From Bacteroidales bacterium (GTDB lineage: Bacteria > Bacteroidota > Bacteroidia > Bacteroidales > JAQUTK01): DNA of 64,000 nucleotides. The stretch covers positions 147,845 through 211,844 of the forward strand of contig JAQUTK010000001.1 of the NCBI GenBank assembly GCA_028709785.1. The letters run 5' to 3'. The notes beneath the pieces are model-generated. The model did no database searches. It was not told the origin of the DNA and saw only the letters and a list, made by a program, of their open reading frames with translations. A program made the translations under genes and the position numbers. Of this stretch, positions 1-64,000 are shown piece by piece; positions within the stretch are counted from its first letter, which is position 1; every line of letters starts with the position of its first letter.

Positions 1-145
1 ATACACCGGTTACATTTGGTGGTGGAATAACTACCGTGTATGGTTCACGTTCATCAGGAACAGAGTGAAAAAAACCGTTCGTTTGCCAATATTGGTACCA
101 TTTTTCCTCTACCTCAGTCGGGTCATATTTACTTGCTATACTCAT
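1..145 (-). CDS. valS: valine--tRNA ligase, N-terminal fragment (gene continues past the window start)
   Basis: Reverse-strand translation from ATG (complement of 143-145) reads [48 protein letters not shown], a typical ValRS N-terminus ending in PPPNVTG. It is absent from the ORF track because it is open at the window edge. Confidence 0.8.
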
Positions 146-396
146 AGATAATATCGTTATTTTGTAGTCTGTACGATTAAAACCACAAAAGTAATATTTT
201 TTTTTGCTGATATTAGAAACAAATCCAAGAATATACTTTTCAAGTGGACAACAGAATGATAACCTCAGTCTATTGCTGTTTGTTAAATTGAGTCCGGGAG
301 CGATTGGTTTAGCCTATTTTATAACTTTCGTTCTTTTTTTCTAGTATCATTCTTATTTATTTGTAATTTTGCCTGTTCATTTTATATATAGACTCA

Positions 397-819
397 GTGG
401 GAAGAATATTGGCGATTGATTATGGTCGTAAACGAACCGGTTTAGCTGTTACAGATTTATTGAAGATTATTGCAACCGGATTGACAACCGTTCCGACACA
501 TACTCTGCTGCCTTTTCTCAAAAGCTATACAGAGAAGGAGCCTGTTGACCTTTTTTTAGTTGGTCATCCGGTTACGCTTCTTAATCAACCCTCAGATAAT
601 CTACCTTTTGTGGAACAGTTTGTGAAAACGCTCAAGAAGCAATTTCCGGGCATTCCTGTGGAAATGGTTGATGAACGGTTTACATCAAGTATTGCACAAC
701 AGGCAATGATTGATGGAGGGGTCAAAAAGAAAGATCGTCAGAATAAAGCGCTGGTGGATGAAATCAGTGCTGTGATTATCCTTCAGAGCTATATGGAAAG
801 TCGCCGGTTTATAAAATGA
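397..819 (+). CDS. ruvX: Holliday junction resolvase-like protein RuvX/YqgF
   Basis: 140 aa. The N-terminus ILAIDYGRKRTGLAVTD and the C-terminal DE.SA..ILQ motif are typical of the YqgF family. It abuts def. Confidence 0.85.
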   Translation: MGRILAIDYGRKRTGLAVTDLLKIIATGLTTVPTHTLLPFLKSYTEKEPVDLFLVGHPVTLLNQPSDNLPFVEQFVKTLKKQFPGIPVEMVDERFTSSIAQQAMIDGGVKKKDRQNKALVDEISAVIILQSYMESRRFIK

Positions 820-852
820 GTGAGTATTGAATTAGAACTTAAATGTAAAGAA

Positions 853-1410
853 ATGATTTTACCGATTTATTTGTATGGGCAGCCTGTGCTACGAAAAGTG
901 GCGCAAGATATTGCACCTGATTATCCGGATTTGAAGAATTTGATAGAAACGATGTTTGAAACGATGTATAAATCGGAAGGTATTGGCCTGGCAGCTCCGC
1001 AAGTGGGTCTTTCCATCCGGCTTCTTGTGATTGATCTTACTCCCATGGCTGACGAAAATCCGGAATTCAAGAACTTCAAAAAAGTGATGATTAACGCCCA
1101 TCTTGTCGATAGTGATGGCGAAGATATACTGTTGGATGAGGCATGCCTGAGCTTGCCGGGAATTCATGAAAAAGTGGCCCGAAAGAGTAAAATCCGAATG
1201 AAATATCTTGATGAAAACGGCGTGGAACATGATGAAGTTTACCAAGGTTATTTAGCCCGTGTCATTATGCATGAATATGATCATTTGGATGGAAAATTAT
1301 TTATTGACCATGTGTCACCAATCAGAAAACAACTTATTAAGGGTAAATTGAATCTGATTGTAAAAGGGAAAGCTCGTTGTGATTATAAGAATAAACCACT
1401 TGGAAGATAA
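853..1410 (+). CDS. def: peptide deformylase
   Basis: All three PDF motifs are present: [26 protein letters not shown]. The ORF track starts at GTG 820, but ATG 853 ([13 protein letters not shown]) matches the usual Def N-terminus. Confidence 0.9.
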
Positions 1411-1415
1411 CTTTG
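1408..1415 (+). promoter_or_regulatory. Bacteroides-type -7 promoter box TAACTTTG upstream of CotH paralog 1
   Basis: Exact match to TAnnTTTG, 64 nt upstream of ATG 1479. It overlaps the def stop codon. Confidence 0.4.
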
Positions 1416-1478
1416 TCGCGAATAGAAAGAAAAATACACACGTTACTTTATAGAATCTTAAATTATTAAACTTTTAGC

Positions 1479-3995
1479 ATGAAACATTTATTACTTCTCC
1501 TTGCGGCAGTGTGCTTGTTTTGCTCTGCAGCCGAGGCAGCTCCTGTTTATTCAAAAACAACCAAGTATAGGATTGCATCTCTGAATGCTCCGGAATCAAG
1601 TGGATTGGTTGTCAGATCAACTCCTGATGGATTGAAACTGTTTTATGAACAAGATGTGACTGCCTTTGGCGATAGTGCGATGTGGCGCCTCAATAAATCA
1701 ACGGTATCTGAAAAATATTCTTTCTTTAATCCTAAAACAAAGAAATTTTTAAAGCTTATTCCTTCTGAAAGTGGAGCTACTCTGACTGTGGAATCTTCTG
1801 CTAATGCAGCGACTGATTCTACTATTTTCTTCACAATGAGTATGATTAGCAGAGGTGGAAATGCTTATTATGGAATTAAATCGACAGTAGAAGGATTTAC
1901 ATCGCAAGGATTGTCTGTCGGCGCTTCTGGAAGTCCTGTTACTCTTAGTGAGTATAGCGGACTGAAAAGCGAGTTGTTTGGTCTCTTTCAGAGCGATTCC
2001 ACACAAGTATCAGATACAGACAAGGGAGGCGATTTTTTTAAGTATCTGGATATTTGTACTATCAATGGACGCACTCCGGTCTATGACCAGTCTAAAGCGG
2101 CCTATTATTATACAATGCCTGAACGGCAGATGGGAACAGATGTTTCTAAGGTTCTCGAATATAAATTTAAAAGTGGGACTCCGTCAAATATAACTTTTAC
2201 CATTGATGGTAATCCTGTAGCAAGCGGTGAAGAGTATTCTTTTGGTAATGTTACACCTACCAAAGTGTACAAGGTTATCATCGCACAAGGAGAAAATGAG
2301 CTTGCTTACGCTTCGCTCTATTTTACAAGTATGCCGATCGTTCAGATCTTTTATACCGGTTCTGCGATAAATGGATATAGTTATACTTTAGGAAAATTAC
2401 TGGTCAATGATCCGGTTTCCAATGTGCAGCCTGATACTGTATATGCGAATTATAAGTATCGTGGAGCAACGGCTCAAAACCAACCCAAGAAGTCGTATGC
2501 AATTAAGCTTGTCGAACCGACAAAAATTGGAGAGTATTCGTATTACGAAAGCGTAGATAAAAGTTTTTTGGGGTTGAGAGAGGATAATAACTGGATATTG
2601 GATGCAATGGCTATTGATCCGGCACGCATGAGAAACAGAGTTGCAACTGATCTTTGGAATGATTTCTCAGCAAAACCGTATTATTTCTCAAAAGAACCGA
2701 AAGCTGTCAATGGTACTCGTGGAAAATTTGTAGAGCTATTTGTCAACAATGTATACAGAGGCATTTACTGTATGACAGAGAAGGTGGATAGGAAACAACT
2801 GAAACTGAAAAAGTTTGATGAAGGTGCTACCTTTATTACTCCTGACACAATTAAGGGTGCGTTGTATAAAGCGAAGAATTGGTCTTTCTCTGTTCTTTTT
2901 GGAAATACCCCTGATCAGCCGAGTGCTCTTCCTTCGCTATCCAGACTGTCTTCTTTCGATAACAGTTCTGAGTCATGGGATGGCTGGGAAGTCAAGTATC
3001 CGGATGCGGCAGATGGCGCAGCACAAGGTTGGGATACTGTAACTTATACTTATAATTTGAATGGTAAAGATACGACATTTACTTATTACAGAGCTAAAAA
3101 CTTTACAGACTGGCAGCCTTTACGTGATGCCGTTGCTTTTGCCATTTCTTCAGATTCTTTGTTTGCGGCGCAGGCTGCTGATCGTTTTGACCTGCCCGTT
3201 CTCAGAGATTATTATTTATTTATTGAACTGTTGCTTGCTACGGATAATCATGGTAAAAATATGTTCTTCTCTGTTTATGATCAGACAAAATCAACCAAAA
3301 TGACCGTCACTCCGTGGGACTTGGACGGAACATTCGGACGTCGATGGAATGGAAATACCACTTGGAGCCTTGGCGGCGGAGGCATTTTTGGCGGTGGTGG
3401 TGCTACATACGGAGCTAACCCGGATCAGGATTTCATCAGCTTTCTAAAGACGAATGAACATGCCGAACACTATCTTTTCCAACGTTTGAAAAGAAGCAAT
3501 GTCGGAGGTTTTTATGATCAGCTTAAATCAAGGTATGCTGAATTACGTCAGGACTACTTCAAACCGGAAAATCTTATCAACCGTTTCGTGCAATACAGAG
3601 ATAATTTTGTGGCGAGTGGTGCAGCAGATAGAGAAGTGAAGACGTGGTCTTCCATGACTTCTGGTATGAATTTTACAACAGAAATATCCTATCTCACATC
3701 CTGGATCAATGCGCGTATTGCTTATCTGGATGCACAATATGGATATAGTAATACGGATGAAGGAATCATGCTGACAGCACTGAAACTGAATGTTTCTCCA
3801 AATCCGGTTAGTGACCTTTTAATAATAAGTAATTTAGTACGCGGAGAAGTTGTCTCTATATACGACCAACAAGGACGTGTGTTGCACCAACAACGCGCTG
3901 ATATGGATGCCATGGCAATTGATTTTGCTGATTATGCTTCAGGCTTGTATATCGTCAAAGCCGGCAATCGATCAGAAAAGGTTATTAAGCGATAA
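1479..3995 (+). CDS. secreted CotH-kinase-like protein with T9SS C-terminal sorting domain (paralog 1, no Ig/MBG modules)
   Basis: Signal peptide MKHLLLLLAAVCLFCSAAEA. CotH-family motifs LREDNNWILDAMAIDPARMRNRVATDLWN, TEKVDRKQLKLKK, LLATDNHGKNMFF, PWDLDGTFGRRW. The last ~70 aa (SPNPVSDLL...GLYIVKAG...KVIKR) look like a T9SS Por_Secre_tail CTD. Confidence 0.8.
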   Translation: MKHLLLLLAAVCLFCSAAEAAPVYSKTTKYRIASLNAPESSGLVVRSTPDGLKLFYEQDVTAFGDSAMWRLNKSTVSEKYSFFNPKTKKFLKLIPSESGATLTVESSANAATDSTIFFTMSMISRGGNAYYGIKSTVEGFTSQGLSVGASGSPVTLSEYSGLKSELFGLFQSDSTQVSDTDKGGDFFKYLDICTINGRTPVYDQSKAAYYYTMPERQMGTDVSKVLEYKFKSGTPSNITFTIDGNPVASGEEYSFGNVTPTKVYKVIIAQGENELAYASLYFTSMPIVQIFYTGSAINGYSYTLGKLLVNDPVSNVQPDTVYANYKYRGATAQNQPKKSYAIKLVEPTKIGEYSYYESVDKSFLGLREDNNWILDAMAIDPARMRNRVATDLWNDFSAKPYYFSKEPKAVNGTRGKFVELFVNNVYRGIYCMTEKVDRKQLKLKKFDEGATFITPDTIKGALYKAKNWSFSVLFGNTPDQPSALPSLSRLSSFDNSSESWDGWEVKYPDAADGAAQGWDTVTYTYNLNGKDTTFTYYRAKNFTDWQPLRDAVAFAISSDSLFAAQAADRFDLPVLRDYYLFIELLLATDNHGKNMFFSVYDQTKSTKMTVTPWDLDGTFGRRWNGNTTWSLGGGGIFGGGGATYGANPDQDFISFLKTNEHAEHYLFQRLKRSNVGGFYDQLKSRYAELRQDYFKPENLINRFVQYRDNFVASGAADREVKTWSSMTSGMNFTTEISYLTSWINARIAYLDAQYGYSNTDEGIMLTALKLNVSPNPVSDLLIISNLVRGEVVSIYDQQGRVLHQQRADMDAMAIDFADYASGLYIVKAGNRSEKVIKR

Positions 3996-4018
3996 AACAA
4001 CTTTAATTATTTGATTTA

Positions 4019-4057
4019 CAATGCCTCCGGACTACTTCGGAGGCATTGCTGTTTTCT
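4019..4057 (+). terminator. rho-independent terminator after CotH paralog 1
   Basis: An 11-bp perfect stem (4019-4029 CAATGCCTCCG / 4038-4048 CGGAGGCATTG) with an 8-nt loop, followed by CTGTTTTCTT. Confidence 0.7.
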
Positions 4058-4105
4058 TGCTTTCAGAAAAAGAGACTTTTATGTGTTTTTTATTTGCAGA
4101 TTGTA

Positions 4106-4113
4106 TATCTTTG
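4106..4113 (+). promoter_or_regulatory. -7 promoter box TATCTTTG upstream of CotH paralog 2
   Basis: TAnnTTTG match 31 nt upstream of ATG 4144. The context TATCTTTGCCGCGCATTAA is repeated upstream of paralog 3. Confidence 0.5.
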
Positions 4114-4143
4114 CCGCGCATTAAACTGATACCCATAGTATTT

Positions 4144-7100
4144 ATGAAAAATCTTATCGTTTCCCTTTTCATATCTTTATTCTCCTTTTCGGCTGTAGCC
4201 AGTCCTGTATTTAATCCGACAAAGAAATATCGTATCGCTTGTTTGCAAGATGGAGCTCAGGGCGGCATTGTTTTAGGAAGCAAGCATGAAAGCAATTATC
4301 CATTGTTTTATTATTCAGCTGCGAATTCTGCGACGACAGATGCATATTGGTATATTATAGAAAACGAAGGAACATATTCGTTTAAAAACGCGTCAACAGG
4401 GCAGTATATTTCATACGATATAGATTATACCACAAACAGAAATTTGGGATTAGTATCAGCGTTGAATGCTGATATGACACTCTTTTCTCTGACTTTACAT
4501 TCGAATGGCGGGATTGATTATTATTCATTTAAGTCAGAAAATGATCCGACGAAATTTTTCAACAAGAGAGGCTCTGGACTGGTCGGCTTGTATAGCCCAA
4601 GTAGTGGAACCAGCAGTAATGAACTATTTGCTTTTTATGATGAAGATAATAATGTTGTTAAGGACGATCGAATAGTTGTTATTCCGCAGAAACCTGATCC
4701 TGTTGTTGCCGGACCTTTGGCAACTTACTTTACCGAGTTTACGTTGAGTGGCAAACCTTTGGTCTATAACAGTACGGACGGTTCTTATTTCTTCTCTGTC
4801 CCTTTAAATCTTATGGATGCGGATATTGAGCGCACAATACACTTCATTGCAAAGAATCTGAACGGGAATTATTCAGTGACTATCGACGGTGCGCCTCTTT
4901 TTGATGAGGATGATTATGTGTTTTCAAAAGTGACTGCCGGGAAAAAATACAGTATGGAAGTGAAGGAAGGCACGACGCTAAAGGCGACACTTGATCTGAC
5001 TTTTACAGGACTTCCTATTGTTCAGATTTACTATGATGCTGTAAATTCCAGCGAATATCTGGCCGGATATATTAAAGTACATGAACCGGATAAGAAAACT
5101 GTACCGGAATTTCTTCATTCTGAATACAAATACAGAGGTGCGACTGCTTTGGGACAGCCTAAAAAATCTTTTAATATCAAACTGAAAGATGGTTCGGATC
5201 AAAAACTCTTTCGGAGTTTCTTCGGTCTTCGTGAAGATAACAATTGGGTCTTAGATGCCATGGCTATAGATCCTGGACGAATGCGAAACCGTGTTTCAAC
5301 GGATTTGTGGAATGATTTCTCAAGATTGCCGTATCATAGTGAAACAGAAAGCAACGTAATTAATGGTACAAGGGGACAATTTGTGGAATTGTTTATCAAT
5401 GATCAGTACAATGGATTGTATTGTATGACGGAGAAAGTGGATAGGAAACAGCTGCAACTCAAGAAATATGATGATTCAACCCAGACGGTTCGCGGAGTAT
5501 TGTATAAAGCGTCAGGTTGGAACTATTCCAATTTTATGGGTCATTATGCTGATAATCAGAGTTATCCGGGAACTAATCCGCCTGATTACAATAATAGCAG
5601 TGAGACTTGGGATGGGTATGAGGTAAAACATCCTGATTTTGACGAACAGCCGGTAGACTGGAAACCGTTGTATGATCTTGTTGCATTTAATGCTACAGCG
5701 GCAGTGGATAGTGCCAGGTTTGTCAATGGATACAAATCGTACTTCGATATGCCAGTCTGGCTTGATTACTATCTGTTTATTGATCTCTTGTTGGCGACAG
5801 ATAACCATGGAAAGAATACCTTTATATATACATATGACAAGAATAGATCCAATGTAATGAGCATCGCTCCCTGGGATTTAGATGGTACCTTTGGTCGAAG
5901 ATGGGATGGATCTAACAATATAACGACTCCAAATCAGGATTTCGTATCCTTTCTTATTCAATACGAGCATGGTGAGTATGCCGTATTCAGGAATCTGAAG
6001 AAGTTTAATCCGGACAATTACAATCTGAATCTTCGCTATAGATATGCAGAGTTGCGTAAGACGTACTTTACGAAAGAGAGTCTGATGGCACGTTTCTTAA
6101 AATACAAAGAGATGTTTGACAAAAGTGGTGCCGGAGCACGTGAAACAGCAAAATGGAGTGGCTCTAATGTCAGGATTGACCTGAATGCTGAGATGACCTA
6201 TCTTTCCAGCTGGCTTGATTCGAGGCTTAATTATCTGGATGTAACGGAATTTGATATTGCTCATTTGCCGATGCAACATCCTGTGATTACGCTTTCAACT
6301 CCTAAGACGCTAACGTATGGTAATCCGGCAATAGCCAATCTGTTGGTTACAACCAATCCGAATGCACCGCTCAAGATTTCCTTCTCAAAAAGTGGAGTTG
6401 TTGAAGTGAATGGTAATACGTTAAAGATGCTGAACGCGGGATCTACTTATATGTATGTTTCTCAGGCAGCTTCTATCGGTTATTCAGCTGTCGATACTTC
6501 CTTCTATCTGCAGATTGATAAGAGAAGTCTTGTTGCAAAGGCTGATGATAAGGTGAAAGAAATTGGAGATGAAAATCCGGCGCTTTCAATGACATATGCA
6601 GGACTGGCTTCAGGTGATACCCCCGAACTAGTATTTACCAGCATGCCGACAGTTTCCTGCGCTGCAGTCGTAGATTCTCCAATCGGTACGTATCCTATTC
6701 TAATTGAAGGCGGAGTTGCTAATAGTAATTACGTGTTGAATATGCAAAACGGAACATTGACCATTAATGCCCGTAAGGTGAAAAAGACTCCCGTAATTAC
6801 GTTAGAGTTGCCTGATACGATAACCTATGGTGATGCTCCAATTGAACTTAATCCAATCTCGTCAAATACCTATTCGACTGTCACTTTATACACTTCAAAG
6901 CCGGGTGTTGTCGAAATCAAGGATTCTAAAATGAACATCCTGAATGTTGGATCCCTATATTTGATTGCTTCACAGCCTGGTAATGATATTTATGCGTCAA
7001 CAAATGCGGTTATCAAGTTCCTTATTTCAGTTCAGAAGAAGACGCTCTATGCTGTAGCTGAGGATCAGATAAAAGAACAGGGACAAGAAAATCCGTCGTT

Positions 7101-7533
7101 TACTATTCGATACGAAGGTTTGGTTCTTCCAGACCAGATAAGCAATGTGGTTACCAGTGCTCCCGTTGTTTCCTGTGATGCAAATGCAACTTCTGAAGTG
7201 GGAGAATACCCTATTCTGCTCAGTGGAGGCTCTGTTTCTGCCAACTATCAGCTAGAAAGAAAAGCAGGAGTCTTGACGATTCTTCCCAATACAGGTACCC
7301 CTGTTGAAGCCGAAACTATTCAGGTTGGAATTGCTCCTAACCCGGTACAGGATATACTGAATCTCTCTCAATTGACAACGGGGGTTCTTGTACAGCTTTT
7401 TGATTCTTTCGGCAGAGTGATTTATGTTGAAAAAGCAACGGAACCGACAATTCAAATTCGTATGGAGAGTCAATCTCCGGGTATTTATTACCTGAAAATA
7501 GGAGAGGATACTCATACGATTATAAAGAAATAG
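4144..7533 (+). CDS. secreted CotH-kinase-like protein with two Ig-like+MBG-like modules and a T9SS CTD (paralog 2)
   Basis: The preferred start is ATG 4144 (MKNLIVSLFISLFSFSAVA signal peptide), because the 4021 extension overlaps the upstream terminator and promoter. CotH motifs LREDNNWVLDAMAIDPGRMRNRVSTDLWN, LLATDNHGKNTFIY, PWDLDGTFGRRW. Two ~165-170-aa repeats (6277-6786, 6787-7281) each end in an MBG-like YG..NP...Y.GL...D......P.VSC.A...S..G.YPI...GG....NY......G.LTI. CTD APNPVQD...GIYYLKIG...IIKK. Confidence 0.8.
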   Translation: MKNLIVSLFISLFSFSAVASPVFNPTKKYRIACLQDGAQGGIVLGSKHESNYPLFYYSAANSATTDAYWYIIENEGTYSFKNASTGQYISYDIDYTTNRNLGLVSALNADMTLFSLTLHSNGGIDYYSFKSENDPTKFFNKRGSGLVGLYSPSSGTSSNELFAFYDEDNNVVKDDRIVVIPQKPDPVVAGPLATYFTEFTLSGKPLVYNSTDGSYFFSVPLNLMDADIERTIHFIAKNLNGNYSVTIDGAPLFDEDDYVFSKVTAGKKYSMEVKEGTTLKATLDLTFTGLPIVQIYYDAVNSSEYLAGYIKVHEPDKKTVPEFLHSEYKYRGATALGQPKKSFNIKLKDGSDQKLFRSFFGLREDNNWVLDAMAIDPGRMRNRVSTDLWNDFSRLPYHSETESNVINGTRGQFVELFINDQYNGLYCMTEKVDRKQLQLKKYDDSTQTVRGVLYKASGWNYSNFMGHYADNQSYPGTNPPDYNNSSETWDGYEVKHPDFDEQPVDWKPLYDLVAFNATAAVDSARFVNGYKSYFDMPVWLDYYLFIDLLLATDNHGKNTFIYTYDKNRSNVMSIAPWDLDGTFGRRWDGSNNITTPNQDFVSFLIQYEHGEYAVFRNLKKFNPDNYNLNLRYRYAELRKTYFTKESLMARFLKYKEMFDKSGAGARETAKWSGSNVRIDLNAEMTYLSSWLDSRLNYLDVTEFDIAHLPMQHPVITLSTPKTLTYGNPAIANLLVTTNPNAPLKISFSKSGVVEVNGNTLKMLNAGSTYMYVSQAASIGYSAVDTSFYLQIDKRSLVAKADDKVKEIGDENPALSMTYAGLASGDTPELVFTSMPTVSCAAVVDSPIGTYPILIEGGVANSNYVLNMQNGTLTINARKVKKTPVITLELPDTITYGDAPIELNPISSNTYSTVTLYTSKPGVVEIKDSKMNILNVGSLYLIASQPGNDIYASTNAVIKFLISVQKKTLYAVAEDQIKEQGQENPSFTIRYEGLVLPDQISNVVTSAPVVSCDANATSEVGEYPILLSGGSVSANYQLERKAGVLTILPNTGTPVEAETIQVGIAPNPVQDILNLSQLTTGVLVQLFDSFGRVIYVEKATEPTIQIRMESQSPGIYYLKIGEDTHTIIKK

Positions 7534-7553
7534 CAGAATATTAGCTATAATAA

Positions 7554-7590
7554 TAAAGGCTGTCAACTGAAGAGGCAGCCTTTGTTGTTA
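7554..7590 (+). terminator. rho-independent terminator after CotH paralog 2
   Basis: Stem AAAGGCTG (7554-7561) / CAGCCTTT (7575-7582), followed by a T-rich tail GTTGTTATTG. Confidence 0.6.
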
Positions 7591-7677
7591 TTGTATTAAT
7601 GAAAGGTTACAAAATGTGTAGTTATCATCTGAATGTCTAAAAATAGTCTAAAGTGGGTTTTATCACAAAATATTCCT

Positions 7678-7685
7678 TATCTTTG
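7678..7685 (+). promoter_or_regulatory. -7 promoter box TATCTTTG upstream of CotH paralog 3
   Basis: TAnnTTTG match within TATCTTTGCCGCATTAA, 29 nt upstream of GTG 7714. Confidence 0.5.
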
Positions 7686-7713
7686 CCGCATTAATGATTT
7701 ATTTACAACTGAC

Positions 7714-10623
7714 GTGAAACATTTTATTACTACCCTGTTAATAGTCTTATTCCCACTATTTTCCACAGCAAGCCCTGTATTTAAAACTAACACTAGTTAC
7801 CGTATTGCTTGTATCCAAGACGGCAATAAAGGCGGCATAGTTACCGGAGATTTGCATAGCAGTACTTATCCAATAGTTTATGATCCCGCTGCAGCTTCTA
7901 CTGTTGCTGATGCCTTTTGGATAATTACTGAGATTGGCACAGGATCTGGGAAATATACCATCCAGAATGCGTCAACAAAGCAATACATTTCGTATGACAC
8001 TAATTACGATCCGAAAAGAAATTTGACATTAGTAGATGCATTGAATGGTGATACGACCTTATTTAAACTTACTTTACATACAGTGAATGGTGTCGATTAT
8101 TATTCAATTTCGTCTGTTGCAGTTCCTGGCTTAGTTTTTAACCGAAGAGGGAGTGATAAGGAAAATATGGTGGGCTTTTATACTCATGACGGTTCAAGTA
8201 CCAATGAGCAATTTGCTTTTTATGATGCAAGCGGTGCGGTTGTGAAAGATGACGCTGTGACGGTCATTGTGGATGAAGGTACTGCTTTGGCTGTTTCCGG
8301 CCCGTTGGCTGCCTATCTTGGTGAGTTCTCGCTGAGCGGTAAGCCACTTGTTTATAATAAAAGATCTGGGTTCAGTACTTATTTTTTCTCAGTTCCTCTG
8401 ACTTTGATGGATAATGACGTAGAGCGTACTGTTCACTTTACGGTTAAGAATACCGCTTATACTGTAACTATCAACGGCACAAAAGTGACCGATGAGAGTG
8501 ATTATACATTTGCCGATGTCACAGCAGGAAAAAACTTCACAATTAAAATAATGAATGGAACCCGCGAGTTGCTTTCCACTACATTGACATTTACCGGGTT
8601 GCCGATCGTGCAAATGACGTATGCCTCCGTCAATGGGAATGTGTATTCTCCCGGTTTTATTACCGTTCATGAGCCGGCAAAGAATCTGACTCCGGAGAAA
8701 TTGAATTCGGAATATAAATGGCGTGGTGCCACAGCAATGGGTCAAGCAAAAAAATCGTTCAATATAAAGTTAAAAGACGCTCTTGGTGAAAAGATGCACA
8801 AGAGTTTTTTTGGTTTGCGTGAAGATAACAATTGGGTGTTGGATGCCATGGCAATTGATTATGCACGTATGAGAAACCGCGTATCAACCGATTTGTGGAA
8901 TGATTTTTCTACTCCACCCTATCAAACGTCTTTCGAGAATGGAGTGATCAATGGAACTCGTGGGCAGTTTGTGGAAGTATTTATCAATGAAGAATATTCG
9001 GGCTTGTATTGCATGACAGAGAAAGTTGACAGAAAGCAACTTAAACTGAAAAAATACGATGAAGTAACGAAACAGGTTAACGGCGTACTCTACAAATCTA
9101 CAGATTGGTCTTTTGAAGTTTTTATGGGAGGATCTAATAATGATCAACCTCAAAAAACATCTGTTCCTGATCCGATGGACTATCAGGGTGAATCCTGGAA
9201 TGGTTTTGAGGCTAAATATCCCGATTTGGGTGATGGTGAAGTCGTGGACTGGAGACCATTGTATTCAGCGGTCAATTTTACGGCCTTTTCATCCAATGAT
9301 TATTTTGCTTCAAATGTCAATCAAGCATTTGATATGCCCGTTATGACAGATTATTATCTGTTTATAGAGCTGCTTTTGGCAACAGACAATCAAGGGAAAA
9401 ACATGTACTTTTATGCGTATGACAAAAATACATCCGGTAAGATTAGTGTTGCTCCATGGGATTGTGACGGCACCTTTGGCCGAAGATGGAATGGCTCAAA
9501 AGACTGGGGATCTGGAAACTGTCTTCCGGAACAAGACTTTACAGCTTTTGTTATCGCCAATGAACATGGACAGAGCAATCTCTTTATGCGATTGATGCAG
9601 GGCAATGTCAATGGTTTCAATAACTCCTTACGGATGCGCTATGCTCAACTACGTAGTACCTTCTTCTCTCCGGAGAAGCTGATCGCTCGTTTTACTGCTT
9701 ACAACGCTATGTTTGAAAAGAGTGGCGCGGGAGCTCGCGAAGTATCCCGCTGGAACGGTTATAGTGTGAGCAATCTGAATTTTCAGTCTGAAATAAACTT
9801 CCTAACGGATTGGATCACAAGGAGAATAGCCTATCTGGATAATCAGTATGATTATGGAAGTCTGGGAAAGAAAGCTCCTCAGATAACATTGTCTATACCT
9901 GACACTATTACATATGGTGATGGTGCAGTTGATTTCACTCTGACATCCACGAACAAAGAAACTCCAATCAAATATTCATTCTCTGTTCCTGATATCTTTT
10001 CAGTAAATGAAACTTCTACCAAATTAATTCCGTTGAGAGCCGGCTCGTTATTATTGAATGTCAGTCAAGCATATAGCGATACCTATGCGAAGTTGGATAC
10101 CTCTATTTTTATGAAGGTTTATAAGAAGAACCTCTATGTAATTGCTGATAATAAGCAAAAAGAGTCAGGTACTGCAAATCCGGACTTTTCATATCATTAC
10201 GAAGGGTTACTTCCTACTGATAATCTGGCTCAGGTGTTCTCGATTTATCCGACAGTTTCCTGTGAGGCAACTGCAGAATCACCTGACGGAGAATATCCGA
10301 TTGTTGCATCCAAAGGTTTTGTGCTTGCAAGAGTGAACTATAATATTGTTCCTGTCAATGGTGTTCTGACGATTGGATCCATACAGTCCGGTGCTAAAGA
10401 TGAGACCATTTCTGTGGGCATCTATCCAAATCCTGTTTCTGATGTTTTAAGGATCAGCAATCTTGCACAGGGTACTTCTGTCATTATAGTTGACTCATAT
10501 GGAAGGATTATTTATTCCGGAAAAGCGGATGAAGAGGAAATGCAGATTGATCTCAGAGGTCGTGATGCCGGTTTATACTATCTCAAAGCCGGGGATAAGA
10601 GCTATAAGATTATCAAGAAATAA
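7714..10623 (+). CDS. secreted CotH-kinase-like protein with one Ig-like+MBG-like module and a T9SS CTD (paralog 3)
   Basis: The preferred start is GTG 7714 (VKHFITTLLIVLFPLFSTA aligns with the signal peptides of paralogs 1 and 2). The ATG 7633 extension lies upstream of the promoter box. CotH motifs LREDNNWVLDAMAIDYARMRNRVSTDLWN, LLATDNQGKNMYFY, PWDCDGTFGRRW. One Ig+MBG module at 9874-10374. CTD YPNPVSD...GLYYLKAG...KIIKK. Confidence 0.75.
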   Translation: MKHFITTLLIVLFPLFSTASPVFKTNTSYRIACIQDGNKGGIVTGDLHSSTYPIVYDPAAASTVADAFWIITEIGTGSGKYTIQNASTKQYISYDTNYDPKRNLTLVDALNGDTTLFKLTLHTVNGVDYYSISSVAVPGLVFNRRGSDKENMVGFYTHDGSSTNEQFAFYDASGAVVKDDAVTVIVDEGTALAVSGPLAAYLGEFSLSGKPLVYNKRSGFSTYFFSVPLTLMDNDVERTVHFTVKNTAYTVTINGTKVTDESDYTFADVTAGKNFTIKIMNGTRELLSTTLTFTGLPIVQMTYASVNGNVYSPGFITVHEPAKNLTPEKLNSEYKWRGATAMGQAKKSFNIKLKDALGEKMHKSFFGLREDNNWVLDAMAIDYARMRNRVSTDLWNDFSTPPYQTSFENGVINGTRGQFVEVFINEEYSGLYCMTEKVDRKQLKLKKYDEVTKQVNGVLYKSTDWSFEVFMGGSNNDQPQKTSVPDPMDYQGESWNGFEAKYPDLGDGEVVDWRPLYSAVNFTAFSSNDYFASNVNQAFDMPVMTDYYLFIELLLATDNQGKNMYFYAYDKNTSGKISVAPWDCDGTFGRRWNGSKDWGSGNCLPEQDFTAFVIANEHGQSNLFMRLMQGNVNGFNNSLRMRYAQLRSTFFSPEKLIARFTAYNAMFEKSGAGAREVSRWNGYSVSNLNFQSEINFLTDWITRRIAYLDNQYDYGSLGKKAPQITLSIPDTITYGDGAVDFTLTSTNKETPIKYSFSVPDIFSVNETSTKLIPLRAGSLLLNVSQAYSDTYAKLDTSIFMKVYKKNLYVIADNKQKESGTANPDFSYHYEGLLPTDNLAQVFSIYPTVSCEATAESPDGEYPIVASKGFVLARVNYNIVPVNGVLTIGSIQSGAKDETISVGIYPNPVSDVLRISNLAQGTSVIIVDSYGRIIYSGKADEEEMQIDLRGRDAGLYYLKAGDKSYKIIKK

Positions 10624-10642
10624 TACACTTGTATTTGTAATA

Positions 10643-10680
10643 AAAAAAGGAAGTCTTTGGTAAGGCTTCCTTTTTTGTTT
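10643..10680 (+). terminator. rho-independent (bidirectional-type) terminator after CotH paralog 3
   Basis: AAAAAAGGAAG (10643-10653) pairs with CTTCCTTTTTT (10666-10676), with further inner pairs. It has an A-run on the left and a T-run on the right. Confidence 0.7.
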
Positions 10681-10788
10681 GATAGAAAGTATCCTAAAGA
10701 TTGATAGAGCGATATTTTTGTCTGAAGAATACTTTGATATCTGTAATTCCATTATCTTTGAGGAATTATTAATTTAAAAGAGAGAACT

Positions 10789-11346
10789 ATGGCTTTATTT
10801 ATTGTATTAGGAGTAATAGTAATAATCGTACTTTGGGTTATTTCTATGTACAACTCGTTGGTCAGACTCAGAAACAACCGCGAGAATGCGTTTGCTGACA
10901 TTGACGTGCAGTTGAAACAACGTCATGATTTGATTCCTCAGTTGGTCGAGACGGTCAGAGGCTATGCTTCGCATGAAAAAGAGACACTTGACCGGGTTGT
11001 AAGTGCGCGTAATGGCGCGATAGGAGCTCGTACCATCGATGATAAAATTGTAGCTGAAAACATGCTGACAACAGCTTTAGCCGGACTAAAAGTGACCGTC
11101 GAGGCTTATCCGGATCTGAAGGCTAATCAAAACTTTATGCAATTGCAGGAAGAGATTTCAGATATTGAGAACAAACTTTCTGCTGTACGTCGCTTCTTCA
11201 ACTCTGCCACAAAAGAATTTAACAATGCCGTGCAGGTATTTCCGTCCAATCTGATTGCAGGGATGTTCGGATTCCACAAGGAAATGATGTTTGACTTAGG
11301 CGAACAACGCGCTAGTCTGGAAGAAGCTCCAACCATTAAGTTCTAA
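10789..11346 (+). CDS. lemA: LemA family membrane protein
   Basis: 185 aa with an N-terminal TM helix, then YNSLVRLRN..ENAFADIDVQLKQRHDLIPQLVETV and EAYPDLKANQNF, characteristic of LemA. Confidence 0.8.
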   Translation: MALFIVLGVIVIIVLWVISMYNSLVRLRNNRENAFADIDVQLKQRHDLIPQLVETVRGYASHEKETLDRVVSARNGAIGARTIDDKIVAENMLTTALAGLKVTVEAYPDLKANQNFMQLQEEISDIENKLSAVRRFFNSATKEFNNAVQVFPSNLIAGMFGFHKEMMFDLGEQRASLEEAPTIKF

Positions 11347-11358
11347 AAACGATTATCT

Positions 11359-12327
11359 ATGCAATATGTTGGAATAGAAACACAACAGAGAACGAATAAC
11401 TTTCGCTCTGTTGTGCTGCTTGTTCTTTTTCCCTGCCTGGTCATTCTTCTGACTTATCTGTTTTGCTTTCTGTTGACCATGCTGACGGTTCGACGTTATC
11501 CGGGTAACCCTCTTCCGATGGAAACAGCCAATGTCATGTTTGTGAATTATGCGCCGGTTGTCCTTTTGGGCGTATTAGTCTGGTTTTTTGTCGCCTATTT
11601 TGCCAACACATGGATTATAAACAACTCGACAGGAGCTGTCCCGTTAGAGCGCAAAGACAATAAAAGAGTCTACAATCTGGTCGAAAACCTTTGTATGAGC
11701 CGGGGAATGAAAATGCCCAAGGTGAATATTATCTATGATGACTCCCTAAATGCTTATGCAAGTGGCATCAATGAAAGTAGTTATACCGTGACCCTTTCCA
11801 AGGGAATTATAGAAAAGTTGGATGACAGTGAACTGGAGACTGTGATTGCACACGAACTGACTCATATCCGTAACAGGGATGTGCGGGTCTTGATTGTGTC
11901 GATTGTTTTTGTCGGATTGTTTTCCATGTTGGCGCAAATAGCGATTCGTTCCCTTTATTACTCATCATTGGGACGGAGTAACCGTAATGGCAAAGGTAGT
12001 GCCTTGCCGATACTCTTGATTGTGATAGCAGTGGCGGCGATAGGATTCTTTTTTGCCTCTTTAATGCGCTTTGCAATCTCGCGTAATAGGGAATTTATGG
12101 CGGATGCGGGTGCGGCCGAGATGACCAAAAACCCTCATGCTCTGGCTAGTGCGTTACGCAAGATTTCCAACGATCCCGAGATAGAAGCAGTGACCCGTAA
12201 CGATGTTGCTCAATTATTTATCGAGCATCCCCATACGAAAAGTGAAAGCTATTTCAGTGGATTGAGTGGCTTGTTTGCAACACACCCACCTATCAAGAAA
12301 AGAATAGAGATATTGGAGCAGTTTTGA
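11359..12327 (+). CDS. M48 family zinc metalloprotease (HtpX-like), membrane-bound
   Basis: HELTHIRNRD (HExxH) lies between TM segments, and the protein has a C-terminal ATHPPIKKRI motif typical of M48/HtpX. It forms an operon-like pair with lemA (12-nt gap). Confidence 0.8.
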   Translation: MQYVGIETQQRTNNFRSVVLLVLFPCLVILLTYLFCFLLTMLTVRRYPGNPLPMETANVMFVNYAPVVLLGVLVWFFVAYFANTWIINNSTGAVPLERKDNKRVYNLVENLCMSRGMKMPKVNIIYDDSLNAYASGINESSYTVTLSKGIIEKLDDSELETVIAHELTHIRNRDVRVLIVSIVFVGLFSMLAQIAIRSLYYSSLGRSNRNGKGSALPILLIVIAVAAIGFFFASLMRFAISRNREFMADAGAAEMTKNPHALASALRKISNDPEIEAVTRNDVAQLFIEHPHTKSESYFSGLSGLFATHPPIKKRIEILEQF

Positions 12328-12365
12328 TAACAATTGCTTCTCAACATTTTTAATAACATGCATGT

Positions 12366-13289
12366 ATGGATTTTCAACTAATCGATGCACATTCCCATTT
12401 GTGGCTAAAACAAGACGCCGAAGTCGATGGAATGGCGATCAAAACCCTTGAAAACGGCCGGTCTCAGTTTATGGGTGAGATACGACAAATGTTGCCTCCC
12501 TTTATGATTGACGGACGAAACACAGCAGAAATCTTTCTTTCAAACATGGATTATGCACTGGTATCTGCGGCTGTGATTACCCAAGAATATATTGACGGCA
12601 TCCAGAACGACTACTTGATGCAAGTGATGACGCACTATCCGGAACGCTTTTTTGTCTGTGGCATGTGCGAGTTTCGTCGTCCCGGATTCTTTGAGCAGGG
12701 TAAGGAGCTGATCGCTTTGGGCTTTAAGGCACTAAAGATTCCGGCTCAACGATTACTGTTGAAAGAAGGAAGAGTCTTCTTGAACTCTGATGAGATGATG
12801 AAGCTTTTTCACTTTATGGAAGAGAAGCACATTATACTCTCCGTTGATCTGGCGGATGGCGACATTCAAACAGGCGAATTGGAAGAGGTGATTCGGGAGT
12901 GTCCGAAACTCAAGATTGCAATTGGTCATTTTGGAATGGTGACGCGTCCGAAATGGGAGGAACAAATCAAACTCGCTCGTTATCCCAATGTTCGTATTGA
13001 GTCAGGAGGAATAACATGGCTTTTCAACGAAGAGTTTTATCCTTTTAAAGGAGCAGTGAAAGCTATCTGTCGGGCTGCCGAATTGGTAGGAATGGATAAA
13101 TTGATGTGGGGTTCTGATTATCCTCGTACCATTACGGCGATCACGTATAAGATGTCTTATGACTTTGTACTCAAGTCGAAAGAATTAACAGAGACCGATA
13201 AGGCACAGTTTCTCGGGAAGAATGCCATTGAATTTTACGGTTTTAAGAATTTACCGGTATTGCCGTCTATCAAGAATATGTCCGAATAG
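12366..13289 (+). CDS. amidohydrolase-2 type metal-dependent hydrolase (TIM barrel)
   Basis: 307 aa. N-terminal IDAHSHLW metal-binding motif, later GHFG and WGSDYP motifs typical of the amidohydrolase-2 family. The substrate is unknown. Confidence 0.6.
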   Translation: MDFQLIDAHSHLWLKQDAEVDGMAIKTLENGRSQFMGEIRQMLPPFMIDGRNTAEIFLSNMDYALVSAAVITQEYIDGIQNDYLMQVMTHYPERFFVCGMCEFRRPGFFEQGKELIALGFKALKIPAQRLLLKEGRVFLNSDEMMKLFHFMEEKHIILSVDLADGDIQTGELEEVIRECPKLKIAIGHFGMVTRPKWEEQIKLARYPNVRIESGGITWLFNEEFYPFKGAVKAICRAAELVGMDKLMWGSDYPRTITAITYKMSYDFVLKSKELTETDKAQFLGKNAIEFYGFKNLPVLPSIKNMSE

Positions 13290-13395
13290 CATTGATTGTG
13301 TCATTAGTGCCGTCAATTTGTCAGATAAAAAGATTGGTATATGATTTGTGAGTTATGTGGGCAAACGAATTTAATAACATATAACAAATCATAGT

Positions 13396-15444
13396 ATGCA
13401 AAACGGTAGTATTGGGGTAACAACAGAGAATATTTTCCCCATCATCAAGAAATTCTTGTATAGTGATCACGAGATCTTCCTTCGTGAGATTATTTCGAAC
13501 GCAGTGGACGCCACACAAAAGATTAAAACACTAGCTTCGGTTGGTGAGTTTAAAGGTGATCTGGGTGATTTGACCATTCAGGTAAAAGTAGACAAAGACA
13601 AAGGTACAATCACTGTATCCGACCGTGGTGTTGGTATGACTGACGATGAGATGAGCCGCTATTTGAATCAGATTGCTTTTTCTGGTGCTGAAGAGTTTGT
13701 TGAGAAGTACAAAAATGAGGCCAATAATATCATCGGCCATTTCGGTTTGGGCTTTTACTCTTCATTTATGGTGTCCAATAAAGTGGAAGTCATAAGCAAA
13801 TCTTTCAAAGAAGACTCAAAAGGAGTGAAATGGACTTGTGATGGCTCTCCTGAGTTTACCATGGAGGATGATTCAAAAAGTGAGAGAGGTACTGAAATCA
13901 TCATGCATATAGATGATGATAATAAAGAATTTCTTGAAGAGGCCAAGATCTCCGGATTGTTGAAGAAGTATTGCAGTTTCTTACCCATCCCTATTGCTTT
14001 TGGCAAAAAGAAAGAGTGGAAAGATGGCAAAGATGTAGAAACAGCAGATGACAATGTTATCAATAATGTTAGTCCGGCATGGACACGTAAACCTGCTGAC
14101 CTGAAAGAGGAAGACTACAAAGGTTTCTATCAGGAATTATATCCTTACACAGACGAACCCTTGTTTCATATCCATCTGAATGTGGATTATCCGTTTACGT
14201 TGACTGGTATTCTTTATTTTCCGAAGATTAAGAGCAACGTCGATTTACATAAAAACAAGATCCAACTCTACTGTAACCAAGTCTTCGTTTCTGACTCGGT
14301 AGAAGGTATTGTACCTGAATTCATGACGTTGCTTCATGGTGTCATTGATTCGCCGGATATTCCTCTGAATGTATCCCGTTCCTACCTGCAAAGTGATGCC
14401 AATGTGAAAAAGATTTCTTCTCACATTACAAAAAAAGTGGCAGACCGTTTACAAGAGTTATTTAAGGAAGACCGTGCTCAGTTTGAGGCTAAGTGGGATG
14501 ACCTGAAGATCTTTGTTGAATACGGCGAACTAACTGATGAAAAGTTCTTTGAAAGAGCCGAGAAATTTACCCTGCTGAAGAACTCGGAAAACAGTTATTT
14601 TACATTGGAAGAGTACAAGAAACTTGTGGAGGGAAACCAAACAGACAAAGACAAACAATTAATTTATCTCTACACAACCAATCTTGATCAACAATACAGC
14701 TATATTGATGCGGCAAAAGAAAAAGGTTATGACGTATTGGTCATGGACGGACAACTGGATGTTCATTTTATAGGCAAGATAGAAGAAAAAGAGAAAGTGC
14801 GTTTTGTCCGTGTGGATAGCGATGTTGTGGATAATTTGATTCGTAAAGAAGATGCTGCGAAAGTAGAGTGGAGTGCAGAACAGAAGACTGCTTTAAAGAC
14901 CGTCTTTCAGTCTCAAACTCCTAAACAGGAGAAAGTTGAATTTATGGTTCAGTTTGAAGCATTGGGGGCAAATGCCAATCCGGTCATGCTAACACAAAAC
15001 GAGTATATGCGTCGTATGAAGGAGATGTCTGCCACTCAAACAGGTTTCAATTTTTATGGTGAAATGCCTGATTCATATAATTTGGTTGTTAATACAAATC
15101 ATCCTTTGACTCAAAGAGTTCTTGAAGATCAGGAGACCGCTTGTAATGAAAAATTAGCTCCTGTACAGACAGAGCTCAAAATGGCAGAGGCGAAACGTGA
15201 TGAACTTCAAAATAGCCAGAAAGGGAAAAAAGACGAAGAGATTTCTTTAGATGAAAAAGAGGCTCTTGATGCTGCAAAGAAACAAGTCGAAGAGTTGCAG
15301 GCAGACCGTGACGCAATACTAACTTCCTATGCAAAAGAGAATAAGTTGGTAAGTCAGTTGATTGACCTGGCTCTTTTGTCCAATAATATGTTGAAGGGTG
15401 AGGCGCTGAGCAACTTTGTAAAGCGGAGTTTTCAGATGATTTGA
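13396..15444 (+). CDS. htpG: molecular chaperone HtpG (Hsp90)
   Basis: 682 aa. The GHKL ATPase N-terminus (KKFLYSDHEIFLREIISNAVDA, DRGVGMT, IGHFGLGFYSSFMV) and overall length match bacterial Hsp90. Confidence 0.9.
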   Translation: MQNGSIGVTTENIFPIIKKFLYSDHEIFLREIISNAVDATQKIKTLASVGEFKGDLGDLTIQVKVDKDKGTITVSDRGVGMTDDEMSRYLNQIAFSGAEEFVEKYKNEANNIIGHFGLGFYSSFMVSNKVEVISKSFKEDSKGVKWTCDGSPEFTMEDDSKSERGTEIIMHIDDDNKEFLEEAKISGLLKKYCSFLPIPIAFGKKKEWKDGKDVETADDNVINNVSPAWTRKPADLKEEDYKGFYQELYPYTDEPLFHIHLNVDYPFTLTGILYFPKIKSNVDLHKNKIQLYCNQVFVSDSVEGIVPEFMTLLHGVIDSPDIPLNVSRSYLQSDANVKKISSHITKKVADRLQELFKEDRAQFEAKWDDLKIFVEYGELTDEKFFERAEKFTLLKNSENSYFTLEEYKKLVEGNQTDKDKQLIYLYTTNLDQQYSYIDAAKEKGYDVLVMDGQLDVHFIGKIEEKEKVRFVRVDSDVVDNLIRKEDAAKVEWSAEQKTALKTVFQSQTPKQEKVEFMVQFEALGANANPVMLTQNEYMRRMKEMSATQTGFNFYGEMPDSYNLVVNTNHPLTQRVLEDQETACNEKLAPVQTELKMAEAKRDELQNSQKGKKDEEISLDEKEALDAAKKQVEELQADRDAILTSYAKENKLVSQLIDLALLSNNMLKGEALSNFVKRSFQMI

Positions 15445-15469
15445 TTCATTATTATAACAAAAGATAGAG

Positions 15470-15503
15470 AGAGGAGAGTCCTGATGGATATCTCCTCTTT
15501 TTG
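15470..15503 (+). terminator. rho-independent terminator after htpG
   Basis: An 8-bp stem AGAGGAGA (15470-15477) / TCTCCTCT (15491-15498) followed by TTTTTG. Confidence 0.65.
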
Positions 15504-15613
15504 CGTTAGTTCGGATATTATGAGTGATCAGTCGGTTTTTTTAGTTCAAGAAAAACTCTTTTGTGAATTTGTTTGTACATTTGACATTCCGAAATATGAT
15601 ATATGGTTATACA

Positions 15614-17908
15614 ATGAGAATACGGGTACTAATAGTCTTGCTATGTTTGTGTTTATTCATCCCTCTGAGTGCCCAGAAGGTTGGTCTTGTATTGAGTGGG
15701 GGTGGCGCAAAAGGTATAGCTCATATTGGTATGATCAAAGCCTTGGAAGATAATGATATTCCGATTGATTATATCACCGGTACCTCGATGGGAGCCATTG
15801 TTGGAGGTTTGTATGCCGCTGGTTACTCACCGGATGAGATGATGACACTGATCAAGTCCGAAGATTTTCAAAACTGGATGTCAGGGAAGGTGGAGGATCG
15901 TTTTCAGTACTATTTCAGGAAGGAGAATCCTACTCCGGAGATGTTTAATCTTAGTATTTGGCTGAAAGATTCTTTATCTTCCAACAAAAACTTTTTGCTT
16001 CCGGCCAATCTCATCAATCCACGTCAAATGAACATCGTTTTTACGCAACTGTTCGGGCCGGCAAGTGCTTCCTGTGATTATGACTTTGATTATCTGATGG
16101 TACCCTTCCGGTGTGTCGCTTCCGATGTATATGAACGTCAGCCAATCATCTGTAAGAAAGGGGATTTGGGCGATGCGATCCGCGCGTCGATGACTTTCCC
16201 TTTTGTTTTTAAACCCATTAAACTTAATGGTGTTCTTGCTTATGATGGTGGAATTTTCGATAATTTTCCTGTTAGTACGATGATGAAAGATTTTAATCCT
16301 GACTATATTATTGGTAGTAAGGTTGCTTCAGGACGTTTAGCTGCCGATGAACGGGATATTATCGGGCAAATGGAAAACATGGTGATGGACAAAACAGACT
16401 ATTCTGTCCCCAAAGATAAAGGGCTTTTGCTCTCCTTTGAACTTCGCGATGTCAATTTGCTCGATTTTGGCAAAGCGGACTCCATATACAAGTTAGGCTA
16501 TGATAAAGCGATGGGACTATTGGATTCCATCCAACGGAATGTCTCCAGGAGAGTCCCTCTGGCGGATCTGAAAGAGAGACGCAAGCACTTTAAGAGTCAG
16601 CAACCGGAGTTGACCTTTAACAGAATTATTATTAAAGGAGTAACTCCCTTGCAAAAAGAATATATAAAGAATGAACTACCAGCAGAGGGACGTGCATTTA
16701 CATACGAAGAGTTTAAACAATCGTATTTCAGACTGCTTTCAAATCCCAAGATCTCCGAAATTATTCCGCATGCCGTTTATAATTATTACGACAGATCCTA
16801 TGATCTATACTTGGATTTTAAGGTCGAAGATAAGCTTCAATTGTCTTTTGGAGGGCTTATCTCATCTCAGAATTTTAATGAGATATACCTAGGGGCCACC
16901 TATCAGAGTCTGGCTCCACTCTCTCATACCTATGCAATGGATTTGCAACTTGGAAAGACCTATAATAGTGTTTCGCTTCGTAGTCGCACAGATATTCCAT
17001 CTTTAGGTATACCTATGTCGCTTCATGTAATATCAGCATTCAGTGGACGTCGGTATTACGAAGGAGAGAAAATATTTGATTTCCGTGATAATACAGCCTT
17101 TATCTCGCAGAAAGATTACTATTTGAAACTGAAGCTAGGTTTTCCTTTCCGTACAAAAGGGAAAGTTGAATTAGGATTGGGCTATGGTGCGCAGATTGAT
17201 GATTATTATCAGTCCACATTAAGTTCATCAGCAAAGAGATCTCTTGATAAAAGTCACTATAATCTGGCTGTAGGATCTGTCTTTTTTGATAGTAATACAT
17301 TGAACAATAGTCAGTATCCCACAAAAGGGCGACGTACCAATCTGTTGACTCAAATTGTTTGGGGAACAGAATACTATTTCAAGAATGGCTCAGGAGTCAG
17401 TGCTGACCGGGCAAACCTAGCCTATCTTCAGTTTACTGCAAATTATGAATATTACAAACGTGTCGGTTCTCATTTTGTGTTAGGTAATTCAGTAGATCTT
17501 GCATTTTCTTCATCCAGGTTTCTTAATAATTATACTTCAACGATTATTGCTTCTCCCTCTTTTACCCCTACACCTCATAGTAAGATGATCTTTAATGAAG
17601 CCTTTCGTGCTAATCAATTTGCAGCTGCCGGTATCAAACCGATCTGGCGTTTTAATGACAATTTCCATCTCAGAAGTGAGTTTTATGCCTTTTTGCCTTA
17701 CAAGGAGATAAAAAGTGACGCCAATTCTCATGCTTATTATGGGAAAGATTTCCGTACAATAAAGTGGATGGGAGAGTTAAGTGCTGTCGCTCAGTTTTCA
17801 AAGGTATGTCTTAGTGCCTATCTAAATTATTATAGATCGCCTGTAAGTAGCTGGAATGTAGGATTTAATATTGGATACCTCCTTTTTACACCTAAACTTG
17901 TAGAATAA
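15614..17908 (+). CDS. patatin-like phospholipase fused to a POTRA-like region and C-terminal outer-membrane beta-barrel (PlpD/type Vd-like architecture)
   Basis: The preferred start is ATG 15614 (MRIRVLIVLLCLCLFIPLSA signal peptide). Patatin motifs GLVLSGGGAKG, GTSMGA (nucleophile elbow) and DGG. The C-terminal ~400 aa are rich in alternating beta-strand patterns and end ...WNVGFNIGYLLF(TPKLVE). Confidence 0.75.
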   Translation: MRIRVLIVLLCLCLFIPLSAQKVGLVLSGGGAKGIAHIGMIKALEDNDIPIDYITGTSMGAIVGGLYAAGYSPDEMMTLIKSEDFQNWMSGKVEDRFQYYFRKENPTPEMFNLSIWLKDSLSSNKNFLLPANLINPRQMNIVFTQLFGPASASCDYDFDYLMVPFRCVASDVYERQPIICKKGDLGDAIRASMTFPFVFKPIKLNGVLAYDGGIFDNFPVSTMMKDFNPDYIIGSKVASGRLAADERDIIGQMENMVMDKTDYSVPKDKGLLLSFELRDVNLLDFGKADSIYKLGYDKAMGLLDSIQRNVSRRVPLADLKERRKHFKSQQPELTFNRIIIKGVTPLQKEYIKNELPAEGRAFTYEEFKQSYFRLLSNPKISEIIPHAVYNYYDRSYDLYLDFKVEDKLQLSFGGLISSQNFNEIYLGATYQSLAPLSHTYAMDLQLGKTYNSVSLRSRTDIPSLGIPMSLHVISAFSGRRYYEGEKIFDFRDNTAFISQKDYYLKLKLGFPFRTKGKVELGLGYGAQIDDYYQSTLSSSAKRSLDKSHYNLAVGSVFFDSNTLNNSQYPTKGRRTNLLTQIVWGTEYYFKNGSGVSADRANLAYLQFTANYEYYKRVGSHFVLGNSVDLAFSSSRFLNNYTSTIIASPSFTPTPHSKMIFNEAFRANQFAAAGIKPIWRFNDNFHLRSEFYAFLPYKEIKSDANSHAYYGKDFRTIKWMGELSAVAQFSKVCLSAYLNYYRSPVSSWNVGFNIGYLLFTPKLVE

Positions 17909-17956
17909 ATTGGATAAAAAACGGTACTGGAACTTGCAGGATTAAAAAAAACGGCT

Positions 17957-17964
17957 TACCTTTG
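17957..17964 (+). promoter_or_regulatory. -7 promoter box TACCTTTG upstream of tRNA-Arg
   Basis: TAnnTTTG match 19 nt upstream of the mature tRNA 5' end. Confidence 0.5.
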
Positions 17965-17982
17965 CATCGCATTTAAGGAAAT

Positions 17983-18056
17983 GGCTGCGTAGCTCAACTG
18001 AATAGAGTAGCTGACTACGGATCAGCCGGTTGTGGGTTTGAATCCCTCCGCAGTCA
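17983..18056 (+). tRNA. tRNA-Arg (anticodon ACG)
   Basis: Hand-folded cloverleaf. Acceptor GGCTGCG/CGCAGTC (one G-U). D stem GCTC/GAGT. Anticodon stem GCTGA/TCAGC with loop CTACGGA (ACG). T stem GTGGG/CCCTC (one U-U). T loop TTTGAAT. Discriminator A; CCA is not encoded. 74 nt. Confidence 0.8.
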
Positions 18057-18060
18057 CAAA

Positions 18061-18090
18061 AGAGCAGAACGGAAGTTCTGCTCTTTTCCT
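18061..18090 (+). terminator. rho-independent terminator 1 after tRNA-Arg
   Basis: 10-bp perfect stem AGAGCAGAAC / GTTCTGCTCT, loop GGAA, then TTTTCCTTTTTT. Confidence 0.8.
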
Positions 18091-18095
18091 TTTTT

Positions 18096-18127
18096 AGGTA
18101 TTTTCCATGAAAATACCTCCCTTTTTT
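18096..18127 (+). terminator. rho-independent terminator 2 (tandem)
   Basis: 9-bp stem AGGTATTTT / AAAATACCT, loop CCATG, then CCCTTTTTTG. Confidence 0.65.
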
Positions 18128-18267
18128 GTTAAAAGAGCCCTGTTATATCGATAGATTCAAATAGTTGTTTAACTTTGAAACACAAATGTAACCTCCGTGT
18201 CTGTTTTCTGTAATATAAATGACGTTCCTTTGTAAAAAAATAAAGAGAAACTAATTCGCACGTCAAG

Positions 18268-20505
18268 ATGGAAACATTCTATTTAATCATTGTTGTGATC
18301 CTTTTTATGCTTGCTATCTTCGATCTGATCGTCGGTGTAAGTAATGATGCTGTTAATTTCCTGAATTCCGCAATAGGAGCAAAGGCAGCTTCTTTTAAAA
18401 CAATAATGGTTATTGCGGCATTAGGTATTTTTGTTGGTGCGACTTTCTCAAACGGGATGATGGACATAGCACGGCATGGGATATATCAACCGGAATATTT
18501 TTATTTTGAAGAGATTATGTGCATCTTGTTGGCTGTGATGCTGACGGACGTTGTGTTGCTTGATTTCTTTAATTCTTTGGGTCTTCCAACATCGACCACA
18601 GTCTCCATGGTTTTTGAATTGCTAGGTGGCACTTTTGCGCTAGCATTACTTAAAACCACAAACGATCCCTCTCTGGATATGAGTCAGCTGATTAATACGG
18701 ATAAAGCATTGTCTGTCATTATGGCTATTTTCGTCTCCGTTGCCATTGCTTTCTTTTTCGGGTTAGTGGTGCAATATATTTCCCGTATGATCTTTTCTTT
18801 TAGTTATCAGAAGAAACTGAAGTATTTTATCGGTGTATTTGGTGGATTTTCAGCAACCGCTATTATTTATTACATGTTTTTGAAAGGACTCAAAGATGCC
18901 ACCTTTATCACTTCAGAGGCTAAGTTGTGGGTCAATGGTCATATCAGTATTCTTGTTCCTTTGTTTTTTATTGCATCAACACTTTTAATGCAGATGTTGC
19001 ATTGGATGAAAGTGAATGTCTTCCGCATTATCGTGTTTCTTGGCACGTTTGCTCTGGCTTTAGCGTTTGCAGGCAATGATTTGGTTAACTTTATCGGTGT
19101 TCCTTTGGCCGGATATTCTTCTTATCTAGACTTTATCAATACTCCGGGCGCAACTCCTGATACGCTGCTGATGACTTCCTTAACAGGTTCGGCAAATACT
19201 CCCTGGTATTTTTTGGTTGGTGCGGGAGTAATCATGGTGGTAACTTTGGTTCGTTCAAAAAAGGCTCAAGCGGTTGTGAAAACTTCTGTCGATCTTTCCC
19301 GCCAGGATGAAGGAGAAGAATCGTTCGGTAGTACACCCATGGCTCGTTCGTTGGTACGTGTAGGTCTCTTGTTTTCAGGCAATGTCAATAAGATCGTTCC
19401 TGAGTCAGCCAAACAATGGATTGAAACGCGTTTCCGAAAAGAAGATGCTATTCTTGCCAATGGAGCTGCTTTTGACCTGGTGCGTGCGTCGGTCAATCTG
19501 GTTCTCGCAGGTTCTTTGATAGCACTTGGTACATCTTTAAAGTTACCCCTTTCCACCACCTATGTTACCTTTATGGTTGCTATGGGAACCTCGTTAGCTG
19601 ACCGTGCATGGTCACGCGATTCAGCTGTTTACCGTATTACCGGCGTGTTAAGTGTTATAGGTGGATGGTTTATCACTGCGGGAGCGGCGTTTACCATCTG
19701 TATGATTTTCACTGCAATTATACATTATGGTGGTGCAGTTGCTATTTTTGTTATGATTTTTATTGCGGTTTTCTTATTGGTACGCAGTCAGATAATTTAT
19801 AAAAAGAAAAATCAGAAAGAGAAAAATAGTATGCTACAGCATAAAGAGCTTTTCTCTAATACCACCAAAGATCCATTGACCGTTTTTCGTGAGTATACAT
19901 ACCAGCAGATTGACAAACTGATGGGGGTCTCTATAGAGACTTTTGACCTTACCATATCCTCCTTCATTAAAGATAATCTGAGAGGTCTTCGTCAGGCCTC
20001 CGGCAAGATAAAGTTTGCCAAGCAACACATGAAACAGGTAAGACGTGTGGGAACAGTTGCGGTAAGTAATATGGAGAATAGCGTGACTTTTGAGAAAGGT
20101 CTGTTCTATCAGCAAGGAAGTAGTTTTGCAACAGAGGTACTATATAGTATATCCCGTATTTGCGAACCTTGCTACGAACATGTTGATAATAACTTTACAC
20201 CTCTTCGTGATCAGCAAAAGGATGAATTGAAGGGAGTTTCCGATCAAATTCTTGCGTTGATGAAACAAGGACGTGAAATTATGTTCGCAAAAAACTATGA
20301 CCATTTTGATGACTATCAGATGGCTGCCGAATCCTTAAATAAGCAGTTGGGAGCTTTGCGACGTGAAGAGCTAACCCGTATCAGACAGCAGAAAGACAGT
20401 ATAAAAATGAGTATGGTCTATCTGACTACTATTCAGGAACTACAAAGTATGGTTAGTAATCTAACCAATTTGTTGAAAGTTTGTAAGAGGTTTCAGGACT
20501 TATAA
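18268..20505 (+). CDS. inorganic phosphate transporter (PiT/PHO4 family) with a long C-terminal cytoplasmic helical domain
   Basis: 745 aa. It has the N-terminal PiT signature GVSNDAVNFLNSAIGA and a second half-repeat AGNDLVNFIGVPLAG, with multiple TM segments up to about aa 510. A ~230-aa soluble helical tail follows. Confidence 0.75.
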   Translation: METFYLIIVVILFMLAIFDLIVGVSNDAVNFLNSAIGAKAASFKTIMVIAALGIFVGATFSNGMMDIARHGIYQPEYFYFEEIMCILLAVMLTDVVLLDFFNSLGLPTSTTVSMVFELLGGTFALALLKTTNDPSLDMSQLINTDKALSVIMAIFVSVAIAFFFGLVVQYISRMIFSFSYQKKLKYFIGVFGGFSATAIIYYMFLKGLKDATFITSEAKLWVNGHISILVPLFFIASTLLMQMLHWMKVNVFRIIVFLGTFALALAFAGNDLVNFIGVPLAGYSSYLDFINTPGATPDTLLMTSLTGSANTPWYFLVGAGVIMVVTLVRSKKAQAVVKTSVDLSRQDEGEESFGSTPMARSLVRVGLLFSGNVNKIVPESAKQWIETRFRKEDAILANGAAFDLVRASVNLVLAGSLIALGTSLKLPLSTTYVTFMVAMGTSLADRAWSRDSAVYRITGVLSVIGGWFITAGAAFTICMIFTAIIHYGGAVAIFVMIFIAVFLLVRSQIIYKKKNQKEKNSMLQHKELFSNTTKDPLTVFREYTYQQIDKLMGVSIETFDLTISSFIKDNLRGLRQASGKIKFAKQHMKQVRRVGTVAVSNMENSVTFEKGLFYQQGSSFATEVLYSISRICEPCYEHVDNNFTPLRDQQKDELKGVSDQILALMKQGREIMFAKNYDHFDDYQMAAESLNKQLGALRREELTRIRQQKDSIKMSMVYLTTIQELQSMVSNLTNLLKVCKRFQDL

Positions 20506-20583
20506 GAGTAATTCTTTGAGATAAAACGGGTTTATAATGCTTTGAGATTGATGTCTAATGCTCTCACAAAAGAAATAACAACT

Positions 20584-21273
20584 ATGGAAAAGAACCGGAT
20601 TTTAGTCGTTGATGATGAAGAAGATCTCTGTGAGATACTGAAATTCAATCTCGATAATGAGGGGTATGAGGTTGACACTGCCAACTCAGCAGAAGAGGCT
20701 CTGAAACTGAATCTCTCGCAGTACCAATTATTGTTACTGGATATCATGATGGGAGATATTTCCGGATTTAAGATGGCTAGTCTTTTGAAGAAAAATAAAG
20801 AAACCTCCTCCATCCCCATCATTTTTATTTCAGCCAAAGATACCGAAAATGATGTTCTTACCGGATTCAATGTAGGAGCTGATGACTATATTTCCAAACC
20901 ATTTTCAATTCGTGAGGTGTTATTGCGGGTAAAGGCCGTTTTGAGGCGAACCGTAACAGAGAGCGTCGAACAACCCAGCAACATCTCATACAAGGATCTC
21001 ACCATCGATGTATCCAGTAAGAAAGTGAAGATTGGGAATTCAGAGGTACAGTTAACCCGCAAAGAATTTGAGATTCTGGTACTTTTGTTGCAGAATATCG
21101 GACATGTCTTTTCCCGCGATGAGATCCTTTCCCGTATCTGGAAAGAAGATGTCTATGTCCTTGATCGCACTGTCGATGTCAATATGACGCGCCTTCGTAA
21201 AAAGATCGGCGATTACGGCAAGTGTATTATTACCCGTCTGGGCTATGGCTATTGTTTTGAACCTGAACTTTAA
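20584..21273 (+). CDS. OmpR/PhoB-family response regulator
   Basis: The preferred start is ATG 20584 (MEKNRILVVDDEEDL). Receiver domain (DD...D...K) plus a winged-helix output (LTRKEFEILVLL..., VDVNMTRLRKKI, GYGYCF). Confidence 0.85.
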   Translation: MEKNRILVVDDEEDLCEILKFNLDNEGYEVDTANSAEEALKLNLSQYQLLLLDIMMGDISGFKMASLLKKNKETSSIPIIFISAKDTENDVLTGFNVGADDYISKPFSIREVLLRVKAVLRRTVTESVEQPSNISYKDLTIDVSSKKVKIGNSEVQLTRKEFEILVLLLQNIGHVFSRDEILSRIWKEDVYVLDRTVDVNMTRLRKKIGDYGKCIITRLGYGYCFEPEL

Positions 21274-21284
21274 TCCTCTAAAAT

Positions 21285-22748
21285 ATGAGTAGCAGGATCT
21301 CATTTGCACAAAGATTATTTATAAGCATCTTTTCCTTGTTTGTAATCTTTGCTTCCTGTGTCCTGATTTATCAGTATTTTCGTGAAAAAGAGTATAAGAT
21401 CGGGGTATTGAACACCAAACTCCAGGACTACAATGAGCAGATTTACGAAGTGCTTGGTGACTCAATTGTTGATCTTGAATCGACTCTTACTACCTATATT
21501 GCCGAGCATCACTTGCCCGATTTGCGATTTACCCTATTAACCGTGGATGGAAATGTCATTTATGATAATCTGGTCAAACGATATGATTCCATTCCCAATC
21601 ATATCTCCCGACCGGAAATCAGACAAGCCCTTCGTGAGCGTACCGGTTATGATGTGCGTCGCTTGTCGGAAACAGTAGGTATTCCCTTCTTTTACTCGGC
21701 TTCCTACTATCCCGGCAAATATATTTTGAGAAGTGCACTTCCCTATTCCACCTCGTTGAGGAATATGCTTGAACCCGACAAACATTTTCTGATTGTGATC
21801 TGTATCTTTATTGTTTGTATCGGTATTGTTTTCTGGAAGCAAACCGACCGCATTGGAAAGTCTGTTGTCAGACTCCGCGAATTTGCCCGCAAGGCAGATC
21901 GTAATGAACCCATTGATGAGGATGTCTATTATTCATTTCCTAAAAACGAACTCGGCGATATCTCAAAGCATATCATCCAACTTTACAAACATCTGGTGGA
22001 GACGAAAGAGGAACTAGTCAACGAACAAGAAATTCTGATTGCCCAGAAGGAAGATCAGGCCCGGATCAAACGTCAGTTGACACAAAACATCGCCCACGAA
22101 CTCAAAACTCCCGTGACCAGTATTCAAGGCTATCTGGAGACCATCATCTCGAATGCAGATCTTTCAGAGGAGAAACGTACCATGTTCATTGAACGGAGTT
22201 ATGCACAAAGTAACCGGTTGACTCGATTATTAAAAGACATCTCTATACTTTCAAGTCTGGATGACGCATCCGAGTTGTTTGATATGGATCAGGTGGATGT
22301 CAATTCAATCATCCAAACAGTCATTGACGAGGTCTCCCTGCAACTGGAAGAGAAAAAGATCAGTTTGAAGTTGCACCTGCTTGAGTCAACCGTTATCAAG
22401 GGCAATTCATCGCTCATCTATTCTATTTTCCGCAATCTCATTGATAACGCGATGGCTTATGCCGGCAGAGGCATTACGATTACGATACGCTGTTTTCATG
22501 AAGACAACAGATACTACTATTTCAGCTTTACCGATACCGGAGTAGGTGTTGCTCCCGAACATCTTGAGCGCCTTTTTGAACGGTTCTATCGGGTAGATAA
22601 AGGACGCTCGCGCAAGTTGGGCGGAACAGGCCTGGGTTTGGCGATCGTCAAAAATGGTGTCGTATTACATGGAGGAACCATCTCCGCAAAGAATGTCGCC
22701 AGTGGAGGCTTGGAATTTATTTTTACGTTGGCGAAGGAAAAACCTTGA
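21285..22748 (+). CDS. sensor histidine kinase
   Basis: Two TM segments. HisKA H-box NIAHELKTPVTSIQGY. HATPase N, G1 and G2 boxes (NLIDNAMAY, DTGVGV, GGTGLGLAIV). There is an 11-nt gap after the response regulator. Confidence 0.85.
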   Translation: MSSRISFAQRLFISIFSLFVIFASCVLIYQYFREKEYKIGVLNTKLQDYNEQIYEVLGDSIVDLESTLTTYIAEHHLPDLRFTLLTVDGNVIYDNLVKRYDSIPNHISRPEIRQALRERTGYDVRRLSETVGIPFFYSASYYPGKYILRSALPYSTSLRNMLEPDKHFLIVICIFIVCIGIVFWKQTDRIGKSVVRLREFARKADRNEPIDEDVYYSFPKNELGDISKHIIQLYKHLVETKEELVNEQEILIAQKEDQARIKRQLTQNIAHELKTPVTSIQGYLETIISNADLSEEKRTMFIERSYAQSNRLTRLLKDISILSSLDDASELFDMDQVDVNSIIQTVIDEVSLQLEEKKISLKLHLLESTVIKGNSSLIYSIFRNLIDNAMAYAGRGITITIRCFHEDNRYYYFSFTDTGVGVAPEHLERLFERFYRVDKGRSRKLGGTGLGLAIVKNGVVLHGGTISAKNVASGGLEFIFTLAKEKP

Positions 22749-22783
22749 AACAGGAAACTTCTGATCCCCTCTCTTAGAAGAGA

Positions 22784-23953
22784 TTATTTTCTTAGCGTGA
22801 TCACGGTAATTTCCGGCCGGGCGCCGATCCGCATGGGGAAACCGATGATACCCAGTCCGACATTTACATACAGCGATTGGTTTCCTTCGCTGTACATACC
22901 CTGCCACTCCGGATACATAAAGACAGCAGGCGAATAGCCCGCCACAGATATTTGCCAGGCATGCGTATGTCCGGAAAGCGACAGTTCAATATCCGTCTGC
23001 GGAAGCACCTCTTCCCGCCAGTGTTTCGGATTGTGTGTCAGAAGAATTTTAAAAGGAAACTCTTCAATCCCTTTGATTGCCTCTTTCAGATTACCCCGGC
23101 GAGGGAAACGGAGCTCACCCCAGTTCTCCACACCAATCAATGCGATACTATCACCCCCGTGGTAAATGATTTTGTTTGCGTTGTTCAGCATGTTCCATCC
23201 AAAAGAAGCCTCCTTCTTTTGCAAGGTATCAATATTGGCCTGTTCCTCTTCTTTCGATTTCCAATGCACATACGACCCATAGTCGTGATTTCCCATGATC
23301 GAATAGACTCCGTCTTTTGCTTTTAATTGTTTGTAGATCGCCTCAAAACCCTTCAGTTCTTCAGCTTTCCCATTGATAAGGTCTCCGGTGAAAACGATCA
23401 TGTCGGCATCTTGTTTGTTTACCAGTTCGATTGCTTTCTGAAGTTTATCTTCATAGCCAACCCATCCGCCGGTATGCAAGTCTGATAGCTGGACAATCCG
23501 ATAGCCGTCAAAGTTTGCGGGAAGATCCGGAGAATGGAAATCAACCTCTTGTACTTTAAAATTAGTGCGACCGAGAGTCGCTCCATGCAAGATCATAGCG
23601 GCCAGCAAGATGGACAATGAAAGTCCCATAATCGTAAAAGGCAAGCGCGGAATCTTGAATACACGTCTGAAAGGCCATCCAAACAGCACGATGAAGGTAA
23701 AAAGGAACTTTGGAAGCACAAACAAGAAAAAAGCAACCATGAACCACCCAAAATAGATCATCTGTTTAGGCGACATTTCTGCTCCTTTGAAAAACGGGAA
23801 GAGACACAGTCCCGCAATCAGCAGAAAGGTCGGGATGAAATAGAGCATCTTAACGCCCTTCTTTGCCGCTACTTTATGGATGTATGCCCTGTAGATATAC
23901 ATATCCGGAATGATGATAAGTATAGTCAGCAGGATAGATATTTCAAGAAACAT
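22784..23953 (-). CDS. membrane-anchored metallophosphoesterase (calcineurin-like)
   Basis: N-terminal TM helices followed by SDLH, GDLING, GNHDY, LTHNP, GHTH phosphoesterase motifs. Confidence 0.75.
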   Translation of the reverse strand: MFLEISILLTILIIIPDMYIYRAYIHKVAAKKGVKMLYFIPTFLLIAGLCLFPFFKGAEMSPKQMIYFGWFMVAFFLFVLPKFLFTFIVLFGWPFRRVFKIPRLPFTIMGLSLSILLAAMILHGATLGRTNFKVQEVDFHSPDLPANFDGYRIVQLSDLHTGGWVGYEDKLQKAIELVNKQDADMIVFTGDLINGKAEELKGFEAIYKQLKAKDGVYSIMGNHDYGSYVHWKSKEEEQANIDTLQKKEASFGWNMLNNANKIIYHGGDSIALIGVENWGELRFPRRGNLKEAIKGIEEFPFKILLTHNPKHWREEVLPQTDIELSLSGHTHAWQISVAGYSPAVFMYPEWQGMYSEGNQSLYVNVGLGIIGFPMRIGARPEITVITLRK

Positions 23954-24060
23954 AAAAAGCTTGTTTATAATGTATTAATCGATCGTTACAAAGATAGAAA
24001 ACTCTTTCCGATAACGTCCTATTCAAATTGTTATCATTACTGAATTTGTTGGAGGAGATG

Positions 24061-24093
24061 AAAAAGCCGCACAATCAAAAACTGTGCGGCTTT
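24061..24093 (-). terminator. rho-independent terminator downstream of ssrA
   Basis: 10-bp stem (24064-24073 / 24083-24092). On the minus strand it is followed by TTTTT (complement of 24061-24065). Confidence 0.7.
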
Positions 24094-24101
24094 CATAGAA
24101 G

Positions 24102-24495
24102 TGGAGCTGAGGGGACTTGAACCCCTGTCCAAACGAGGAACTAATTCGCTTTCTACATGCTTATCTTCGCTTAAATTGTCGGGAAAACGCAAGACCGAAG
24201 CCACCATTGTAATCCGTATCCTTTTTATTTCGCTGCGAGACCAAGGCCTTCTCACAACTATCTCCGATATTTCTGCACCACCGGTTCGGACCGCTTCGGA
24301 ACCACAGCATCCGGGTGATGTCCCGTCCCCACACCCGTGCGGGGATTAAGCTTTATCTACTATACTTCGATTAAGCAGCAAGAGCGTAATTTGTTTCGCC
24401 AGTTAATTGTTTGAAGTCTGAGATTATAGTGCAAGCCAACGACGCACTGCATGCTTACAAACCACTTCTGCCCGCTGTCAAAACCAGTCAACCCC
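24102..24495 (-). ncRNA. ssrA: tmRNA (SsrA), tag peptide GETNYALAA
   Basis: The minus-strand 5' end GGGGTTGACTGGTTTTGACAGCGGG pairs with the 3' end ...GGACAGGGGTTCAAGTCCCCTCAGCTCCA, giving an Ala-type acceptor with G3-U70 and a T-arm GGGGTTCAAGTCCCC. The tag ORF GGCGAAACAAATTACGCTCTTGCTGCTTAA lies at 24371-24400. CCA is not encoded. Confidence 0.9.
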
Positions 24496-24519
24496 TAAGC
24501 TTAGTGATATTAAGTGCTG

Positions 24520-24527
24520 CAAAGATA
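24520..24527 (-). promoter_or_regulatory. -7 promoter box TATCTTTG upstream of ssrA
   Basis: The minus strand reads TATCTTTG, 25 nt upstream of the mature tmRNA 5' end. Confidence 0.45.
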
Positions 24528-24560
24528 CGCATAATTTCTGTAATCCGTTGGATTCAAGAC

Positions 24561-24589
24561 AAAAAAAGAGTCGGACGTTGCCGTCCGAC
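24561..24589 (-). terminator. rho-independent terminator after the GH76-like gene
   Basis: 8-bp stem GTCGGACG (24570-24577) / CGTCCGAC (24582-24589). On the minus strand it is followed by CTCTTTTTTT. Confidence 0.7.
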
Positions 24590-24615
24590 CACACCTTTCC
24601 TAAAGTCTGTTTCTC

Positions 24616-25902
24616 TTATTTCTTTTCAGCGGGGAATAGCAACATCAGTGCAGGGATACCTGAAGCAGAGTAACTTTCTATCTTCGCACCTTCATTCCAT
24701 TTCTTAGCATAATCGCCCCCCGTCAGATTACGGCTCTCATCCCGATTCATCCAGCCGTACCTGATCGTGCGTTGGATAAATGGAATATACTGTGTCTGTC
24801 CACAGTCGTACACCAGCATCGCCATATATTGGGCAAAGATAGTGGTATAGATACCCTGTTCGATACCCTTTTTGAAAGGTAACAGGCCCAGTGGTGCAGA
24901 AAGCACATTCACTGTATGGTCAGCTGCTAAAATGGCATTCTTCAAATAGTCTTGCTCACCTGTCGCTTTATAAAGCAAGACAGAAGCCCCGATAAAAGTC
25001 GCTTGGTTATATACAAGGCACTGTTCCCATGCCGGTCTGCCCGTGCCATGGCGACCATCAGCAATAACTCCTGTTTTGGAGTCGAACAGATTGTTTATTC
25101 CCCATTGGTACACCTCTTTCGCCTTTTCCAGATATTGTTCTTTAGTCTGATATTCCGGACGGAGCGAACCCGTAATTTCTTTTCTCCCTTTGGGCACATT
25201 GTTATACAGCGTCATAGCAGCCACTACTACCGGAAAGTTGATACAGGCACTTTGGTAATGTCCGGTGTTGTCACCCGGATTCTTCTGATCCCAATCCCAG
25301 TACATTCCACCTGTCTGAGGATCATAAGAGCCATGATCACCAATACCTCCCAACTCTTTGGGAGAGCCGTACCATACACGGGCAAAACTTCTTTCAGATG
25401 CTTCCAGATAACTCTTGTCGCCAAAAGTTTCATAAGCCCGTGCCAAAGTGATGGTCCACCACATGATATCGTCATAGATAAACCAACCTCTCGGAATATT
25501 CTGGTCGTCGAAGTTAAAATCTACATAGTGTGCCTTGTTTCCTGCAATCAGATCTTTTGAAAGCTTCTCATATTTTTTCCGAAACTTTTTGTTCCCCTCT
25601 TTTTGAGCACGTCTATACGCATTCATTGCCATATCCACATACATCGGTTGGCACCAGATGGCAGCTGCTCCTTTTTCACGTTCAACGGCAGCTTTGTCTG
25701 TCGTAAATTCTTTATAGATGTTTTTTTGCGGATCAAGTAAATACGTGTTGAATGCTTCGTAAGCTACCCAAGAATCCTCATTCCTGTAAACAGGAACTTG
25801 CGATTCTTCGGGCATATTTACCTTACAGTTGTCGTTGTGTTGTGCTGATACACTCAGAGAAGTGGCTAGCCATATTGTAGACAGAAAAAGTTTGTTCATC
25901 AT
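24616..25902 (-). CDS. secreted glycoside hydrolase, GH76-like (alpha-1,6-mannanase family)
   Basis: Signal peptide MMNKLFLSTIWLATSLSVSA. WFIYDDIMWWTITLARAYE (the DD catalytic pair context seen in GH76), GGMYWDW, and YNQATFIGASVLLYKATGEQDYL typical of the (alpha/alpha)6 GH76 fold. Family assignment is from memory only. Confidence 0.55.
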   Translation of the reverse strand: MMNKLFLSTIWLATSLSVSAQHNDNCKVNMPEESQVPVYRNEDSWVAYEAFNTYLLDPQKNIYKEFTTDKAAVEREKGAAAIWCQPMYVDMAMNAYRRAQKEGNKKFRKKYEKLSKDLIAGNKAHYVDFNFDDQNIPRGWFIYDDIMWWTITLARAYETFGDKSYLEASERSFARVWYGSPKELGGIGDHGSYDPQTGGMYWDWDQKNPGDNTGHYQSACINFPVVVAAMTLYNNVPKGRKEITGSLRPEYQTKEQYLEKAKEVYQWGINNLFDSKTGVIADGRHGTGRPAWEQCLVYNQATFIGASVLLYKATGEQDYLKNAILAADHTVNVLSAPLGLLPFKKGIEQGIYTTIFAQYMAMLVYDCGQTQYIPFIQRTIRYGWMNRDESRNLTGGDYAKKWNEGAKIESYSASGIPALMLLFPAEKK

Positions 25903-25921
25903 TTCTCACTCTTCTTGCTTG

Positions 25922-27460
25922 TTACTTCGCAAAGCTTATCGCACGCGTCTCCCGAATCACAGTAATCTTCACCTGACCCGGATACGTCATCTCATCCTGG
26001 ATCTTTTTTGCGATCTCAGAAGAAAGTTTTTCAGTCTCCTGATCATCAATCTTATCCGCACCCACAATCACACGGAGTTCGCGACCCGCCTGGATAGCAT
26101 ACGTCTTTAATACTCCCGGATAGGAGAGAGCCAACTGCTCCAGATCATTCAGACGTTTGATATAGGCCTCTACTATTTCGCGGCGTGCACCCGGACGAGC
26201 ACCCGATATCGCATCACACACCTGTACCAGCGGAGCAATCAGCGAAGACATCTCCACCTCATCGTGGTGAGCACCAATGGCGTTGCATATTTCCGGTTTC
26301 TCTTTATATTTCTCGGCCAGTTTCATACCCAACAGTGCATGTGGCAATTCCGGTTCATCATCCGGCACTTTACCTATATCGTGCAGTAATCCCGCTCTCC
26401 GCGCTTTCTTCGGATTCAGACCCAGTTCGGCAGCCATGATACCACACAAGTTAGCCGTTTCACGCGAGTGTTGCAGCAAGTTCTGACCATACGACGAACG
26501 ATATTTCATTTTACCGATCAGACGCACCAGTTCCGGATGCAGTCCATGCACACCCATATCAATAGTCGTCCGTTTACCGGTTTCGGCAATTTCATCTTCA
26601 ATCTGTTTGCGCACTTTCGTCACCACCTCCTCGATACGTGCCGGGTGGATTCGACCGTCAGTCACCAACTGATGCAACGCCAGACGGGCAATTTCGCGGC
26701 GCACCGGGTCAAAGGCAGAGAGCACAATAGCTTCAGGCGTATCATCCACGATGATCTCCACACCCGTAGCAGCTTCCAATGCACGAATGTTACGTCCCTC
26801 ACGGCCAATGATTCTTCCTTTGATTTCATCCGAATCAATATGAAATACCGTCACTGAGTTTTCAATTGCAGTTTCTGTAGCCACCCGTTGTATGGATTGC
26901 ACCACGATTCGTTTGGCTTCCTTGTTTGCATTCAGTTTCGCTTCTTCCATGATCTCGGTGATCAATGAAGAGGCAGCTGATTTCGCTTCATCCTTCAAGG
27001 ACTCTACGAGACGGTCTTTGGCTTCTTCCGCTGAAATACCGGAAATTGCTTCCAGTCGTTCAATCTCTTGTTGGTGAATTTTCTCAAGATCGTGTTTCTT
27101 CTTCTCAACAAGATCAATTTGGTTTTCCAGATTCTCTTTTGTAGCTTCAACTTCCTGTTTGCGGCGAGCTATTTCCTCTTGCTTCTGGTTCAACTGAATT
27201 TCACGCTGTTTCAGCTTGTTTTCTATCTGTTGAATTTTCGCGTTACGGGCATTGATTTGTTTTTCAAGCTCCGCTTTCATGTTAATAAACTTCTCCTTAA
27301 TCTCGAGGAGTTTATTCTTTTTTATCACTTCGGCTTCAGCTTCAGCCTCCCGTATAATTGCTGCAAACTTTGTTTTAGTTTGTTTTTGTATCAGATACCA
27401 GCTTCCACTCCCGCCAAGGATCAGAGCTACAATACTGATAACAATGATTTCTATAATCAT
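25922..27460 (-). CDS. rny: ribonuclease Y
   Basis: 512 aa with an N-terminal TM helix, a long coiled coil, a KH domain ([15 protein letters not shown]) and an HD domain ([17 protein letters not shown]...LLHDIGK). Confidence 0.9.
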
Positions 27461-27563
27461 ATTCTACAACATTAAAAAATTAATATACTAAAAAGCACCA
27501 CCTTAAGAACGGCTCTCCCATTCTCAAAGTAGTGCGGCATTTCTTTTCAATAAACAATAACGG

Positions 27564-27863
27564 TCAGATTCCGAGGTATTTCTTCAGTTCCAGATTAAGT
27601 TCTTTTATCTTATCTGCCATGGGCTCCATATCCTTCTCGCTATCCATCTTACAGAAGTTTACAGCCAGATCAAGCGCAATCATGGACAAATATTTGTCCC
27701 GTTCATCTTTGTCGACCTTGTATCTGTTTCCGTACAGATTCAGCTTATCTTCAATCATTTTGGCTGCTTTGCGTACTACCTCTTCCTCATCACGTCTGAT
27801 ATTGAGGCGATACGTACGATCCGCAATCAAAACCGTTATTGCTAACATCTCTTCATTATCCAT
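27564..27863 (-). CDS. zapA: cell division protein ZapA
   Basis: 99 aa. ITVLIADRTYRLNIRRDEEEVVRKAAKMIEDKL matches the ZapA fold pattern. It has conserved placement upstream of rny. Confidence 0.75.
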   Translation of the reverse strand: MDNEEMLAITVLIADRTYRLNIRRDEEEVVRKAAKMIEDKLNLYGNRYKVDKDERDKYLSMIALDLAVNFCKMDSEKDMEPMADKIKELNLELKKYLGI

Positions 27864-27866
27864 ATC

Positions 27867-28160
27867 CTATTCGTTTAATAAAGCGATGCATTTATCAATT
27901 TCCCGCACTAATTTGTTTACCCTTAGTTTGGCCGTGGTCACATCACTTTTTGTCGCCGTGATATATCCAGCCAACTTCAGGCGGTCATATTTGGCTGTTA
28001 AGACACGAAGGGCGTCGTTTGTGTCCGACACATTTGCTTTTTCCTTCTCAAGAGCCTGTGACAAGCTTTCATTTTCCGCTTTCAGTTTATCACATAAAAG
28101 CATCAGTTGTTTAAGCCTGGCATCGAAATCACTTAGTAACTTCTTATACTCTTCGGTCAT
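27867..28160 (-). CDS. small coiled-coil protein (ZapB-like partner of zapA), function unproven
   Basis: The preferred start is ATG 28160 (MTEEYKKLLSDFDARLKQL...). Heptad-rich sequence whose stop lies 3 nt before the zapA start. Confidence 0.5.
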   Translation of the reverse strand: MTEEYKKLLSDFDARLKQLMLLCDKLKAENESLSQALEKEKANVSDTNDALRVLTAKYDRLKLAGYITATKSDVTTAKLRVNKLVREIDKCIALLNE

Positions 28161-28363
28161 ATCAATCAAAATTTCTACACAAAAATAGAGAAAACCTTTA
28201 GACAATGAAATATATTCGGTTTTTTTTTATTGTTTTTATCTGTTTTTCCCTCAAAACAGACCTTTGTCTCGTTGCCTGACCCGCTATAATCTCAAATAAC
28301 TCTAAATAATCAACTATGCTTTTAAAATAACCGGGCTGAAAAGCTCTCTCAAAAAAATTAGTA

Positions 28364-28371
28364 TAACTTTG
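28364..28371 (+). promoter_or_regulatory. -7 promoter box TAACTTTG upstream of the deaminase gene
   Basis: TAnnTTTG match 28 nt upstream of ATG 28399. Confidence 0.45.
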
Positions 28372-28398
28372 TGGCAAATTCAGTAAACAGAAAGAAGA

Positions 28399-29670
28399 AT
28401 GGGCAGCTTACTTATCAAGAACGTTTTTCACAATGGAGAAACCACCGACGTATTTATCAAAAACAAAATTTTTTACCGTATAGAGCCGGGTTTGGATGTT
28501 TCCCTTGCCGATAAAGTGATTGATGGAACAGACAAAGCGATCATTCCTCCGTTTTACAACGGGCATACCCATTCTCCGATGACGTTGTTGCGTGGATATG
28601 CAGATGACATCCCTCTTTTTGAATGGCTGAACAACTATATCTGGCCCATGGAAAAGGTGATGAACGCGGAAGACATCTATAACGGTTCGCGCCTGGCATT
28701 GTACGAAATGATTCGTTCCGGCACGATCTTCTTTAATGATATGTATTGGCAACCCGACGAAACGATCCGCGCCGTAGAAGAGATGGGCTTGAAGGCAGCT
28801 ATCGGCGTCACCTTCATGGATGGCCTCGGAAAGAAGAAGATCAATGAAAACTTCCACTATCTGGATGCCCATTTATCTCCCGAAACTCTGCCTGAAGGGA
28901 TCACCTTGACTGTAGCCCCTCATGCGATCTATACGGTAGGCGAAGATTTGCTCCGTCGTTGTGCCGCCTATGCAGCCGAACACAATCTGGTCTTTCATAT
29001 TCATTTATCAGAAACCAAACAGGAAGTGGACGATTGTGTGAAAGCACATGGCATGACTCCTGTGCGATGGCTCAAGCATATAGGAGCGTTAGAGTCTCAA
29101 GTAGTTGCCGCCCACGTCATTCATGTGGATGAAGAAGAACTTGAAATTCTGGCAGAAAGAGATGTGACTCTGGTGCACAATCCAGTATCAAACATGAAAC
29201 TCTGTTCGGGCGTCTTCCATTTTCAAAAAGCGCAGGAGGCTGGCTGCCGGTATATCCTGGGTACCGATGGCTGTTCGTCCAATAATAACCTCGACATGCG
29301 TGAGGAGATGAAAGTGGCCGCTTTGGTGGCGAAGTCCAGATACAAAGATGTAGAATTACTACCCGCAACCACCGTCTTTAAGATGGCAACAAAGTGGGGA
29401 GCCGAGTGTTTCGGTCTCAATTCCGGAAAGATCGCGGTCGGTAAAGCAGCCGATGCCTTGCTGCTAGACTTGAATAATGAGCGGATGATTCCTTGCTACA
29501 ACCTTATTTCCAATTGCGTCTATTCGGCCGACAACAGTGTGATCGACACGGTCATTTGCAATGGCCGTCTCCTGATGGAAAATCACAAAGTGCCCGGCGG
29601 AGCGGAAATAGTAGCCTTAGCAAAAGAATCCTCCATCAAGATGCTTGAACGACTGAAACAATTGCAATAA
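28399..29670 (+). CDS. amidohydrolase of the MTA/SAH deaminase (chlorohydrolase) family
   Basis: 423 aa with NGHTHSPMTLLRG, HLSET, GTDG..SNN and related motifs of the ATZ/TRZ-MtaD subgroup. Confidence 0.7.
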   Translation: MGSLLIKNVFHNGETTDVFIKNKIFYRIEPGLDVSLADKVIDGTDKAIIPPFYNGHTHSPMTLLRGYADDIPLFEWLNNYIWPMEKVMNAEDIYNGSRLALYEMIRSGTIFFNDMYWQPDETIRAVEEMGLKAAIGVTFMDGLGKKKINENFHYLDAHLSPETLPEGITLTVAPHAIYTVGEDLLRRCAAYAAEHNLVFHIHLSETKQEVDDCVKAHGMTPVRWLKHIGALESQVVAAHVIHVDEEELEILAERDVTLVHNPVSNMKLCSGVFHFQKAQEAGCRYILGTDGCSSNNNLDMREEMKVAALVAKSRYKDVELLPATTVFKMATKWGAECFGLNSGKIAVGKAADALLLDLNNERMIPCYNLISNCVYSADNSVIDTVICNGRLLMENHKVPGGAEIVALAKESSIKMLERLKQLQ

Positions 29671-29730
29671 CCCGATTGGGATTACTCTTTCTTTTTGGCA
29701 GCTGCCCCTTGCCGTCGGATATCCCCGTTC

Positions 29731-29753
29731 GTCATTGCGGGCTTGACCCGCAA
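29731..29753 (+). repeat. 23-nt hairpin repeat GTCATTGCGGGCTTGACCCGCAA, copy 1 (Bacteroidales REP-like element)
   Basis: Identical 23-mer to 45194-45216 in the same orientation. It has an internal inverted repeat TTGCGGG/CCCGCAA and produces the spurious ORF peptide VIAGLTR. Confidence 0.8.
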
Positions 29754-29789
29754 ACAATCCCCTCTTCCCATCAGAAGTAAGCAACTTGT

Positions 29790-29812
29790 ACCGGTTACAA
29801 TTTGTAACCGGT
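29790..29812. terminator. 23-bp perfect palindrome, probable bidirectional terminator between convergent deaminase and brxL
   Basis: ACCGGTTACAA T TTGTAACCGGT, followed on the + strand by TGATTCCCTTTTTTG. Confidence 0.55.
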
Positions 29813-29849
29813 TGATTCCCTTTTTTGTAACACTGCCCCCTTTTAGTAC

Positions 29850-31886
29850 TTATTCCAACCCCATGGATTTAAAAGCCGCATCAATCGGATCTGAATAAAT
29901 GACAAGACTGAACTTTGATATCAGATCAGTGGGCACTTTGCCCAGTTGTGAGATATCCACTGCCGGAATTAGTATTTTTTTTGCGCCACTATCAACAGCA
30001 ACCTGAAGATACTCACACAAATTGTCCGACCCAATGATAGCTCCACCGATACTCATTGAACCAAGAACGGCTAATTGAGGAAGTAACGGTCTTTCCGTAA
30101 TAGACGACACGATGGACAAGAATATAGAAAGTTCCAACCCTTTTAAGTTTCCAATACCATTCAGATCCGTCGCTTTTATGTGAAACTCAAAATCACTGAA
30201 TTTAGCACTTTGTGTCACTCGATTTAAATTAGAACGAACATAGTTGACCGCTTCCTTTACTTCTTCTTTAATCGCTGTACCTGCACCAAAGCCTGTATCA
30301 CTAAGTTTGCCATTGCCCGGCATCCTTTGAATGTCCATTCGAAACAATCCTTTTTGTCCATTGTCTGAGTTTTGCCCTATCGCATAAACGACCCCTGCAG
30401 GCAAGTCTCCTTCAGGAATTAATGCTTTGCCACCACTTTCGGGAACCCCTACAAAATGTTCCTCGTTGTCTTCCAAATCAATATAGCTGAAATGCACATC
30501 GTAAAACTCCATGCCACCTATTTTCTTCAACTGTTCTTTCACTCTTCTTCTTCCGACCAGCGCATATTCCAGGCAACGCCGGATATCTTCTTTGGTGTAG
30601 ATCCCATCCGGAAATAATAGCTTCACCAATCCGCTGACAGTTCGTTTTACAGCAATGGTGTCCCTTTGGTTGAGATCTTTCCCCAGACGAAAGTACTGAC
30701 CGATCGCATCAGAGAAGTTATACTTGCGAAGCACTCTTAAACACTCTGCATAATAATCAGAAATGAAGCCATACGAATCAGTAAAAAACTCAGGGCGCAT
30801 TTTAGGAATCTCCCACCCGGGCAGGTAATGATGAAAACGGTCAAAGAAAGCAGCATCAATCATCTCTTTTGGAAATGGAGACAAGAGATGACTCGTCTTG
30901 ACCAGATTCTCAATAGAACCATTGATATTACCCACAAAGACCATGGAAGCATCCGCGTTGATACTCTCTTTCCCACGGCTGAAAGAACCGTTTGCCATAA
31001 AACCTTTCATAATATGAATGCCATCCTTGTCTTTCATATTGATACCGGCTACTTCGTCAAACGCAACCACATCCCAGAGACCCACCAAACCAACCGTACG
31101 CCTACCCATATTATAAAACAGATTAGCCACAGTCGTTTGACCTCCCGAAATAAGAATCGAATTGGGCGATATCTCATCATACACATACGATTTACCGGTG
31201 CCCCGTGGACCCAACTCACACATGTTATAATTCTTCTCCACAAAAGGGATCATGCGTGCCATGAGATGCCATTTCGTTTTCTCATCCAGGTTGACAGGTT
31301 TCATGCCAACACTCCGTAGAGAAACATCAATCCATTCATCCAATGTAAAATCTTTGCGATGGATCAGATAATCGTCAAAATTAGTCTCAGGCATCTGAAT
31401 AGGTTTCAGTTCGACGATCTTAAAAGGAGTTTCCTTTGAACATTCATCATACAAATACTCCATTGTAACAATACACCAGATACCGCCTGCTAGCAGTTTC
31501 TCATATTTTTTGATATATGAATCAGCGATAACAACGTTTCTCAGATTCACATTGGATAGAAGCCCTTCGTACCGATCCAACTTCTCGTTGAGTGTCACCG
31601 ATATTTTATCAATGATCTTGTAATGCCCCTTTTCCTTTATCTTTGATTTTACTTTCTCCGATTCATCAGGCCTCACATAGTTCTCAGCAAGTATCTGTTT
31701 TACTTTCTGAACGCCTTCATTGATAGCCGTCTCGTCATCGGTCGCGCAATACATGCCTAAAAGATATTCCAATACATACACAGGCACATTGGCACCTTCT
31801 TTAATGTGCTTCGTTAGATCCTTTCTGACCACTTTGCCGGCAAAGGAATGATTGAGTTTACTATCGAGATTGTCCATATACATCAA
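29850..31886 (-). CDS. brxL: BREX type 1 Lon-like protease BrxL
   Basis: 678 aa. N-terminus DSKLNHSFAGKVVRKDLTKHIKEGANVPVYVLEYLLGMYCA is characteristic of BrxL. P-loop GPRGTGKS. C-terminal Lon-protease-like region. It is the terminal gene of the brx operon. Confidence 0.85.
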   Translation of the reverse strand: MMYMDNLDSKLNHSFAGKVVRKDLTKHIKEGANVPVYVLEYLLGMYCATDDETAINEGVQKVKQILAENYVRPDESEKVKSKIKEKGHYKIIDKISVTLNEKLDRYEGLLSNVNLRNVVIADSYIKKYEKLLAGGIWCIVTMEYLYDECSKETPFKIVELKPIQMPETNFDDYLIHRKDFTLDEWIDVSLRSVGMKPVNLDEKTKWHLMARMIPFVEKNYNMCELGPRGTGKSYVYDEISPNSILISGGQTTVANLFYNMGRRTVGLVGLWDVVAFDEVAGINMKDKDGIHIMKGFMANGSFSRGKESINADASMVFVGNINGSIENLVKTSHLLSPFPKEMIDAAFFDRFHHYLPGWEIPKMRPEFFTDSYGFISDYYAECLRVLRKYNFSDAIGQYFRLGKDLNQRDTIAVKRTVSGLVKLLFPDGIYTKEDIRRCLEYALVGRRRVKEQLKKIGGMEFYDVHFSYIDLEDNEEHFVGVPESGGKALIPEGDLPAGVVYAIGQNSDNGQKGLFRMDIQRMPGNGKLSDTGFGAGTAIKEEVKEAVNYVRSNLNRVTQSAKFSDFEFHIKATDLNGIGNLKGLELSIFLSIVSSITERPLLPQLAVLGSMSIGGAIIGSDNLCEYLQVAVDSGAKKILIPAVDISQLGKVPTDLISKFSLVIYSDPIDAAFKSMGLE

Positions 31887-31934
31887 ATAAGAATTAGTAC
31901 ATACAATTAAAATCAGAGAGAAGTAACCGTGTTG

Positions 31935-34445
31935 TCAAGAATCAAACTCACTACTAAAAGCGATCATCATGCGGAAGGTATAGCTTTTATAGGTTTTGTA
32001 TTGGTTTGTGCCTTCGATTTGTTCCTCCATTTTCAGATAAACATCCTGTCCGTTATGCTTTGACGCTTCCCCTTTTAAAAGAAAAGTCTGCCGTTTTTCC
32101 CTTGCTAAAGCATCGTTCTCTGAACTATTGAAGCTCAGTGTGACTACGTCCGAGATTAACTGATCAGCTTCGGTATAAAAAGCAGCTCTTAGTTGACGTG
32201 GAAGAACTTTGTCAGCGATGGGCTGTTTCTGATAAAAGCTCACCGCAAAACTATTAGAGGTTATGTTTGACGAACCACTGATAATATCAATGTCAACCTG
32301 TTCGATATTGCTTTTTCGAGCTTTGTTTACCTCCAATACCGGAACGACAATTTCCTGTAAGCTCGCTCCCCCATGCACAAAGCGGCTTCCAGCCCCCGAT
32401 ATTCTTATTCTGTTGATCGATTTAGGAATGAGCACCTCTGTGTCGTCATTCAAACCAACATCCGCACCCTTCCATTTCTTCACGGAGTCATTACCTTGCA
32501 GATTCTTACCAATCACAAAACGGCGGTTGCATTTATACACCTCACCCACAGGAGTGAAATCCGTAAAGTCGGTTTCATCCAAGCGATTTTGTTGATAGAT
32601 ATATCCATGGTCAGAGGTAATAATGATATTGTTACCGTTCATATTCGTGATATGTTTCAGGAGTCGAAGAAAATTATTCAATTCATCTTCAGTAGATTCA
32701 AACACCTTATTCTCAGAAGTCTTATCATCCCCGGTTTTGTCAATGACATTGCTGTAGATGTAGATCACATTATAGGGTTTGATAAAGTCACGCCCCTCCG
32801 TACTAGCTTTCATTTTGAGAAACTCTTCCGCTGTTATTGCTATACTTCCGGCATACTTCTTTTGCAAGATCTTCGTGCGGTTTGGCGTGCCTTGCGTGCT
32901 TACTCCATCCGCAAAGACAGTCTCCGTCTTGTCGTTGTAAGTCAATGCGCTTTGTGGAAGTAAAGAAGCCATTCCTAATTGCGTGTAGGAGGGTAGGCAG
33001 CCCAGCACAGGATGAAGGATTGCCGTATATTTATCTTCCTGCAAAATCAATTCACGTAATTCGGCCGCTGATTCGAAGCGGAAAGCATCCGATATGATAA
33101 CGAAGATACGTTTCTCACTTTTCACATAGGGTTCAATCCAATAGCTATAGAATTCGCTTTGGCTTCTCACATTGTCTATTTTCCAGGAGTTCATCTTATC
33201 GACAGCCTTTTGCCAGTTGTCGCCCAGTTTGAGCAAGAATGAGTTGCCATAGGCTTTTTCAATTTGAAGAGTCAGATCTTTGAGGATGTCGCCATGTTCG
33301 CCATGCAGACTTTTAACAATGTATTTTCGATACAAGCGGTCGATTGTATTCCACTGCTTTTCGTAATTCTCAAAGCCCGATTCCGGCGACTTGACCGTTA
33401 CGTCCACTTTGCGTATTTCATCCAACAAAAGTGAGGCATTACTCAATGCGCCATAGATATTCTCATAGCTATTGTAAAAGAACTTCACTTTCCGTTTATC
33501 GATCCATTCCTGAATGATACGATTGGCGAGCGTATTCTTTGTAATACTATCCCGAAGGCTGACAATGATTTTCTTATCAATGATAGAAAAAGCATCCGAT
33601 TCAATCAAGTTCTCCACATCTGTTTTCTGAACAGCACTTTCGATGTTTAGCTCCGACTCCAATACCCCGCTCCATTCTTTAAAAAGAGGACCGGCCTTGG
33701 AGTTTTCCTTCCACCGACTGATGAAGAGATACGCATCTTTATTTAAAAGCGGATTGCCACCGGGGATCGTCCGTTTAAAACTATCGTGTATGAGGTTAAC
33801 CAGAAGATCTTTAATGGTTGGTTTATCCGATTTATAGTTGTATTTCTTCTCAATGGTTTTCCAGAGGAAATCAGACAATTTGAACTTCTCTATCGCTTTG
33901 TATTTATCTTGTTTGCCCTTTAGTTTCTCCTCAAACAAAGCGTATAAGACCTTTTCCCATTCCGGTTCACAAGCACATATAGTGCAAAGCATTTTCAAAC
34001 GAATGATGCTTTCCCTGTCTGTTTTCTCCAATAATTCTTTCAGGGCTGAAACACGGTATTGATTTGCAAAGAACTCTTCATGCTTCTGGATCAACTCTTT
34101 ATACTCTTGCGGTAAGCCCAATTCCTGAAGATATAAAGACGAAGATTCTGTATGAAACTCGTAATTAGACACCAACAAATCCAACAGCCAGTTTTCATTA
34201 TCAGCAGGTTTTGCCGCAGGTTGATAAAGTAGAAACCGTTGTTTAGGCTGTTCGACTACTATTCTGTGTTTGAGCGTAAATTCATTGTTTTCTATTTTAA
34301 GCTTTTCAATACCGGAGATCTGAATATCCTCAAATAACCCCGTCATTTCGGCTTTATCATCGTACCAAAACACTAAGCGGTGCTGTTGGAAAATCTTTTC
34401 CAACGCAGACTGTACTTTCTCATTTATGGCAAATAGATTGGACAT
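31935..34445 (-). CDS. pglZ: BREX alkaline-phosphatase-superfamily protein PglZ
   Basis: 836 aa. N-terminal RLVFWYDDKAEM and the PglZ-domain metal site IIITSDHGY. Its position between pglX and brxL fits. Confidence 0.85.
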   Translation of the reverse strand: MSNLFAINEKVQSALEKIFQQHRLVFWYDDKAEMTGLFEDIQISGIEKLKIENNEFTLKHRIVVEQPKQRFLLYQPAAKPADNENWLLDLLVSNYEFHTESSSLYLQELGLPQEYKELIQKHEEFFANQYRVSALKELLEKTDRESIIRLKMLCTICACEPEWEKVLYALFEEKLKGKQDKYKAIEKFKLSDFLWKTIEKKYNYKSDKPTIKDLLVNLIHDSFKRTIPGGNPLLNKDAYLFISRWKENSKAGPLFKEWSGVLESELNIESAVQKTDVENLIESDAFSIIDKKIIVSLRDSITKNTLANRIIQEWIDKRKVKFFYNSYENIYGALSNASLLLDEIRKVDVTVKSPESGFENYEKQWNTIDRLYRKYIVKSLHGEHGDILKDLTLQIEKAYGNSFLLKLGDNWQKAVDKMNSWKIDNVRSQSEFYSYWIEPYVKSEKRIFVIISDAFRFESAAELRELILQEDKYTAILHPVLGCLPSYTQLGMASLLPQSALTYNDKTETVFADGVSTQGTPNRTKILQKKYAGSIAITAEEFLKMKASTEGRDFIKPYNVIYIYSNVIDKTGDDKTSENKVFESTEDELNNFLRLLKHITNMNGNNIIITSDHGYIYQQNRLDETDFTDFTPVGEVYKCNRRFVIGKNLQGNDSVKKWKGADVGLNDDTEVLIPKSINRIRISGAGSRFVHGGASLQEIVVPVLEVNKARKSNIEQVDIDIISGSSNITSNSFAVSFYQKQPIADKVLPRQLRAAFYTEADQLISDVVTLSFNSSENDALAREKRQTFLLKGEASKHNGQDVYLKMEEQIEGTNQYKTYKSYTFRMMIAFSSEFDS

Positions 34446-34520
34446 GGTAAGTTGTTTATTTTAGTATCTTGCAAAGAGATTCATTTATAATGACTTGCAT
34501 TGTAATTGTGCGTTAATTAT

Positions 34521-34556
34521 GTAACAAATATAGCAACAATTTGTTACAGTTTTTTT
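34521..34556 (+). terminator. hairpin plus T-run oriented antisense to the BREX operon, in the pglX-pglZ spacer
   Basis: GTAACAAAT (34521-34529) / ATTTGTTAC (34539-34547), followed on the + strand by AGTTTTTTT. On the coding (minus) strand the hairpin has no T-tail. Confidence 0.35.
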
Positions 34557-34557
34557 A

Positions 34558-37500
34558 TCATTCATCTTCCTCTTTTTCCAATCCTTTGATGGGTACCAAT
34601 ACCTCTTTCAGCTTTTGATAGTTTACTTTTACGCCATCATCCAGATCGATGCTGATCTTTTGGGTGGCAAGGGTGAAGAGGGTACGTTCATAGACTTTAC
34701 AGTCGTCAATCATCTTTCGCAGGTTGTCTATTTCTTTACTTGCAGCCACTTTCTCGCGTGGCGAGAGGTCTTCACGAACACTCAGCATGATTTGTGTTTG
34801 TCTGGCACTTTCAATTTTGCTGATGTAAGGCTGTAAGTAATCATTGAGCAACTTACTGCACGTATCGGGTTGATAGCGGTGCATATAGATCAATGCTTTG
34901 AAATGACCCTTCGGACTGCTAAACATCCAATAGATCGGACGTTTTTTGTATCGCTTGATGTGGTCGTTGTAAAAATCCTTTACAAAGTACCGGCGAATGT
35001 CTTTTGCCGCGATGTTATCTTCGATGAAACCAATGTTTTCGTTGAGCTGATCGGCACTAAAAGCCACTTTCATGAATTCACGGAAGCGACCGACGATATC
35101 ATCGGTAAACCATTCGCCATCGAGTACCGGAATAATATTATCCTCATCCGGCTGATAGGTTGGAGCTTGAACCTCCTTTAGATAATCTTGCACCGTATCG
35201 CCTTGATTGGCTAAGATAAGCCCGGGTTTATCGAGACTGTAGCGACCAAACATACAACCCACGGCATAGCTGATAAGTTGCAACATGACCGGTGCGGCTT
35301 GTATTTCCAACTGACCGTCCACAATCTTGCCTTCTTCTTGCAAAATAGTGATTTCTTCCAACGGCACATCGGGAGTCAATTCGTCCTGCAAACCATAGAT
35401 TTCGATAAACTGACGATTGAGTTCTTCTTCATTGTGGTGCAGTTGGTAAAACTTATCTGACCATTCTTTTTTATAGCTTTCAAAGGCTTTTTTTATGGAT
35501 TCGGCTTGTTGTTTGATTAGTTCGTTTTGTTGGAAGTCCCAAGAGGTTTCGCGAGAATCCCAATCTTGTTTTGATATTAATATATTTTGGTCAACATTTG
35601 GAGCCATTCCCATTTCTTCAATATCAGAGAACAGAGGCAATTTTCTAATATCCTCTGGCATTATATTAATTGTTGGATTCATCAGACTTAAAAATCCATC
35701 AACAACTTTTGTATTTAGATAACCTAATAGATTCTTTAAATCTTGTGTAGCGTGTTTCTTATAAATGTCATTTGTTGAACTTTCATAAATAAATCCCTTC
35801 TGGGAATATCGAAATGCAGATTTGCTACTTGATATTCTCGACATTTCGATACCTTCGCAAAAAGAGAACTCTACCCCCCCTAAACGTGCTTTAATACGTC
35901 CTTTTTCATCTAATGAAGTTTTAATTTGTTCGCCATTATTTTCCCAAAAAACAACGAACTCATTATTGCCATACCATCTTCTAAATAACCCTCCTTTATT
36001 GCAAGGCTTCCAATTATTATTAATAAAAGGAACTTCATGCCACAGTCTTAAGTATCTCACATTATCCCCTGTTGATATTCCATTGCGTACAATGTAAAAA
36101 TCAGAAATTTTAGTAGATTCAAATGATTCAAAACTTTTTTTGCTCAACCAATACCCAATTGGACTACCCGGAATCTTCTCGAAATCATTTTGATTAGCCG
36201 TATAAAACCAACCGCAATCAGGGTTTTGAATGGCTTCTAAGGTTTTATCATCTTTCAGTTGGGCATTGCCAAAGTCGGTTAAACGAATATAAACCCCTTT
36301 GTTTATGGGTTTGTAGTTGCCCAATACAAAAGCGGCATTCTGGACCACTTCGCCACCAATCTCTGGGAAAGCACGTGGCCCTAAATGCAACATACTTTCT
36401 ATTTGTGTATGCTCAATAAGGAAAGAACGAAGCCCTTCATAACTGCTCAAAAACATCCAACTATGTTGGTTAATCATCGCTGTTTTGCCTTGGATAGGAT
36501 TATATGCAAGGCATCGTTCCATGAAACAAGCCATTAAGTCACTTTTGCTTTTCCTGAAATTCTTTTCAACAAAGCACTTCAACTCTGCATTCATTCCACT
36601 ACTACCCATATACGGCGGATTAGTGACCACACAATGATACTTTGAACATAGGAATTCTGCTTGTCGTTTCAATATATTTTGCTGCTCCTGCCACATACTG
36701 CCTGTTTGTACCTGTATGGCATTTACTTCTTCTTGATTGATCTGAATCAAAGACCCTAAGTTGTTGGCTTGCGTCAATAGATATAGACTTAAGTCTTTGT
36801 AATCCTCTATTTTCTTACTCTTTACAACAATTGGCAAGGTTATCGATTGTTCCAGGATCTCCTCGCTTACATTTACCAATGCAATGACATGTGGCTGTAT
36901 GGGTTTACGCAGAAAACGGCTGTAATAATTGCGTGCTTTCATAGTTAAGGCAAAAGCCGCCAACTGTGCCGCACGTGGGTCAATGTCAATGCCAAAAAGA
37001 TTGTGCTGAAAAATGAGTGACGGAATTTCGTTGGTGTTGTATCCTTCTTCTTCGTAGATTTTCGCAAACAAGTCGAAAGCATATACCAACACGTGTCCGC
37101 TGCCCTGACAAGGATCCAGAAACGTTATATCGGTAATACCTTTTATCCCTTCGGGCAGAGGTGACGGAACATTGCCTTCCGGAGTTTCAATATAATAAGG
37201 CATGTGGTCACGTAATTTACTATTGGGCTTGAATGTGAGCCACAGTTTCCCCAAGGTGTTTTCCACCATATACCGCACTATCCAACGTGGTGTAAATAGC
37301 TGTGTGGCAGCCGGTATGTTTTCGGCAGAAATCTTTACATTCTTGCCCAATGCTTTAAAGACCTGATCTTTTTTGTCCGAGATATAAAACTGATATAACC
37401 ACCCGAGTATTTCTTCCTGTTGGCAATCCTCGTCCGTCATCCCGTTGCGAATATCGGCTACAATACTGTAATCGCTCAGGAGGTCATCGGGCAGGAGCAG

Positions 37501-37989
37501 TTCGGTGTAATCGCTGATATGCTCAAACATATAGGGCATAGCGCTGTACCACTGGTTGCACGCAGCCACGATCAGCATTTTGTACGCTTCAGTATGTGCG
37601 TCGGCTGACGCGGTGCGTCCGTCCAAGAGATCGTTGAGGCGTTGGCGGTCGAGGTGCAACTCGGCTTCGATATGTCCAGCCAAAGCGTTTTGCAATATTT
37701 CAGGGTTAGACATGCCGGGCAAAGGAGTGACCACTTTGGGTAGCGTGTAGCCATTGGCATCCATGAAACGCAATGCCATCAGACGGTTGAACCAGGTGTA
37801 AGCCACTGTTTCAATCACCTGTTCGCGCCCCATTTGTTTAATCGTTGCGTTGAGCTGTGCTATTTCCGCCTGTTTACCACGTAGCTCTGCTGTATCGTTG
37901 GTAAGTACGAAATCAAGTTTGCGGGAGACCTGGTCAATCAGTTTGATGCGGGCTTGTGCAGCAAAGACTTTGAGGATGTTGGTATTCAT
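34558..37989 (-). CDS. pglX: BREX type 1 N6-adenine DNA methyltransferase PglX
   Basis: 1143 aa. Catalytic VVTNPPYMG (NPPY = aa 457-460, nt 36610-36621). SAM-binding LDPCQGSGH. Size and position between brxC and pglZ fit. Confidence 0.9.
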   Translation of the reverse strand: MNTNILKVFAAQARIKLIDQVSRKLDFVLTNDTAELRGKQAEIAQLNATIKQMGREQVIETVAYTWFNRLMALRFMDANGYTLPKVVTPLPGMSNPEILQNALAGHIEAELHLDRQRLNDLLDGRTASADAHTEAYKMLIVAACNQWYSAMPYMFEHISDYTELLLPDDLLSDYSIVADIRNGMTDEDCQQEEILGWLYQFYISDKKDQVFKALGKNVKISAENIPAATQLFTPRWIVRYMVENTLGKLWLTFKPNSKLRDHMPYYIETPEGNVPSPLPEGIKGITDITFLDPCQGSGHVLVYAFDLFAKIYEEEGYNTNEIPSLIFQHNLFGIDIDPRAAQLAAFALTMKARNYYSRFLRKPIQPHVIALVNVSEEILEQSITLPIVVKSKKIEDYKDLSLYLLTQANNLGSLIQINQEEVNAIQVQTGSMWQEQQNILKRQAEFLCSKYHCVVTNPPYMGSSGMNAELKCFVEKNFRKSKSDLMACFMERCLAYNPIQGKTAMINQHSWMFLSSYEGLRSFLIEHTQIESMLHLGPRAFPEIGGEVVQNAAFVLGNYKPINKGVYIRLTDFGNAQLKDDKTLEAIQNPDCGWFYTANQNDFEKIPGSPIGYWLSKKSFESFESTKISDFYIVRNGISTGDNVRYLRLWHEVPFINNNWKPCNKGGLFRRWYGNNEFVVFWENNGEQIKTSLDEKGRIKARLGGVEFSFCEGIEMSRISSSKSAFRYSQKGFIYESSTNDIYKKHATQDLKNLLGYLNTKVVDGFLSLMNPTINIMPEDIRKLPLFSDIEEMGMAPNVDQNILISKQDWDSRETSWDFQQNELIKQQAESIKKAFESYKKEWSDKFYQLHHNEEELNRQFIEIYGLQDELTPDVPLEEITILQEEGKIVDGQLEIQAAPVMLQLISYAVGCMFGRYSLDKPGLILANQGDTVQDYLKEVQAPTYQPDEDNIIPVLDGEWFTDDIVGRFREFMKVAFSADQLNENIGFIEDNIAAKDIRRYFVKDFYNDHIKRYKKRPIYWMFSSPKGHFKALIYMHRYQPDTCSKLLNDYLQPYISKIESARQTQIMLSVREDLSPREKVAASKEIDNLRKMIDDCKVYERTLFTLATQKISIDLDDGVKVNYQKLKEVLVPIKGLEKEEDE

Positions 37990-38002
37990 TTATTGGTTTC
38001 AA

Positions 38003-38641
38003 TTATGGCCGTTGGATTAAATTCTTCTTAAGATACCAAACTACAATGCCGTTATACGGTTTATAATCCCCATGAATATCAATATTATCCCATTCATTTA
38101 TTATCTTTTGAATACTACTTTTTTTCCAAGGATTAGTTTTGTTCAGAATTGAAGTTATAGCAGCTATAACTTCCTTTCGATTTCTCTTTAGTAGTTTGTT
38201 ATTCAGATTAAGAATAGAATTAATTTCATGATTCCAAGTAGGATTAGTTGATTTAATCTTACCGTCTGAAGTATCGTATTCTATTGTTTGTACAAAATGG
38301 TCTTCGAATATTGGAATTGTTATATCCTTATCGCCCTTCAATTTGTCGCAATGAAAGTTGTTGTTAATGGCTCCAGGACAACAAATAACCATATTCTTAT
38401 AGTCGAGTTGTAATTCTTCATGATTCTCTTGACTTAGGACATGGTCAATTCTGGTTGTCTCATTACTATTTTTGTCTTTAATAGGTATTCTACGCATACA
38501 ATAAGCGCAAATATTTCCTTGATCTTTTAATAGTGCATCAGCTAATTCAGGAATTCGTTGATATTTGACACCAGGAGTTAGTCTATATTCTGTCCATTCA
38601 CGCGGCTCATTGCCTTTATTTATCTTCCTCATTGTCGTCAA
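38003..38641 (-). CDS. HNH-type nuclease, PtuB-like (Septu-like module, nuclease component)
   Basis: 212 aa. Cys/His pattern CAYC...RIDHVLSQ...ICCPG...FHCDKLKG typical of the small HNH proteins that partner ABC-type ATPases. Its start overlaps the upstream ATPase gene by 26 nt. Very low GC (17/60 in sample 38161-38220). Confidence 0.6.
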   Translation of the reverse strand: MTTMRKINKGNEPREWTEYRLTPGVKYQRIPELADALLKDQGNICAYCMRRIPIKDKNSNETTRIDHVLSQENHEELQLDYKNMVICCPGAINNNFHCDKLKGDKDITIPIFEDHFVQTIEYDTSDGKIKSTNPTWNHEINSILNLNNKLLKRNRKEVIAAITSILNKTNPWKKSSIQKIINEWDNIDIHGDYKPYNGIVVWYLKKNLIQRP

Positions 38642-39899
38642 TTATCTGAAAGTTCAACATGGTTTCTGCTCTGATCAGCTCCGGCAGACTGTCACCAAAC
38701 CTTTGTTGCATATCTATCAAGATCGATCTTGCTTCATTTCCTTGATTATTATCAATCAGAGAAAATAAGTTTTTTAATTCATCATCTACCTCTTTCGACC
38801 GGGGAGTCGTATCAAGCGCAACATCAATAATTGTTGAAGCATCCATTCCGTAGAGCTCAACCGGAATTGCACTGTAACCGTTTTCGTTGGAATAGTCAAG
38901 TTTGTAAATAATGTTGTCGTCGTCGGATTTGATGCTTGTCATTACCATAGGCGCATGAGAAGTAACAATAAAGCGAAGTTCAGGAAATGCGAAACGCAGC
39001 CCCTGTATAACTACCGATTGTAAAGTTGGGTGTAAATGTAAATCAACTTCATCAATCAAAACAGTACCGGTTGTTTTGAGACAAGCCTCTTCGCCATAAA
39101 TGCCTTGATTCAGTAGTGCACAACGGAAAGCCAAGTCGGTCACCATATTTACCAATCTTTTATAGCCATCAGATAAGTTATTGGAGCTTACTTCTCTGCC
39201 ATCCGTAAAGTGATAATATACTTTACTTTGATTATGACGTATTTCCATATCGTTAATAATGCCACAACCATCATTGCCCAATGCTCGCTGAATGGCTTGT
39301 TGCACGCAAGATAATTCAATTTTTCCCTTACCTCCTTCTTTGAGTACCAACAGTCTTTTTGTCCAATACGGAAAGAAACCATTGCCTTGCAAACACTCAT
39401 AATACCCAAAAGAAGGTTTGTGATAATACTCTGTAAAAGGAGTCATAGATAATTTGCGGACACTGTGTATATCTTCGGTTGAAAAGCTGGCAAAAAGAGG
39501 TAGTGGCTTTACTTGAACATCGCCTTTGAAAAGGGATTCTTGCAATTCTCTTGCATAATCTGAAATTGGGTAAAGTGGCGTTCTTTGTGTACTACCTTTT
39601 TCTGTGTTTAATACCAACTGAGCGGATTTGCCTAATAAATCGAAGTTGACAGTAATTGGAGAATCATTTAAAAAGCCCGTACTCGACATTTTTTCGGTAA
39701 AGTCGTATTTGGATAATCCTACAAACCGTGTATTATCATCACTAAATCCTGTAAAGAAAGAATTGAGTGCATAGCTTATGGCTTTAATAATGGTTGTTTT
39801 TCCGCTTGAATTGTCACCAATCAGCAGATTTGTTTTGGACTTAAATGATATTTTCAGATACTCATAGCATTTGAAGTTAATCAATTCAATGTTAGTCAT
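38616..39899 (-). CDS. ABC/SMC-like AAA ATPase, PtuA-like (Septu-like module, ATPase component)
   Basis: 427 aa. Walker A LLIGDNSSGKTT near the N-terminus, signature-like LSDGYKR, Walker B VLIDEVDLHLHP, H-loop VTSH. Confidence 0.65.
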   Translation of the reverse strand: MTNIELINFKCYEYLKISFKSKTNLLIGDNSSGKTTIIKAISYALNSFFTGFSDDNTRFVGLSKYDFTEKMSSTGFLNDSPITVNFDLLGKSAQLVLNTEKGSTQRTPLYPISDYARELQESLFKGDVQVKPLPLFASFSTEDIHSVRKLSMTPFTEYYHKPSFGYYECLQGNGFFPYWTKRLLVLKEGGKGKIELSCVQQAIQRALGNDGCGIINDMEIRHNQSKVYYHFTDGREVSSNNLSDGYKRLVNMVTDLAFRCALLNQGIYGEEACLKTTGTVLIDEVDLHLHPTLQSVVIQGLRFAFPELRFIVTSHAPMVMTSIKSDDDNIIYKLDYSNENGYSAIPVELYGMDASTIIDVALDTTPRSKEVDDELKNLFSLIDNNQGNEARSILIDMQQRFGDSLPELIRAETMLNFQIIDDNEEDK

Positions 39900-39949
39900 A
39901 TTCTTTCTTGTTTTATGTGGATTAACGATCTATTGAATGAAACTAATTT

Positions 39950-42900
39950 TTACAAAGATATTCTTTTATTCTCGTCTATGATACGGAAATACTGTTCTCT
40001 TAGTGCGGCAAGATACTCTTCCACATCCTGTTTCGTTTCCAAAGAAGGCTTTTTGAAGTTGATCTTCACACTGTCTTTACGCACAAAGGTTATTTTGGGC
40101 ATTGGAGGCTGCACATTTGTCAAAGTCCCCGTCATGTCATTAGCAGGTCGGGGTGAGGGCAGAGGTGGATTAGCCAATGAGATCATCTTTTCCAATTGCC
40201 GTTGATAGACCTCATTGTTGGTATTGTTGGCTTTCGAACGGATATTCCCGATAAAACGTTCCAACTCTATTTCTTTGGTCGCTTTTTCGAAAGGAGCAAG
40301 GATGTCAGCTTGTTGCTTTTCGCTTAACTTTGCAAAATCGGCAAACAGCTTCAGCTTGTTGATGGTCTCTGTAATAGACTCTTTCGCGCTGACTCTCTCC
40401 ACTCGTTGTCTTTCGGTCACTTCCAGCTGAATAGTATCCAACGCTGTTTTTGCCTCCTGCATCAACACACCTTTGTAAGGAGCCTTGCTGGCAGCCACAG
40501 CTCTTAATGCCGTCAAACTGTCGCTGCCGATGTAATCGAAGTTCGCATTGTTGCTTTCGAGATACGAGAGAACCTTTTCGAAAATGGTACGCTGCGCACC
40601 GTTCATAAACTTCTTGGTGGCATCGAGTATCTCTTCTTTGTCGTCCAATAAAGGATCCTGATACTGATTTAAAGCCGTAAAGAAATAGAGAGGTTCCTTT
40701 TCAGCCAATGATTTCAAGCGATTAATCGGTTCGCCCAGCGACTCTAAAAATGTAAATCTACTGCGAAGATGATACATCTCGCTCAGGTCAGTGATTTCTT
40801 TCTCCAGCCGTTGTTTGAAAAGCCGTGCTATCTCTTTGGGTTCATTGCCCAGATTTGGTTCGTTGAAATACTCCTGATAGAAGTTTTTCAGCTTTTGGAT
40901 AGAGGTAACCGGAATCTCTTCTTCCAATTCAATGATGGTCGTGCTGTACTGATTGTTGCGCTGTAGAGCCTCCAATACATTACGATCGGAAAGCGTGTTT
41001 GAATCCTGTTTGAGACTGATTTTATTTCGTTTATACAGTTTGGCGATGACACACAATACAGCCGTCTGATACCAACCGTAAGGGCGGGCGTTGAAAGTAT
41101 CCAGCAGCACTTTAATCGTTGTCCGCTCATGATTAGCCTTATTGCGTTTAATGCGATTCAGTATCTCTATCTCTACTTCTTGCAGATCATCTTTAAACAA
41201 GACATCATCCTGACTTTGCATCAGTTTGACCAAAAGAGCTTCGCTATAATCTGTCGTGAGCATCTTCAGGTTGGTGTAAATGGTCTTGATAAGCTGCTGT
41301 AAACCCAGTGTGATTTTAGTCTTGGGATCTTTGCTCCCCATGTCGGTAAGCTCTGAACCATTGATAAACATCGCCGCATCGGTTAAGCTCTCTTTTAATT
41401 GCGCCAAAATAGCAACCTTTCTTACTGCGTTTTGCGTCGCTTTATCCTGAATGATTTGTCGTTTGGCACTATCTATGGAAGGAGAATTGGTCAGTTGGAT
41501 GTATTTCTCCGTTTTCTTGATTAGTTTCAATTCATCGAAGAGTCTGCTGTCTTCCGGTAAAAAAACAATCAAATCGTTGGGGCGACCCACCGAAAACATG
41601 TGGATATTGGAAGATGTAATTGAGTTTGCATTGAAAGGAGTGATGAAATTGAGATAGAAATCTTTTTCACGCCCCAACAAATTATCATCTAATTTCTTCC
41701 CAAACTCATACGCTTGGTTGTTTGTGTCTAACTTTACTTTTCCATCTCTGATAATCTCATCAAAGAGGATGGTCACTAGTAATTCACTCGGAGCATTGGG
41801 CGCAATCTCCGTGCTTTTTATTTCATTCTCGACATCCTTCTCCTGATTTGTGAGGTATTCATACCTGTCAGTGGCAGTACGTTGTATGTAGGTCTGACTC
41901 TCCAGGAGGTTTAAAGCTTCCTTCACTTTCTTATGAAATGCCGCCAGATCAATATCGAAGTGGGGCAAGAGCAAGATGGCGAGATTGCCTGCTGAAGCAT
42001 GAAATCCTTTTACATATTTGACCAGAAACAGCGCTTTGAGTGCTTCCTTAGCGAGATCGGAATCAATGCTTCGTTCAGACTGAAGAATGTCACTTTGGAT
42101 GTTGCTTTGAAGCACGTCTTTGATACCCTCATACATGTGAGCAAAAGAGACAATTTCAGTAACGTCTTTTTCGGAGTACACCTTAGCGACTTGCTGAAAC
42201 ACACCAAGCATCGAACGTTCGCCGACGGACTGTTGGCTTCCGATAAATGCGTTATGGTCTGAGAGCGACTTGATCGCCGCCTGAAACAAATCGAACTGAT
42301 ACGGTAGAAATGGATATGTATTTACAAAATGGTCGGCATCCCGATAGACTTGATATTGACGCGATTCATCATTGAATTTCAAGATCGTCTTGATCGTATT
42401 CTGTTCTTTGTTGTAACTATTAGCAAGAAACTTCGCGGACTCTTCGTTCTTTAGCAACAACCGTTTCTGAATGACCTCATCGGCATTGGCACTGGTCAGC
42501 GGTATTTTGACAGCAAACCGCCCCTGAATGCGTGAAAAGTCGTGCGCTTGTTTGGCTCCTAACTCTCCGATAGTTGCCCCTAAGTCGTTTTGAGAAGTCA
42601 CAATAAGGAAGGACTGACCTTGTGTTTTAGTAGCCAGAGTCTCGGCGATGGTCTGCAAACTAAGCATCAACTTCACATTCTCAGCGATAAACTGACCGAC
42701 CTCATCCACGCAAAAGACAAGCCGGAAGCCCGGTTGTTGAGCTTGGATATAGTGTGTAACCAAGTCGCTAAAGCCTTCGATATCCAGTTTGTAATTATTG
42801 ATGACATTGTCTATGTAACGGTTTGCATCCTCGGTGCTGATTGATTTGATCTCTGCATAGATCTCGGCTAACTCATGTTGGTTCAAAAAGATGGACTCAC

Positions 42901-43498
42901 GGCCTTTTTCCCAACTCTTATGGAAGCGCCTTTGAAACTCAGCTTTGAAATAATCATATTGATGAATGCTTTCCAGATGCCTCTCTATCTCTGCAATCTC
43001 CGGATTGATCGGGTCGTAGCCCAGCATCTCATTAAAGACTTTCAGAAAGATGTTTAATACAGGGTCGATCGTTGATGACATTCCCGTAATGCCATCCGCT
43101 TTCGCTGCAATATTAAACAAGATTGATTTAGTGGGTATCTTGGCGACACGTCTGATATTTCCTTCCAATTCAAAATCCTCTTTCGCTTTTTGCGCGAAAA
43201 TGTCGGCACATCTCAGGCCGTTGATCTCTTTATTTTCAAGGACCAAAGAGAGCATTTTGAGTAAGTGCGACTTACCCGATCCGAAATATCCCGATATCCA
43301 GACGCTACTGTTGAAACTGCTTTTGGATAAATCCTCAAACAATCCCGGTAGCATTTTATCCCGATTAGAAATGCCGCACAATTCATTTGTCAGCACATAT
43401 TCTTCTAACTCTGACAATAAATGCCTGTCATCGTTGGCTTTGATAACCCCCTCAATGGGGCGGTTAATATCTTTCAGATAAAGTTCCTTTTGGTTCAT
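39950..43498 (-). CDS. brxC: BREX P-loop ATPase BrxC (PglY-like)
   Basis: 1182 aa. N-terminus LKDINRPIEGVIKANDD, Walker A GYFGSGKSHLLK, Walker B-like VFCVDEVGQF. Size and position after brxB fit. Confidence 0.85.
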   Translation of the reverse strand: MNQKELYLKDINRPIEGVIKANDDRHLLSELEEYVLTNELCGISNRDKMLPGLFEDLSKSSFNSSVWISGYFGSGKSHLLKMLSLVLENKEINGLRCADIFAQKAKEDFELEGNIRRVAKIPTKSILFNIAAKADGITGMSSTIDPVLNIFLKVFNEMLGYDPINPEIAEIERHLESIHQYDYFKAEFQRRFHKSWEKGRESIFLNQHELAEIYAEIKSISTEDANRYIDNVINNYKLDIEGFSDLVTHYIQAQQPGFRLVFCVDEVGQFIAENVKLMLSLQTIAETLATKTQGQSFLIVTSQNDLGATIGELGAKQAHDFSRIQGRFAVKIPLTSANADEVIQKRLLLKNEESAKFLANSYNKEQNTIKTILKFNDESRQYQVYRDADHFVNTYPFLPYQFDLFQAAIKSLSDHNAFIGSQQSVGERSMLGVFQQVAKVYSEKDVTEIVSFAHMYEGIKDVLQSNIQSDILQSERSIDSDLAKEALKALFLVKYVKGFHASAGNLAILLLPHFDIDLAAFHKKVKEALNLLESQTYIQRTATDRYEYLTNQEKDVENEIKSTEIAPNAPSELLVTILFDEIIRDGKVKLDTNNQAYEFGKKLDDNLLGREKDFYLNFITPFNANSITSSNIHMFSVGRPNDLIVFLPEDSRLFDELKLIKKTEKYIQLTNSPSIDSAKRQIIQDKATQNAVRKVAILAQLKESLTDAAMFINGSELTDMGSKDPKTKITLGLQQLIKTIYTNLKMLTTDYSEALLVKLMQSQDDVLFKDDLQEVEIEILNRIKRNKANHERTTIKVLLDTFNARPYGWYQTAVLCVIAKLYKRNKISLKQDSNTLSDRNVLEALQRNNQYSTTIIELEEEIPVTSIQKLKNFYQEYFNEPNLGNEPKEIARLFKQRLEKEITDLSEMYHLRSRFTFLESLGEPINRLKSLAEKEPLYFFTALNQYQDPLLDDKEEILDATKKFMNGAQRTIFEKVLSYLESNNANFDYIGSDSLTALRAVAASKAPYKGVLMQEAKTALDTIQLEVTERQRVERVSAKESITETINKLKLFADFAKLSEKQQADILAPFEKATKEIELERFIGNIRSKANNTNNEVYQRQLEKMISLANPPLPSPRPANDMTGTLTNVQPPMPKITFVRKDSVKINFKKPSLETKQDVEEYLAALREQYFRIIDENKRISL

Positions 43499-43499
43499 A

Positions 43500-44111
43500 T
43501 CAGATTTTATATTCGTTCAGGTTATGCGCTCTGTAATAGTTATTATCAATAATCCGGTCGAAAAGATTCAATGAAATGTTGTTGTAAGTACCTGGAAAGA
43601 ACATTACGAGGGGAATGTCGCCTACCAGCGTTTGAAGGTTGTTTAATATCGTATGCGAACGGACAAACGGAAATGCAGCACCGATACCTGTCAGCAAAAG
43701 GATCTTCGCGTTTGAGTCAGCCAATCGTCTATGGATTTCCGGAATGATAGCCGTGTCAATATGAAGCGGACCACTGAGGATTCTCAAAAGACGTTGCTTA
43801 TTCGTCCATGACTGCTCTTGTGCTACAATCTTGTCAAAGATCTCTTCCCGTTTGAGAATGTCCATACATAACAGATACAGGTTCACTTCCAGAATTTCTA
43901 TACCTTCGCTTTGCAGTCTTTTCAGTAAAGACTCCGTACCAGTTTCCACTTCCGATTGTTTATTTACCGGAAAGGAGTGAATAAAAAAAGGTAATTCACC
44001 GCCTAAGCCTTCTTTTTTAAGGAAACGAGGGCTTGAGAGAATCTTATACAGATTGTTGAACTGCTCGGGCGTGTTGTATTTCAGACTAGTTGACATCTTT
44101 TGATTTTTCAA
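43500..44111 (-). CDS. brxB: BREX protein BrxB (DUF1788 family)
   Basis: 203 aa. Its stop is 1 nt from the brxC start. Size and position match BrxB, and the FPGxY-type C-terminal motif (MFFPGTYN) is as I recall for DUF1788. Confidence 0.7.
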   Translation of the reverse strand: MKNQKMSTSLKYNTPEQFNNLYKILSSPRFLKKEGLGGELPFFIHSFPVNKQSEVETGTESLLKRLQSEGIEILEVNLYLLCMDILKREEIFDKIVAQEQSWTNKQRLLRILSGPLHIDTAIIPEIHRRLADSNAKILLLTGIGAAFPFVRSHTILNNLQTLVGDIPLVMFFPGTYNNISLNLFDRIIDNNYYRAHNLNEYKI

Positions 44112-44727
44112 GGATTGCTTTTACTTCTTGATTGGAACAAAGGAATGCTGCAAGGTAAGCAGGGTCATCTTCAAGGATTACTTGTGCTGCCCGGTTGCTT
44201 AAACTGGGCTTCACGAGAAAGCCGCATTTGGCAGATGAAAGAAGGTCAACCTGTTCTAAGATCTTAAAGACGACCTGTTTGACTTTTTTACCGGTAAGTT
44301 CGGTTATCTTTTCGATTTCGGGGTGTTGGAAGCTTTTAGAATCAACGAATCGTTTATAGTCACTGTCTAAGAGCATCCTATCAAAGATCAAATACTTGTT
44401 GAGCAATATCTCTACAATAAATTCATAGATAAAAGGATAAGTTTTGACGATGGAGAGTAAAATCATCCACTTTGTCTCCTCATAGCTGCCTTCAACCATT
44501 AATTGAAGTTGGTCGGGTGTGAGTAAAGCAATCCTTTTCCTGATCTCGGAAAATTCTCTTTTGAAAGTGACTTGTTTGACTTTGTTCAAGTGGTTGTTAT
44601 CAAACAAATCAGCCTGTACTGATTTCCAGTCTTTTAGATTGTAATAGGCTTCAGCTATCGTCCGTGTCTCAGTAATCAACGCGGATGCTCCGGTAAAGGA
44701 AAAGGAATATTTAGTTGTGTTTACCAC
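44086..44727 (-). CDS. brxA: BREX protein BrxA (DUF1819 family)
   Basis: 213 aa with a GTG start. First gene of the operon, overlapping brxB by 26 nt. The N-terminal YSFSFTGASALITETRTIAEAY resembles BrxA. Confidence 0.7.
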   Translation of the reverse strand: MVNTTKYSFSFTGASALITETRTIAEAYYNLKDWKSVQADLFDNNHLNKVKQVTFKREFSEIRKRIALLTPDQLQLMVEGSYEETKWMILLSIVKTYPFIYEFIVEILLNKYLIFDRMLLDSDYKRFVDSKSFQHPEIEKITELTGKKVKQVVFKILEQVDLLSSAKCGFLVKPSLSNRAAQVILEDDPAYLAAFLCSNQEVKAILEKSKDVN

Positions 44728-44801
44728 GTGTTATTTGATCGTTTAAAGAATGACAATAGATTCAAGTAATTAGTTTTTCATCTTTTATATGGAATGAATT
44801 G

Positions 44802-44809
44802 CAAAGTTA
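44802..44809 (-). promoter_or_regulatory. candidate BREX operon -7 promoter box (TAACTTTG on the minus strand)
   Basis: The + strand CAAAGTTA is TAACTTTG on the minus strand, 75 nt upstream of the brxA start. Confidence 0.4.
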
Positions 44810-45193
44810 GAAAAAAATGTGAATAAATGGAACTAGAGAACTTGCTTAAAAGGCTATTTTATTTTCATTGTATTTTACTTTTTCGTGAAACCCTGAGGCG
44901 ATTGATGTAAAAACTGTATCAAAAAGGGGCAATAGCAATTTTTTTTGTAAGCAATATATGAGCGAGCAAGTAAAATCATAACAGACCAAAGTGCCCTACA
45001 GTATACTGAGGGTCATGGCTTGGTGGAGTTAGTGCATTAAAATCAAGGTATCCCGCCATTCTGAAAGTAAAAAATAAAAAAAAAATTACCACGGAAAATC
45101 AATCTAAAATAGCTGATCCTTAACTATTTGACCTAATAAACCCCTGTTTTTTTACGATTACAGCCCCATTTCATTATAAGCGACCCTCATCCC

Positions 45194-45216
45194 GTCATTG
45201 CGGGCTTGACCCGCAA
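45194..45216 (+). repeat. 23-nt hairpin repeat GTCATTGCGGGCTTGACCCGCAA, copy 2
   Basis: Identical to 29731-29753 in the same orientation. The flanks are partly similar (CCCGT.. upstream, ..TCCCCTCTT / TCTCCTCTT downstream). Confidence 0.8.
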
Positions 45217-45363
45217 TCTCCTCTTATAAAAACCATGAGCTATAATCGTTTATCACTATGTCGTTTGTTGCCTAAGAACCAACCCGAAACAAAAGTTCAA
45301 AGATCAGGGAAGCAAATTAATCCAAACCAGAAGATAAAGTCAAGCAATAAGGACGCAAAAGTT

Positions 45364-45435
45364 ATATCAAGCCCTGATACAATCGTATCAAAGCCTGATA
45401 CAATTATTTCAGGCACTGATATGATTATTTCAGGC
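45364..45435 (+). promoter_or_regulatory. phased direct repeats upstream of the HU-like gene (candidate operator/iteron-like array)
   Basis: The CTGATA core recurs at 45374, 45395 and 45416, an exact 21-bp period. TATCAA(G/A)(C)CCTGATACAAT occurs twice (45364, 45386) and ATTATTTCAGGC occurs twice (45403, 45424). Confidence 0.5.
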
Positions 45436-45506
45436 TTTGAAATAGGAAATATGTCCGGAAATGAGTATCTTTACATCCTAACAAAGAAAACATTTATTCC
45501 TACAAG

Positions 45507-46139
45507 ATGGCAAAATATATCAAACAAGAAATGCCCGACTTTCAAGGCACAGGTGAAACCAAGTGCTTTTATCGGCTACAGACCAGTGGTACTCTTAGTC
45601 CCAAAGAGCTAATAACCCGTATTGCTCAACCCGGTTCGGGATTGAGTGAAGGTACAGTGGCACATGTGCTTCAATCACTGAAAGATGAAATGGCAAAAGC
45701 AATGGCAGACGGCTATAGTGTTTCGGTCGATGGTCTCGGTATATTCAAGGCATCAATAAGTGTCCGTGAAGACAAGGAGATGGATACCATCAACGGCGAT
45801 GAACCAAAACATAATGCCACCAGTTTGCAAGTGACCGGTATCAATTATAGAGCAAACAAAGCATTGATCAGTAAAACTGATTCACATTGCCGTTTGGTAC
45901 GTGGTGGAGTGCGCGAACTTTGCCGTTCGTCTTATACGAAAGAAGAGCGACTACAGTTGGCACTCGATTTTCTGAATGATCCTGCTCATCCGTTCATGCG
46001 ATTGGATGATTATGTGGCACTGACAGGATTGTCTAAACCGGCGGCTTCCAGAGAACTTATTGAGTTTAGAGCGAATACGGAGACTGGCATTACTACGATA
46101 GGTCGAGCTACAAGTAAAGTGTATACAAAAAGAGGGTAA
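45507..46139 (+). CDS. Bacteroidales HU-like DNA-binding protein with C-terminal extension (HU-HIG type)
   Basis: 210 aa. MAKYIKQEM...TKCFYRLQTSGTLSPKELITRIAQPGSGLSEGTVAHVLQSLKDEMAKAMADGYSVSVDGLGIFKASI matches the histone-like HU fold family common near mobile or accessory DNA in Bacteroides. A possible winged-helix tail follows. Confidence 0.65.
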   Translation: MAKYIKQEMPDFQGTGETKCFYRLQTSGTLSPKELITRIAQPGSGLSEGTVAHVLQSLKDEMAKAMADGYSVSVDGLGIFKASISVREDKEMDTINGDEPKHNATSLQVTGINYRANKALISKTDSHCRLVRGGVRELCRSSYTKEERLQLALDFLNDPAHPFMRLDDYVALTGLSKPAASRELIEFRANTETGITTIGRATSKVYTKRG

Positions 46140-46149
46140 AAGGTAAAGG

Positions 46150-46554
46150 GGCAATACTTGATAATTATTAATTAGAGTTATGCGGCAATAGCGGCAAACT
46201 TGATAAGTTCTTTGGCTTACATTGTAGTATCGGTTGAGAAATAGAGTTTTCTTAGAGAAAAAGGCATCAGCGACAATGTATTGAATAACAGGATGAATAT
46301 TCTCTTTGATTCCATCGAGTGCAAACAGATACCCGTCCTTCAAAGTCCCTGGCAAAGACCTGCCGTAAACGTTGCTCAATGGAGTCCGAATACCGGCCCA
46401 TTTGAAGAATATTTATTTTTCTTGGTATAACCCTATATAGTAACAGTGACTCTATGATGAATGATTTGAAACTTTTGTTTAATTTCGCTGTGAACTCATC
46501 TACGACATTGTTGCAGACACTTCTATGTTGGTTAAGTATACTTGATCTTCTCAT
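46150..46554 (-). pseudogene. possible frameshifted and truncated DDE-transposase (IS) remnant
   Basis: Two overlapping minus-strand frames lack a full-length ORF. One reads ...GRSLPGTLKDGYLFALDGIKENIHPVIQYIVADAFFSKK, where the VADAFFSKK-type motif resembles IS4/IS701-like transposases as I recall them. No inverted repeats were identified. Confidence 0.3.
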
Positions 46555-46713
46555 AGTAATTTATCGTCTCGATAACCATGAAGTTGATGAAATTCAGTTA
46601 ATTAACCAGTTTTTTATATTAAACTGTCTTCTCTGAATCATTGATTAATAATAACTTAACTGAATATTTACCGAACTGTAGGATAACAAAGCAAAAAGAT
46701 ACAAATAACCGGA

Positions 46714-47580
46714 ATGATGGAAAAACTAAAAATAAGCCAATATAAAACGACATTCGACTCCATTGCCCATTACATCGAGAACGAACATAAAGAACAGGTC
46801 GAAATTTGGTTTGCAAGAGAATTGCAGACAATCTTAGGCTATGCACGTTGGGAAAACTTTGTTGTAGCCATAAACCGTGCTGTCGAATCGTGCAAAACGC
46901 AGGGTGTCAATGTGGATGATCATTTTCGTGAGGTCACGAAAATGATCGAGATAGGGAAAGGTGGTAAGCGTGAAGTAGAAGATTACATGCTTACTCGTTT
47001 TGCTTGCTACTTGATAGCTCAAAATGGCGACCCTAAAAAAGAAGAAATTGCCTTTGCTCAGAGCTATTTTGCCATTCAAACCCGAAAAATTGAACTTATT
47101 GAAGAACGTATAAACCTGAAATCCCGAATGGAAACCCGCGATAAGTTGCGGGCTGCCGAAAAACAACTCTCACAAAATATTTACGAAAGAGGCGTTGACG
47201 ATAGAGGTTTTGGACGTATCCGTTCGAAAGGCGACACCGCTTTGTTTGGCGGATACACCACCGAGTATATGAAACACCGACTCGGCGTTAAATCTACCCG
47301 TCCGCTTGCCGACTTTTTGCCAACGCTTACCATAGCCGCAAAGAACTTGGCAACCGAAATGACCAACTACAATGTGAACGAAAAAGACTTGCAGGGCGAG
47401 TCGTCCATAACCACCGAGCATGTACAAAACAATATAACCGTGCGCGAAATGTTAGGCAAACGAGGTATAAAACCCGAAGAATTGCCACCTGCTGAAGATA
47501 TTAAAAAGATGGAACGCCGTGTAGCAACCGACGAAAAGAAATTAGAACAATCAACCAAGAAGCTCCCAAAAAATGAATAA
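46714..47580 (+). CDS. dinD: DNA damage-inducible protein D homolog
   Basis: 288 aa. It is colinear with E. coli DinD as I recall it (W.AREL...LGY..W.NF...I.RA..SC...G....DHF.E...M..IG.G.KR...D..L.R.ACYL.AQNGDP.K..IA.AQ.YFAIQTR). It is commonly embedded in Bacteroides type I R-M loci. Confidence 0.75.
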   Translation: MMEKLKISQYKTTFDSIAHYIENEHKEQVEIWFARELQTILGYARWENFVVAINRAVESCKTQGVNVDDHFREVTKMIEIGKGGKREVEDYMLTRFACYLIAQNGDPKKEEIAFAQSYFAIQTRKIELIEERINLKSRMETRDKLRAAEKQLSQNIYERGVDDRGFGRIRSKGDTALFGGYTTEYMKHRLGVKSTRPLADFLPTLTIAAKNLATEMTNYNVNEKDLQGESSITTEHVQNNITVREMLGKRGIKPEELPPAEDIKKMERRVATDEKKLEQSTKKLPKNE

Positions 47581-47701
47581 AATAGAAGAACTCATTAAAC
47601 AGCTTTGTCCAGACGGGGTGGAATGTAAGGAAATGGGAGAGGTAGCCCATTCTAATTTAAAATACTTTTATCGGACAGCAATACTTCTAATCCTAATTTG
47701 A
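47573..47701 (+). pseudogene. hsdS: type I restriction-modification specificity subunit (hsdS) N-terminal stub, 42 codons
   Basis: The ATG overlaps the dinD stop. MNKIEELIKQLCPDGVECKEMGEVA is the conserved HsdS N-terminus. Similarity ends at about 47650, and the frame stops at TGA 47699-47701, directly abutting the helicase ATG. Confidence 0.6.
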
Positions 47702-49792
47702 ATGAATATTGAAAATCTGAATCCCAGTCAACGGAAAGCTGTTGAATATAATGGAAAACATTTACTTGTGCTTGCAGGAGCAGGTACTGGAAAAACTCAT
47801 ACTATTATAAGTCGTGCAGCTTATCTGATTGCAAATGGAGTCCAAGGTAAAAGGATTCAAATACTATCATTTACACGAAAATCAGCAAGTGAAATTGTAG
47901 AGCGTGTAAACTCGATGTTTCGTGAAAGTAAAGATGCAAAGCAGTTGAATGGGTCTACTTTTCACGCATGGTGTATGAATATAATAAAAACTAATCCAAA
48001 GGTTTTTAAGGTAAGTGATTACACTGTCATTGACAGAGATGACCAATTAGGGGTATTTAAACTTATATGTGGCAGAAATCCAAAGGTTATTGATGAAACA
48101 AGATTAAACGCAAAGACACTATTGGATTTATACTCTTTTGCAAGAAATACTCGCAAGAATATTACAGAAACAGTTAGATTTAAATGCTTGAACAATTCAA
48201 AAGATGGTAAAGCAGATAAGGAAATCGAGAAAATAAAGCCTTATCTGGTTTCTGTCTTTTCAACCTATGAATCAAAAAAAAGAGAAAGGAAATACCTTGA
48301 TTATGATGATATTTTAAATGTGGTTGCAATTGGATTAAAAAACAATAAGGAAGCTAGGGATTATATTACATCTCAATATGACCATATATTAGTAGATGAA
48401 ATGCAGGACACCAACCCTCTGCAGTGGGAACTTCTAAGCTCCTTTCAGGAAAAGTGTTGCTTATTTTGTGTAGGTGACGATGCTCAATCGATATATGCAT
48501 TTAGAGGTGCTGATTTTACAAACGTTCATAAATTTAACGAAAGGGTTCCTGATTCAGAAATATATCGTTTGGAAGACAATTATCGTTCAACTCAAGAGAT
48601 ACTAGATTTATCAAATTGGCTTCTAAAACAATCCCCATTATGTTACAATAAGAAACTTAATGCAACAAGAGGATCAGGTGAATTGCCTGTTATAATGAAT
48701 TTTGAAAATGAATGGAGAGAAGCAGATTGGGTAGCTTGCGATATATTAGATAATTTCACAAAGGATGGATTAGAATATAATAATCATCTTGTTTTAGTTA
48801 GGTCTGTCTATGCTGGTAGGTCAATTGAACGTTCTTTATTAGAGAAAAAGATTCCTTATGTTGTATTTGGTGGTGTAGGACTTATGGCATCTGCCCACAT
48901 TAGGGATGTTGCATCTGCACTGAGAATTATAGCAAACATTTATGATGAGATTGCTTGGATGAGATATTTACAATTGTGGGAAAAAATTGGAGATGTAACA
49001 GCCTCAAATTTAATAACAGAGCTTTTAGAATTATCTGACATTGATGAATGTCTCGTATTATTGAAAAAGAAAAATTTAAAAGACCAAGGTTTAGTAGATA
49101 CGTTATCTGCAATAAAAGGACTTAATAATAAACCCTCAGATGCCATACGCATAGCATTAGCCATTATGGAATCTCGGTTAGCTATTAATTATAAAGGCGA
49201 ATGGGAAAAGAAGAGAAAACCAGATTTTCAAGTACTAATGCAGCTAGCAGAAAAGCATGGTTCGATTAGCGAGTTTATTGCCGAATATGTATTAGATCCA
49301 CAATTGAATGAGGCTAGTGCTTTCGGTTCAGACTCAAAAGAGGCAGTTACAATTTCTACTATTCATTCGGCAAAAGGGCTGGAAGCTAAGGTGTGTTATG
49401 TCATAAACGTTTCCGTTGGCGCATATCCAAGCACAAGGTCGATAGATGAAGGAGAAGATGCAGTCGAAGAAGAACGTCGTGTGCTTTATGTAGCACTAAC
49501 TAGAGCAAAAGATGAATTGTACGTGACTAGAATTATTACTAAAATTCAGGATTATAGTCAATCAAGAATTCAACAAATAAATTCAGAATGTGAAGGTGTT
49601 TATTCATCTCAAATTATAGAACAACAAGATGATACAGATTCAGAAAAAAAATCAACTGTATATTTCTTAGATGAATTACCATCTGAATTAGTCATTGATA
49701 AAATATCTGAACAAACTAGATTTGAGATTTCAACAAAAACATATACTGGAAAACCTATTGCAGAAAATGATTTTGGAATGGACTTAAGCTAA
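47702..49792 (+). CDS. UvrD/Rep/PcrA-family superfamily-1 helicase, low-GC cassette
   Basis: 696 aa with intact SF1 motifs: Q-region LNPSQRKAV, I AGAGTGKT, II VDEMQDTNPLQ, III VGDDAQSIYAFRGA, IV EDNYRSTQEIL, V TIHSAKGLE, VI YVALTRAKDELYV. A ~95-aa acidic C-terminal tail of unknown function follows. GC is 21/60 in sample 48001-48060. Confidence 0.8.
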   Translation: MNIENLNPSQRKAVEYNGKHLLVLAGAGTGKTHTIISRAAYLIANGVQGKRIQILSFTRKSASEIVERVNSMFRESKDAKQLNGSTFHAWCMNIIKTNPKVFKVSDYTVIDRDDQLGVFKLICGRNPKVIDETRLNAKTLLDLYSFARNTRKNITETVRFKCLNNSKDGKADKEIEKIKPYLVSVFSTYESKKRERKYLDYDDILNVVAIGLKNNKEARDYITSQYDHILVDEMQDTNPLQWELLSSFQEKCCLFCVGDDAQSIYAFRGADFTNVHKFNERVPDSEIYRLEDNYRSTQEILDLSNWLLKQSPLCYNKKLNATRGSGELPVIMNFENEWREADWVACDILDNFTKDGLEYNNHLVLVRSVYAGRSIERSLLEKKIPYVVFGGVGLMASAHIRDVASALRIIANIYDEIAWMRYLQLWEKIGDVTASNLITELLELSDIDECLVLLKKKNLKDQGLVDTLSAIKGLNNKPSDAIRIALAIMESRLAINYKGEWEKKRKPDFQVLMQLAEKHGSISEFIAEYVLDPQLNEASAFGSDSKEAVTISTIHSAKGLEAKVCYVINVSVGAYPSTRSIDEGEDAVEEERRVLYVALTRAKDELYVTRIITKIQDYSQSRIQQINSECEGVYSSQIIEQQDDTDSEKKSTVYFLDELPSELVIDKISEQTRFEISTKTYTGKPIAENDFGMDLS

Positions 49793-49904
49793 AGTGTAAA
49801 TTCTAATTGGTATGTCAAAAGAGGGTAACCTCTCTTTTCATCCCACATTACATCTGTTCCCGCTCATTTATCCCAAAATAACCCGTACATCTCCGCATTT
49901 TATT

Positions 49905-49912
49905 TATTTTTG
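49905..49912 (+). promoter_or_regulatory. -7 promoter box TATTTTTG upstream of tamB
   Basis: TAnnTTTG match 45 nt upstream of ATG 49957. Confidence 0.4.
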
Positions 49913-49956
49913 TAGGTACAACCAAAGGCTGAGTAGAGATGGCGTGGACTTTGACG

Positions 49957-52900
49957 ATGAAGAAGATATATAAAGGAGTGGGGATACTCATTCTGCTGCC
50001 GGTAACTTTGTTGCTGTTGGCAGGGATACTTCTTTATATACCTTTCGTGCAGCAAAAAGCGGTCACACTTCTTACTGATTATGTTACAACTACCACCGGG
50101 ATGAAACTCTCCGTCGAACAGGTGCGTCTCGCTTTTCCCATCCGACTGACTGCTAAAAATGCTTCCCTGATTGATCCTGCCACGCTGCCCGGTGATACCA
50201 TCGCGGCTTTTGATAAGTTTGCGGCAAATGTGGAACTGTTTCCACTGTTTAGAGGAAAAGTTCAGGTAGGTATTGTTAGTCTGCAAAAAGCTAGGGTGCA
50301 TACCGGTACGTTGATTGATGGGATTAAAGTGGATGGCGCGATGGATCTTCTGCAACTTTCCATAGACGAGGCTGATCTGAAGAGTCAGGTGGTAACGCTG
50401 GATCGTGTGCGTCTGAACCACTCGGCGATCAGCGTGATGGTACGGCAGGATACCGTTCAAAAGAAAGATACCACGCAGGTGCGTTGGAAAGTAAACCTAC
50501 GCAACTTGAAAGTGAACGATGTGGCTTTGAATCTTGCGATGCCCGATGATAGTATGCGTCTGCAACTTCTTGCCGGTGACTTCGAACTGAAAAACGGATG
50601 TGCCGATCTGTTTGATAAAAGCTATCAGGTGGAATCCATAAAAGGCAAGGTAGCGACATTTTCTTATGATCAGGACTCTGTGCCGCAAGCCGCTCAAGGG
50701 ATCGATCTTTCGCATCTTCGGTTGACAGAGATTCAATTGAAGGTGGACTCGATCCTTTATGATGCGGAAAAGATGCGCGCTAAGGTCTCCTCGTTTTCCT
50801 TTAAAGAGCAATGCGGCTTCGAACTCTCGTCGCTGAAAACCCGCTTTATGCTTAGCTCCAAACTGTTACAGGTCGATGAACTGTCGTTGCATACTCCTTA
50901 CTCCTCTCTTGCATTGGATGGCTCGGTACCTCTGGAACTGTTTGTTCGTAAACTCAACGATTCTGTCACTCTCAACTTGGACGTCACACTTCGCAGGGAA
51001 GATTTCTTTTGCCTGCTGGGAAGGAAAGATAGTATGCTCACACATAGTTTTCCGAAAGATCCGTGCGACATGCGGTTTTCATTGTCCGGAACAGGGGAGA
51101 AGATCACACTGGACGAAATGACGGTTTCGCTGCCCGGAGCTTTTCACCTGGTTGCATCTGCTACGATGACCCATCCTTCTGATTCGCTCCGCCGCAGGGC
51201 AGATCTGGACTGGGATATAAGGAGTGGTGATCTGTCGTTTGTGAAAGTGCTGTTGGATAATGGTAAAAAGAGCCGTTACCGTTTGCCCAACGACCTCCGT
51301 TTGGATGGAATGGCGTCTGTGAAAGGTGCTGCTTTTGAGACGGATCTTCGGTTTAGCGAAGGGAAGGGGGATGTGTTGCTGACGGCTTCCGGCAATTTTT
51401 CGCAGCAGAGTGGCAAAGCGAAACTGACCATGATTGATTTTCCTTTGCAGGATTTCTTCCCCTATGATTCGGTGGGCAGGGTGACTACTGATGTAAGCAT
51501 GGAGATGCTGGGCACCGATCCGTATAACAGGAAAACAACATGGATGCTGGAAGCTTATCTGAATGCTTTCCGCTTTGAAGGGAAAGATTATTCCGGAATT
51601 ACCGTGCGAGGCAACTATGCGGCAAATAAGGGTACGCTTCAGGTGGAAAGTTCGCTGAAGCCTTTGAATCTGACTGCGCAGCTGGCGGGTACGCTTACCC
51701 GTAAAAAGGCTACAGCTCAACTGGCTTTGCAGGTGCGCAACCTTGACCTGCACTATTTTGAATGGGCAACACCACAAACCACCGCTTCCTTTCATCTGAA
51801 TCTGAACGGAACTTCTGACTTGAAGAAAAGTCACGTGTTGGGCGTGGAACTGAGCAAGGGGCGCTTCGTGACCGACGGCAAGAGGGATACGTTGAAGACG
51901 ATCCGTCTGAATGGTGCCTCTAATGAGCAACTCACGGATCTCTCTGTGGAGGCCGGTGACCTGCACTTGAAAGCATCGGCTAATAAAGATCCGCAAGCGC
52001 TGATGCTCCTGTTCGCCAAACTGACCAACGAGGTGACTCGTCAGGTTAAACAGCGGACACTTCATCTCGAGATGCTGAAAAAAGTGCTTCCCGAAGCTCA
52101 TCTTACTTTTCAGGCGGGCAGCGATAATCCGCTGAATAATTTCCTGAAGAGAGAGAAGATCTCTTTCTCCTCACTGAATACCAAACTGGACCTTTCTCCT
52201 GAAAAAGGGCTTTCGGGAAGCGGTGCTTTGCTCGGTCTGCAAATAGATACCATCTCGGTGGATTCTGTGCGGTTGACTCTGAGTCAGGATTCTTTACTGA
52301 ATCTCTCCTTGGGTGCGAATAAGAGATATGGTGATCCCCGTTTCCGTTTTTCAGGCCGTGTGAATGCCGCGTTGGGCGATCGCTCGATGAGTCTGGGGAT
52401 GCTCTATATGAACGGACAAGGGGAGAAGGGGATGCAATGGCAGCTTCATGCGACCAAACTTGATTCTTTGCTGGATATTCGCCTGGACAATAATCCGATT
52501 ATAGCCTTTACCCGATATACGTTGAACAAGGATCAGATGATGCGTGTCAATCTGTTTGATAAGAAGATTCGTGCGAATGTGACGATGAACGGTGACAATG
52601 GTTCGGAAGCCTCTTTCCATTCATTGAATGATACCTTGCTGCACGACAAGCTACAGTTGTATGTCCACAGTCTGCCACTGTCGCCCATCACCGGACTTTC
52701 CCCGCTTCTGCCAAGTATGGGCGGACTGATTGATGCGGATGTCTTTTATGCTGTTTCGGACAGCAGCTTCTCTGTGAATGCTGAAGCGGGTGTCCGATCG
52801 TTTGTGTATGAGAAACATCGGGTTGGAAATATCAGGAGTACGGTGGCGTATCTGCCGGGTGCAAACCAGTCGCACAGTCTCACGGCTGCTTTGCAACTGG

Positions 52901-54516
52901 ATACGATCAGGGTGCTTCAGGCCCATGCTTTGTATCAGAAGCAGGGGAAGTCTGATAGTATCAAGGGTACGCTGACCATTCATAAATGTCCTTTGTGGCC
53001 CGCTAATCTGTTTATCCCGGACCGTGCAGCCCTGCTTTCCGGCGCTTTCAACGGACAGTTTACCGTGCAGGGCACAGTAGCCAAACCGCTGATAGAGGGT
53101 TCGATGAGGCTTGATACTGCAAAAGTGTTTATTCCTTCTGCTGATTCACGGTTTACTTTTGAGAACAAGGAGGTCTTTATCAAGGACAACAGACTGGTGT
53201 TTTATAAATACAATGTCTATGCTTCAGGTAAAAACCCATTGGTTGTGGATGGAGTGGTTGACCTGAATGAGATGACTGCTTCAATTGATTTGAAAGCAAC
53301 CAACTATCAGTTGATGAATTCCAAACAACGCAAGGAGTCGATGATTTACGGCAAGGCGTTTATAGATGTTGATACCAAAATAAGAGGTTCGCTTCAAGCC
53401 CTGAAGATGCGTGGAAATGTCCGTATGCTGGGCACCTCGGATATCACTTACCTGATGAAAGATTCGCGACTGACTGCCGACGACCGGTTGGATGGGTTGG
53501 TAAACTTTGTCTCTTTTTCGGATACGACTCGGAAGGTCGAACCGCCGAAAATGGTGACAATAGGTGGCATGGATATGTTGATCAATGTGCGGCTGGATCC
53601 GGCTGTACGGGTCAATGTGGATATGTCGGACCAGAATGAGAGTTACATCGAACTGATTGGCGGTGGTAATCTTACGTATCAATATACGCCGACAGGGGAT
53701 ATGTTTCTGAATGGACGTTATACACTTACCGGTGGATCGGTCAAGTATGCCTATTCGGTCATTCCCTCCAAAGTCTTTGCCATTCAGGATGGAAGTTATA
53801 TGGAGTGGAATGGTCCCATCGATGATCCTACGATGAATCTGAACGCGATCAATAAGGTGAATACTTCTGTGATTCCGGAAGGCCAGACCGCCCGTACGGT
53901 TCACTTTGATGTACTGATTGGTATTAAAAACAAATTGAACAACCTGGGTCTCACTTTTGACTTGTCTGCTCCGGAAGATATGACGATACAGAATGAGTTG
54001 TCAGCCATGACTGCCGAAGAACGGAGTCTGCAAGCACTGAATGTGCTGGTGTCAAACTCGTATCGGTCAGCCTCCTCTTCTTCATCAAGCAGTGTCAATA
54101 TGACGAGTGCCCTGAGTAACTTCCTGCAAAATGAGATTGTGGGACTGGTGGGCAGCGGATTGAAGAATACGGAGTTTAATATAGGGGTGGAAAACTATCA
54201 GTCGGAAGGTACTCAGACGCGTACAGACTATTCATTTAGTTTTGCGCAGAAGTTTTACAACAACCGGATACGCTTTGTGATTGGTGGAAAAGTAACGACG
54301 GGACAGCGTGCGCAAACGGCTCAAAACGAGGAGTCGTTCATTGACAATATATCTGTTGAATACAGGCTTGATCTTTCAGGAACGCGCTTTGTTCGCCTCT
54401 TCTATGACAAAACATACGAGAGTCTGCTGGAGGGAGAGGTTATACAGATGGGTACCGGTCTGGTGTTGCAAAAGCGGATGAGCAATCTGCTTGAGTTATT
54501 TAAGTTCAAGAAATAG
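49957..54516 (+). CDS. tamB: translocation and assembly module protein TamB (AsmA-like/DUF490)
   Basis: About 1519 aa from ATG 49957. It has an N-terminal anchor helix GILILLPVTLLLLAGILLYIPF, a long beta-rich repetitive body, and a conserved C-terminal DUF490-like end (...RLFYDKTYESLLEGEVIQMGTGLVLQKR). An Omp85 partner follows immediately. Confidence 0.8.
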   Translation: MKKIYKGVGILILLPVTLLLLAGILLYIPFVQQKAVTLLTDYVTTTTGMKLSVEQVRLAFPIRLTAKNASLIDPATLPGDTIAAFDKFAANVELFPLFRGKVQVGIVSLQKARVHTGTLIDGIKVDGAMDLLQLSIDEADLKSQVVTLDRVRLNHSAISVMVRQDTVQKKDTTQVRWKVNLRNLKVNDVALNLAMPDDSMRLQLLAGDFELKNGCADLFDKSYQVESIKGKVATFSYDQDSVPQAAQGIDLSHLRLTEIQLKVDSILYDAEKMRAKVSSFSFKEQCGFELSSLKTRFMLSSKLLQVDELSLHTPYSSLALDGSVPLELFVRKLNDSVTLNLDVTLRREDFFCLLGRKDSMLTHSFPKDPCDMRFSLSGTGEKITLDEMTVSLPGAFHLVASATMTHPSDSLRRRADLDWDIRSGDLSFVKVLLDNGKKSRYRLPNDLRLDGMASVKGAAFETDLRFSEGKGDVLLTASGNFSQQSGKAKLTMIDFPLQDFFPYDSVGRVTTDVSMEMLGTDPYNRKTTWMLEAYLNAFRFEGKDYSGITVRGNYAANKGTLQVESSLKPLNLTAQLAGTLTRKKATAQLALQVRNLDLHYFEWATPQTTASFHLNLNGTSDLKKSHVLGVELSKGRFVTDGKRDTLKTIRLNGASNEQLTDLSVEAGDLHLKASANKDPQALMLLFAKLTNEVTRQVKQRTLHLEMLKKVLPEAHLTFQAGSDNPLNNFLKREKISFSSLNTKLDLSPEKGLSGSGALLGLQIDTISVDSVRLTLSQDSLLNLSLGANKRYGDPRFRFSGRVNAALGDRSMSLGMLYMNGQGEKGMQWQLHATKLDSLLDIRLDNNPIIAFTRYTLNKDQMMRVNLFDKKIRANVTMNGDNGSEASFHSLNDTLLHDKLQLYVHSLPLSPITGLSPLLPSMGGLIDADVFYAVSDSSFSVNAEAGVRSFVYEKHRVGNIRSTVAYLPGANQSHSLTAALQLDTIRVLQAHALYQKQGKSDSIKGTLTIHKCPLWPANLFIPDRAALLSGAFNGQFTVQGTVAKPLIEGSMRLDTAKVFIPSADSRFTFENKEVFIKDNRLVFYKYNVYASGKNPLVVDGVVDLNEMTASIDLKATNYQLMNSKQRKESMIYGKAFIDVDTKIRGSLQALKMRGNVRMLGTSDITYLMKDSRLTADDRLDGLVNFVSFSDTTRKVEPPKMVTIGGMDMLINVRLDPAVRVNVDMSDQNESYIELIGGGNLTYQYTPTGDMFLNGRYTLTGGSVKYAYSVIPSKVFAIQDGSYMEWNGPIDDPTMNLNAINKVNTSVIPEGQTARTVHFDVLIGIKNKLNNLGLTFDLSAPEDMTIQNELSAMTAEERSLQALNVLVSNSYRSASSSSSSSVNMTSALSNFLQNEIVGLVGSGLKNTEFNIGVENYQSEGTQTRTDYSFSFAQKFYNNRIRFVIGGKVTTGQRAQTAQNEESFIDNISVEYRLDLSGTRFVRLFYDKTYESLLEGEVIQMGTGLVLQKRMSNLLELFKFKK

Positions 54517-54520
54517 GAAG

Positions 54521-56965
54521 ATGGGAAGAAGAATAGACAGGATAGCCCTTTACGGGACAAACCAGCGGTCGCTTCTCTGCCTCTGGGGGTGCTTGCTTGT
54601 CAGCACGCTGCTGCTGCTGTCGGGTTGCTCCGTAACCCGGCATCTGCCGGAAGGTGAGGTGCTCTATACCGGTATAAAGAAACAGATTGTGCTGAATAGT
54701 GATAAAAGCAGGGAAGCAGAAGCAGCCCTCGTTGAGATTGAAGCGGCTTTGGCTTGTGCACCCAATAACGCGCTGTTTGGGAGCTCAACGACGCGCATCC
54801 CGTTGCCTGTCGGACTCTGGATATACAACCGTTTTGAACGCTATACGCATGGTCCCGGACGATGGATCTTCAATCACATGGCTGCACGTCCGGTATTGAT
54901 CTCTACGGTCAATCCGGAATTGCGCGTCAAAGTGGTCAATAATATCCTCCGTGAAAATGGTTTCTTTAGTGGAACTGCCTCTTTTCAAGAACATCCGGAT
55001 AAGAAAAATCCCCGAAAGGCTTCGTTGAGTTATACGATCACGATGAACAAACCGTATCGCTATGATTCGATCGAATACCGAAGCATATCTCCTGCGGCGG
55101 ACTCGATCATAGCCCTCAAATACCGGCGTGATTCAGCACAAATGGAGAGAAGACGTACGCTCTTATTCAGGAGATCAGCCCGAACTGATACCACGCTCAC
55201 TTTGACAGAAGAGATTCCTCTGTTGAAAAAAGGAGATGTTTTTAATGCCGCCAAACTGGAGGCGGAGCGGCAACGGATCACCTCTCTGTTGAAAAACCAC
55301 GGATTCTACTATGCCAAGTCTGAAGATCTTATCTTTGAGGCAGACACGCTTCTGACGCCCGGAGCGGTCCATCTGCGTATGGTGCCAACCCCTTCGCTCT
55401 CTTACTCTCAATGTCATCCCTGGTATATTGGCGATATCTCATTTGTATTGTCTGACTATCAAACCAATTCGTCGTATGACACGATCAGGTATAAAGGGAT
55501 ATCTGTCGCGTATAATGATCCGTTGCAGGTGCGTCCGTCGGTATTGAATCGTCAGCTCCGTCTGCTGTCGGGAGAGGAATATACGCTTCGCAAAAACTCA
55601 CGCACTTTATCCGCATTGAGCAGATTGGGAATCTTTAGTTCGTCGGAAATCCAGTTTACACCCCGCACTGACTCGCTTGGATGCGATACGCTGGATATGC
55701 GTGTGCTTAGCACAATCGATCTGCCTCTGGATGGTAAGATAGAGTTGAACCTTACTTCCAAGAGTAATGATCAGATCGGACCGGGAGCTCTTTTCAGTTT
55801 GACAAAGCGAAACGTGTTTCGGGGAGGAGAGTTGTTTTCTTTTACTGTACGCGGCTCTTATGAGTGGCAGACCGGTAACTGGGCAGGACAGGGACGTTCG
55901 GCGATCCATTCGTATGAGATTGGAACTGCGATCTCTTTGACATTCCCTCAGATTTTGTTCCCGTATCAGTACAACAAAAAGCGGAATTACCAAGCCTCAA
56001 CGATTGTCAAGTTGTATGGCGACAGACTGAGCCGGGCGGGTTACTTTCAGCTCTTTTCGTTTGGAGGAAGCACGACGTACGACTTCAAGACGACGCGGTC
56101 GAGCAAACATACGCTGGTTCCTTTTGATCTTTCTTACAACTACCTCAGCTATGTATCCAATCAGTTTGATTCCATTCTGACCGCCAATCCGGCACTGGCT
56201 TTGAGTTTCAAGAATCAGTTTGTGCCCAAGATGGGATATACCTACACCTATGATAACTCATCTACCCGCAGAGTCGGAAACACGTTCTGGTGGCAGACTT
56301 CTGCTTCGACGGCGGGCGTGATTCTTTCTTCGCTTTATATGTTGAAAGGGGAACCTTTTACCAGCCGGAAAGAGTTGTTTAATATACCGTATGCCCAATT
56401 CTTAAAACTCACATCGGAGGTGCGCTATAACCTGCGGATAGACAAAAAACAGAGTCTGGCCATGCGGTTGGGTGCGGGGGTGATCTATGCTTATGGCAAA
56501 GATGGTGTGGCTCCTTTCGCCGAACAGTTTTATGTGGGTGGAGCAAACAGTATCCGTGCGTTTACCATCCGATCGATTGGACCGGGGGGAACGGTGCCTA
56601 ATACCGGCAACCGGTATTCCTATCTGGATCAGACCGGCGACATCAAACTGGAAGCCAATGTGGAATATCGTTTCGGACTGGTAGGTAATCTGAAAGGTGC
56701 TCTCTTTGTGGATGCAGGAAACAACTGGCTCTTAAAGCATGATGCGGATCGTCCGCTCGGTCAGTTCAAACTGAAGAGCCTGGCTGATCAGATTGCCCTG
56801 GGCACCGGATGTGGCTTGAGGTATGACCTTACTTTTCTGGTGCTGCGATTTGATTTGGGAGTTGCACTGCACTTGCCGTACGAGACGACAAAGTCCGGTT
56901 ATTACAATGTGCCCCGATTCAAAGACGGACTTGGACTTCATCTGGCGATTGGTTATCCGTTCTAA
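54521..56965 (+). CDS. tamA: BamA/TamA-family (Omp85) outer-membrane protein
   Basis: The preferred start is ATG 54521, with a lipoprotein-like signal LLLLSGC. POTRA-like repeats and a C-terminal barrel with FYVGGANSIRAF, ending ...LHLAIGYPF (terminal aromatic). Confidence 0.8.
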   Translation: MGRRIDRIALYGTNQRSLLCLWGCLLVSTLLLLSGCSVTRHLPEGEVLYTGIKKQIVLNSDKSREAEAALVEIEAALACAPNNALFGSSTTRIPLPVGLWIYNRFERYTHGPGRWIFNHMAARPVLISTVNPELRVKVVNNILRENGFFSGTASFQEHPDKKNPRKASLSYTITMNKPYRYDSIEYRSISPAADSIIALKYRRDSAQMERRRTLLFRRSARTDTTLTLTEEIPLLKKGDVFNAAKLEAERQRITSLLKNHGFYYAKSEDLIFEADTLLTPGAVHLRMVPTPSLSYSQCHPWYIGDISFVLSDYQTNSSYDTIRYKGISVAYNDPLQVRPSVLNRQLRLLSGEEYTLRKNSRTLSALSRLGIFSSSEIQFTPRTDSLGCDTLDMRVLSTIDLPLDGKIELNLTSKSNDQIGPGALFSLTKRNVFRGGELFSFTVRGSYEWQTGNWAGQGRSAIHSYEIGTAISLTFPQILFPYQYNKKRNYQASTIVKLYGDRLSRAGYFQLFSFGGSTTYDFKTTRSSKHTLVPFDLSYNYLSYVSNQFDSILTANPALALSFKNQFVPKMGYTYTYDNSSTRRVGNTFWWQTSASTAGVILSSLYMLKGEPFTSRKELFNIPYAQFLKLTSEVRYNLRIDKKQSLAMRLGAGVIYAYGKDGVAPFAEQFYVGGANSIRAFTIRSIGPGGTVPNTGNRYSYLDQTGDIKLEANVEYRFGLVGNLKGALFVDAGNNWLLKHDADRPLGQFKLKSLADQIALGTGCGLRYDLTFLVLRFDLGVALHLPYETTKSGYYNVPRFKDGLGLHLAIGYPF

Positions 56966-57025
56966 CAGTATCAGCAAATCATTGATAGTTGCTGAACCTG
57001 TTTTTTTCGGACAAAGTGAAGAGAG

Positions 57026-58141
57026 TTAATATTCTGTTTTAGTACGGGGATACGCTTTAACGTTGAGCAAAATATCCATCGTAAATCGCTTGACCCGTTT
57101 CTCGTTTTCTTCGTCAAATTGAGTTATTTGCAAAACCTGCCCCCCGCGTACGGTTTGGATCTCTGCTCCTGAGAAGATACCCGGTAACCAGGCATGAATG
57201 AAGGTTCCATCACAATAGCCATCTGCTTTCCACCCTTTCAGGCAGATCTCTTTCCGGTTTTTGAAAAAGTCCTTCACGATATATTGCAGCAGATAATTCC
57301 CTGTTTGGGTAAATAGCTTCCATTCCCCACTGTTTACATCGTTTTGATCAGCTTCCGGATAGTCTGGACGAGGAAATACGTTCCACTGATTTTGGTACAG
57401 TTTGCTCTTCCACCAAGCACCCGGAGGTCCGAAGTTTACGATCCGGAAGTGTTTAGCTACTAATTCCGAGGCCCATCTGTAATCACCATTATAGTTGCCT
57501 AAATCAGTGTAGTAGACAATGCATTTCTGCGCTATGCTATTGTCAATACACCAAGCAGATGCTAACGTAGCACATTGACCGCCCATATTGATAATGACCG
57601 GTAGACCAGGATTCTTTTTATAATAGTCATTGATCAGTTTGACGTATAAATGAGCTCCTTTCGATTCCTTTCCTTCTCCGGCCTTTTCATTAGGGGCTTC
57701 TGTTCCTATCGTTATAGGAGGGATGCGTTTCATGTCAATGCCACCTTTTCGAGCATTCTCCATTGCCTCATCGGCTGTTTTTATCCATTCATCACCCCAA
57801 TAGAATTTCCATTTTTCGGCATACAACGGTGTGAGTATCTGCGCGACCAGTCTCATTTTCTTCAGACTGGCCATTGCAAACATCCACTCATCATCGATGA
57901 CATCGTCGTAAACATCATTGTCGTATATCACAGGATTATTTACCTTTTTCCCCTCTTTTACTGTAATCCCATGAATGTATAACCCTTGCGGGAAACCGGG
58001 GCGATCGATCCCCCAATCTCCTATCTTGAGTTTGCGGTTCCAGTCTGTGGTCTGTGGATTCCACTGTGTTGATTCAATGGAATAGAGTTGGGATAAAGGC
58101 TGTAGCACGGTAATGATACAGCCAAATAATAATCTCTTCAT
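57026..58141 (-). CDS. secreted hypothetical protein (possible nucleoside-hydrolase-like fold; function unknown)
   Basis: 371-aa clean ORF with a signal-like N-terminus. The acidic cluster IYDNDVYDDVIDDEW is loosely reminiscent of the DxDxxxDD motif of nucleoside hydrolases. No firm family recognition. Confidence 0.4.
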   Translation of the reverse strand: MKRLLFGCIITVLQPLSQLYSIESTQWNPQTTDWNRKLKIGDWGIDRPGFPQGLYIHGITVKEGKKVNNPVIYDNDVYDDVIDDEWMFAMASLKKMRLVAQILTPLYAEKWKFYWGDEWIKTADEAMENARKGGIDMKRIPPITIGTEAPNEKAGEGKESKGAHLYVKLINDYYKKNPGLPVIINMGGQCATLASAWCIDNSIAQKCIVYYTDLGNYNGDYRWASELVAKHFRIVNFGPPGAWWKSKLYQNQWNVFPRPDYPEADQNDVNSGEWKLFTQTGNYLLQYIVKDFFKNRKEICLKGWKADGYCDGTFIHAWLPGIFSGAEIQTVRGGQVLQITQFDEENEKRVKRFTMDILLNVKAYPRTKTEY

Positions 58142-58166
58142 TCCTTCTGTGATGATTATAATGTGA

Positions 58167-59591
58167 TTACTTTCCGATTCGCTTCACTTCAAATCCGATT
58201 CCCCTCAGTTGTTTTGCATTCAGAATGTTTCTTCCGTCAAAGACAAAGGCCGGTTTGTACATATCCTGATAGATTTTATTCCAGTCATACGTGCAAAATT
58301 CATCCCACTCCGTAAGCACTGCGATCGCATGTGCATCTTTTAATGTTTCATACGGTTCTGTATGTACGGTTACCAGCGAATGTATCTCTTCTTTACTGAG
58401 TGGTTCGCCCATGCACTCACAGCCACCACTGTTGCGACGATGTGACTGAAGATATTCAAGATCCTCATAGACACGTTCGGCAGATACTTTCGGGTCGTAG
58501 ATATGGATCTGTGCGCGGTCTTGCATCAAATCATCCGCTACATAGATCGCGGCAGACTCGCGGGTATCGTTCGTATCTTTTTTGAATGCCCATCCCAGAA
58601 AGGCAATCTTCTTGCCTGAAACGGTATTGAACAAAGAGTCGATGATCTGCTGAGAGAAACGGCGTTTCTGATAATCATTCATCTTAATTACCTGTTCCCA
58701 GTAATCGGCCACTTCCGGTAGATTGAAATGACGGCACAGATAGACCAGGTTCAGGAGGTCTTTCTGGAAACAGCTTCCGCCATAACCGACGGACGCTTTC
58801 AGAAACTTATGGCCAATACGGCTGTCTGCCCCGATTGCACGGGCAATTTCATCCACATCGGCTCCGGTGCGTTCGCATAAAGCAGAGATCGAGTTGATGC
58901 TGGAGATACGTTGTGCCAGAAAAGCATTCGCTGTCAGTTTGGAGAGCTCGCTACTCCAAACATTCGTTTGCAAAATCCTTTCACGAGGCACCCAACGCGC
59001 ATAGACAGCTGTCAGCGTTTCAATCGCTTCCAATCCCTCGGGAGTCATATCGCCACCAATCAGCACCCTGTCCGGATTGAAAAGATCCTGGATAGCGGTA
59101 CCTTCGGCAAGGAACTCCGGATTGGAAAGCACCTGAAACTTCAATCCGTTCGAGTTGTTGCTCAGGATGGTCTTGATTGACTCAGCGGTGCGTACCGGCA
59201 AGGTTGATTTTTCCACGACAATCTTATTGCCTTCGGCATTGTTGGCAATCTGACGTGCGCAAAGTTCGACGAACTTCAGATCAGCTGCCATGTTTTTGCC
59301 AATACCATACGTCTTGGTCGGTGTGTTGACCGAGATAAAGATAATATCCGCGTTGCGGATACCTTTGTTTACATCGGTAGAGAAAAATAAGTTTCGGTTA
59401 CGTGCCTCTTTGACGACCTCCGCAAGCCCCGGCTCATACACCGGTAATTTGCTCAAATCTTCGTCATTCCATTCTGCAATCCGTTTGGGATTGATATCCA
59501 CAATGGTTACTTCGATATCCGGACATTTCGCTGCAATAACAGCCATTGTTGGTCCGCCAACATATCCGGCACCAATGCATGTAATTTTCAT
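58167..59591 (-). CDS. ugd: UDP-glucose 6-dehydrogenase (long, eukaryote-like type)
   Basis: 474 aa. Rossmann N-terminus [20 protein letters not shown], catalytic region GGSCFQKD, C-terminal UDP-binding domain. Confidence 0.9.
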
Positions 59592-59956
59592 AGTTGCTCT
59601 GTATTATTCATTTAAAATTGTATAGCAATAAATTCATTCTTAGTAAAATATAAAACGATCTTTGAATCTGCCGACCGGGGTTCTTTAGGAGAAGAGAGTT
59701 TGGTTATCTATCCCTTACCATGGACTTTTGTCAGGAAGATCATTCGGTTGTGCAAAGTAAAATATTTTTTTTATTTTTCATGCATCTTTTGGATAGAAAA
59801 TAGAGCTTTCCTCTATTCATAAGAGGATCTGAGATTCATAAGGCGGTTGCATTTTACCTTGCCGGATTGAAAAAAGAGAGTACACAATTACACTCTCTTG
59901 AATAAGGGCATGAGAATATTAATCGGACAAAATGGCGTATTTCAAGTTCTTTTTGT

Positions 59957-59964
59957 TACTTTTG
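59957..59964 (+). promoter_or_regulatory. -7 promoter box TACTTTTG upstream of rlmN
   Basis: TAnnTTTG match 46 nt upstream of ATG 60010. Confidence 0.45.
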
Positions 59965-60009
59965 CACACAAGCTTCGATTAGGAATGAAGAGATTAAAAC
60001 GAAAAAGAA

Positions 60010-61035
60010 ATGGGAAAAGATACTTTATTGGGTAAGACGCTGACAGAGATTCAGTTAATTGTAAAAGAACTGGATATGCCGGCCTTTTCCGCGAAGCAAA
60101 TAGCCGATTGGCTTTATAAGAAAAAGGTAACCTCTATTGACGAGATGAGTAATCTCTCTGTCAAACATCGTCTGCTGCTCAATGAAAAATATGTAGTAGG
60201 TGCTGTTAAACCATCGGATGCGCATTATTCAAAGGATGGAACGGTCAAATATCTTTTCAATGTCGGAGAAAAAGGAGCGATTGAGTCTGTGTATATTCCG
60301 GATGAGGATCGTCATACGCTTTGTGTCTCTTCGCAAGTAGGATGTAAGATGGGTTGTCTCTTTTGTATGACCGGCAAGCAAGGATTCAAGGGAAATCTTT
60401 CCGCCTGTGAGATCATCAATCAGATGCAATCAATCAACGAGGCATCTCTGTTGTCGAACGTTGTGTTTATGGGTATGGGTGAACCGATGGACAATATCGA
60501 TGAGGTGTTGAAGGCTATTGAGATCATGACTGCTTCGTATGGATATGCGTGGAGTCCGAAGCGAATTACCGTATCTACGATCGGACTGCTTCCGGGCCTG
60601 AAACGTCTGCTTGCCGAGAGTGATTGTCATGTGGCAATCAGTCTGCATAATGCCAAATCTGCCGAAAGGCTTGCCCTGATGCCGGTTGAAAAGGCCTATC
60701 CGCTTGTGCAGGTATTGGAGGAGATACGAAAATACGACTTTAGTCATCAACGTCGTGTCTCTTTTGAATATATTATGTTGAAAGGAGTAAATGATACTCC
60801 TCAACATGCAAAAGTCTTAAAACTGTTGCTCAAAGGGCTGTTGTGTCGGGTCAACCTGATCCGTTATCATGCGATACCCGGCGTCGAACTGGAATGTTCT
60901 GATGAGTTGACAATGATTAATTTTCGCGATGCGTTGACCGGTGGGGGTATTATCAGTACCATCCGTTCCTCTCGTGGTGAAGATATATTTGCTGCTTGTG
61001 GTATGCTTTCGACTGAAAAACTAAACCAAAAATAG
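60010..61035 (+). CDS. rlmN: 23S rRNA/tRNA (adenine-C2)-methyltransferase RlmN (radical SAM)
   Basis: 341 aa. Radical-SAM cluster CVSSQVGCKMGCLFCMTG, MGMGEP, and C-terminal catalytic Cys context AACGML. Confidence 0.9.
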   Translation: MGKDTLLGKTLTEIQLIVKELDMPAFSAKQIADWLYKKKVTSIDEMSNLSVKHRLLLNEKYVVGAVKPSDAHYSKDGTVKYLFNVGEKGAIESVYIPDEDRHTLCVSSQVGCKMGCLFCMTGKQGFKGNLSACEIINQMQSINEASLLSNVVFMGMGEPMDNIDEVLKAIEIMTASYGYAWSPKRITVSTIGLLPGLKRLLAESDCHVAISLHNAKSAERLALMPVEKAYPLVQVLEEIRKYDFSHQRRVSFEYIMLKGVNDTPQHAKVLKLLLKGLLCRVNLIRYHAIPGVELECSDELTMINFRDALTGGGIISTIRSSRGEDIFAACGMLSTEKLNQK

Positions 61036-61042
61036 AAGAACA

Positions 61043-62095
61043 ATGAAAAAGATCACTTGCTTATTGCTTTCTGTGCTTTCTATTGCAATGTTATTCTCTT
61101 GCAAGGATAGTGCAAATCCTTTGTTGCCACGTGCGACAGGAGTTCCTTTTGAGTTATTGGTTGTCATGGATAAAGCTCAGTGGAATGCTCCGGCCGGACG
61201 TACTCTGTTTGAAATATTAAATTCTGATGTGCCCGGTTTGCCGCAATCAGAGCCGCAGTTCAGACTCTCATATACGCCCCCTGATCGTTTTAAGAACATC
61301 TATAAATCGGTACGAAGTATTGTGATTGCCAATATAGATCCTCATCAGTTTACAAAGGCAAAAATGACTTATTCAAAGGATATGTGGGCAAACGGACAAG
61401 TCGTGTTGATAATCAATGCTCCAAATGCATCAAGCTTTGAACAATACGTACTTATGAATGAGAAGAACATAGTCAAATTGTTCGTCGATAATGAACTGGA
61501 ACTGTCGAAAAGACACATCGAAAAGAAATATAATAAGGATGTTTCAAAGCGTCTTAAAGATCATCTCGATATTCAGATGTGTATCCCAACGGCATTGAGA
61601 AAGTATAAAATATCGGAGGGATTCTTCTGGACTTCCAATGCAGCAGGGAAAAAAAGGCAGGATATTGTCGTTTACGCTTATCCATACACAGATAGAAATA
61701 CATTTACAGTGGACTATCTGATCCACAAAAGAGATTCAGTGATGAAAGCGAATATGCCGGGAGGTCCGGAGGGGTCTTTTATGGGTACCCAGCAGGCATG
61801 GATACCCGATTCCTCGGTGGTAACTGTGGACGGCAAGTATTGTATGGAGCTTCGTGGACTGTGGGAAGTGGTCGGTGATAATATGGGTGGCCCGTTTGTT
61901 AGTCATACTCAGATCGATGAATTGAATAACCGGGTGGTTACGGTGGAGGCTTTTGTCTATGAGCCGAATGGAAAGAAGAGAAATTTGATGCGGATATTGG
62001 AGTCTGCATTATATACGGTTAAAATGCCTGTCAAAGAAGAACCAGAAGCAATAGAGAATATGGCTGAGGTGATCGTACAGGATAGCGTGAAATAA
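61043..62095 (+). CDS. lipoprotein of unknown function (DUF4837-like, by recalled synteny between rlmN and pdxA)
   Basis: Lipobox LSIAMLFSC. 350-aa clean ORF with 7-nt and 8-nt gaps to its neighbours. Confidence 0.5.
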   Translation: MKKITCLLLSVLSIAMLFSCKDSANPLLPRATGVPFELLVVMDKAQWNAPAGRTLFEILNSDVPGLPQSEPQFRLSYTPPDRFKNIYKSVRSIVIANIDPHQFTKAKMTYSKDMWANGQVVLIINAPNASSFEQYVLMNEKNIVKLFVDNELELSKRHIEKKYNKDVSKRLKDHLDIQMCIPTALRKYKISEGFFWTSNAAGKKRQDIVVYAYPYTDRNTFTVDYLIHKRDSVMKANMPGGPEGSFMGTQQAWIPDSSVVTVDGKYCMELRGLWEVVGDNMGGPFVSHTQIDELNNRVVTVEAFVYEPNGKKRNLMRILESALYTVKMPVKEEPEAIENMAEVIVQDSVK

Positions 62096-62115
62096 AATAA
62101 CCTTTGATTCAAAAA

Positions 62116-63225
62116 ATGGAAGAAAGAAAAGCAAGAATTGCCATTACACATGGTGACTTTAACGGTATAGGGTATGAAGTGATCCTGAAAGCAATGGAAG
62201 AACCTCATCTTCAGAGTATCTGTACACCGATATTGTATGGATCTATGAAGATTGCTTCGTATTATAAAAAGTTATTGGAAATTGAAGGAGTCACTTTTAA
62301 TCTGATCAATAATCCGGCAGAGGCATTGCCCCGCCGATTGAATATTATCGATTGTGTGCCTGAAGATTTGAAAGTAGAATTCTCAAAATCCACACCCGAA
62401 GCTGGTAAGGCAGCTTTTAAAGCACTTGAACGGGTGATGGAAGATATACGTAACCGACAGATTGATGCGTTGGTGACAGCTCCAATAAACAAGAATAACA
62501 TTCAATCAAAAGACTTTGATTTTCCGGGACATACCGAATATCTGCAACAGTCGGCTGCTGCGAAAGGACAGAAAGCTTTGATGATTCTTTGCAGCGAAGG
62601 ACTTCGTGTGGCATTGGTAACCGGTCATGTGCCTGTATCACAGATTTCTTCCTCTCTGACAGTCGAAAAAATACTGGAGAAAATTCAGTTGTTTAATCAA
62701 AGTCTCCGGTATGACTATGCCATTATTCGTCCCCGAATTGCTGTCTTGGCTCTGAACCCTCATGCGAGCGACGGCGGACTTATCGGAGATGAAGAACGTT
62801 TGATGATTATCCCGGCTCTTCAGGCAGCCAAAGAGAAGGGGTTGTTGGTTTTTGGTCCTTATCCGGCAGATGGTTTCTTTGGCTCAGGTAATTACAAGAA
62901 ATTTGATGGTGTGCTGGCCATGTATCATGATCAGGGCTTGGCTCCTTTTAAAGCGCTATCCATGGAAAGTGGTGTGAATTTTACGGCGGGATTGCCATTT
63001 GTACGCACTTCTCCGGCGCATGGTACGGCATACGATATAGCCGGTCAGGGAATTGCTTCGGAAGACTCTTTCCGTCAGGCATTGTATATGGCTGTTGATG
63101 TTGTTGCAAACAGGGAACAATATTATCAAAATCACAAGAATCCGTTACGTAAACAGTATTATGACAGGGGGGGCGGTTCAGATGATCTGAACCTGACAGG
63201 TGAGGATGATAGAGATCGTATATAA
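62116..63225 (+). CDS. pdxA: 4-hydroxythreonine-4-phosphate dehydrogenase PdxA
   Basis: The preferred start is ATG 62116 (MEERKARIAITHGD...). Motifs NGIGYEV, FPGHTEYL, LNPHA, MYHDQGL, RTSPAHGTA. Confidence 0.9.
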   Translation: MEERKARIAITHGDFNGIGYEVILKAMEEPHLQSICTPILYGSMKIASYYKKLLEIEGVTFNLINNPAEALPRRLNIIDCVPEDLKVEFSKSTPEAGKAAFKALERVMEDIRNRQIDALVTAPINKNNIQSKDFDFPGHTEYLQQSAAAKGQKALMILCSEGLRVALVTGHVPVSQISSSLTVEKILEKIQLFNQSLRYDYAIIRPRIAVLALNPHASDGGLIGDEERLMIIPALQAAKEKGLLVFGPYPADGFFGSGNYKKFDGVLAMYHDQGLAPFKALSMESGVNFTAGLPFVRTSPAHGTAYDIAGQGIASEDSFRQALYMAVDVVANREQYYQNHKNPLRKQYYDRGGGSDDLNLTGEDDRDRI

Positions 63226-63249
63226 GGAAGTAAGAAAAAAGGAAGAATC

Positions 63250-64000
63250 ATGGCAAAACCGGATATTCAACAGATAAAACAACGCTTTGGTATTATAGGC
63301 ACTGCTCCCGGACTGAATAGAGCGATCGATATAGCCTTACAGGTTGCATCTACTGATCTTTCTGTCCTGATTACCGGAGAGAGCGGTGTGGGAAAGGAGT
63401 TTTTTCCTCAGATTATTCATCAGTTCAGTTACAGGAAACATGGCCCCTATATTGCTGTCAACTGTGGAGCCATTCCTGAAGGTACCATTGATTCCGAACT
63501 GTTTGGTCATGAGAAGGGATCTTTTACCGGTGCTTTAAATGACAGGAAAGGATACTTTGAAGTGGCTGATGGAGGAACCATTTTCCTGGATGAGGTTGGA
63601 GAGTTGCCATTGTCTACTCAGGCTCGCTTGCTTCGCGTACTCGAGACCGGAGAGTTTATCAAAGTGGGTTCCTCAAAGGTGCTAAAAACGAATGTACGGA
63701 TAGTGGCAGCGACCAATATGGTCATGAATGAGGCTGTTTCTACCGGACGGTTTCGTGAAGATTTGTATTATCGTTTGAATACGGTACCTATCCACGTTCC
63801 TGCCTTGCGCGAACGTGGAAGTGATGCGGCTCTGTTGTTCAGAAAGTTTGCGAGCGATTTTGCGGAAAAATACAGGATGCCTGCCATGCAATTGTCAGAC
63901 GATGCCAAATCCTTGTTAGTATCCTACCGCTGGCCGGGAAATATACGTCAACTCAAGAATATTACCGAACAGATCTCAATCATTGAAGAGGCCCGGGAGG
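63250..64000 (+). CDS. sigma-54-dependent transcriptional activator, N-terminal part (continues past the window end)
   Basis: My translation from ATG 63250 reads MAKPDIQQIKQRFGIIGTAPGLNRAID...VLITGESGVGKEFF...ELFGHEKGSFTGA...GTIFLDEVGEL, the AAA+ sigma-54 interaction domain with no receiver domain. It is open at the window edge, so it is absent from the ORF track. Confidence 0.85.
   Translation, partial: MAKPDIQQIKQRFGIIGTAPGLNRAIDIALQVASTDLSVLITGESGVGKEFFPQIIHQFSYRKHGPYIAVNCGAIPEGTIDSELFGHEKGSFTGALNDRKGYFEVADGGTIFLDEVGELPLSTQARLLRVLETGEFIKVGSSKVLKTNVRIVAATNMVMNEAVSTGRFREDLYYRLNTVPIHVPALRERGSDAALLFRKFASDFAEKYRMPAMQLSDDAKSLLVSYRWPGNIRQLKNITEQISIIEEARE

Follow-up and report, generated by a model that had tools for sequence, protein, structure and literature searches.

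The CotH kinases of Bacillus, represented by the B. cereus structure (5jd9/5jda) and the B. subtilis enzyme, join the Pfam family PF08757 and an atypical kinase fold to the motifs YRGA..KKS, D-x4-N and PWDxD (PMC7821199). Mutation of D228 or D251 inactivates B. subtilis CotH (PMC7821199). Bacillus CotH is a single-domain protein of ~360 aa. It acts on CotB and CotG, coat proteins rich in Ser, inside the mother cell, which provides ATP. The family, the fold and the motifs recur in the products of three neighbouring + strand genes examined here, which lie in a 64-kb window (the whole stretch of DNA analysed) from an uncultured Bacteroidales bacterium. Unlike Bacillus CotH, with which their sequence identity is only 18%, these products are 838-1129 aa long, are probably exported, and carry trefoil, sandwich and T9SS modules, with MBG in two of them. 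The scanned ORFs of the window (at least 100 aa in positions 1-16000, at least 150 aa beyond) include no CotB or CotG gene.

CotH domains are also found in the cellulosomes of Clostridia and anaerobic fungi, where by published description they are attached to a surface-display system (PMC6083626, PMC12774918, PMC12484212). For instance, C. thermocellum has CseP Cthe_0044 and Cthe_0239, and R. cellulolyticum has Ccel_1101 (PMC6083626, PMC12774918, PMC12484212). Such extracellular domains have been catalogued for ~twenty years in cellulosomes with no defined function (PMC12774918). Like the window proteins, they are set among carbohydrate-active proteins of anaerobic plant- or gut-associated organisms. 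The means of display differs, being dockerin-cohesin binding on scaffoldins of Gram-positives and fungi in the one case and a T9SS type A C-terminal sorting domain (CTD) of a diderm Bacteroidales in the other, as do the partner modules, which are LTD/Fn3 in cellulosomal CotH and trefoil/MBG in the array.

The Mucorales invasins CotH2 and CotH3 belong to the same Pfam family and are surface-exposed. They are eukaryotic, GPI-anchored host-cell ligands, and they lack the lectin, MBG and T9SS modules seen in the window. Closer relatives are the 'CotH kinase family/T9SS C-terminal target domain-containing' proteins (~770-800 aa) of Paludibacter, Dysgonomonas, Paraprevotella, Prevotella and Alloprevotella. 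These show the same trefoil-sandwich-CotH-CTD order at 40-48% identity and form one family with genes 1-3. They are mostly single genes without MBG, whereas MBG stalks are limited, among the 87 sources examined, to the window lineage and a few others.

Architecture of the three proteins

The three ORFs that an earlier note on this DNA had described were recovered by an ORF scan, and all the peptide motifs it had quoted were found in the paralog alignment. The genes, with their predicted domains, cleavage sites and catalytic residues, are as follows.

1479..3995, + strand: gene 1, likely start ATG 1479, 838 aa; signal peptide aa 1-20, cleavage between AEA and AP; divergent beta-trefoil ~aa 21-185; beta-sandwich ~aa 190-310; CotH aa 326-750 (D589/N594/D614, Lys pair K337/K338); type A T9SS CTD aa 772-838; no MBG
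4144..7533, + strand: gene 2, likely start ATG 4144, 1129 aa; signal peptide aa 1-19, cleavage between AVA and SP; beta-trefoil; beta-sandwich; CotH aa 329-698 (D553/N558/D578); two units of a ~90-aa module plus MBG_2, aa 706-873 and aa 876-1046; CTD aa 1063-1129
7714..10623, + strand: gene 3, likely start GTG 7714, 969 aa; signal peptide aa 1-19, cleavage between STA and SP; beta-trefoil aa 20-185; beta-sandwich aa 195-315; CotH aa 336-708 (D558/N563/D583, Lys pair K346/K347); one module (aa 715-805) plus MBG_2 (aa 808-886); CTD aa 903-969

Ortholog protein lengths of 833, 1131 and 969 aa agree with the starts chosen for genes 1, 2 and 3. The gene 2 ORF is open upstream to 4021, and this upstream stretch holds the gene 1 terminator and the conserved gene 2 promoter.

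PF08757 was matched strongly in all three proteins (E 1.7e-45, 2.3e-43 and 6.4e-49 for genes 1, 2 and 3), with scores of 156, 149 and 168 bits against a gathering cutoff of 23.8 and coverage of profile positions 2-322 of 322. The CotH core was modelled by AF2 with a pLDDT of 92.3 and a pTM of 0.92. Its best PDB match by Foldseek was the B. cereus CotH kinase 5jd9/5jda (E 2.9e-17, TM 0.79 on target), followed by other kinase folds, namely PI3K, CtkA and HipA-type. When gene 3 alone was used to query PDB sequences, it matched only a T9SS CTD (7pzj) and not CotH, and a 65-sequence profile reached 5jd9 weakly (E 0.002); it was the fold search, by matching 5jd9/5jda, that settled the question of the CotH fold. 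As modelled, the CotH core has the atypical protein-kinase-like fold of B. cereus CotH.

The catalytic register was set by profile alignment to 5jd9, in which YRGA..KKS and PWDxDxTxGR were aligned, and by the Asp-to-Asp spacing, which is 23 in Bacillus CotH versus 25 in the window proteins. This alignment identifies D558 and D583 of gene 3 as the putative equivalents of B. subtilis D228 and D251. The equivalents of gene 3 D558, N563, D583 and K346/K347 are invariant in 65 homologs sharing ~40% identity, and the catalytic Asp/Asn/Asp and the KK pair are present in all three window copies. The gene 1 CotH domain has in addition two subfamily-specific inserts, one of 27 aa after PDAADG and the other a Gly-rich loop after GRRW.

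The N-terminal domain of ~170 aa, which the earlier note had left unassigned, can now be placed as a beta-trefoil of ricin type, and a beta-sandwich comes after it. The AF2 model of the region (pLDDT 90.6) matched the beta-trefoil lectins ThreeFoil, Mitsuba, BEL, LBL, SeviL and HA33 with target TM values of 0.72-0.83, and its top Foldseek match was the CBM13-Fn3 pair of CtXyl5A (5g56). By profile, the ricin B lectin protein 9s11 was matched in the PDB (E 1.3e-4). RicinB_lectin_2 (PF14200) stays below the Pfam cutoff of 25.6 in the window copies (19.0 bits in gene 2, 20.5 bits in gene 3, no match in gene 1) and is above cutoff at the same position in the homologs P0039, P0075, P0100 and P0118. 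On the predicted structure, the domain is a ricin-type (CBM13-like) beta-trefoil that is putatively sugar-binding.

Export is indicated at both ends of the proteins. Each N-terminus, read from the sequence, has a basic residue in the n-region, a hydrophobic core (mean Kyte-Doolittle 1.9-2.4) and an AxA-type site, which bears out the Sec signal peptides claimed earlier. At the other end, the T9SS sorting domain is above cutoff in all three both as Por_Secre_tail PF18962 (37.5, 35.6 and 41.3 bits, cutoff 27) and as the NCBIfam type A sorting domain TIGR04183 (35.3, 28.9 and 35.3 bits, cutoff 23). These matches finish at, or at most one residue from, the last residue of each protein, and the profile also matches the CTDs of the solved T9SS cargo structures 7pzj and 8glk. 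The scanned ORFs of the 64-kb window include no T9SS machinery, and no further CTD cargo was found in the window; in Paludibacter sp. 221, a gene 9 kb away from the homolog matches PorV weakly. In the library searched, no paper links CotH with type IX secretion and none reports on the activity, substrate or localisation of a T9SS-linked CotH protein, consistent with the statement of the earlier note that such proteins have no assigned role.

The number of MBG modules is 0, 2 and 1 in genes 1, 2 and 3, as previously counted, and was confirmed by Pfam matches to MBG_2 (PF18676) above cutoff: 103.7 bits for the two stretches of gene 2 and 51.8 bits for the one of gene 3. The modules are mutually 33-47% identical. 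The ~90-aa segment that precedes each of them, labelled Ig in the earlier note, is at most putatively Ig-like: it had no Pfam match at E<=1 and no significant PDB profile match with a 12-sequence profile. An HMM that we built for it cross-matches the repeat modules of the homolog P0029, which itself carries a weak Big_2 annotation.

The core reading of the earlier note is correct: wherever it could be tested, the CotH profile was matched, the kinase fold and the catalytic residues were present, and the sorting domain was recognised.

Paralogy and distribution

The array had been described as a tandem triplication. Three adjacent paralogs are indeed present, but genes 2 and 3 form a sister pair, from which gene 1 stands apart as an older lineage. 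Identity to genes 2 and 3 is 43% for gene 1, lower than the 48% of a Paludibacter homolog. A one-step triplication is ruled out, since gene 1 falls outside the clade of genes 2 and 3. Recent gene conversion or duplication is also ruled out, the best inter-copy DNA repeat being 260 nt at 71-72% identity. The array is old and conserved; the triplet and its flanks are syntenic in a related MAG at 80-85% protein identity.

The domains have not diverged evenly. Identity in the CotH core is 52-57% in all three paralog pairs. In the trefoil it is 56% between genes 2 and 3 and 25-32% between gene 1 and the other two. In gene 1 the lectin-type domain is, by sequence comparison, much further diverged than the kinase core.

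The family is widespread and already in public databases. Every one of the 80 gut Bacteroidales loci retrieved, from many genera, had the trefoil-sandwich-CotH-CTD architecture, the proteins already bear the name 'CotH kinase family protein' in GenBank, and extracellular CotH is known in cellulosomes; the novelty of the system was therefore overrated. Adjacent copies are less common, 2-3 being seen in only ten of 87 sources, some duplicate loci included. Single-copy homologs occur in the culturable relatives Paludibacter sp. 221 and Dysgonomonas sp. 216.

The gene neighbourhoods of the homologs are heterogeneous. They often contain glycan-degrading or other T9SS cargo genes (GH43/GH88, a GH31/GH35 PUL, ricin-GH2-CTD, M60-like peptidase). 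The sole strong recurrent partner in the 80 loci is a pair, a DUF6057 membrane protein and a PD40 beta-propeller lipoprotein, in a Prevotellaceae/Bacteroidaceae subfamily; this pair is absent at the window locus, where no conserved partner gene accompanies the triplet. The flanking genes in the window are housekeeping genes (ruvX, def, LemA, M48 peptidase and HtpG).

Possible functions of the array

Because a beta-trefoil is fused to a CotH domain that keeps, in all three copies, the catalytic-loop Asp-x4-Asn and the metal-binding WD Asp, lectin-type targeting followed by phosphotransfer is the most likely course of action. We put at about one in two the probability that genes 1-3 encode lectin-targeted, catalytically competent kinases, surface-bound or secreted, on stalks of differing length. 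The proteins would be exported via Sec with a cleavable signal peptide and would fold in the periplasm. They would then cross the outer membrane via the type IX system, which would recognise the type A CTD, to become surface-attached or released. The trefoil may act in a lectin-like manner to target a glycan-bearing ligand, after which a Mg/Mn-nucleotide-dependent phosphotransfer to a nearby extracellular substrate could proceed. The 0, 2 or 1 units of module plus MBG may be rigid spacers between kinase and anchor, and since their number varies, the same chemistry would be presented at differing distances from the cell. In gene 1, the strongly diverged targeting domain and the two extra loops beside the active site suggest a different ligand or substrate. 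Several points count against lectin-targeted kinases: a kinase outside the cytoplasm would need a supply of extracellular nucleotide, RicinB_lectin_2 stays below cutoff in the window copies, the scanned window ORFs include no T9SS machinery, and the housekeeping neighbours in the window give no hint of function.

A more specific form of this proposal can be offered tentatively. The proteins could be true ecto-kinases of gut Bacteroidales, displayed by the T9SS and guided by the lectin, which phosphorylate glycan-bearing targets outside the cell, be they polysaccharides, other microbes, or glycoproteins of host or dietary origin, with paralogs that vary in ligand and reach through diverged trefoils and stalks of 0, 1 or 2 modules. 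It would be unusual for a bacterium to carry out kinase chemistry outside its cell. If this holds, a function would also follow for the long-unexplained extracellular CotH modules of cellulosomes.

Alternatively, the domain may be catalytic without being a protein kinase. It would then phosphorylate a glycan or other non-protein substrate, or carry out another nucleotide-dependent transfer, in extracellular polysaccharide processing. The fusion of a kinase domain to a CBM13-like trefoil suits such a role, as do the GH and PUL genes and ricin-GH2 T9SS cargo that recurrently adjoin the homologs, and among known kinases Fam20B acts on xylose. A distant relationship links CotH to the Fam20 kinases of the secretory pathway (PMC7821199), and the CotH modules of bacterial and fungal cellulosomes have no defined function (PMC12774918). 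However, the only characterised CotH enzymes phosphorylate protein Ser residues (PMC7821199), the neighbourhoods of the homologs vary and that of the window is housekeeping. We consider this alternative unlikely, while granting it some weight.

It is improbable that the proteins are non-catalytic adhesins, in which CotH would serve as a binding surface without phosphotransfer, as proposed for the Mucorales CotH invasins. The architecture is adhesin-like, with a lectin-type domain, repeated MBG and a T9SS anchor, and cells have little ATP around them. For cellulosomal CotH, a structural as well as a regulatory role has been put forward, neither of them proven (PMC12484212). Nevertheless, the 65 homologs, at ~40% identity, and the three paralogs all keep the RGA motif, the KK pair, the D-x4-N and the WD Asp unchanged, which is hard to account for without catalysis. 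Moreover, the GRP78-binding peptide of Mucorales, MGQTNDGAYRDPTDNN, has no counterpart in genes 1-3.

Action before or during export, whether periplasmic or at the secretion apparatus, on the kinase itself or on other T9SS cargo, is highly improbable: tandem paralogs could modify one another and the cargo of the T9SS reaches its fold in the periplasm, ahead of translocation, but the periplasm is not known to contain ATP either, a lectin-type targeting domain and stalks of variable length fit an outward-facing function better, and the array has no conserved partner gene.

The locus provides a compact natural comparison, in which one kinase core is combined with targeting domains of two kinds and with stalks of three lengths. 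It brings no new principle and is of value as a convenient test case for a question of modest reach.

Promoters and terminators

Each copy had been proposed to form its own transcription unit, with its own TAnnTTTG box and hairpin terminator. The signals considered are:

1408..1415, + strand: TAACTTTG, overlapping the def stop codon
4019..4048, + strand: terminator-like hairpin that follows gene 1, with a U-tract behind it, 13 bp, -21.6 kcal/mol, z -5.5
4085..4143, + strand: gene 2 promoter region, holding TATCTTTG (4106-4113)
7548..7590, + strand: terminator-like hairpin after gene 2, -21.9 kcal/mol, z -6.9
7678..7685, + strand: candidate -7 box of gene 3, TATCTTTG
10643..10676, + strand: terminator-like hairpin after gene 3, A-tract, 15-bp stem and U-tract, -19.2 kcal/mol, z -5.6

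TAnnTTTG is present at 1408, 4106 and 7678 as reported, but it was rejected as a statistical signal, with 64 matches in the window versus 56 expected by chance. The one argument for the gene 2 box is its conservation across species: the promoter block is nearly identical in the orthologous MAG locus, whose proteins are ~85% identical, and a separate transcription unit is well supported for this gene. For gene 3 it is plausible. The ortholog locus has TATATTTG a few bases from the box position, and a conserved block lies upstream, at ~7604-7650. The case is weak for gene 1, as the 1408 box has no counterpart in the ortholog locus and no terminator lies between def and gene 1. Since that box is not conserved, transcription of gene 1 may start at another promoter or run on from ruvX-def.

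A hairpin with a U-tract follows each of the three genes (-19 to -22 kcal/mol, z -5.5 to -6.9). In the ortholog locus the hairpin after gene 2 is kept, and the position after gene 1 has a different sequence that forms a hairpin too.

Genes and domain architecture

The three CotH genes lie next to each other on the + strand, and a scan of the window gives the following open reading frames (ORFs):

1479-3995, + strand, ORF of gene 1
4021-7533, + strand, ORF of gene 2 (likely start ATG 4144)
7633-10623, + strand, ORF of gene 3 (likely start GTG 7714)

Judged from the sequence, ATG 4144 and GTG 7714 are the most likely starts of genes 2 and 3, since the longer ORFs span the preceding terminator and the gene's own promoter box, the resulting 1129 and 969 aa fit the orthologs (1127–1131 and 967–973 aa), and both proteins then open with a typical signal peptide. 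The latter reads as MK(H/N), a hydrophobic core and A/S-x-A, cut before (A/S)P. Sources differ on the starts of genes 2 and 3 (window 7633–7852). The GenBank form of gene 3 has 923 aa; it starts from an internal TTG at what is residue 47 in the 969-aa form, and so lacks the signal peptide and the opening strands of the trefoil. The Logan calls for genes 2 and 3 (1170 and 996 aa) reach too far upstream, over the terminator or promoter.

An earlier note had read the locus as three consecutive + strand genes encoding CotH, zero, two and one Ig+MBG modules, and a T9SS C-terminal sorting domain (CTD). This finding is real and essentially correctly read. Pfam matches to CotH are nearly full-length in genes 1, 2 and 3 (E 1.7e-45, 2.3e-43 and 6.4e-49), MBG_2 occurs zero, two and one times, and Por_Secre_tail is present in all three, as is TIGR04183, the type A T9SS sorting domain, above the NCBIfam cutoff. 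All the peptide motifs quoted in that note appear in the three-way alignment. Each extra unit behind the kinase consists of a ~90-aa segment plus MBG_2, with none in gene 1, two in gene 2 and one in gene 3. The units are only 33–47% identical among themselves, and therefore do not stem from a recent internal duplication. The ~90-aa segment has no Pfam match and no PDB profile match; it cross-matches only the repeat modules of one homolog with weak Big_2 annotation, and 'Ig' is a plausible but tentative label.

Kinase core

The predicted structure of the CotH core (gene 3 residues 300–729; pLDDT 92.3, pTM 0.92) supports the kinase-like fold, its best PDB match being the CotH kinase of B. cereus (5jd9 and 5jda, E 2.9e-17, TM 0.79), followed by weaker matches to PI3K, CtkA and HipA-type kinases. 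In the Bacillus spore coat, CotH serves as an atypical Ser kinase; it is distantly related to Fam20C (PMC7821199). When a 65-member family profile is aligned with 5jd9, YRGA..(E)KKSY and PWDxDxTWGR fall in register. The 5jd9 chain has a distance of 23 residues between the Asp of FDGFVHN and that of PWD, which is the spacing of D228 and D251 in B. subtilis CotH, whose mutation inactivates the protein (PMC7821199). The corresponding pair in the window proteins lies in TDN(H/Q)GKN and PWDxDG, 25 residues apart. The putative catalytic Asp pairs, placed by alignment, are:

gene 1, D589/D614
gene 2, D553/D578
gene 3, D558/D583

All 65 homologs, at a shared identity of only ~40%, keep the Asp pair, the Asn five residues beyond its first member, the RGA motif and a Lys-Lys pair unchanged. 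The predicted catalytic residues are present in all three copies, none of which has the look of a pseudokinase.

Two conserved inserts in the kinase domain set gene 1 and its orthologs, in at least five related genomes, apart from all other family members. The first, of 27 aa, lies at window 3000–3110 (aa ~512–540); the second is a Gly-rich loop right behind PWDxDGTFGRRW (window 3330–3400, aa ~625–647). The Gly-rich loop lies near the expected site of a kinase activation or substrate loop.

N-terminal domain

The ~170-aa N-terminal domain, left without a family in the earlier note, can now be assigned as a ricin/CBM13-type beta-trefoil because of an AlphaFold2 model and its Foldseek matches. 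RicinB_lectin_2 in Pfam is sub-threshold in genes 2 and 3 (E 2e-3 and 8e-4), gives no match in gene 1, and is above cutoff at the equivalent position in several homologs. The model (gene 3 residues 20–330, 62 homologs in the alignment, mean pLDDT 90.6) shows a beta-trefoil followed by a beta-sandwich. Its best PDB match is the CBM13-Fn3 portion of CtXyl5A (5g56), a cellulosomal arabinoxylanase, and next come dozens of beta-trefoil lectins with target-normalised TM of 0.72–0.83. Sugar binding is a candidate property of this domain.

Homologs and their neighbourhoods

The three genes belong to a large family already auto-annotated in databases. At E<=1e-10, a protein search gave 744 proteins, most with CotH and Por_Secre_tail; those with names go under 'CotH kinase family protein' or 'T9SS C-terminal target domain-containing protein', and include the window's own three from a 253,884-bp GenBank MAG contig. 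A scan with one genome per species found 257 relatives, and 80 loci were fetched. These come from Paludibacter, Dysgonomonadaceae (many termite-gut bins), Candidatus Symbiothrix, Paraprevotella, Prevotella, Prevotellamassilia, Alloprevotella and Bacteroidaceae, of human, rumen and other guts. With domain HMMs built for this analysis, the order trefoil, sandwich, CotH and CTD is found in essentially every complete gene. Among 87 sources examined, two or three adjacent copies occur in 10, a count that includes duplicates of the window lineage, and MBG stalks occur only in the window lineage and a few others.

Members with a T9SS CTD were also met in records titled Clostridium sp., Clostridiaceae and Christensenellaceae (L014, L018 and L048). 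These records are probably Bacteroidales contigs that were mis-binned or mislabelled, and not genuine T9SS cargo of Gram-positive bacteria.

The neighbourhoods of homologs are heterogeneous, often with glycan use or other T9SS cargo. In Paludibacter sp. 221, GH43, BcGHD and GH88 lie just upstream and a weak PorV match 9 kb off; a Paludibacteraceae MAG has the homolog with a SusD, GH31 and GH35 cluster; six loci have a ricin-GH2-CTD beta-galactosidase as a neighbour; and in four to five Paraprevotella and allied loci the neighbours are M60-like peptidase, LRR and ricin-domain proteins. In a Prevotellaceae/Bacteroidaceae subfamily, the order CotH, DUF6057 membrane protein and PD40 propeller is conserved in 13–14 loci. 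The window has none of the partners listed here; its CotH array is flanked by housekeeping genes. The subfamily's proteins are mostly ~960–1000 aa, DUF6057 is multi-pass and the PD40 beta-propeller is a lipoprotein; the DUF6057 gene directly follows CotH in L056 (9914–14483), L045 (351–5996) is a further example, and the arrangement looks like a conserved three-gene unit.

Proposed function

In the best-supported reading, genes 1–3 encode T9SS cargo, predicted to be exported and probably displayed at the surface, in which the lectin-type trefoil would target a predicted catalytically competent CotH kinase to an extracellular ligand, and stalks of zero, one or two modules would vary its reach. 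Large Bacteroides DGR variable proteins have CotH-like motifs beside carbohydrate-binding motifs (bioRxiv 10.1101/2024.11.15.621889), and cellulosomal CotH modules are extracellular, as the window proteins would be. No paper joining CotH with T9SS in bacteria was found in the literature searched. What the analysis shows is the architecture, the folds, the conservation and the pattern of evolution; phosphotransfer, glycan binding, export, display at the surface and a stalk function are inferred. There are two main rivals. In one, the domain would be catalytic but would act on glycans or other acceptors that are not proteins, in keeping with the CBM-like fusion and with the glycan-related genes near homologs elsewhere. 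Either catalytic model shares the weakness of requiring a nucleotide source outside the cell. The other rival, a non-catalytic adhesin, is made less likely by how strictly the catalytic positions are conserved. Extracellular kinase activity, if true, would be of moderate consequence.

History of the array

The locus had been described as a tandem triplication. The three genes are indeed adjacent paralogs, but one-step triplication is ruled out, as gene 1 falls outside the pair of genes 2 and 3 and the array is conserved in a related Bacteroidales MAG. Genes 2 and 3 (57% identical) pair as sisters in a neighbour-joining tree built from 666 aligned columns, with gene 1 as a separate lineage on a long branch together with its own orthologs; genes 2 and 3 share more with a Paludibacter protein (48%) than with gene 1 (43%). 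The CotH core is alike in all three pairs (52–57% identity), whereas the trefoil and sandwich share 56% between genes 2 and 3 and just 25–32% between gene 1 and either. The best DNA repeat between copies is 260 nt at 71–72% identity. Gene 1 is best read as an older paralog in which the targeting domain differs and loops close to the active site are modified. The array is old and maintained, because the entire triplet (~80–85% protein identity) stands in the related MAG between the same flanks, ruvX and def on one side and LemA, M48 peptidase, amidohydrolase, HtpG, patatin and PHO4 on the other.

Dysgonomonadaceae bacterium PH5-43 (L006, 2455–10323) carries, beside valS, an independent tandem array of three family members, with three Big_2-like repeats in place of MBG units in its first copy. 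In the related MAG, valS lies just upstream of ruvX, def and the three CotH genes. Since valS is near the array in both, this position may be ancestral.

Transcription signals

Each copy had been proposed to form its own transcription unit, with a TAnnTTTG box at 1408, 4106 and 7678. The boxes are there, yet the motif occurs at chance frequency in the window (64 vs 56 expected), and comparison between species tells more. Ahead of the gene 2 start codon, ~65 nt that include TATCTTTGCCGCGCATTAAAC are kept almost unchanged between the window and the related MAG, in contrast to the diverged terminator directly before them. Gene 3 has a box in both genomes, but its sequence is shifted and changed; the gene 1 box overlaps the def stop codon and is absent in the related MAG, and no hairpin was found between def and gene 1. 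A terminator of its own for each gene is borne out by a strong hairpin and U-tract after all three (-19 to -22 kcal/mol, z -5.5 to -6.9), and in the related MAG, where the positions behind genes 1 and 2 were checked, hairpins are kept at both despite sequence change. From box conservation across species and the hairpins, separate transcription has good support in the case of gene 2, whereas it is plausible for gene 3 and doubtful for gene 1.

Other features of the window

A complete type 1 BREX defence system occupies 29850–44727 on the - strand, with two further genes between PglX and BrxC that may be an embedded accessory defence module:

29850-31886, - strand, BrxL
31935-34445, - strand, PglZ
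34558-37989, - strand, PglX methylase
38003-38641, 212-aa ORF with weak HNH match, inserted
38616-39899, AAA_15/AAA_21 ATPase, inserted
39950-43498, - strand, BrxC
43500-44111, - strand, BrxB
44086-44727, - strand, BrxA

The stretch 49939–56965 holds TamB (1525 aa) together with a TamA-like Omp85/POTRA gene and has a G+C of 0.47–0.49, clearly above the 0.34–0.45 elsewhere in the window. At 18268–25902 are a PHO4-type phosphate transporter, an OmpR-type response regulator, a histidine kinase, a calcineurin-like metallophosphoesterase and GH76; the PHO4 gene is 7.6 kb downstream of the CotH array, and the related MAG shares the synteny of the patatin-PHO4 part.

What the first reader, a model, noticed from the sequence alone, without database searches (positions are those of the whole stretch)
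29671..49900. A ~20-kb integrase-less, compositionally mosaic defence island between a core deaminase gene and tamB
Everything left of 29670 and right of 49957 is housekeeping. The interval contains a full BREX-1 operon with a nested ATPase/HNH pair, an HU-like gene, an IS-like remnant, dinD, an hsdS stub and a UvrD-like helicase. Hand-counted 60-nt GC samples swing widely: 36/60 (37561-37620, pglX 5' part), 32/60 (40441-40500, brxC), 16-17/60 (35641-35760, pglX centre), 17/60 (38161-38220, HNH), 21/60 (48001-48060, helicase), 26/60 (46921-46980, dinD). This implies several independent acquisitions stacked at one locus, a defence-island hotspot. No integrase, recombinase, tRNA-derived att site or intact transposase is visible, so the insertion mechanism is unclear.
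Basis: partly seen in the sequence, partly recalled or inferred. Interest (0 to 1): 0.65.

Follow-up and report, generated by a model that had tools for sequence, protein, structure and literature searches.

The report
BREX–Septu defence island at a hotspot
This stretch of an uncultured gut-type Bacteroidales genome is a real but ordinary anti-phage defence island, a complete BREX system with a Septu system nested inside it plus decayed neighbours, at a chromosomal site where close relatives carry different cargo or none.

Summary
Positions 29.7-49.9 kb carry an intact type 1 BREX operon (brxA-B-C, pglX, pglZ, brxL). A Septu pair (ptuA/ptuB) is nested between brxC and pglX. Next come an HU-HIG gene, a transposase relic, dinD, an hsdS stub, a 45-bp IS end and a lone UvrD-family helicase. 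There is no recombinase or tRNA.

Relatives show the region is accessory. A strain 96% identical in the flank joins the amidohydrolase directly to the HU-HIG upstream region, so 15.3 kb of BREX+Septu is missing. Another species keeps only a brxL pseudogene scar plus an IS and other cargo. The DNA upstream of tamB differs in every relative.

At gene scale only Septu, the PglX specificity segment and the helicase are atypical; the BREX backbone is host-like.

The "island" is two variable segments either side of a conserved, multi-copy HU-HIG module. The 24-bp repeat bracketing BREX is a dispersed REP-like hairpin, not an att site.

The turnover I observed is by deletion and IS activity. Flank-guided homologous recombination is an inference. 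All of this is a new example of known kinds: defence hotspots and systems embedded in BREX.

The parts
28399..29670 (+). Left anchor: amidohydrolase of the MTA/SAH-deaminase type. Homology with all relatives ends at 29658, three codons before the stop.
   Evidence: Pfam Amidohydro_1; NCBIfam TRZ/ATZ and deaminase models, all below cutoff; blastn of L001, L002, L003, L028 and L038 all ends at 29658.
29730..29753 (+). Copy 1 of the 24-bp hairpin repeat CGTCATTGCGGGCTTGACCCGCAA (REP-like). A palindromic terminator-like hairpin follows at 29790-29812, between the convergent amidohydrolase and brxL genes.
   Evidence: Exact repeat with 45193-45216; none in 100 shuffles. Absent after the amidohydrolase in L001. 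Eight exact hits in unrelated IMG/VR contigs.
29850..31877 (-). brxL (Lon-like BREX protein, 675 aa, Walker A GPRGTGKS)
   Evidence: Pfam BrxL_N, BrxL_ATPase, Lon_C; motif check; exact protein MDD4821060.
31935..34445 (-). pglZ (836 aa)
   Evidence: Pfam PglZ, E 2e-57.
34558..37989 (-). pglX methyltransferase (1143 aa, NPPY at residue 457). Residues 601-800 (window 35590-36189) form a hypervariable, low-GC specificity segment.
   Evidence: PADLOC PglX, 1347 bits; Pfam Eco57I and MmeI_Mtase; 18-36% identity over most of aa 601-800 (up to 58% in the first 50 residues) against 80-96% over most of the rest, except against B. luti; GC3 0.25 there.
38003..38632 (-). ptuB (Septu HNH nuclease, 209 aa). 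It overlaps ptuA by 17 nt and ends 13 nt before pglX.
   Evidence: PADLOC PtuB, E 3e-66, full length; NCBIfam PtuB, below cutoff; GC 0.324, GC3 0.263.
38616..39899 (-). ptuA (Septu ABC ATPase, 427 aa, Walker A GDNSSGKT), starting 50 nt after brxC.
   Evidence: PADLOC PtuA, E 2e-164, full length; Pfam AAA_15 and AAA_21; 90-94% nt identity to the ptuA embedded in the otherwise 72-84% identical BREX of L042.
39950..43498 (-). brxC (1182 aa P-loop protein)
   Evidence: Pfam BREX_BrxC domains.
43500..44096 (-). brxB (198 aa)
   Evidence: Pfam BrxB; exact protein in NCBI.
44086..44727 (-). brxA (213 aa), first gene of the operon
   Evidence: Pfam BrxA.
44921..46160 (+). Conserved HU-HIG module. It holds a conserved non-coding block (44921-45090), REP hairpin copy 2 (45193-45216), 21-nt operator-like repeats (45365-45440) and the HU-HIG gene (45507-46139).
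   Evidence: Pfam HU-HIG. Present at this locus in L038, L001 and L003. Paralogous copies of 82-86% nt identity occur at unlinked sites (L039-L041), one of them in the same population's MAG.
46267..46554 (-). Relic of a transposase N-terminus (IS-like remnant)
   Evidence: tblastn gives 36-43% identity to five annotated Bacteroidales plasmid transposases. No Pfam or NCBIfam hit.
46714..47580 (+). dinD (DNA-damage-inducible protein D family, Bro-N domain; PADLOC candidate PDC-S13)
   Evidence: NCBIfam NF008573, 365 bits, above cutoff; PADLOC PDC-S13, E 4e-117, and the N-terminal part of a 717-aa type I specificity-subunit model.
47573..47644 (+). hsdS N-terminal stub (24 codons)
   Evidence: tblastn hits on the N-termini of annotated S subunits, weak; directly abuts the IS end.
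47645..47689 (-). 45-bp relic of the left end of an IS4-family (DUF4372 + DDE_Tnp_1) element, including its ATG GGC start
   Evidence: 91% identity to L003 12537-12581, immediately upstream of and into the transposase ORF.
47702..49792 (+). Solitary UvrD/PcrA-family SF1 helicase (696 aa, motifs intact). It is GajB-like but has no GajA partner, and it is the most compositionally foreign gene in the interval.
   Evidence: Pfam UvrD-helicase and UvrD_C; PADLOC GajB, E 9e-73; far below the PcrA, Rep and UvrD equivalog cutoffs; GC 0.336, GC3 0.22, tetranucleotide z 5.1.
49876..54516 (+). Right anchor: tamB promoter region and tamB (49939-54516). Homology with relatives resumes at 49847-49876.
   Evidence: Pfam TamB; blastn of L043, L017, L018 and L019.

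Best explanation
The interval is an accessory anti-phage defence island at a chromosomal variable site of an uncultured Bacteroidales species. It has no mobility genes of its own. It consists of two variable segments separated by a conserved, multi-copy HU-HIG gene module.

Segment A (29659-44920) is an intact type 1 BREX operon on the minus strand. PglX methylates a host motif set by its swappable specificity segment, and BrxA/B/C, PglZ and BrxL exclude unmethylated phage DNA. A co-oriented, tightly packed Septu pair (PtuA ABC ATPase plus PtuB HNH nuclease) sits in the brxC-pglX gap and is presumably co-transcribed as a second defence layer.

Segment B (46161-49875) is a decayed stack: a transposase relic, dinD and an hsdS stub (the remains of a type I R-M locus), an IS end, and a lone foreign UvrD-family helicase.

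Observed: presence/absence, the gene scars, and identity levels that differ module by module. Inferred: cargo enters from related BREX cassettes that ride mobile elements in other Bacteroidales. It is then gained, swapped or lost by homologous recombination in conserved flanks (the amidohydrolase, tamB, the HU-HIG module, and within the operon the conserved brxC 3' end and pglX 5' end), together with illegitimate deletions and IS activity. No dedicated integrase is involved.
For: Identity and completeness of BREX-1 and Septu.

Accessory status: the BREX-less allele L038 (96.4% nt flank identity) joins 29658 to 44921. L001 also lacks BREX. L003 retains a 317-bp brxL pseudogene fused to the brxA-upstream region, plus an IS and other cargo. 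The tamB-proximal cargo differs in L043 and in L018/L019.

Reproducible left junction: a second MAG assembly is 99.93% identical over 28728-34544.

The embedding slot is variable. B. luti has a 245-aa gene in the brxC-pglX gap, L024 has Septu plus that gene, and L042 has Septu. All three fill the pglX-pglZ gap, which is empty here, with GmrSD and other genes. Nucleotide homology with B. luti stops exactly at the brxC stop codon and resumes 13 nt before the pglX start.

Modular histories: ptuA is 90-94% identical to L042, ptuB 59-63% and brxA-C 72-84%. PglX residues 601-800 are replaced relative to all homologues but one.

Mobile-element vehicle elsewhere: the L042 BREX lies next to HTH_17 and DUF3987/BT4734-like genes.

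Recombination signature: mismatches to L038 are patchy. There are none in 28242-28961, then 3.9% up to the junction and 7.7% beyond it.

Deletion and IS traces. No recombinase or tRNA.
Against: No occupied and empty pair shares clean recombination end-points, so the homologous-recombination route is inferred from patchy divergence only. Divergence is patchy along the whole flank, not just near the junction.

The L038 junction lies inside the last three amidohydrolase codons. It recreates a C-terminus (KKG*) like that of the L002 species, which I cannot fully explain. It could mean that L038 is the ancestral empty state and the cargo inserted precisely.

An amidohydrolase-tamB linkage is seen only on this contig. 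L038 and L043 come from one metagenome but cannot be linked to each other.

Defence activity of the helicase and of dinD is not established; a 44%-identical helicase is solitary in a core-like context in A. baumannii.

No expression, methylation or phage-challenge data exist.
Confidence: 0.8

Rival explanations
1. Segment A is the decayed remnant of an integrative mobile element (IME/ICE-type). It inserted site-specifically into the 3' end of the amidohydrolase gene, carrying a replacement gene end, and later lost its integrase and transfer genes.
For: Closely related BREX+Septu cassettes lie beside HTH_17 (excisionase-like) and DUF3987/BT4734-like genes in L042. The empty allele L038 differs from the window exactly within the last three codons of the amidohydrolase, and it ends in KKG* like the L002 species, as expected if an element supplied a new gene end. 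Window, L001 and L003 share homologous sequences at both insert ends.
Against: No integrase, excisionase, relaxase or primase relic occurs anywhere in 29.7-49.9 kb. There is no direct repeat of the gene's 3' end at the far junction. The only flanking repeat is a dispersed REP-like hairpin that is absent from the L001 left junction. The L003 brxL relic diverges about as much as the flanks (87% against 85%), which suggests long residence rather than recent integration.
Confidence: 0.12
2. The 24-bp hairpin repeats are recombination sites of a cassette system, so BREX+Septu is a cassette inserted or excised between them.
For: A perfect 24-bp direct repeat brackets the operon, and it occurs only twice in 64 kb. 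L003 has three copies, all in the same orientation, at module borders.
Against: The BREX-less alleles are not the product of repeat-to-repeat recombination. L038 and L001 keep about 270 bp of sequence to the left of the right-hand copy, and L001 has no copy after the amidohydrolase. The same 23-mer occurs in eight unrelated viral contigs, often next to degenerate tandem or inverted copies, which is typical of REP elements.
Confidence: 0.04
3. The region is not an island at all: it is either conserved core gene content or a mis-assembly or binning chimera of a MAG.
For: The BREX backbone has a host-like tetranucleotide signature. The window comes from a MAG, and HU-HIG modules are dispersed repeats that could mislead assemblers.
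Against: Relatives clearly lack or replace the content. An independent MAG assembly reproduces the amidohydrolase-brxL-pglZ junction at 99.93% identity. The HU-HIG paralogues are only 82-86% identical, too divergent to collapse in assembly.
Confidence: 0.03

Closest known systems
Type 1 BREX (brxA-brxB-brxC-pglX-pglZ-brxL; Goldfarb et al. 2015 classification, from my own knowledge)
   Same: All six genes are present in canonical order on one strand. They are full length relative to homologues and their catalytic motifs are intact.
   Different: There is no BrxR-type regulator. A Septu pair is inserted between brxC and pglX. The PglX specificity segment is shared only with Bacteroides luti among the homologues examined.
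Defence systems embedded within BREX, DISARM, type I R-M and Hma (Payne et al. 2024, bioRxiv 10.1101/2024.01.29.577857); BrxU in pEFER BREX, cited there
   Same: The foreign defence genes are co-oriented and lie inside the operon. That paper reports frequent embedding in BREX, with 96.7% of embedded genes in the same orientation, and Septu commonly embedded in Hma.
   Different: Here the embedded system is Septu in the brxC-pglX slot. The paper's main text describes Septu in Hma; I did not find a statement specifically about Septu in BREX. In relatives the slot holds other genes or an extra gene.
Septu (PtuA/PtuB)
   Same: ABC ATPase plus HNH nuclease, with overlapping genes and full-length PADLOC matches.
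   Different: It is below the NCBIfam equivalog cutoffs, which were trained on the retron Ec78 PtuAB. ptuA and ptuB have different evolutionary histories.
Integrase-free 'core defence hotspots' flanked by conserved core genes (P. aeruginosa cDHS, PMC10250203; E. coli hotspots, PMC10121019; titles and abstracts seen)
   Same: Variable defence cargo sits between conserved chromosomal marker genes, with no mobility genes, and the content differs between close relatives.
   Different: The lineage (uncultured Bacteroidales) and the anchors (amidohydrolase, tamB) differ. Only a handful of comparators exist. The site is split by a conserved HU-HIG gene. One related species shows a synteny break instead.
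HU-HIG clade of Bacteroidetes HU proteins (Burroughs et al. 2017, PMC5499826)
   Same: It is a multi-copy, fast-diverging family with no conserved operon partners, sometimes found as adjacent duplicates, and proposed to act in biological conflicts. Here there are dispersed 82-86% identical copies and a duplicated fragment in L003.
   Different: In this case a copy sits between two variable defence segments and carries a conserved upstream block. No function was tested.
Gabija (GajA/GajB)
   Same: The helicase matches GajB profiles over its full length.
   Different: No GajA/OLD-type nuclease is present, so this is not a Gabija system.

Membership tests
BREX type 1 | All six genes brxA, brxB, brxC, pglX, pglZ and brxL present, co-oriented, in that order | tested here: met
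   Pfam and PADLOC hits for each gene, 44727 down to 29850 on the minus strand.
BREX type 1 | PglX is an N6-adenine methyltransferase with the NPPY catalytic motif; P-loops in BrxC and BrxL | tested here: met
   NPPY at residue 457; GYFGSGKS in BrxC; GPRGTGKS in BrxL.
BREX type 1 | Host motif methylation and phage exclusion | not testable with these tools
   Needs methylome and phage-challenge experiments.
Septu | Adjacent ABC/AAA_15-type ATPase (PtuA) and HNH nuclease (PtuB) | tested here: met
   PADLOC PtuA E 1.7e-164 (1-417 of 427 aa) and PtuB E 3.3e-66 (4-208 of 212 aa). The genes overlap by 17 nt, and the Walker A, CxxC and His residues are present.
Septu | Reaches the NCBIfam equivalog score for PtuA and PtuB (retron Ec78 type) | tested here: not met
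   180 bits against a cutoff of 500, and 87 against 150. These models describe the retron-associated subtype, so this argues against that subtype, not against Septu in general.
Embedded defence system (Payne et al. 2024) | Genes of one system lie between the genes of another, in the same orientation, and homologues also occur outside that context or the slot is variable | tested here: met
   Septu lies between brxC and pglX with 50-nt and 13-nt gaps. The slot holds other content in B. luti, L024 and L042.
Gabija | GajA (OLD-family ATPase/TOPRIM nuclease) next to the GajB helicase | tested here: not met
   Only the helicase is present. Upstream lie an IS end and the hsdS stub; downstream is tamB.
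Type I restriction-modification | hsdR, hsdM and a full hsdS | tested here: not met
   Only a 24-codon hsdS N-terminus follows dinD. No N6_Mtase, HsdR or Methylase_S hit occurs in the interval.
Integrase-borne genomic island / ICE / IME | Tyrosine or serine recombinase and flanking att direct repeats, often at a tRNA or tmRNA | tested here: not met
   No recombinase domains. No tRNA in the interval; the tmRNA at 24.1-24.5 kb is not adjacent. The only flanking repeat is a REP-like hairpin.
Chromosomal defence hotspot | Conserved flanking genes with different cargo, or none, in related genomes | tested here: met
   Left anchor with at least four cargo states (window, L038/L001, L003, L002 type). 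Right anchor with three states (window, L043, L018/L019).
Chromosomal defence hotspot | Both anchors shown flanking the variable region on the same contig in several genomes | tested here: inconclusive
   This is seen only in the window. Comparator contigs are short, or tamB lies beyond the 10 kb fetched (L003).

The most novel reading that the evidence does not exclude
The conserved HU-HIG module may be more than a bystander. It comprises the gene, a non-coding block that is more conserved than the gene, palindromic 21-nt operator-like repeats and a REP hairpin. It could be a portable homology-and-regulation unit. Its dispersed copies would seed integrase-free exchange of defence cassettes between chromosomal sites and genomes in Bacteroidales, and its HU-wHTH protein might sense or regulate the neighbouring systems.
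Probability: 0.07. Interest if true: 0.6.

Novelty: new member of a known kind. Interest (0 to 1): 0.28.

Why it matters
The window gives a clean, sequence-level example of how anti-phage defence turns over in an uncultured Bacteroidales lineage without any dedicated mobility gene. Changes are visible at three nested scales:
- a whole operon present or absent between strains about 96% identical in the flank;
- a variable slot inside BREX that takes different embedded systems;
- sub-gene swaps, namely the PglX specificity segment and ptuA versus ptuB.

It adds a Bacteroidales case to the literature on defence hotspots and on embedded systems. It also marks a site (amidohydrolase/HU-HIG/tamB) where unknown cargo genes in relatives could be mined as defence candidates. 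It does not reveal a new mechanism or a new system.

Tried and rejected
1. The 24-bp direct repeat as an att site or target-site duplication. Rejected: the empty alleles are not repeat-to-repeat products, L001 lacks the left copy, and the 23-mer is dispersed in unrelated viral contigs.

2. A relic of an HU gene 3' end at 49809-49828 as evidence for HU-to-HU recombination. Rejected: equally good matches occur by chance elsewhere in the window, and L043 has no such relic.

3. A structured RNA in the conserved block upstream of HU-HIG. No Rfam hit. RNAalifold gives a weak fold with a penalising covariation term.

4. The 60-nt GC swings as evidence of mosaicism. Rejected as a test: the flanks have the same variance.

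5. The 125-aa ORF at 45235-45612 and the 218-aa ORF at 27532-28188 as genes. Not supported. The first has no family hit above noise and, by my own reading of the L003 copy in the alignment, is interrupted by a stop codon there. The second has no family hit, and relatives call ZapA and a 97-aa gene on the other strand.

6. An exact-protein look-up of the amidohydrolase ORF found nothing. Relatives were reached through cluster members instead.

7. blastn of the IS-like region against plasmids found nothing; only the protein-level search worked.

8. The tmRNA at 24.1 kb as an integration site. Its neighbour is a metallophosphoesterase, not an integrase.

9. The helicase as part of Gabija. No GajA is present. 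The closest annotated homologue, in A. baumannii, is solitary in a core-like context.

10. The metagenome scan with TamB returned only three short relatives, so no empty amidohydrolase|tamB junction could be sought further.

Full report
**What is there**

On the minus strand, from 44727 down to 29850, the genes are brxA, brxB, brxC, ptuA, ptuB, pglX, pglZ and brxL. All are full length compared with homologues. PglX has NPPY, and BrxC, BrxL and PtuA have P-loops. The Septu pair is tightly packed: 50 nt after brxC, a 17-nt ptuA/ptuB overlap, and 13 nt before pglX.

To the right lie:
- an HU-HIG gene (45507-46139);
- a minus-strand ORF (46267-46554) that matches only annotated Bacteroidales plasmid transposases at protein level;
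- dinD, an NCBIfam equivalog hit above cutoff;
- a 24-codon hsdS-like stub;
- a 45-bp relic of the left end of an IS4-family element, recognised because the intact element sits in relative L003;
- a UvrD-family helicase that matches GajB profiles but scores far below the PcrA, Rep and UvrD equivalog cutoffs.

No tRNA, recombinase or intact transposase is present. The flanks are non-mobile genes. The source is an NCBI MAG labelled Bacteroidales bacterium, on a 253.9-kb contig.

**Composition**

However, 60-nt windows vary just as much in the flanks (SD 4.39) as in the interval (SD 4.43), so those swings carry no information.

At gene scale the BREX backbone is host-like. GC is 0.39-0.43, and the tetranucleotide distance to the flanks has z from -0.9 to +0.8 against same-length core segments. 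Three patches are atypical:
- Septu: GC 0.36, ptuB GC3 0.26, z 2.5;
- PglX residues 601-800: GC 0.32-0.34, GC3 0.25, against GC3 0.54-0.65 in the first 200 residues;
- the helicase: GC 0.34, GC3 0.22, z 5.1.

The low-GC PglX patch is the hypervariable specificity segment. Over most of it identity is 18-36% to every homologue examined except Bacteroides luti (82-94%), whereas most of the rest of the protein is 80-96% identical.

**Is it accessory?**

A species-representative genome scan with the amidohydrolase found three relatives with 93-94% protein identity. Cluster members gave more.

L038 is 96.4% identical to the window over 7.4 kb of left flank. It runs from the amidohydrolase (window 29658) straight into window 44921, the region upstream of HU-HIG. 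So 15,262 bp holding BREX+Septu is absent.

L001, a different species, also has amidohydrolase, about 290 bp, then the HU-HIG module.

L003 has an IS4-family transposase, unknown genes, and a 317-bp degenerate brxL 3' fragment fused to the brxA-upstream region. That fragment is a deletion scar of a BREX operon that once lay at the same place in the same orientation. Then come HU-HIG, an ABC-2 transporter pair, a second hairpin plus an HU fragment, and a KAP/PifA-like NTPase.

A fourth species (L002 and L028-L037) has katG, GH97, GH38 and GH92 directly after the amidohydrolase. The same point is therefore also a synteny break.

On the other side, a TamB N-terminal scan and a cluster look-up show that homology resumes at 49876 in L043. 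L043 comes from the same metagenome as L038, and its tamB is 94.4% identical. In a more distant relative (L018/L019) homology resumes at 49847. Upstream of tamB these contigs carry an unrelated ORF, or DUF2971 plus an HsdM fragment, instead of the helicase.

A second MAG from the same population reproduces the amidohydrolase-brxL-pglZ junction at 99.93% identity. This argues against mis-assembly.

**Structure of the island**

The HU-HIG module (about 44921-46160) is retained at the locus in L038, L001 and L003. The "20-kb island" is therefore two variable segments, 29659-44920 and 46161-49875, either side of it.

The module is itself a dispersed repeat. Copies of 82-86% nt identity sit at unlinked sites: next to rpsO, next to a TIR/TPR pair with IS elements, and on another contig of the same population's MAG. 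This fits the published description of HU-HIG as a fast-diverging, multi-copy Bacteroidetes family with no fixed neighbours, suspected of a role in conflicts.

**The flanking repeat**

A perfect 24-bp hairpin repeat (29730-29753 and 45193-45216) brackets the operon and is unique to those two places in the 64 kb. It is not an att site, for three reasons:
- the BREX-less alleles keep about 270 bp to the left of the right-hand copy;
- L001 has no copy after the amidohydrolase, where L003 has a roughly 115-bp insert containing it;
- the 23-mer occurs exactly in eight unrelated viral contigs, often beside degenerate tandem or inverted copies.

It behaves like a REP-type element.

**History of the BREX cassette**

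The nearest PglX homologues place related cassettes elsewhere in other genomes:
- In B. luti (88% PglX identity) BREX lies between putA and pfl. The brxC-pglX gap holds a 245-aa gene, and the pglX-pglZ gap holds GmrSD and a Schlafen/AlbA gene.
- In L024 the first gap holds Septu plus the 245-aa gene.
- In L042 it holds Septu, and the operon lies next to HTH_17 and DUF3987/BT4734-like mobile-element genes.

In the window the second gap is empty (112 nt). Nucleotide homology with B. luti ends exactly at the brxC stop codon and resumes 13 nt before the pglX start.

Against L042, identity is 72-84% in brxA-C, 90-94% in ptuA, 59-63% in ptuB and about 80% in the pglX 5' part. The specificity segment shows almost no nucleotide homology; one 96-nt match survives.

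So the modules have separate histories, even within the Septu pair. This is the real basis for "several independent acquisitions".

**Mechanism**

Observed:
- an indel between strains about 96% identical in the flank;
- a deletion scar in L003;
- two IS relics;
- cassette boundaries that coincide with gene boundaries inside the operon.

Inferred: gain, swap and loss occur through homologous recombination in conserved flanks, plus illegitimate deletion and IS activity. Mismatches between the window and L038 are patchy. There are none for 720 bp (28242-28961), then 3.9% up to the junction and 7.7% after it. This fits an imported tract spanning the indel, but the whole flank is mosaic, so it is suggestive only.

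One detail remains unexplained. The L038 junction falls in the last three amidohydrolase codons and yields a KKG* end like that of the L002 species. This leaves room for a precise insertion event in the past, which is rival 1.

**Comparison with what is known**

Type 1 BREX and Septu are established systems. Defence genes embedded inside BREX, in the same orientation, are documented, and Septu embedding is described for Hma. Integrase-free hotspots between core genes are described in Pseudomonas and E. coli. The window is a new example of these kinds in an uncultured Bacteroidales lineage.

Gabija membership fails because there is no GajA. Type I R-M membership fails because only a stub is present. 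Integrase-borne island membership fails because there is no recombinase or att site.

**Verdict**

The finding is ordinary for the field, and its interest is low to moderate.

Noticed in passing
window 44921-45090 (also L038 7387-7560, L003 ~15800-15990, L001 ~3711-3900, L041 ~8022-8200): A non-coding block of about 170 nt upstream of HU-HIG is better conserved across species than the HU gene itself, and it is also conserved at an unlinked HU-HIG copy. It has no Rfam hit and only weak predicted structure. Its function is unknown.
   Followed up: partly
window 45365-45440: About four tandem 21-nt units with internal dyad symmetry lie 70-140 nt upstream of the HU-HIG start codon, and they are conserved in L001 and L003. 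They look like operator sites, perhaps for the protein's own wHTH domain.
   Followed up: no
window 38616-39899 versus 38003-38632; L042 10001-11900: Within the Septu pair, ptuA is 90-94% nt identical to the L042 copy while the overlapping ptuB is only about 60% identical. This implies a recombination breakpoint at the ptuA/ptuB boundary and partner swapping.
   Followed up: partly
L022 9252-9989, L024 9253-9990, L026 6163-6900, L027 4649-5386: A conserved 245-aa gene with no Pfam family recurs immediately upstream of pglX in related BREX operons. It is absent from the window. It is a candidate BREX accessory or embedded defence gene.
   Followed up: no
window 1479-10623: Three tandem paralogous genes encode CotH-domain proteins with T9SS C-terminal sorting signals (64-72% nt identity to one another). 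They are slightly lower in GC than the right flank, so "housekeeping" is a loose label for them.
   Followed up: partly
window 24099-24495 (minus strand): A tmRNA gene lies 5 kb left of the island. No integrase or island sits at its 3' end; its neighbour is a metallophosphoesterase.
   Followed up: yes
window 29646-29670, L038 7380-7400, L002 ~2610-2640: The C-terminus of the amidohydrolase differs by allele: KQLQ* in the window, KRQ* in L001 and L003, and KKG* in both the BREX-less L038 and the L002 species. The KKG* codons of L038 align with the left edge of the HU-HIG module in the other genomes. I could not settle whether this reflects an ancestral empty site or coincidence.
   Followed up: partly
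P0278 contig (JGI 3300059473, 6885 bp; no DNA available): A helicase that clusters with the window's at 90% or more identity is followed, on the same strand, by genes of 417, 312 and 151 aa with no Pfam hits. The lone helicase here may be the survivor of a larger, uncharacterised system.
   Followed up: no
L041 5813-7450: An unlinked HU-HIG copy in a related genome lies next to a ThsB-type TIR gene and a TPR-S gene, with IS256-like and IS66 elements nearby. This is another HU-HIG copy adjacent to defence-like cargo.
   Followed up: no

Follow-up and report, generated by a model that had tools for sequence, protein, structure and literature searches.

A type I Septu pair nested at the brxC–pglX junction of a complete Bacteroidales BREX-1 operon

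The DNA analysed here, a 64,000-nucleotide stretch of a Bacteroidales genome (the window), carries all six BREX-1 core genes, each of which matches its PADLOC profile end to end. Between brxC and pglX lie two additional genes that, judged by their sequences and predicted structures, encode an ordinary type I Septu system consisting of a PtuA ATPase and a PtuB HNH nuclease with intact catalytic motifs. We think it probable that this Septu is autonomous and is cargo that a complete BREX-1 operon carries where brxC and pglX meet; autonomy is likely because stand-alone relatives exist. The near-exclusive residence of its PtuA clade in BREX operons could instead be a sign of dependence on BREX. Coordinates are collected in Table 1.

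Table 1. Positions of the BREX-1 genes, the embedded Septu pair and associated sites in the window.
Feature	Position	Strand	Description
Candidate Bacteroidota −7 box of the BREX operon, TAACTTTG	44802..44809	-	75 nt upstream of brxA; pattern search
brxA	44086..44727	-	PADLOC BrxA PDLC02452, 245 bits, profile 2-203 of 204
brxB	43500..44111	-	PADLOC BrxB PDLC02463, 201 bits
brxC	39950..43498	-	1182 aa; stop 39950-39952; PADLOC BrxC PDLC02479, 1477 bits, full length
Candidate internal −7 box, TATCTTTG	39953..39960	-	54 nt upstream of ptuA ATG; TAnnTTTG pattern search
brxC–ptuA spacer	39900..39949	-	50 nt, AT-rich (GC 0.24); left insert border
ptuA	38616..39899	-	Septu ABC-type ATPase, 427 aa, ATG start at 39899
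ptuA motifs			Walker A G28-T36 (K34); signature L242-G245; Walker B D283-E284; H-loop H315
ptuA 3' part	38616..38780	-	Residues ~374-427, three predicted C-terminal helices; recombination breakpoint near 38780
ptuB	38003..38632	-	Septu HNH nuclease, 209 aa from ATG at 38632; stop 38003-38005
ptuB catalytic motif			H64-N80-H94, with C42, C45, C84/C85, C95
ptuB–pglX spacer	37990..38002	-	13 nt; right insert border
pglX (methyltransferase)	34558..37989	-	1143 aa, ATG 37989; PADLOC PglX PDLC02521, 1347 bits
pglZ	31935..34445	-	PADLOC PglZ PDLC02547, 948 bits
brxL	29850..31886	-	PADLOC BrxL PDLC02506, 1074 bits

A preliminary description, made from the sequence alone, had read the pair as Septu-like (PtuA/PtuB), and this assignment was borne out. 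The ATPase scored 546 bits against the PADLOC PtuA profile PDLC00272 (query residues 1–417, profile positions 1–442 of 444) and the nuclease 221 bits against PADLOC PtuB PDLC00322 (positions 1–211 of 215), and the best solved structures for the two proteins are PtuA and PtuB of E. coli Septu. PtuA, which also matches Pfam AAA_15/AAA_21/SMC_N, is closest in sequence to PDB 8ee4 (E. coli Septu PtuA, E=7e-40), and its AF2 model (pLDDT 80) gave 8eea/8ee4 as top Foldseek matches (8eea_C, E=7e-28). For the AF2 model of PtuB (pLDDT 87) the top matches were PtuB chains (8eea_G, TM 0.72). The ATPase motifs GDNSSGKTT, LSDGYKR, VLIDEVDLHLHP and TSH and the HNH motifs CAYC, DHV, CC and HCDK quoted earlier were all found in the products. 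Residues K34, S243-D244-G245, D283-E284 and H315 of PtuA are invariant across 23 homologues, and the same holds for H64, N80, H94, C42, C45, C84, C85 and C95 of PtuB in its homologue alignment. The modelled PtuA ends in helices at residues 369–383, 387–401 and 406–423.

The two genes are adjacent and co-oriented on the minus strand, with ptuA first. Overlapping open reading frames of 427 and 212 amino acids are present as originally described, but the longer ptuB frame, 38003–38641(−), begins with TTG, and the ATG at 38632 falls at position 1 of the PtuB profile and matches the MRKI start of 24 of 25 homologues. With this ATG rather than the TTG at 38641 as the start, the genes overlap by 17 nt and not 26 nt, and a PtuB of 209 amino acids is the likelier product. 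The idea that PtuA is unusually short and may represent a distinct subtype was not upheld, as the protein spans nearly the whole PADLOC profile and the best 120 listed of about 1,800 homologues are mostly 420–440 aa; a length of 427 aa is normal for a large Bacteroidota PtuA subfamily.

A retron type I-A identity was rejected. No reverse transcriptase was found near the pair, all neighbours of which are BREX genes by PADLOC profiles, and an Rfam search of the window returned tmRNA and tRNA only and no retron RNA, in agreement with the earlier remark that neither a reverse transcriptase nor msr/msd is nearby. The NCBIfam scores were also under the cut-offs (PtuA NF041760, 180 bits against 500, aligning to residues 196–416 only; PtuB, 87 bits against 150). 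The score of PtuB for NCBIfam TIGR02646 (45.2) was just under the cut-off of 52.15. PARIS or Gabija was rejected as well, given that AriA profiles reached ~77 bits versus 546 for PtuA and that the partner is an HNH protein with no Toprim domain.

The placement of the pair in the orientation of brxC and pglX, with spacers of 50 and 13 nt, proved correct. BrxC has the same sequence as NCBI MDD4821065.1, a protein of a Bacteroidales MAG (exact look-up). A gap of 112 nt separates pglX from pglZ and is at most a doubtful trace of lost cargo. Secondary insertion into a BREX-1 operon, as first proposed, is supported by empty junctions in relatives, by a GC3 contrast and by discordant similarities of cassette and backbone. 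Scanning the genome collection with BrxC yielded only 10 loci, so that frequencies are rough: at the brxC–pglX junction of nine species-level loci, three have ptuAB, three are empty (a TAATG overlap of brxC and pglX or a 33-nt gap), and three have other cargo, namely a HipA kinase, a Schlafen-type protein or a ~245-aa protein of no assigned family. The six loci without ptuAB nevertheless keep all core genes from brxA to brxL, which rules out ptuAB as a BREX-1 core component. In about 20 distinct loci ptuAB was found at exactly this junction, at which this Bacteroidota BREX lineage repeatedly carries cargo. In a second junction group ptuA begins 1–4 nt past the brxC stop and the ptuB frame extends to the pglX start.

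The lower GC of the pair relative to its flanks was confirmed: GC (GC3) is 0.375 (0.346) for ptuA and 0.322 (0.257) for ptuB versus 0.429 (0.499) for brxC and 0.418 (0.438) for pglX, and the ptuAB region lies at the 2nd percentile for GC among 1.9-kb windows. As proof of recent foreign origin this argument is valid only in part. At all loci of the clade the cassette stays at a GC of ~0.33–0.38, independently of brxC, and the window shows a contrast because its BREX backbone is richer in GC than most. A transposon-like insertion was rejected, since neither target-site duplications nor terminal inverted repeats were found at the insert borders, where only short repeats at chance level occur.

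The window PtuA falls in a clade of 13 distinct PtuA proteins (97% NJ bootstrap), all 13 of which are BREX-embedded at the brxC–pglX junction and whose full-length genes have been maintained across many loci. In the PtuA tree stand-alone relatives branch among the embedded ones. A stand-alone PtuAB pair that is 66% identical lies outside BREX, flanked by an ABC transporter and by housekeeping genes, and about 35 non-BREX PtuA relatives have heterogeneous neighbours. Nothing in the sequence was found to set embedded PtuA apart.

Comparison with locus L001 shows that the cassettes have been reshuffled. The DNA identity of ptuA to L001 is 0.89–0.95 versus about 0.79 for brxA–brxC, and it drops to 0.47–0.63 at about position 38800 (sliding identity). 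At the protein level PtuA is 97% identical over residues 1–360/373, whereas the C-terminal remainder and PtuB are ~50–55% identical (55% for PtuA residues 361–427), and the central region of pglX (37450–35500) is mosaic relative to the same locus. In another locus, L098, residues 1–360 of PtuA are 88% identical while the last 190 residues of BrxC are only 57% identical. Judged from these patterns, the 3' part of ptuA has the evolutionary history of ptuB and not that of the rest of ptuA, and patchwork recombination among embedded cassettes swaps the PtuA C-terminal helices and PtuB as one unit. The divergence of PtuA correlates weakly with that of BrxC (Spearman 0.39) and that of PtuB not at all (0.07), which argues against simple vertical co-inheritance of PtuA with BrxC. 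The cassettes probably travel between BREX loci by homologous recombination via the conserved flanks, namely the 3' end of brxC and the 5' end of pglX.

Co-transcription of ptuAB with BREX is plausible from the sequence because the genes share one orientation and no terminator-like site was found on the minus strand from 40000 to 37900, where the earlier reading had likewise reported no hairpin around the pair. A sigma-70 promoter scan performed at chance level (36 sites found versus 38 expected); its consensus does not apply to Bacteroidota, and the scan was replaced by a test for the motif TAnnTTTG, which is located 10–110 nt upstream of 11 of 35 window genes versus 4.9% expected by chance. 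The claim that the pair has no promoter box needs amending in view of the Bacteroidota-type candidate TATCTTTG upstream of ptuA. This sequence also encodes the last BrxC codons (I-S-L), such that the candidate is inseparable from coding constraint; it occurs in six of seven loci of the window's junction type, and the coding sequence explains this presence too. The pair would be read through from the brxA promoter, perhaps with extra transcription from the box at the end of brxC.

As an autonomous system ptuAB would form an independent second defence layer. When cloned, E. coli Septu defends alone and requires its Walker A/B and HNH residues, and upon infection it cleaves tRNA-Tyr and behaves in an abortive-infection-like manner (PMC13096335). 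Stand-alone Septu is described as a hexameric PtuA assembly with DNA nicking activity that is inhibited by ATP, and a C-terminal extension of PtuA binds PtuB in solved retron complexes and in stand-alone Septu (PMC12819146; Li et al. 2024 as cited in 10.1101/2024.10.26.620412). A 6:2 PtuA:PtuB complex is the expectation for type I Septu. If the pair works like its E. coli Septu homologue, PtuB would be held by the C-terminal helices of a PtuA oligomer and kept inactive while ATP is bound, until a phage cue frees it. Freed PtuB would then cut host tRNA (for E. coli Septu, tRNA-Tyr), nick DNA or do both, and the infected cell would stop growing, resulting in abortive infection that catches phages escaping or inhibiting BREX. 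For the trigger and the nuclease target we extrapolate from the E. coli proteins, whose identity in structural alignments is only ~25% (PtuA) and ~16% (PtuB). Moreover, the signature motif has Tyr in the window PtuA, Gln in retron PtuA and Leu in E. coli Septu, and hence the ATPase behaviour is not predictable.

The strongest competitor, which we regard as unlikely, is that the BREX-resident Septu is tied to its host system, with PtuA sensing an anti-BREX factor or an inhibited BREX and then freeing PtuB. The trigger might be an Ocr-like DNA mimic that binds PglX, in parallel with PARIS sensing Ocr and PrrC guarding EcoprrI. The 13 of 13 residence at one junction fits such a role, as do the 1–4-nt spacing and the ptuB frame reaching pglX in the second group, which amount to full operon integration. 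In addition, PtuA and the PARIS ATPase AriA are related ABC ATPases, and PARIS and similar pairs occur embedded in BREX, for which the same rationale has been proposed (10.1101/2024.01.29.577857; PMC12839542; PMC11341690). However, the interleaving of stand-alone and embedded PtuA, the occupation of the same junction by unrelated cargo (HipA, the Schlafen-type protein and the ~245-aa protein) and the absence of a detected embedded-specific feature argue against it. E. coli Septu also functions alone, and a phage tail fibre reportedly sensitises it (PMC12819146, PMC13096335); for the PARIS embedded in Salmonella BREX, neither Ocr-triggered nor BREX-linked activity was seen (PMC11341690). It is similarly doubtful that the 13-member clade is a dedicated BREX guard that spreads from one BREX locus to another, and nowhere else, by cassette exchange through the flanks. 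If it were, the pair would be a Bacteroidota counterpart of PARIS sensing Ocr, and the co-swapped PtuA C-terminal helices and PtuB would be exchangeable effector modules.

Clearly less probable still is a physical role in which BrxC or PglX recruits PtuAB as an auxiliary nuclease to cut BREX-recognised DNA. The pair does lie tightly spaced and co-oriented between the genes for the largest two BREX proteins, and section 35 of a BREX-locus survey reads embedded nucleases as 'backup/auxiliary effectors' (PMC12839542); yet six of the nine related species-level loci do without ptuAB while their core genes are intact, the cassettes move independently of the BrxC backbone, and Septu is self-sufficient in E. 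coli (PMC13096335). Very improbable is a selfish or decaying passenger, a toxin-like addiction cassette or inactive pair that adds nothing to defence: PtuAB is toxic when deregulated (PMC12819146), and at locus L019 a Schlafen-type gene fragment follows ptuA in place of ptuB, indicating that embedded cassettes can decay, but both window reading frames are intact with every catalytic and zinc-binding residue conserved, and the clade has kept full-length genes over many loci.

An autonomous Septu inside BREX would be a natural example of layered immunity, with an abortive-infection nuclease pair in a methylation-based exclusion system of gut-type Bacteroidales. Defence systems embedded in BREX, including an ABC-ATPase + HNH pair, are already published (10.1101/2024.01.29.577857; PMC12839542, section 35). 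The present comparison adds that brxC–pglX is the precise junction for the cargo, that one Septu lineage is resident in BREX, and evidence for recombination of embedded cassettes among BREX loci with the predicted PtuA–PtuB interface exchanged as a unit. The present main gain is annotation, the ATPase being labelled merely 'AAA family ATPase' at NCBI. If the lineage depends on BREX or senses anti-BREX factors, it offers a testable model for cooperation of embedded systems.

Among known systems the pair is most readily compared with stand-alone E. coli Septu (PDB 8EE4/8EE7/8EEA/8SUX; Septu Ec-B88), which provided the best sequence and fold matches. Both have the two-gene ABC-ATPase + HNH architecture, the window pair has all the Walker A/B, signature, H-loop and H-N-H residues, and its modelled PtuA has C-terminal helices of the PtuB-binding kind. 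Beyond the low identities and the signature residue, the window pair differs in a PtuA of 427 rather than 465 aa and in its location inside a BREX operon of a Bacteroidales genome. The effectors of retron type I-A (Ec78/Eco7, Ec83; PDB 9nnb, 9e90 and others) are homologous PtuA and PtuB proteins. Unlike the window locus these retrons have a reverse transcriptase and ncRNA, and their PtuA of ~550 aa contains msDNA/RT-binding insertions, making the window protein about 120 aa shorter. PARIS (AriAB) in the BREX of Salmonella D23580 and BrxU (GmrSD) in that of pEFER (PMC11341690) are likewise second, abortive-type or type IV, systems within BREX-1. Their nuclease partner is of the Toprim type (AriB) or GmrSD and not HNH, their hosts are Enterobacteria, and the survey examined genes between pglX and pglZ rather than between brxC and pglX. 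Hma with embedded Septu is also a case of a known defence system nested in the same orientation among genes of a methylation-based system; in that study embedded systems share the host orientation in 96.7% of cases, and the authors consider co-regulation and anti-anti-defence as rationales. Hma-embedded Septu makes up just 0.7% of Septu systems, whereas here one Septu clade is wholly BREX-resident. A further comparison is with the OLD-type ABC-ATPase + HNH pair in BREX (PMC12839542, section 35, 2026), of the same architecture class and host system, which that paper presents as a 'backup effector' module recurring in BREX operons; where the main text treats this pair it does not use the name Septu and gives no analysis of junction, lineage or cassette recombination.

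Profile searches and structure predictions identified the two genes nested in the BREX-1 operon as a Septu type I pair, in agreement with the preliminary description. The ATPase, for which NCBI gives nothing more specific than 'AAA family ATPase' in this Bacteroidales MAG, matched the PADLOC PtuA profile PDLC00272 with 546 bits over positions 1-442 of 444, compared with only ~77 bits for profiles of AriA, the PARIS ATPase, and contains the Pfam domains AAA_15, AAA_21, and SMC_N. Among solved structures, E. coli Septu PtuA (8ee4, E=7e-40) is nearest to it, and Septu PtuA chains ranked first against its AlphaFold2 model (pLDDT 80), with retron PtuA behind. The second protein scored 221 bits against the PADLOC PtuB profile, and its model (pLDDT 87) gave significant E-values to PtuB chains only (8eea_G, TM 0.72). 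Every ATPase and HNH motif quoted earlier was found in the ORFs; K34, S243-D244-G245, D283-E284, and H315 of PtuA are invariant in 23 homologues, as are H64, N80, H94, C42, C45, C84, C85, and C95 of PtuB in 26. The suggestion that the ATPase is shorter than PtuA and perhaps a distinct subtype did not hold, since the best 120 of ~1,800 PtuA homologues retrieved are mostly 420-440 aa long. Assignment as a retron effector was rejected: scores for NCBIfam Ec78 PtuA and PtuB were far under the cut-offs and no reverse transcriptase is adjacent. An Rfam search of the window returned one tmRNA and one tRNA only, in line with the earlier remark that neither a reverse transcriptase nor msr/msd is nearby. 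The tmRNA (125 bits) and tRNA genes, ordinary chromosomal markers, lie ~5 kb past the brxL end of BREX.

The surrounding BREX operon is complete, since each of the six BREX-1 proteins matches its PADLOC profile over practically the full length. The spacers of 50 nt (brxC to ptuA) and 13 nt (ptuB to pglX) were as described, but the claimed 26-nt overlap of ptuA and ptuB becomes 17 nt, because the most likely ptuB start is the ATG at 38632: in the alignment 24 of 25 homologues have their N-termini there, and it also corresponds to the first position of the PtuB profile. The coding strand around ptuAB was scanned for terminator-like hairpins and none was found, as had been stated; the parallel claim that no promoter box is present needs correction. 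A sigma-70 promoter scan is uninformative for Bacteroidota. A match to the Bacteroidota -7 motif, TAnnTTTG, lies 54 nt before ptuA. In the window as a whole, 11 of 35 genes, brxA and pglZ among them, have this motif 10-110 nt ahead of their start (expected 4.9%), so an internal promoter is possible; the bases of the box before ptuA also encode the last three BrxC residues, and the two explanations are inseparable. Separately, two tandem copies of the imperfect palindrome TTGTATCAGGnCTTGATA, flagged by the terminator scan as a 19-bp hairpin, lie ~640 nt upstream of brxA and could be a regulator binding site.

Coordinates of features in the window and in related loci compared with it (L handles); brxA to brxL form a contiguous gene series
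Feature	Locus	Coordinates	Strand
brxA	window	44727-44086	minus
brxB	window	44111-43500	minus
brxC	window	43498-39950	minus
ptuA (427-aa ORF)	window	39899-38616	minus
ptuB (~210-aa ORF)	window	38641 or 38632 to 38003	minus
pglX	window	37989-34558	minus
pglZ	window	34445-31935	minus
brxL	window	31886-29850	minus
TAnnTTTG box before ptuA	window	39960-39953	
TTGTATCAGGnCTTGATA palindromes	window	45362-45403	minus
Divergent central pglX	window	37450-35500	minus
pglX/pglZ gap	window	34446-34557	
-7-like box TATATTTG	window	34532-34525	minus
Bro-N gene	window	46714-47580	plus
UvrD-type helicase gene	window	47702-49792	plus
tmRNA gene	window	24099-24495	minus
tRNA gene	window	17983-18056	plus
~235-265-aa junction protein	L002	11942-12679	
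~235-265-aa junction protein	L018	2191-2991	
~235-265-aa junction protein	L023	2568-3317	
~235-265-aa junction protein	L008	13534-14238	
~235-265-aa junction protein	L012	13534-14280	
~235-265-aa junction protein	L099	9692-10432	
~235-265-aa junction protein	L101	9676-10413	
ptuA with Schlafen-type fragment	L019	240-2590	
AATTACG-type repeats	L010	~10198-10280, ~11900-12017	
AATTACG-type repeats	L019	1-230	
pglX/pglZ cargo	L001	15320-20339	
pglX/pglZ cargo	L002	16131-19712	
pglX/pglZ cargo	L099	14007-15572	
pglX/pglZ cargo	L101	14299-18636	

A BrxC scan of species-representative genomes yielded nine Bacteroidota BREX-1 loci with a visible brxC/pglX junction (BrxC 67-79% identical to that of the window). 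Three carry ptuAB at exactly this position (a Chitinophagaceae genome, a Cyclobacteriaceae genome, and a Bacteroidia MAG, the last with a Schlafen-type gene ahead of ptuAB), three are empty (a TAATG overlap of brxC stop and pglX start in two, a 33-nt gap in the third), and three hold different cargo (one a HipA kinase pair, two a conserved uncharacterised ~240-aa protein). Thus, ptuAB does not belong to the BREX core, and the junction accepts cargo of various kinds, which upholds the proposed secondary insertion into an existing operon. The lower GC of the pair relative to brxC was likewise confirmed (ptuA 0.375, ptuB 0.322, brxC 0.429; GC3 0.35, 0.26, and 0.50), and ptuAB falls in the 2nd percentile among 1.9-kb windows. 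Several related loci encode, at this junction and directly upstream of pglX, a conserved protein of ~235-265 aa, with or without ptuAB, that is absent from the window. It matched nothing in Pfam or PADLOC, identity to the L002 copy is 44-76% for the five copies that were aligned, and its gene may be a so far uncharacterised part of BREX loci, embedded like ptuAB. In L019, a Schlafen-type C-terminal fragment (HATPase_c_4 + Fic-like_C) takes the place of ptuB behind ptuA, which looks like decay or rearrangement of an embedded cassette. Tandem AATTACG-type repeats (aattacgaattacgg...) precede ptuA in L010 and L019, both of which also have a Schlafen-type gene at the junction.

DNA identity was followed along the region against L001, the locus closest to the window. 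It is about 0.70-0.85 over brxA-brxC, 0.89-0.95 from the last ~50 nt of brxC to ptuA codon ~373, 0.47-0.63 over the remainder of ptuA and all of ptuB, and 0.83-0.90 at the pglX 5' end. Correspondingly, PtuA residues 1-360 are 97% identical, residues 361-427 55%, and PtuB 51%; the divergent 3' segment is closer to other embedded cassettes (PtuB of L096, L101, and L102, 76-77% identical to that of the window). The breakpoint coincides with the start of three predicted C-terminal PtuA helices in the AlphaFold2 model, and in solved retron complexes the C-terminal part of PtuA clamps PtuB (PMC12819146), so these interacting parts appear to have been swapped as a single unit. Cassette and backbone are also discordant (PtuA of L098 is 88% identical to that of the window, its BrxC C-terminus only 57%), cassette GC stays at ~0.33-0.38 independently of brxC GC, and no transposon-like repeats were found at the insert borders. 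Together these sequence patterns suggest that cassettes are exchanged by recombination between BREX loci via the conserved brxC end and pglX start. Within pglX, the central part, presumably the target-recognition region, is only 42-65% identical to L001 in DNA and both gene ends 83-90%, which suggests a swap of methylation specificity.

Among 80 loci from a PtuA-profile metagenome scan, nine are embedded at brxC/pglX, ~46 lie elsewhere, and the remainder are too short to judge. The non-BREX relatives have varied neighbours, mostly housekeeping or mobile-element genes; one 66%-identical pair is flanked by an ABC transporter and by housekeeping genes, which argues that ptuAB is autonomous. The nearest relatives of the window PtuA and PtuB are all embedded at the same junction, and a neighbour-joining tree groups 13 distinct embedded PtuA proteins, that of the window among them, in one clade (97% bootstrap), with the remaining embedded PtuA intermixed with non-embedded ones. 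Two junction designs were observed, a 50-70 nt AT-rich spacer in the window's group and ptuA 1-4 nt past the brxC stop in the second; these designs and the tree point to more than one independent gain or loss, and probably to several.

Two defence-like genes, divergently oriented, lie just upstream and place BREX within a small defence island: a Bro-N protein (PADLOC candidate PDC-S13, 388 bits) and a UvrD-type helicase (full-length GajB match, 244 bits; GC 0.336, low) with no GajA beside it. In related loci the pglX/pglZ junction is a second cargo site (PDDEXK_13/REase-ARP, GmrSD, Schlafen/AlbA_2, PDC-M59A + Fic); in the window the two genes are just 112 nt apart, with a -7-like box in the gap.

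The cloned E. coli Septu pair protects unaided, depends on its Walker A/B and H-N-H residues, and resembles abortive infection in behaviour (PMC13096335). For stand-alone Septu, PMC12819146 and Li et al. 2024 (via 10.1101/2024.10.26.620412) describe a PtuA hexamer assembled with PtuB, DNA nicking, and inhibition by ATP; the system is reportedly sensitised by a phage tail fibre. By analogy, the window pair would act by the same mechanism and is probably an independent second defence layer expressed with BREX. That ptuAB instead senses anti-BREX factors is unlikely: the BREX-resident PtuA clade and the PARIS precedent favour such a guard, but stand-alone relatives exist, unrelated cargo occupies the same junction, and PARIS embedded in Salmonella BREX showed no BREX-linked activity (PMC11341690). 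Nesting as such is known. Payne et al. described embedded systems including Septu in Hma and discussed co-regulation and anti-anti-defence rationales, section 35 of a 2026 BREX diversity survey (PMC12839542) explicitly describes BREX loci in which HNH nucleases are paired with OLD-type ABC ATPases, and Went et al. quantified cargo between pglX and pglZ (PMC11341690). The window pair is therefore an unannotated further case, to which this analysis adds the precise brxC/pglX junction, a BREX-resident Septu lineage, and the apparent swapping of PtuB together with the C-terminal helices of PtuA.
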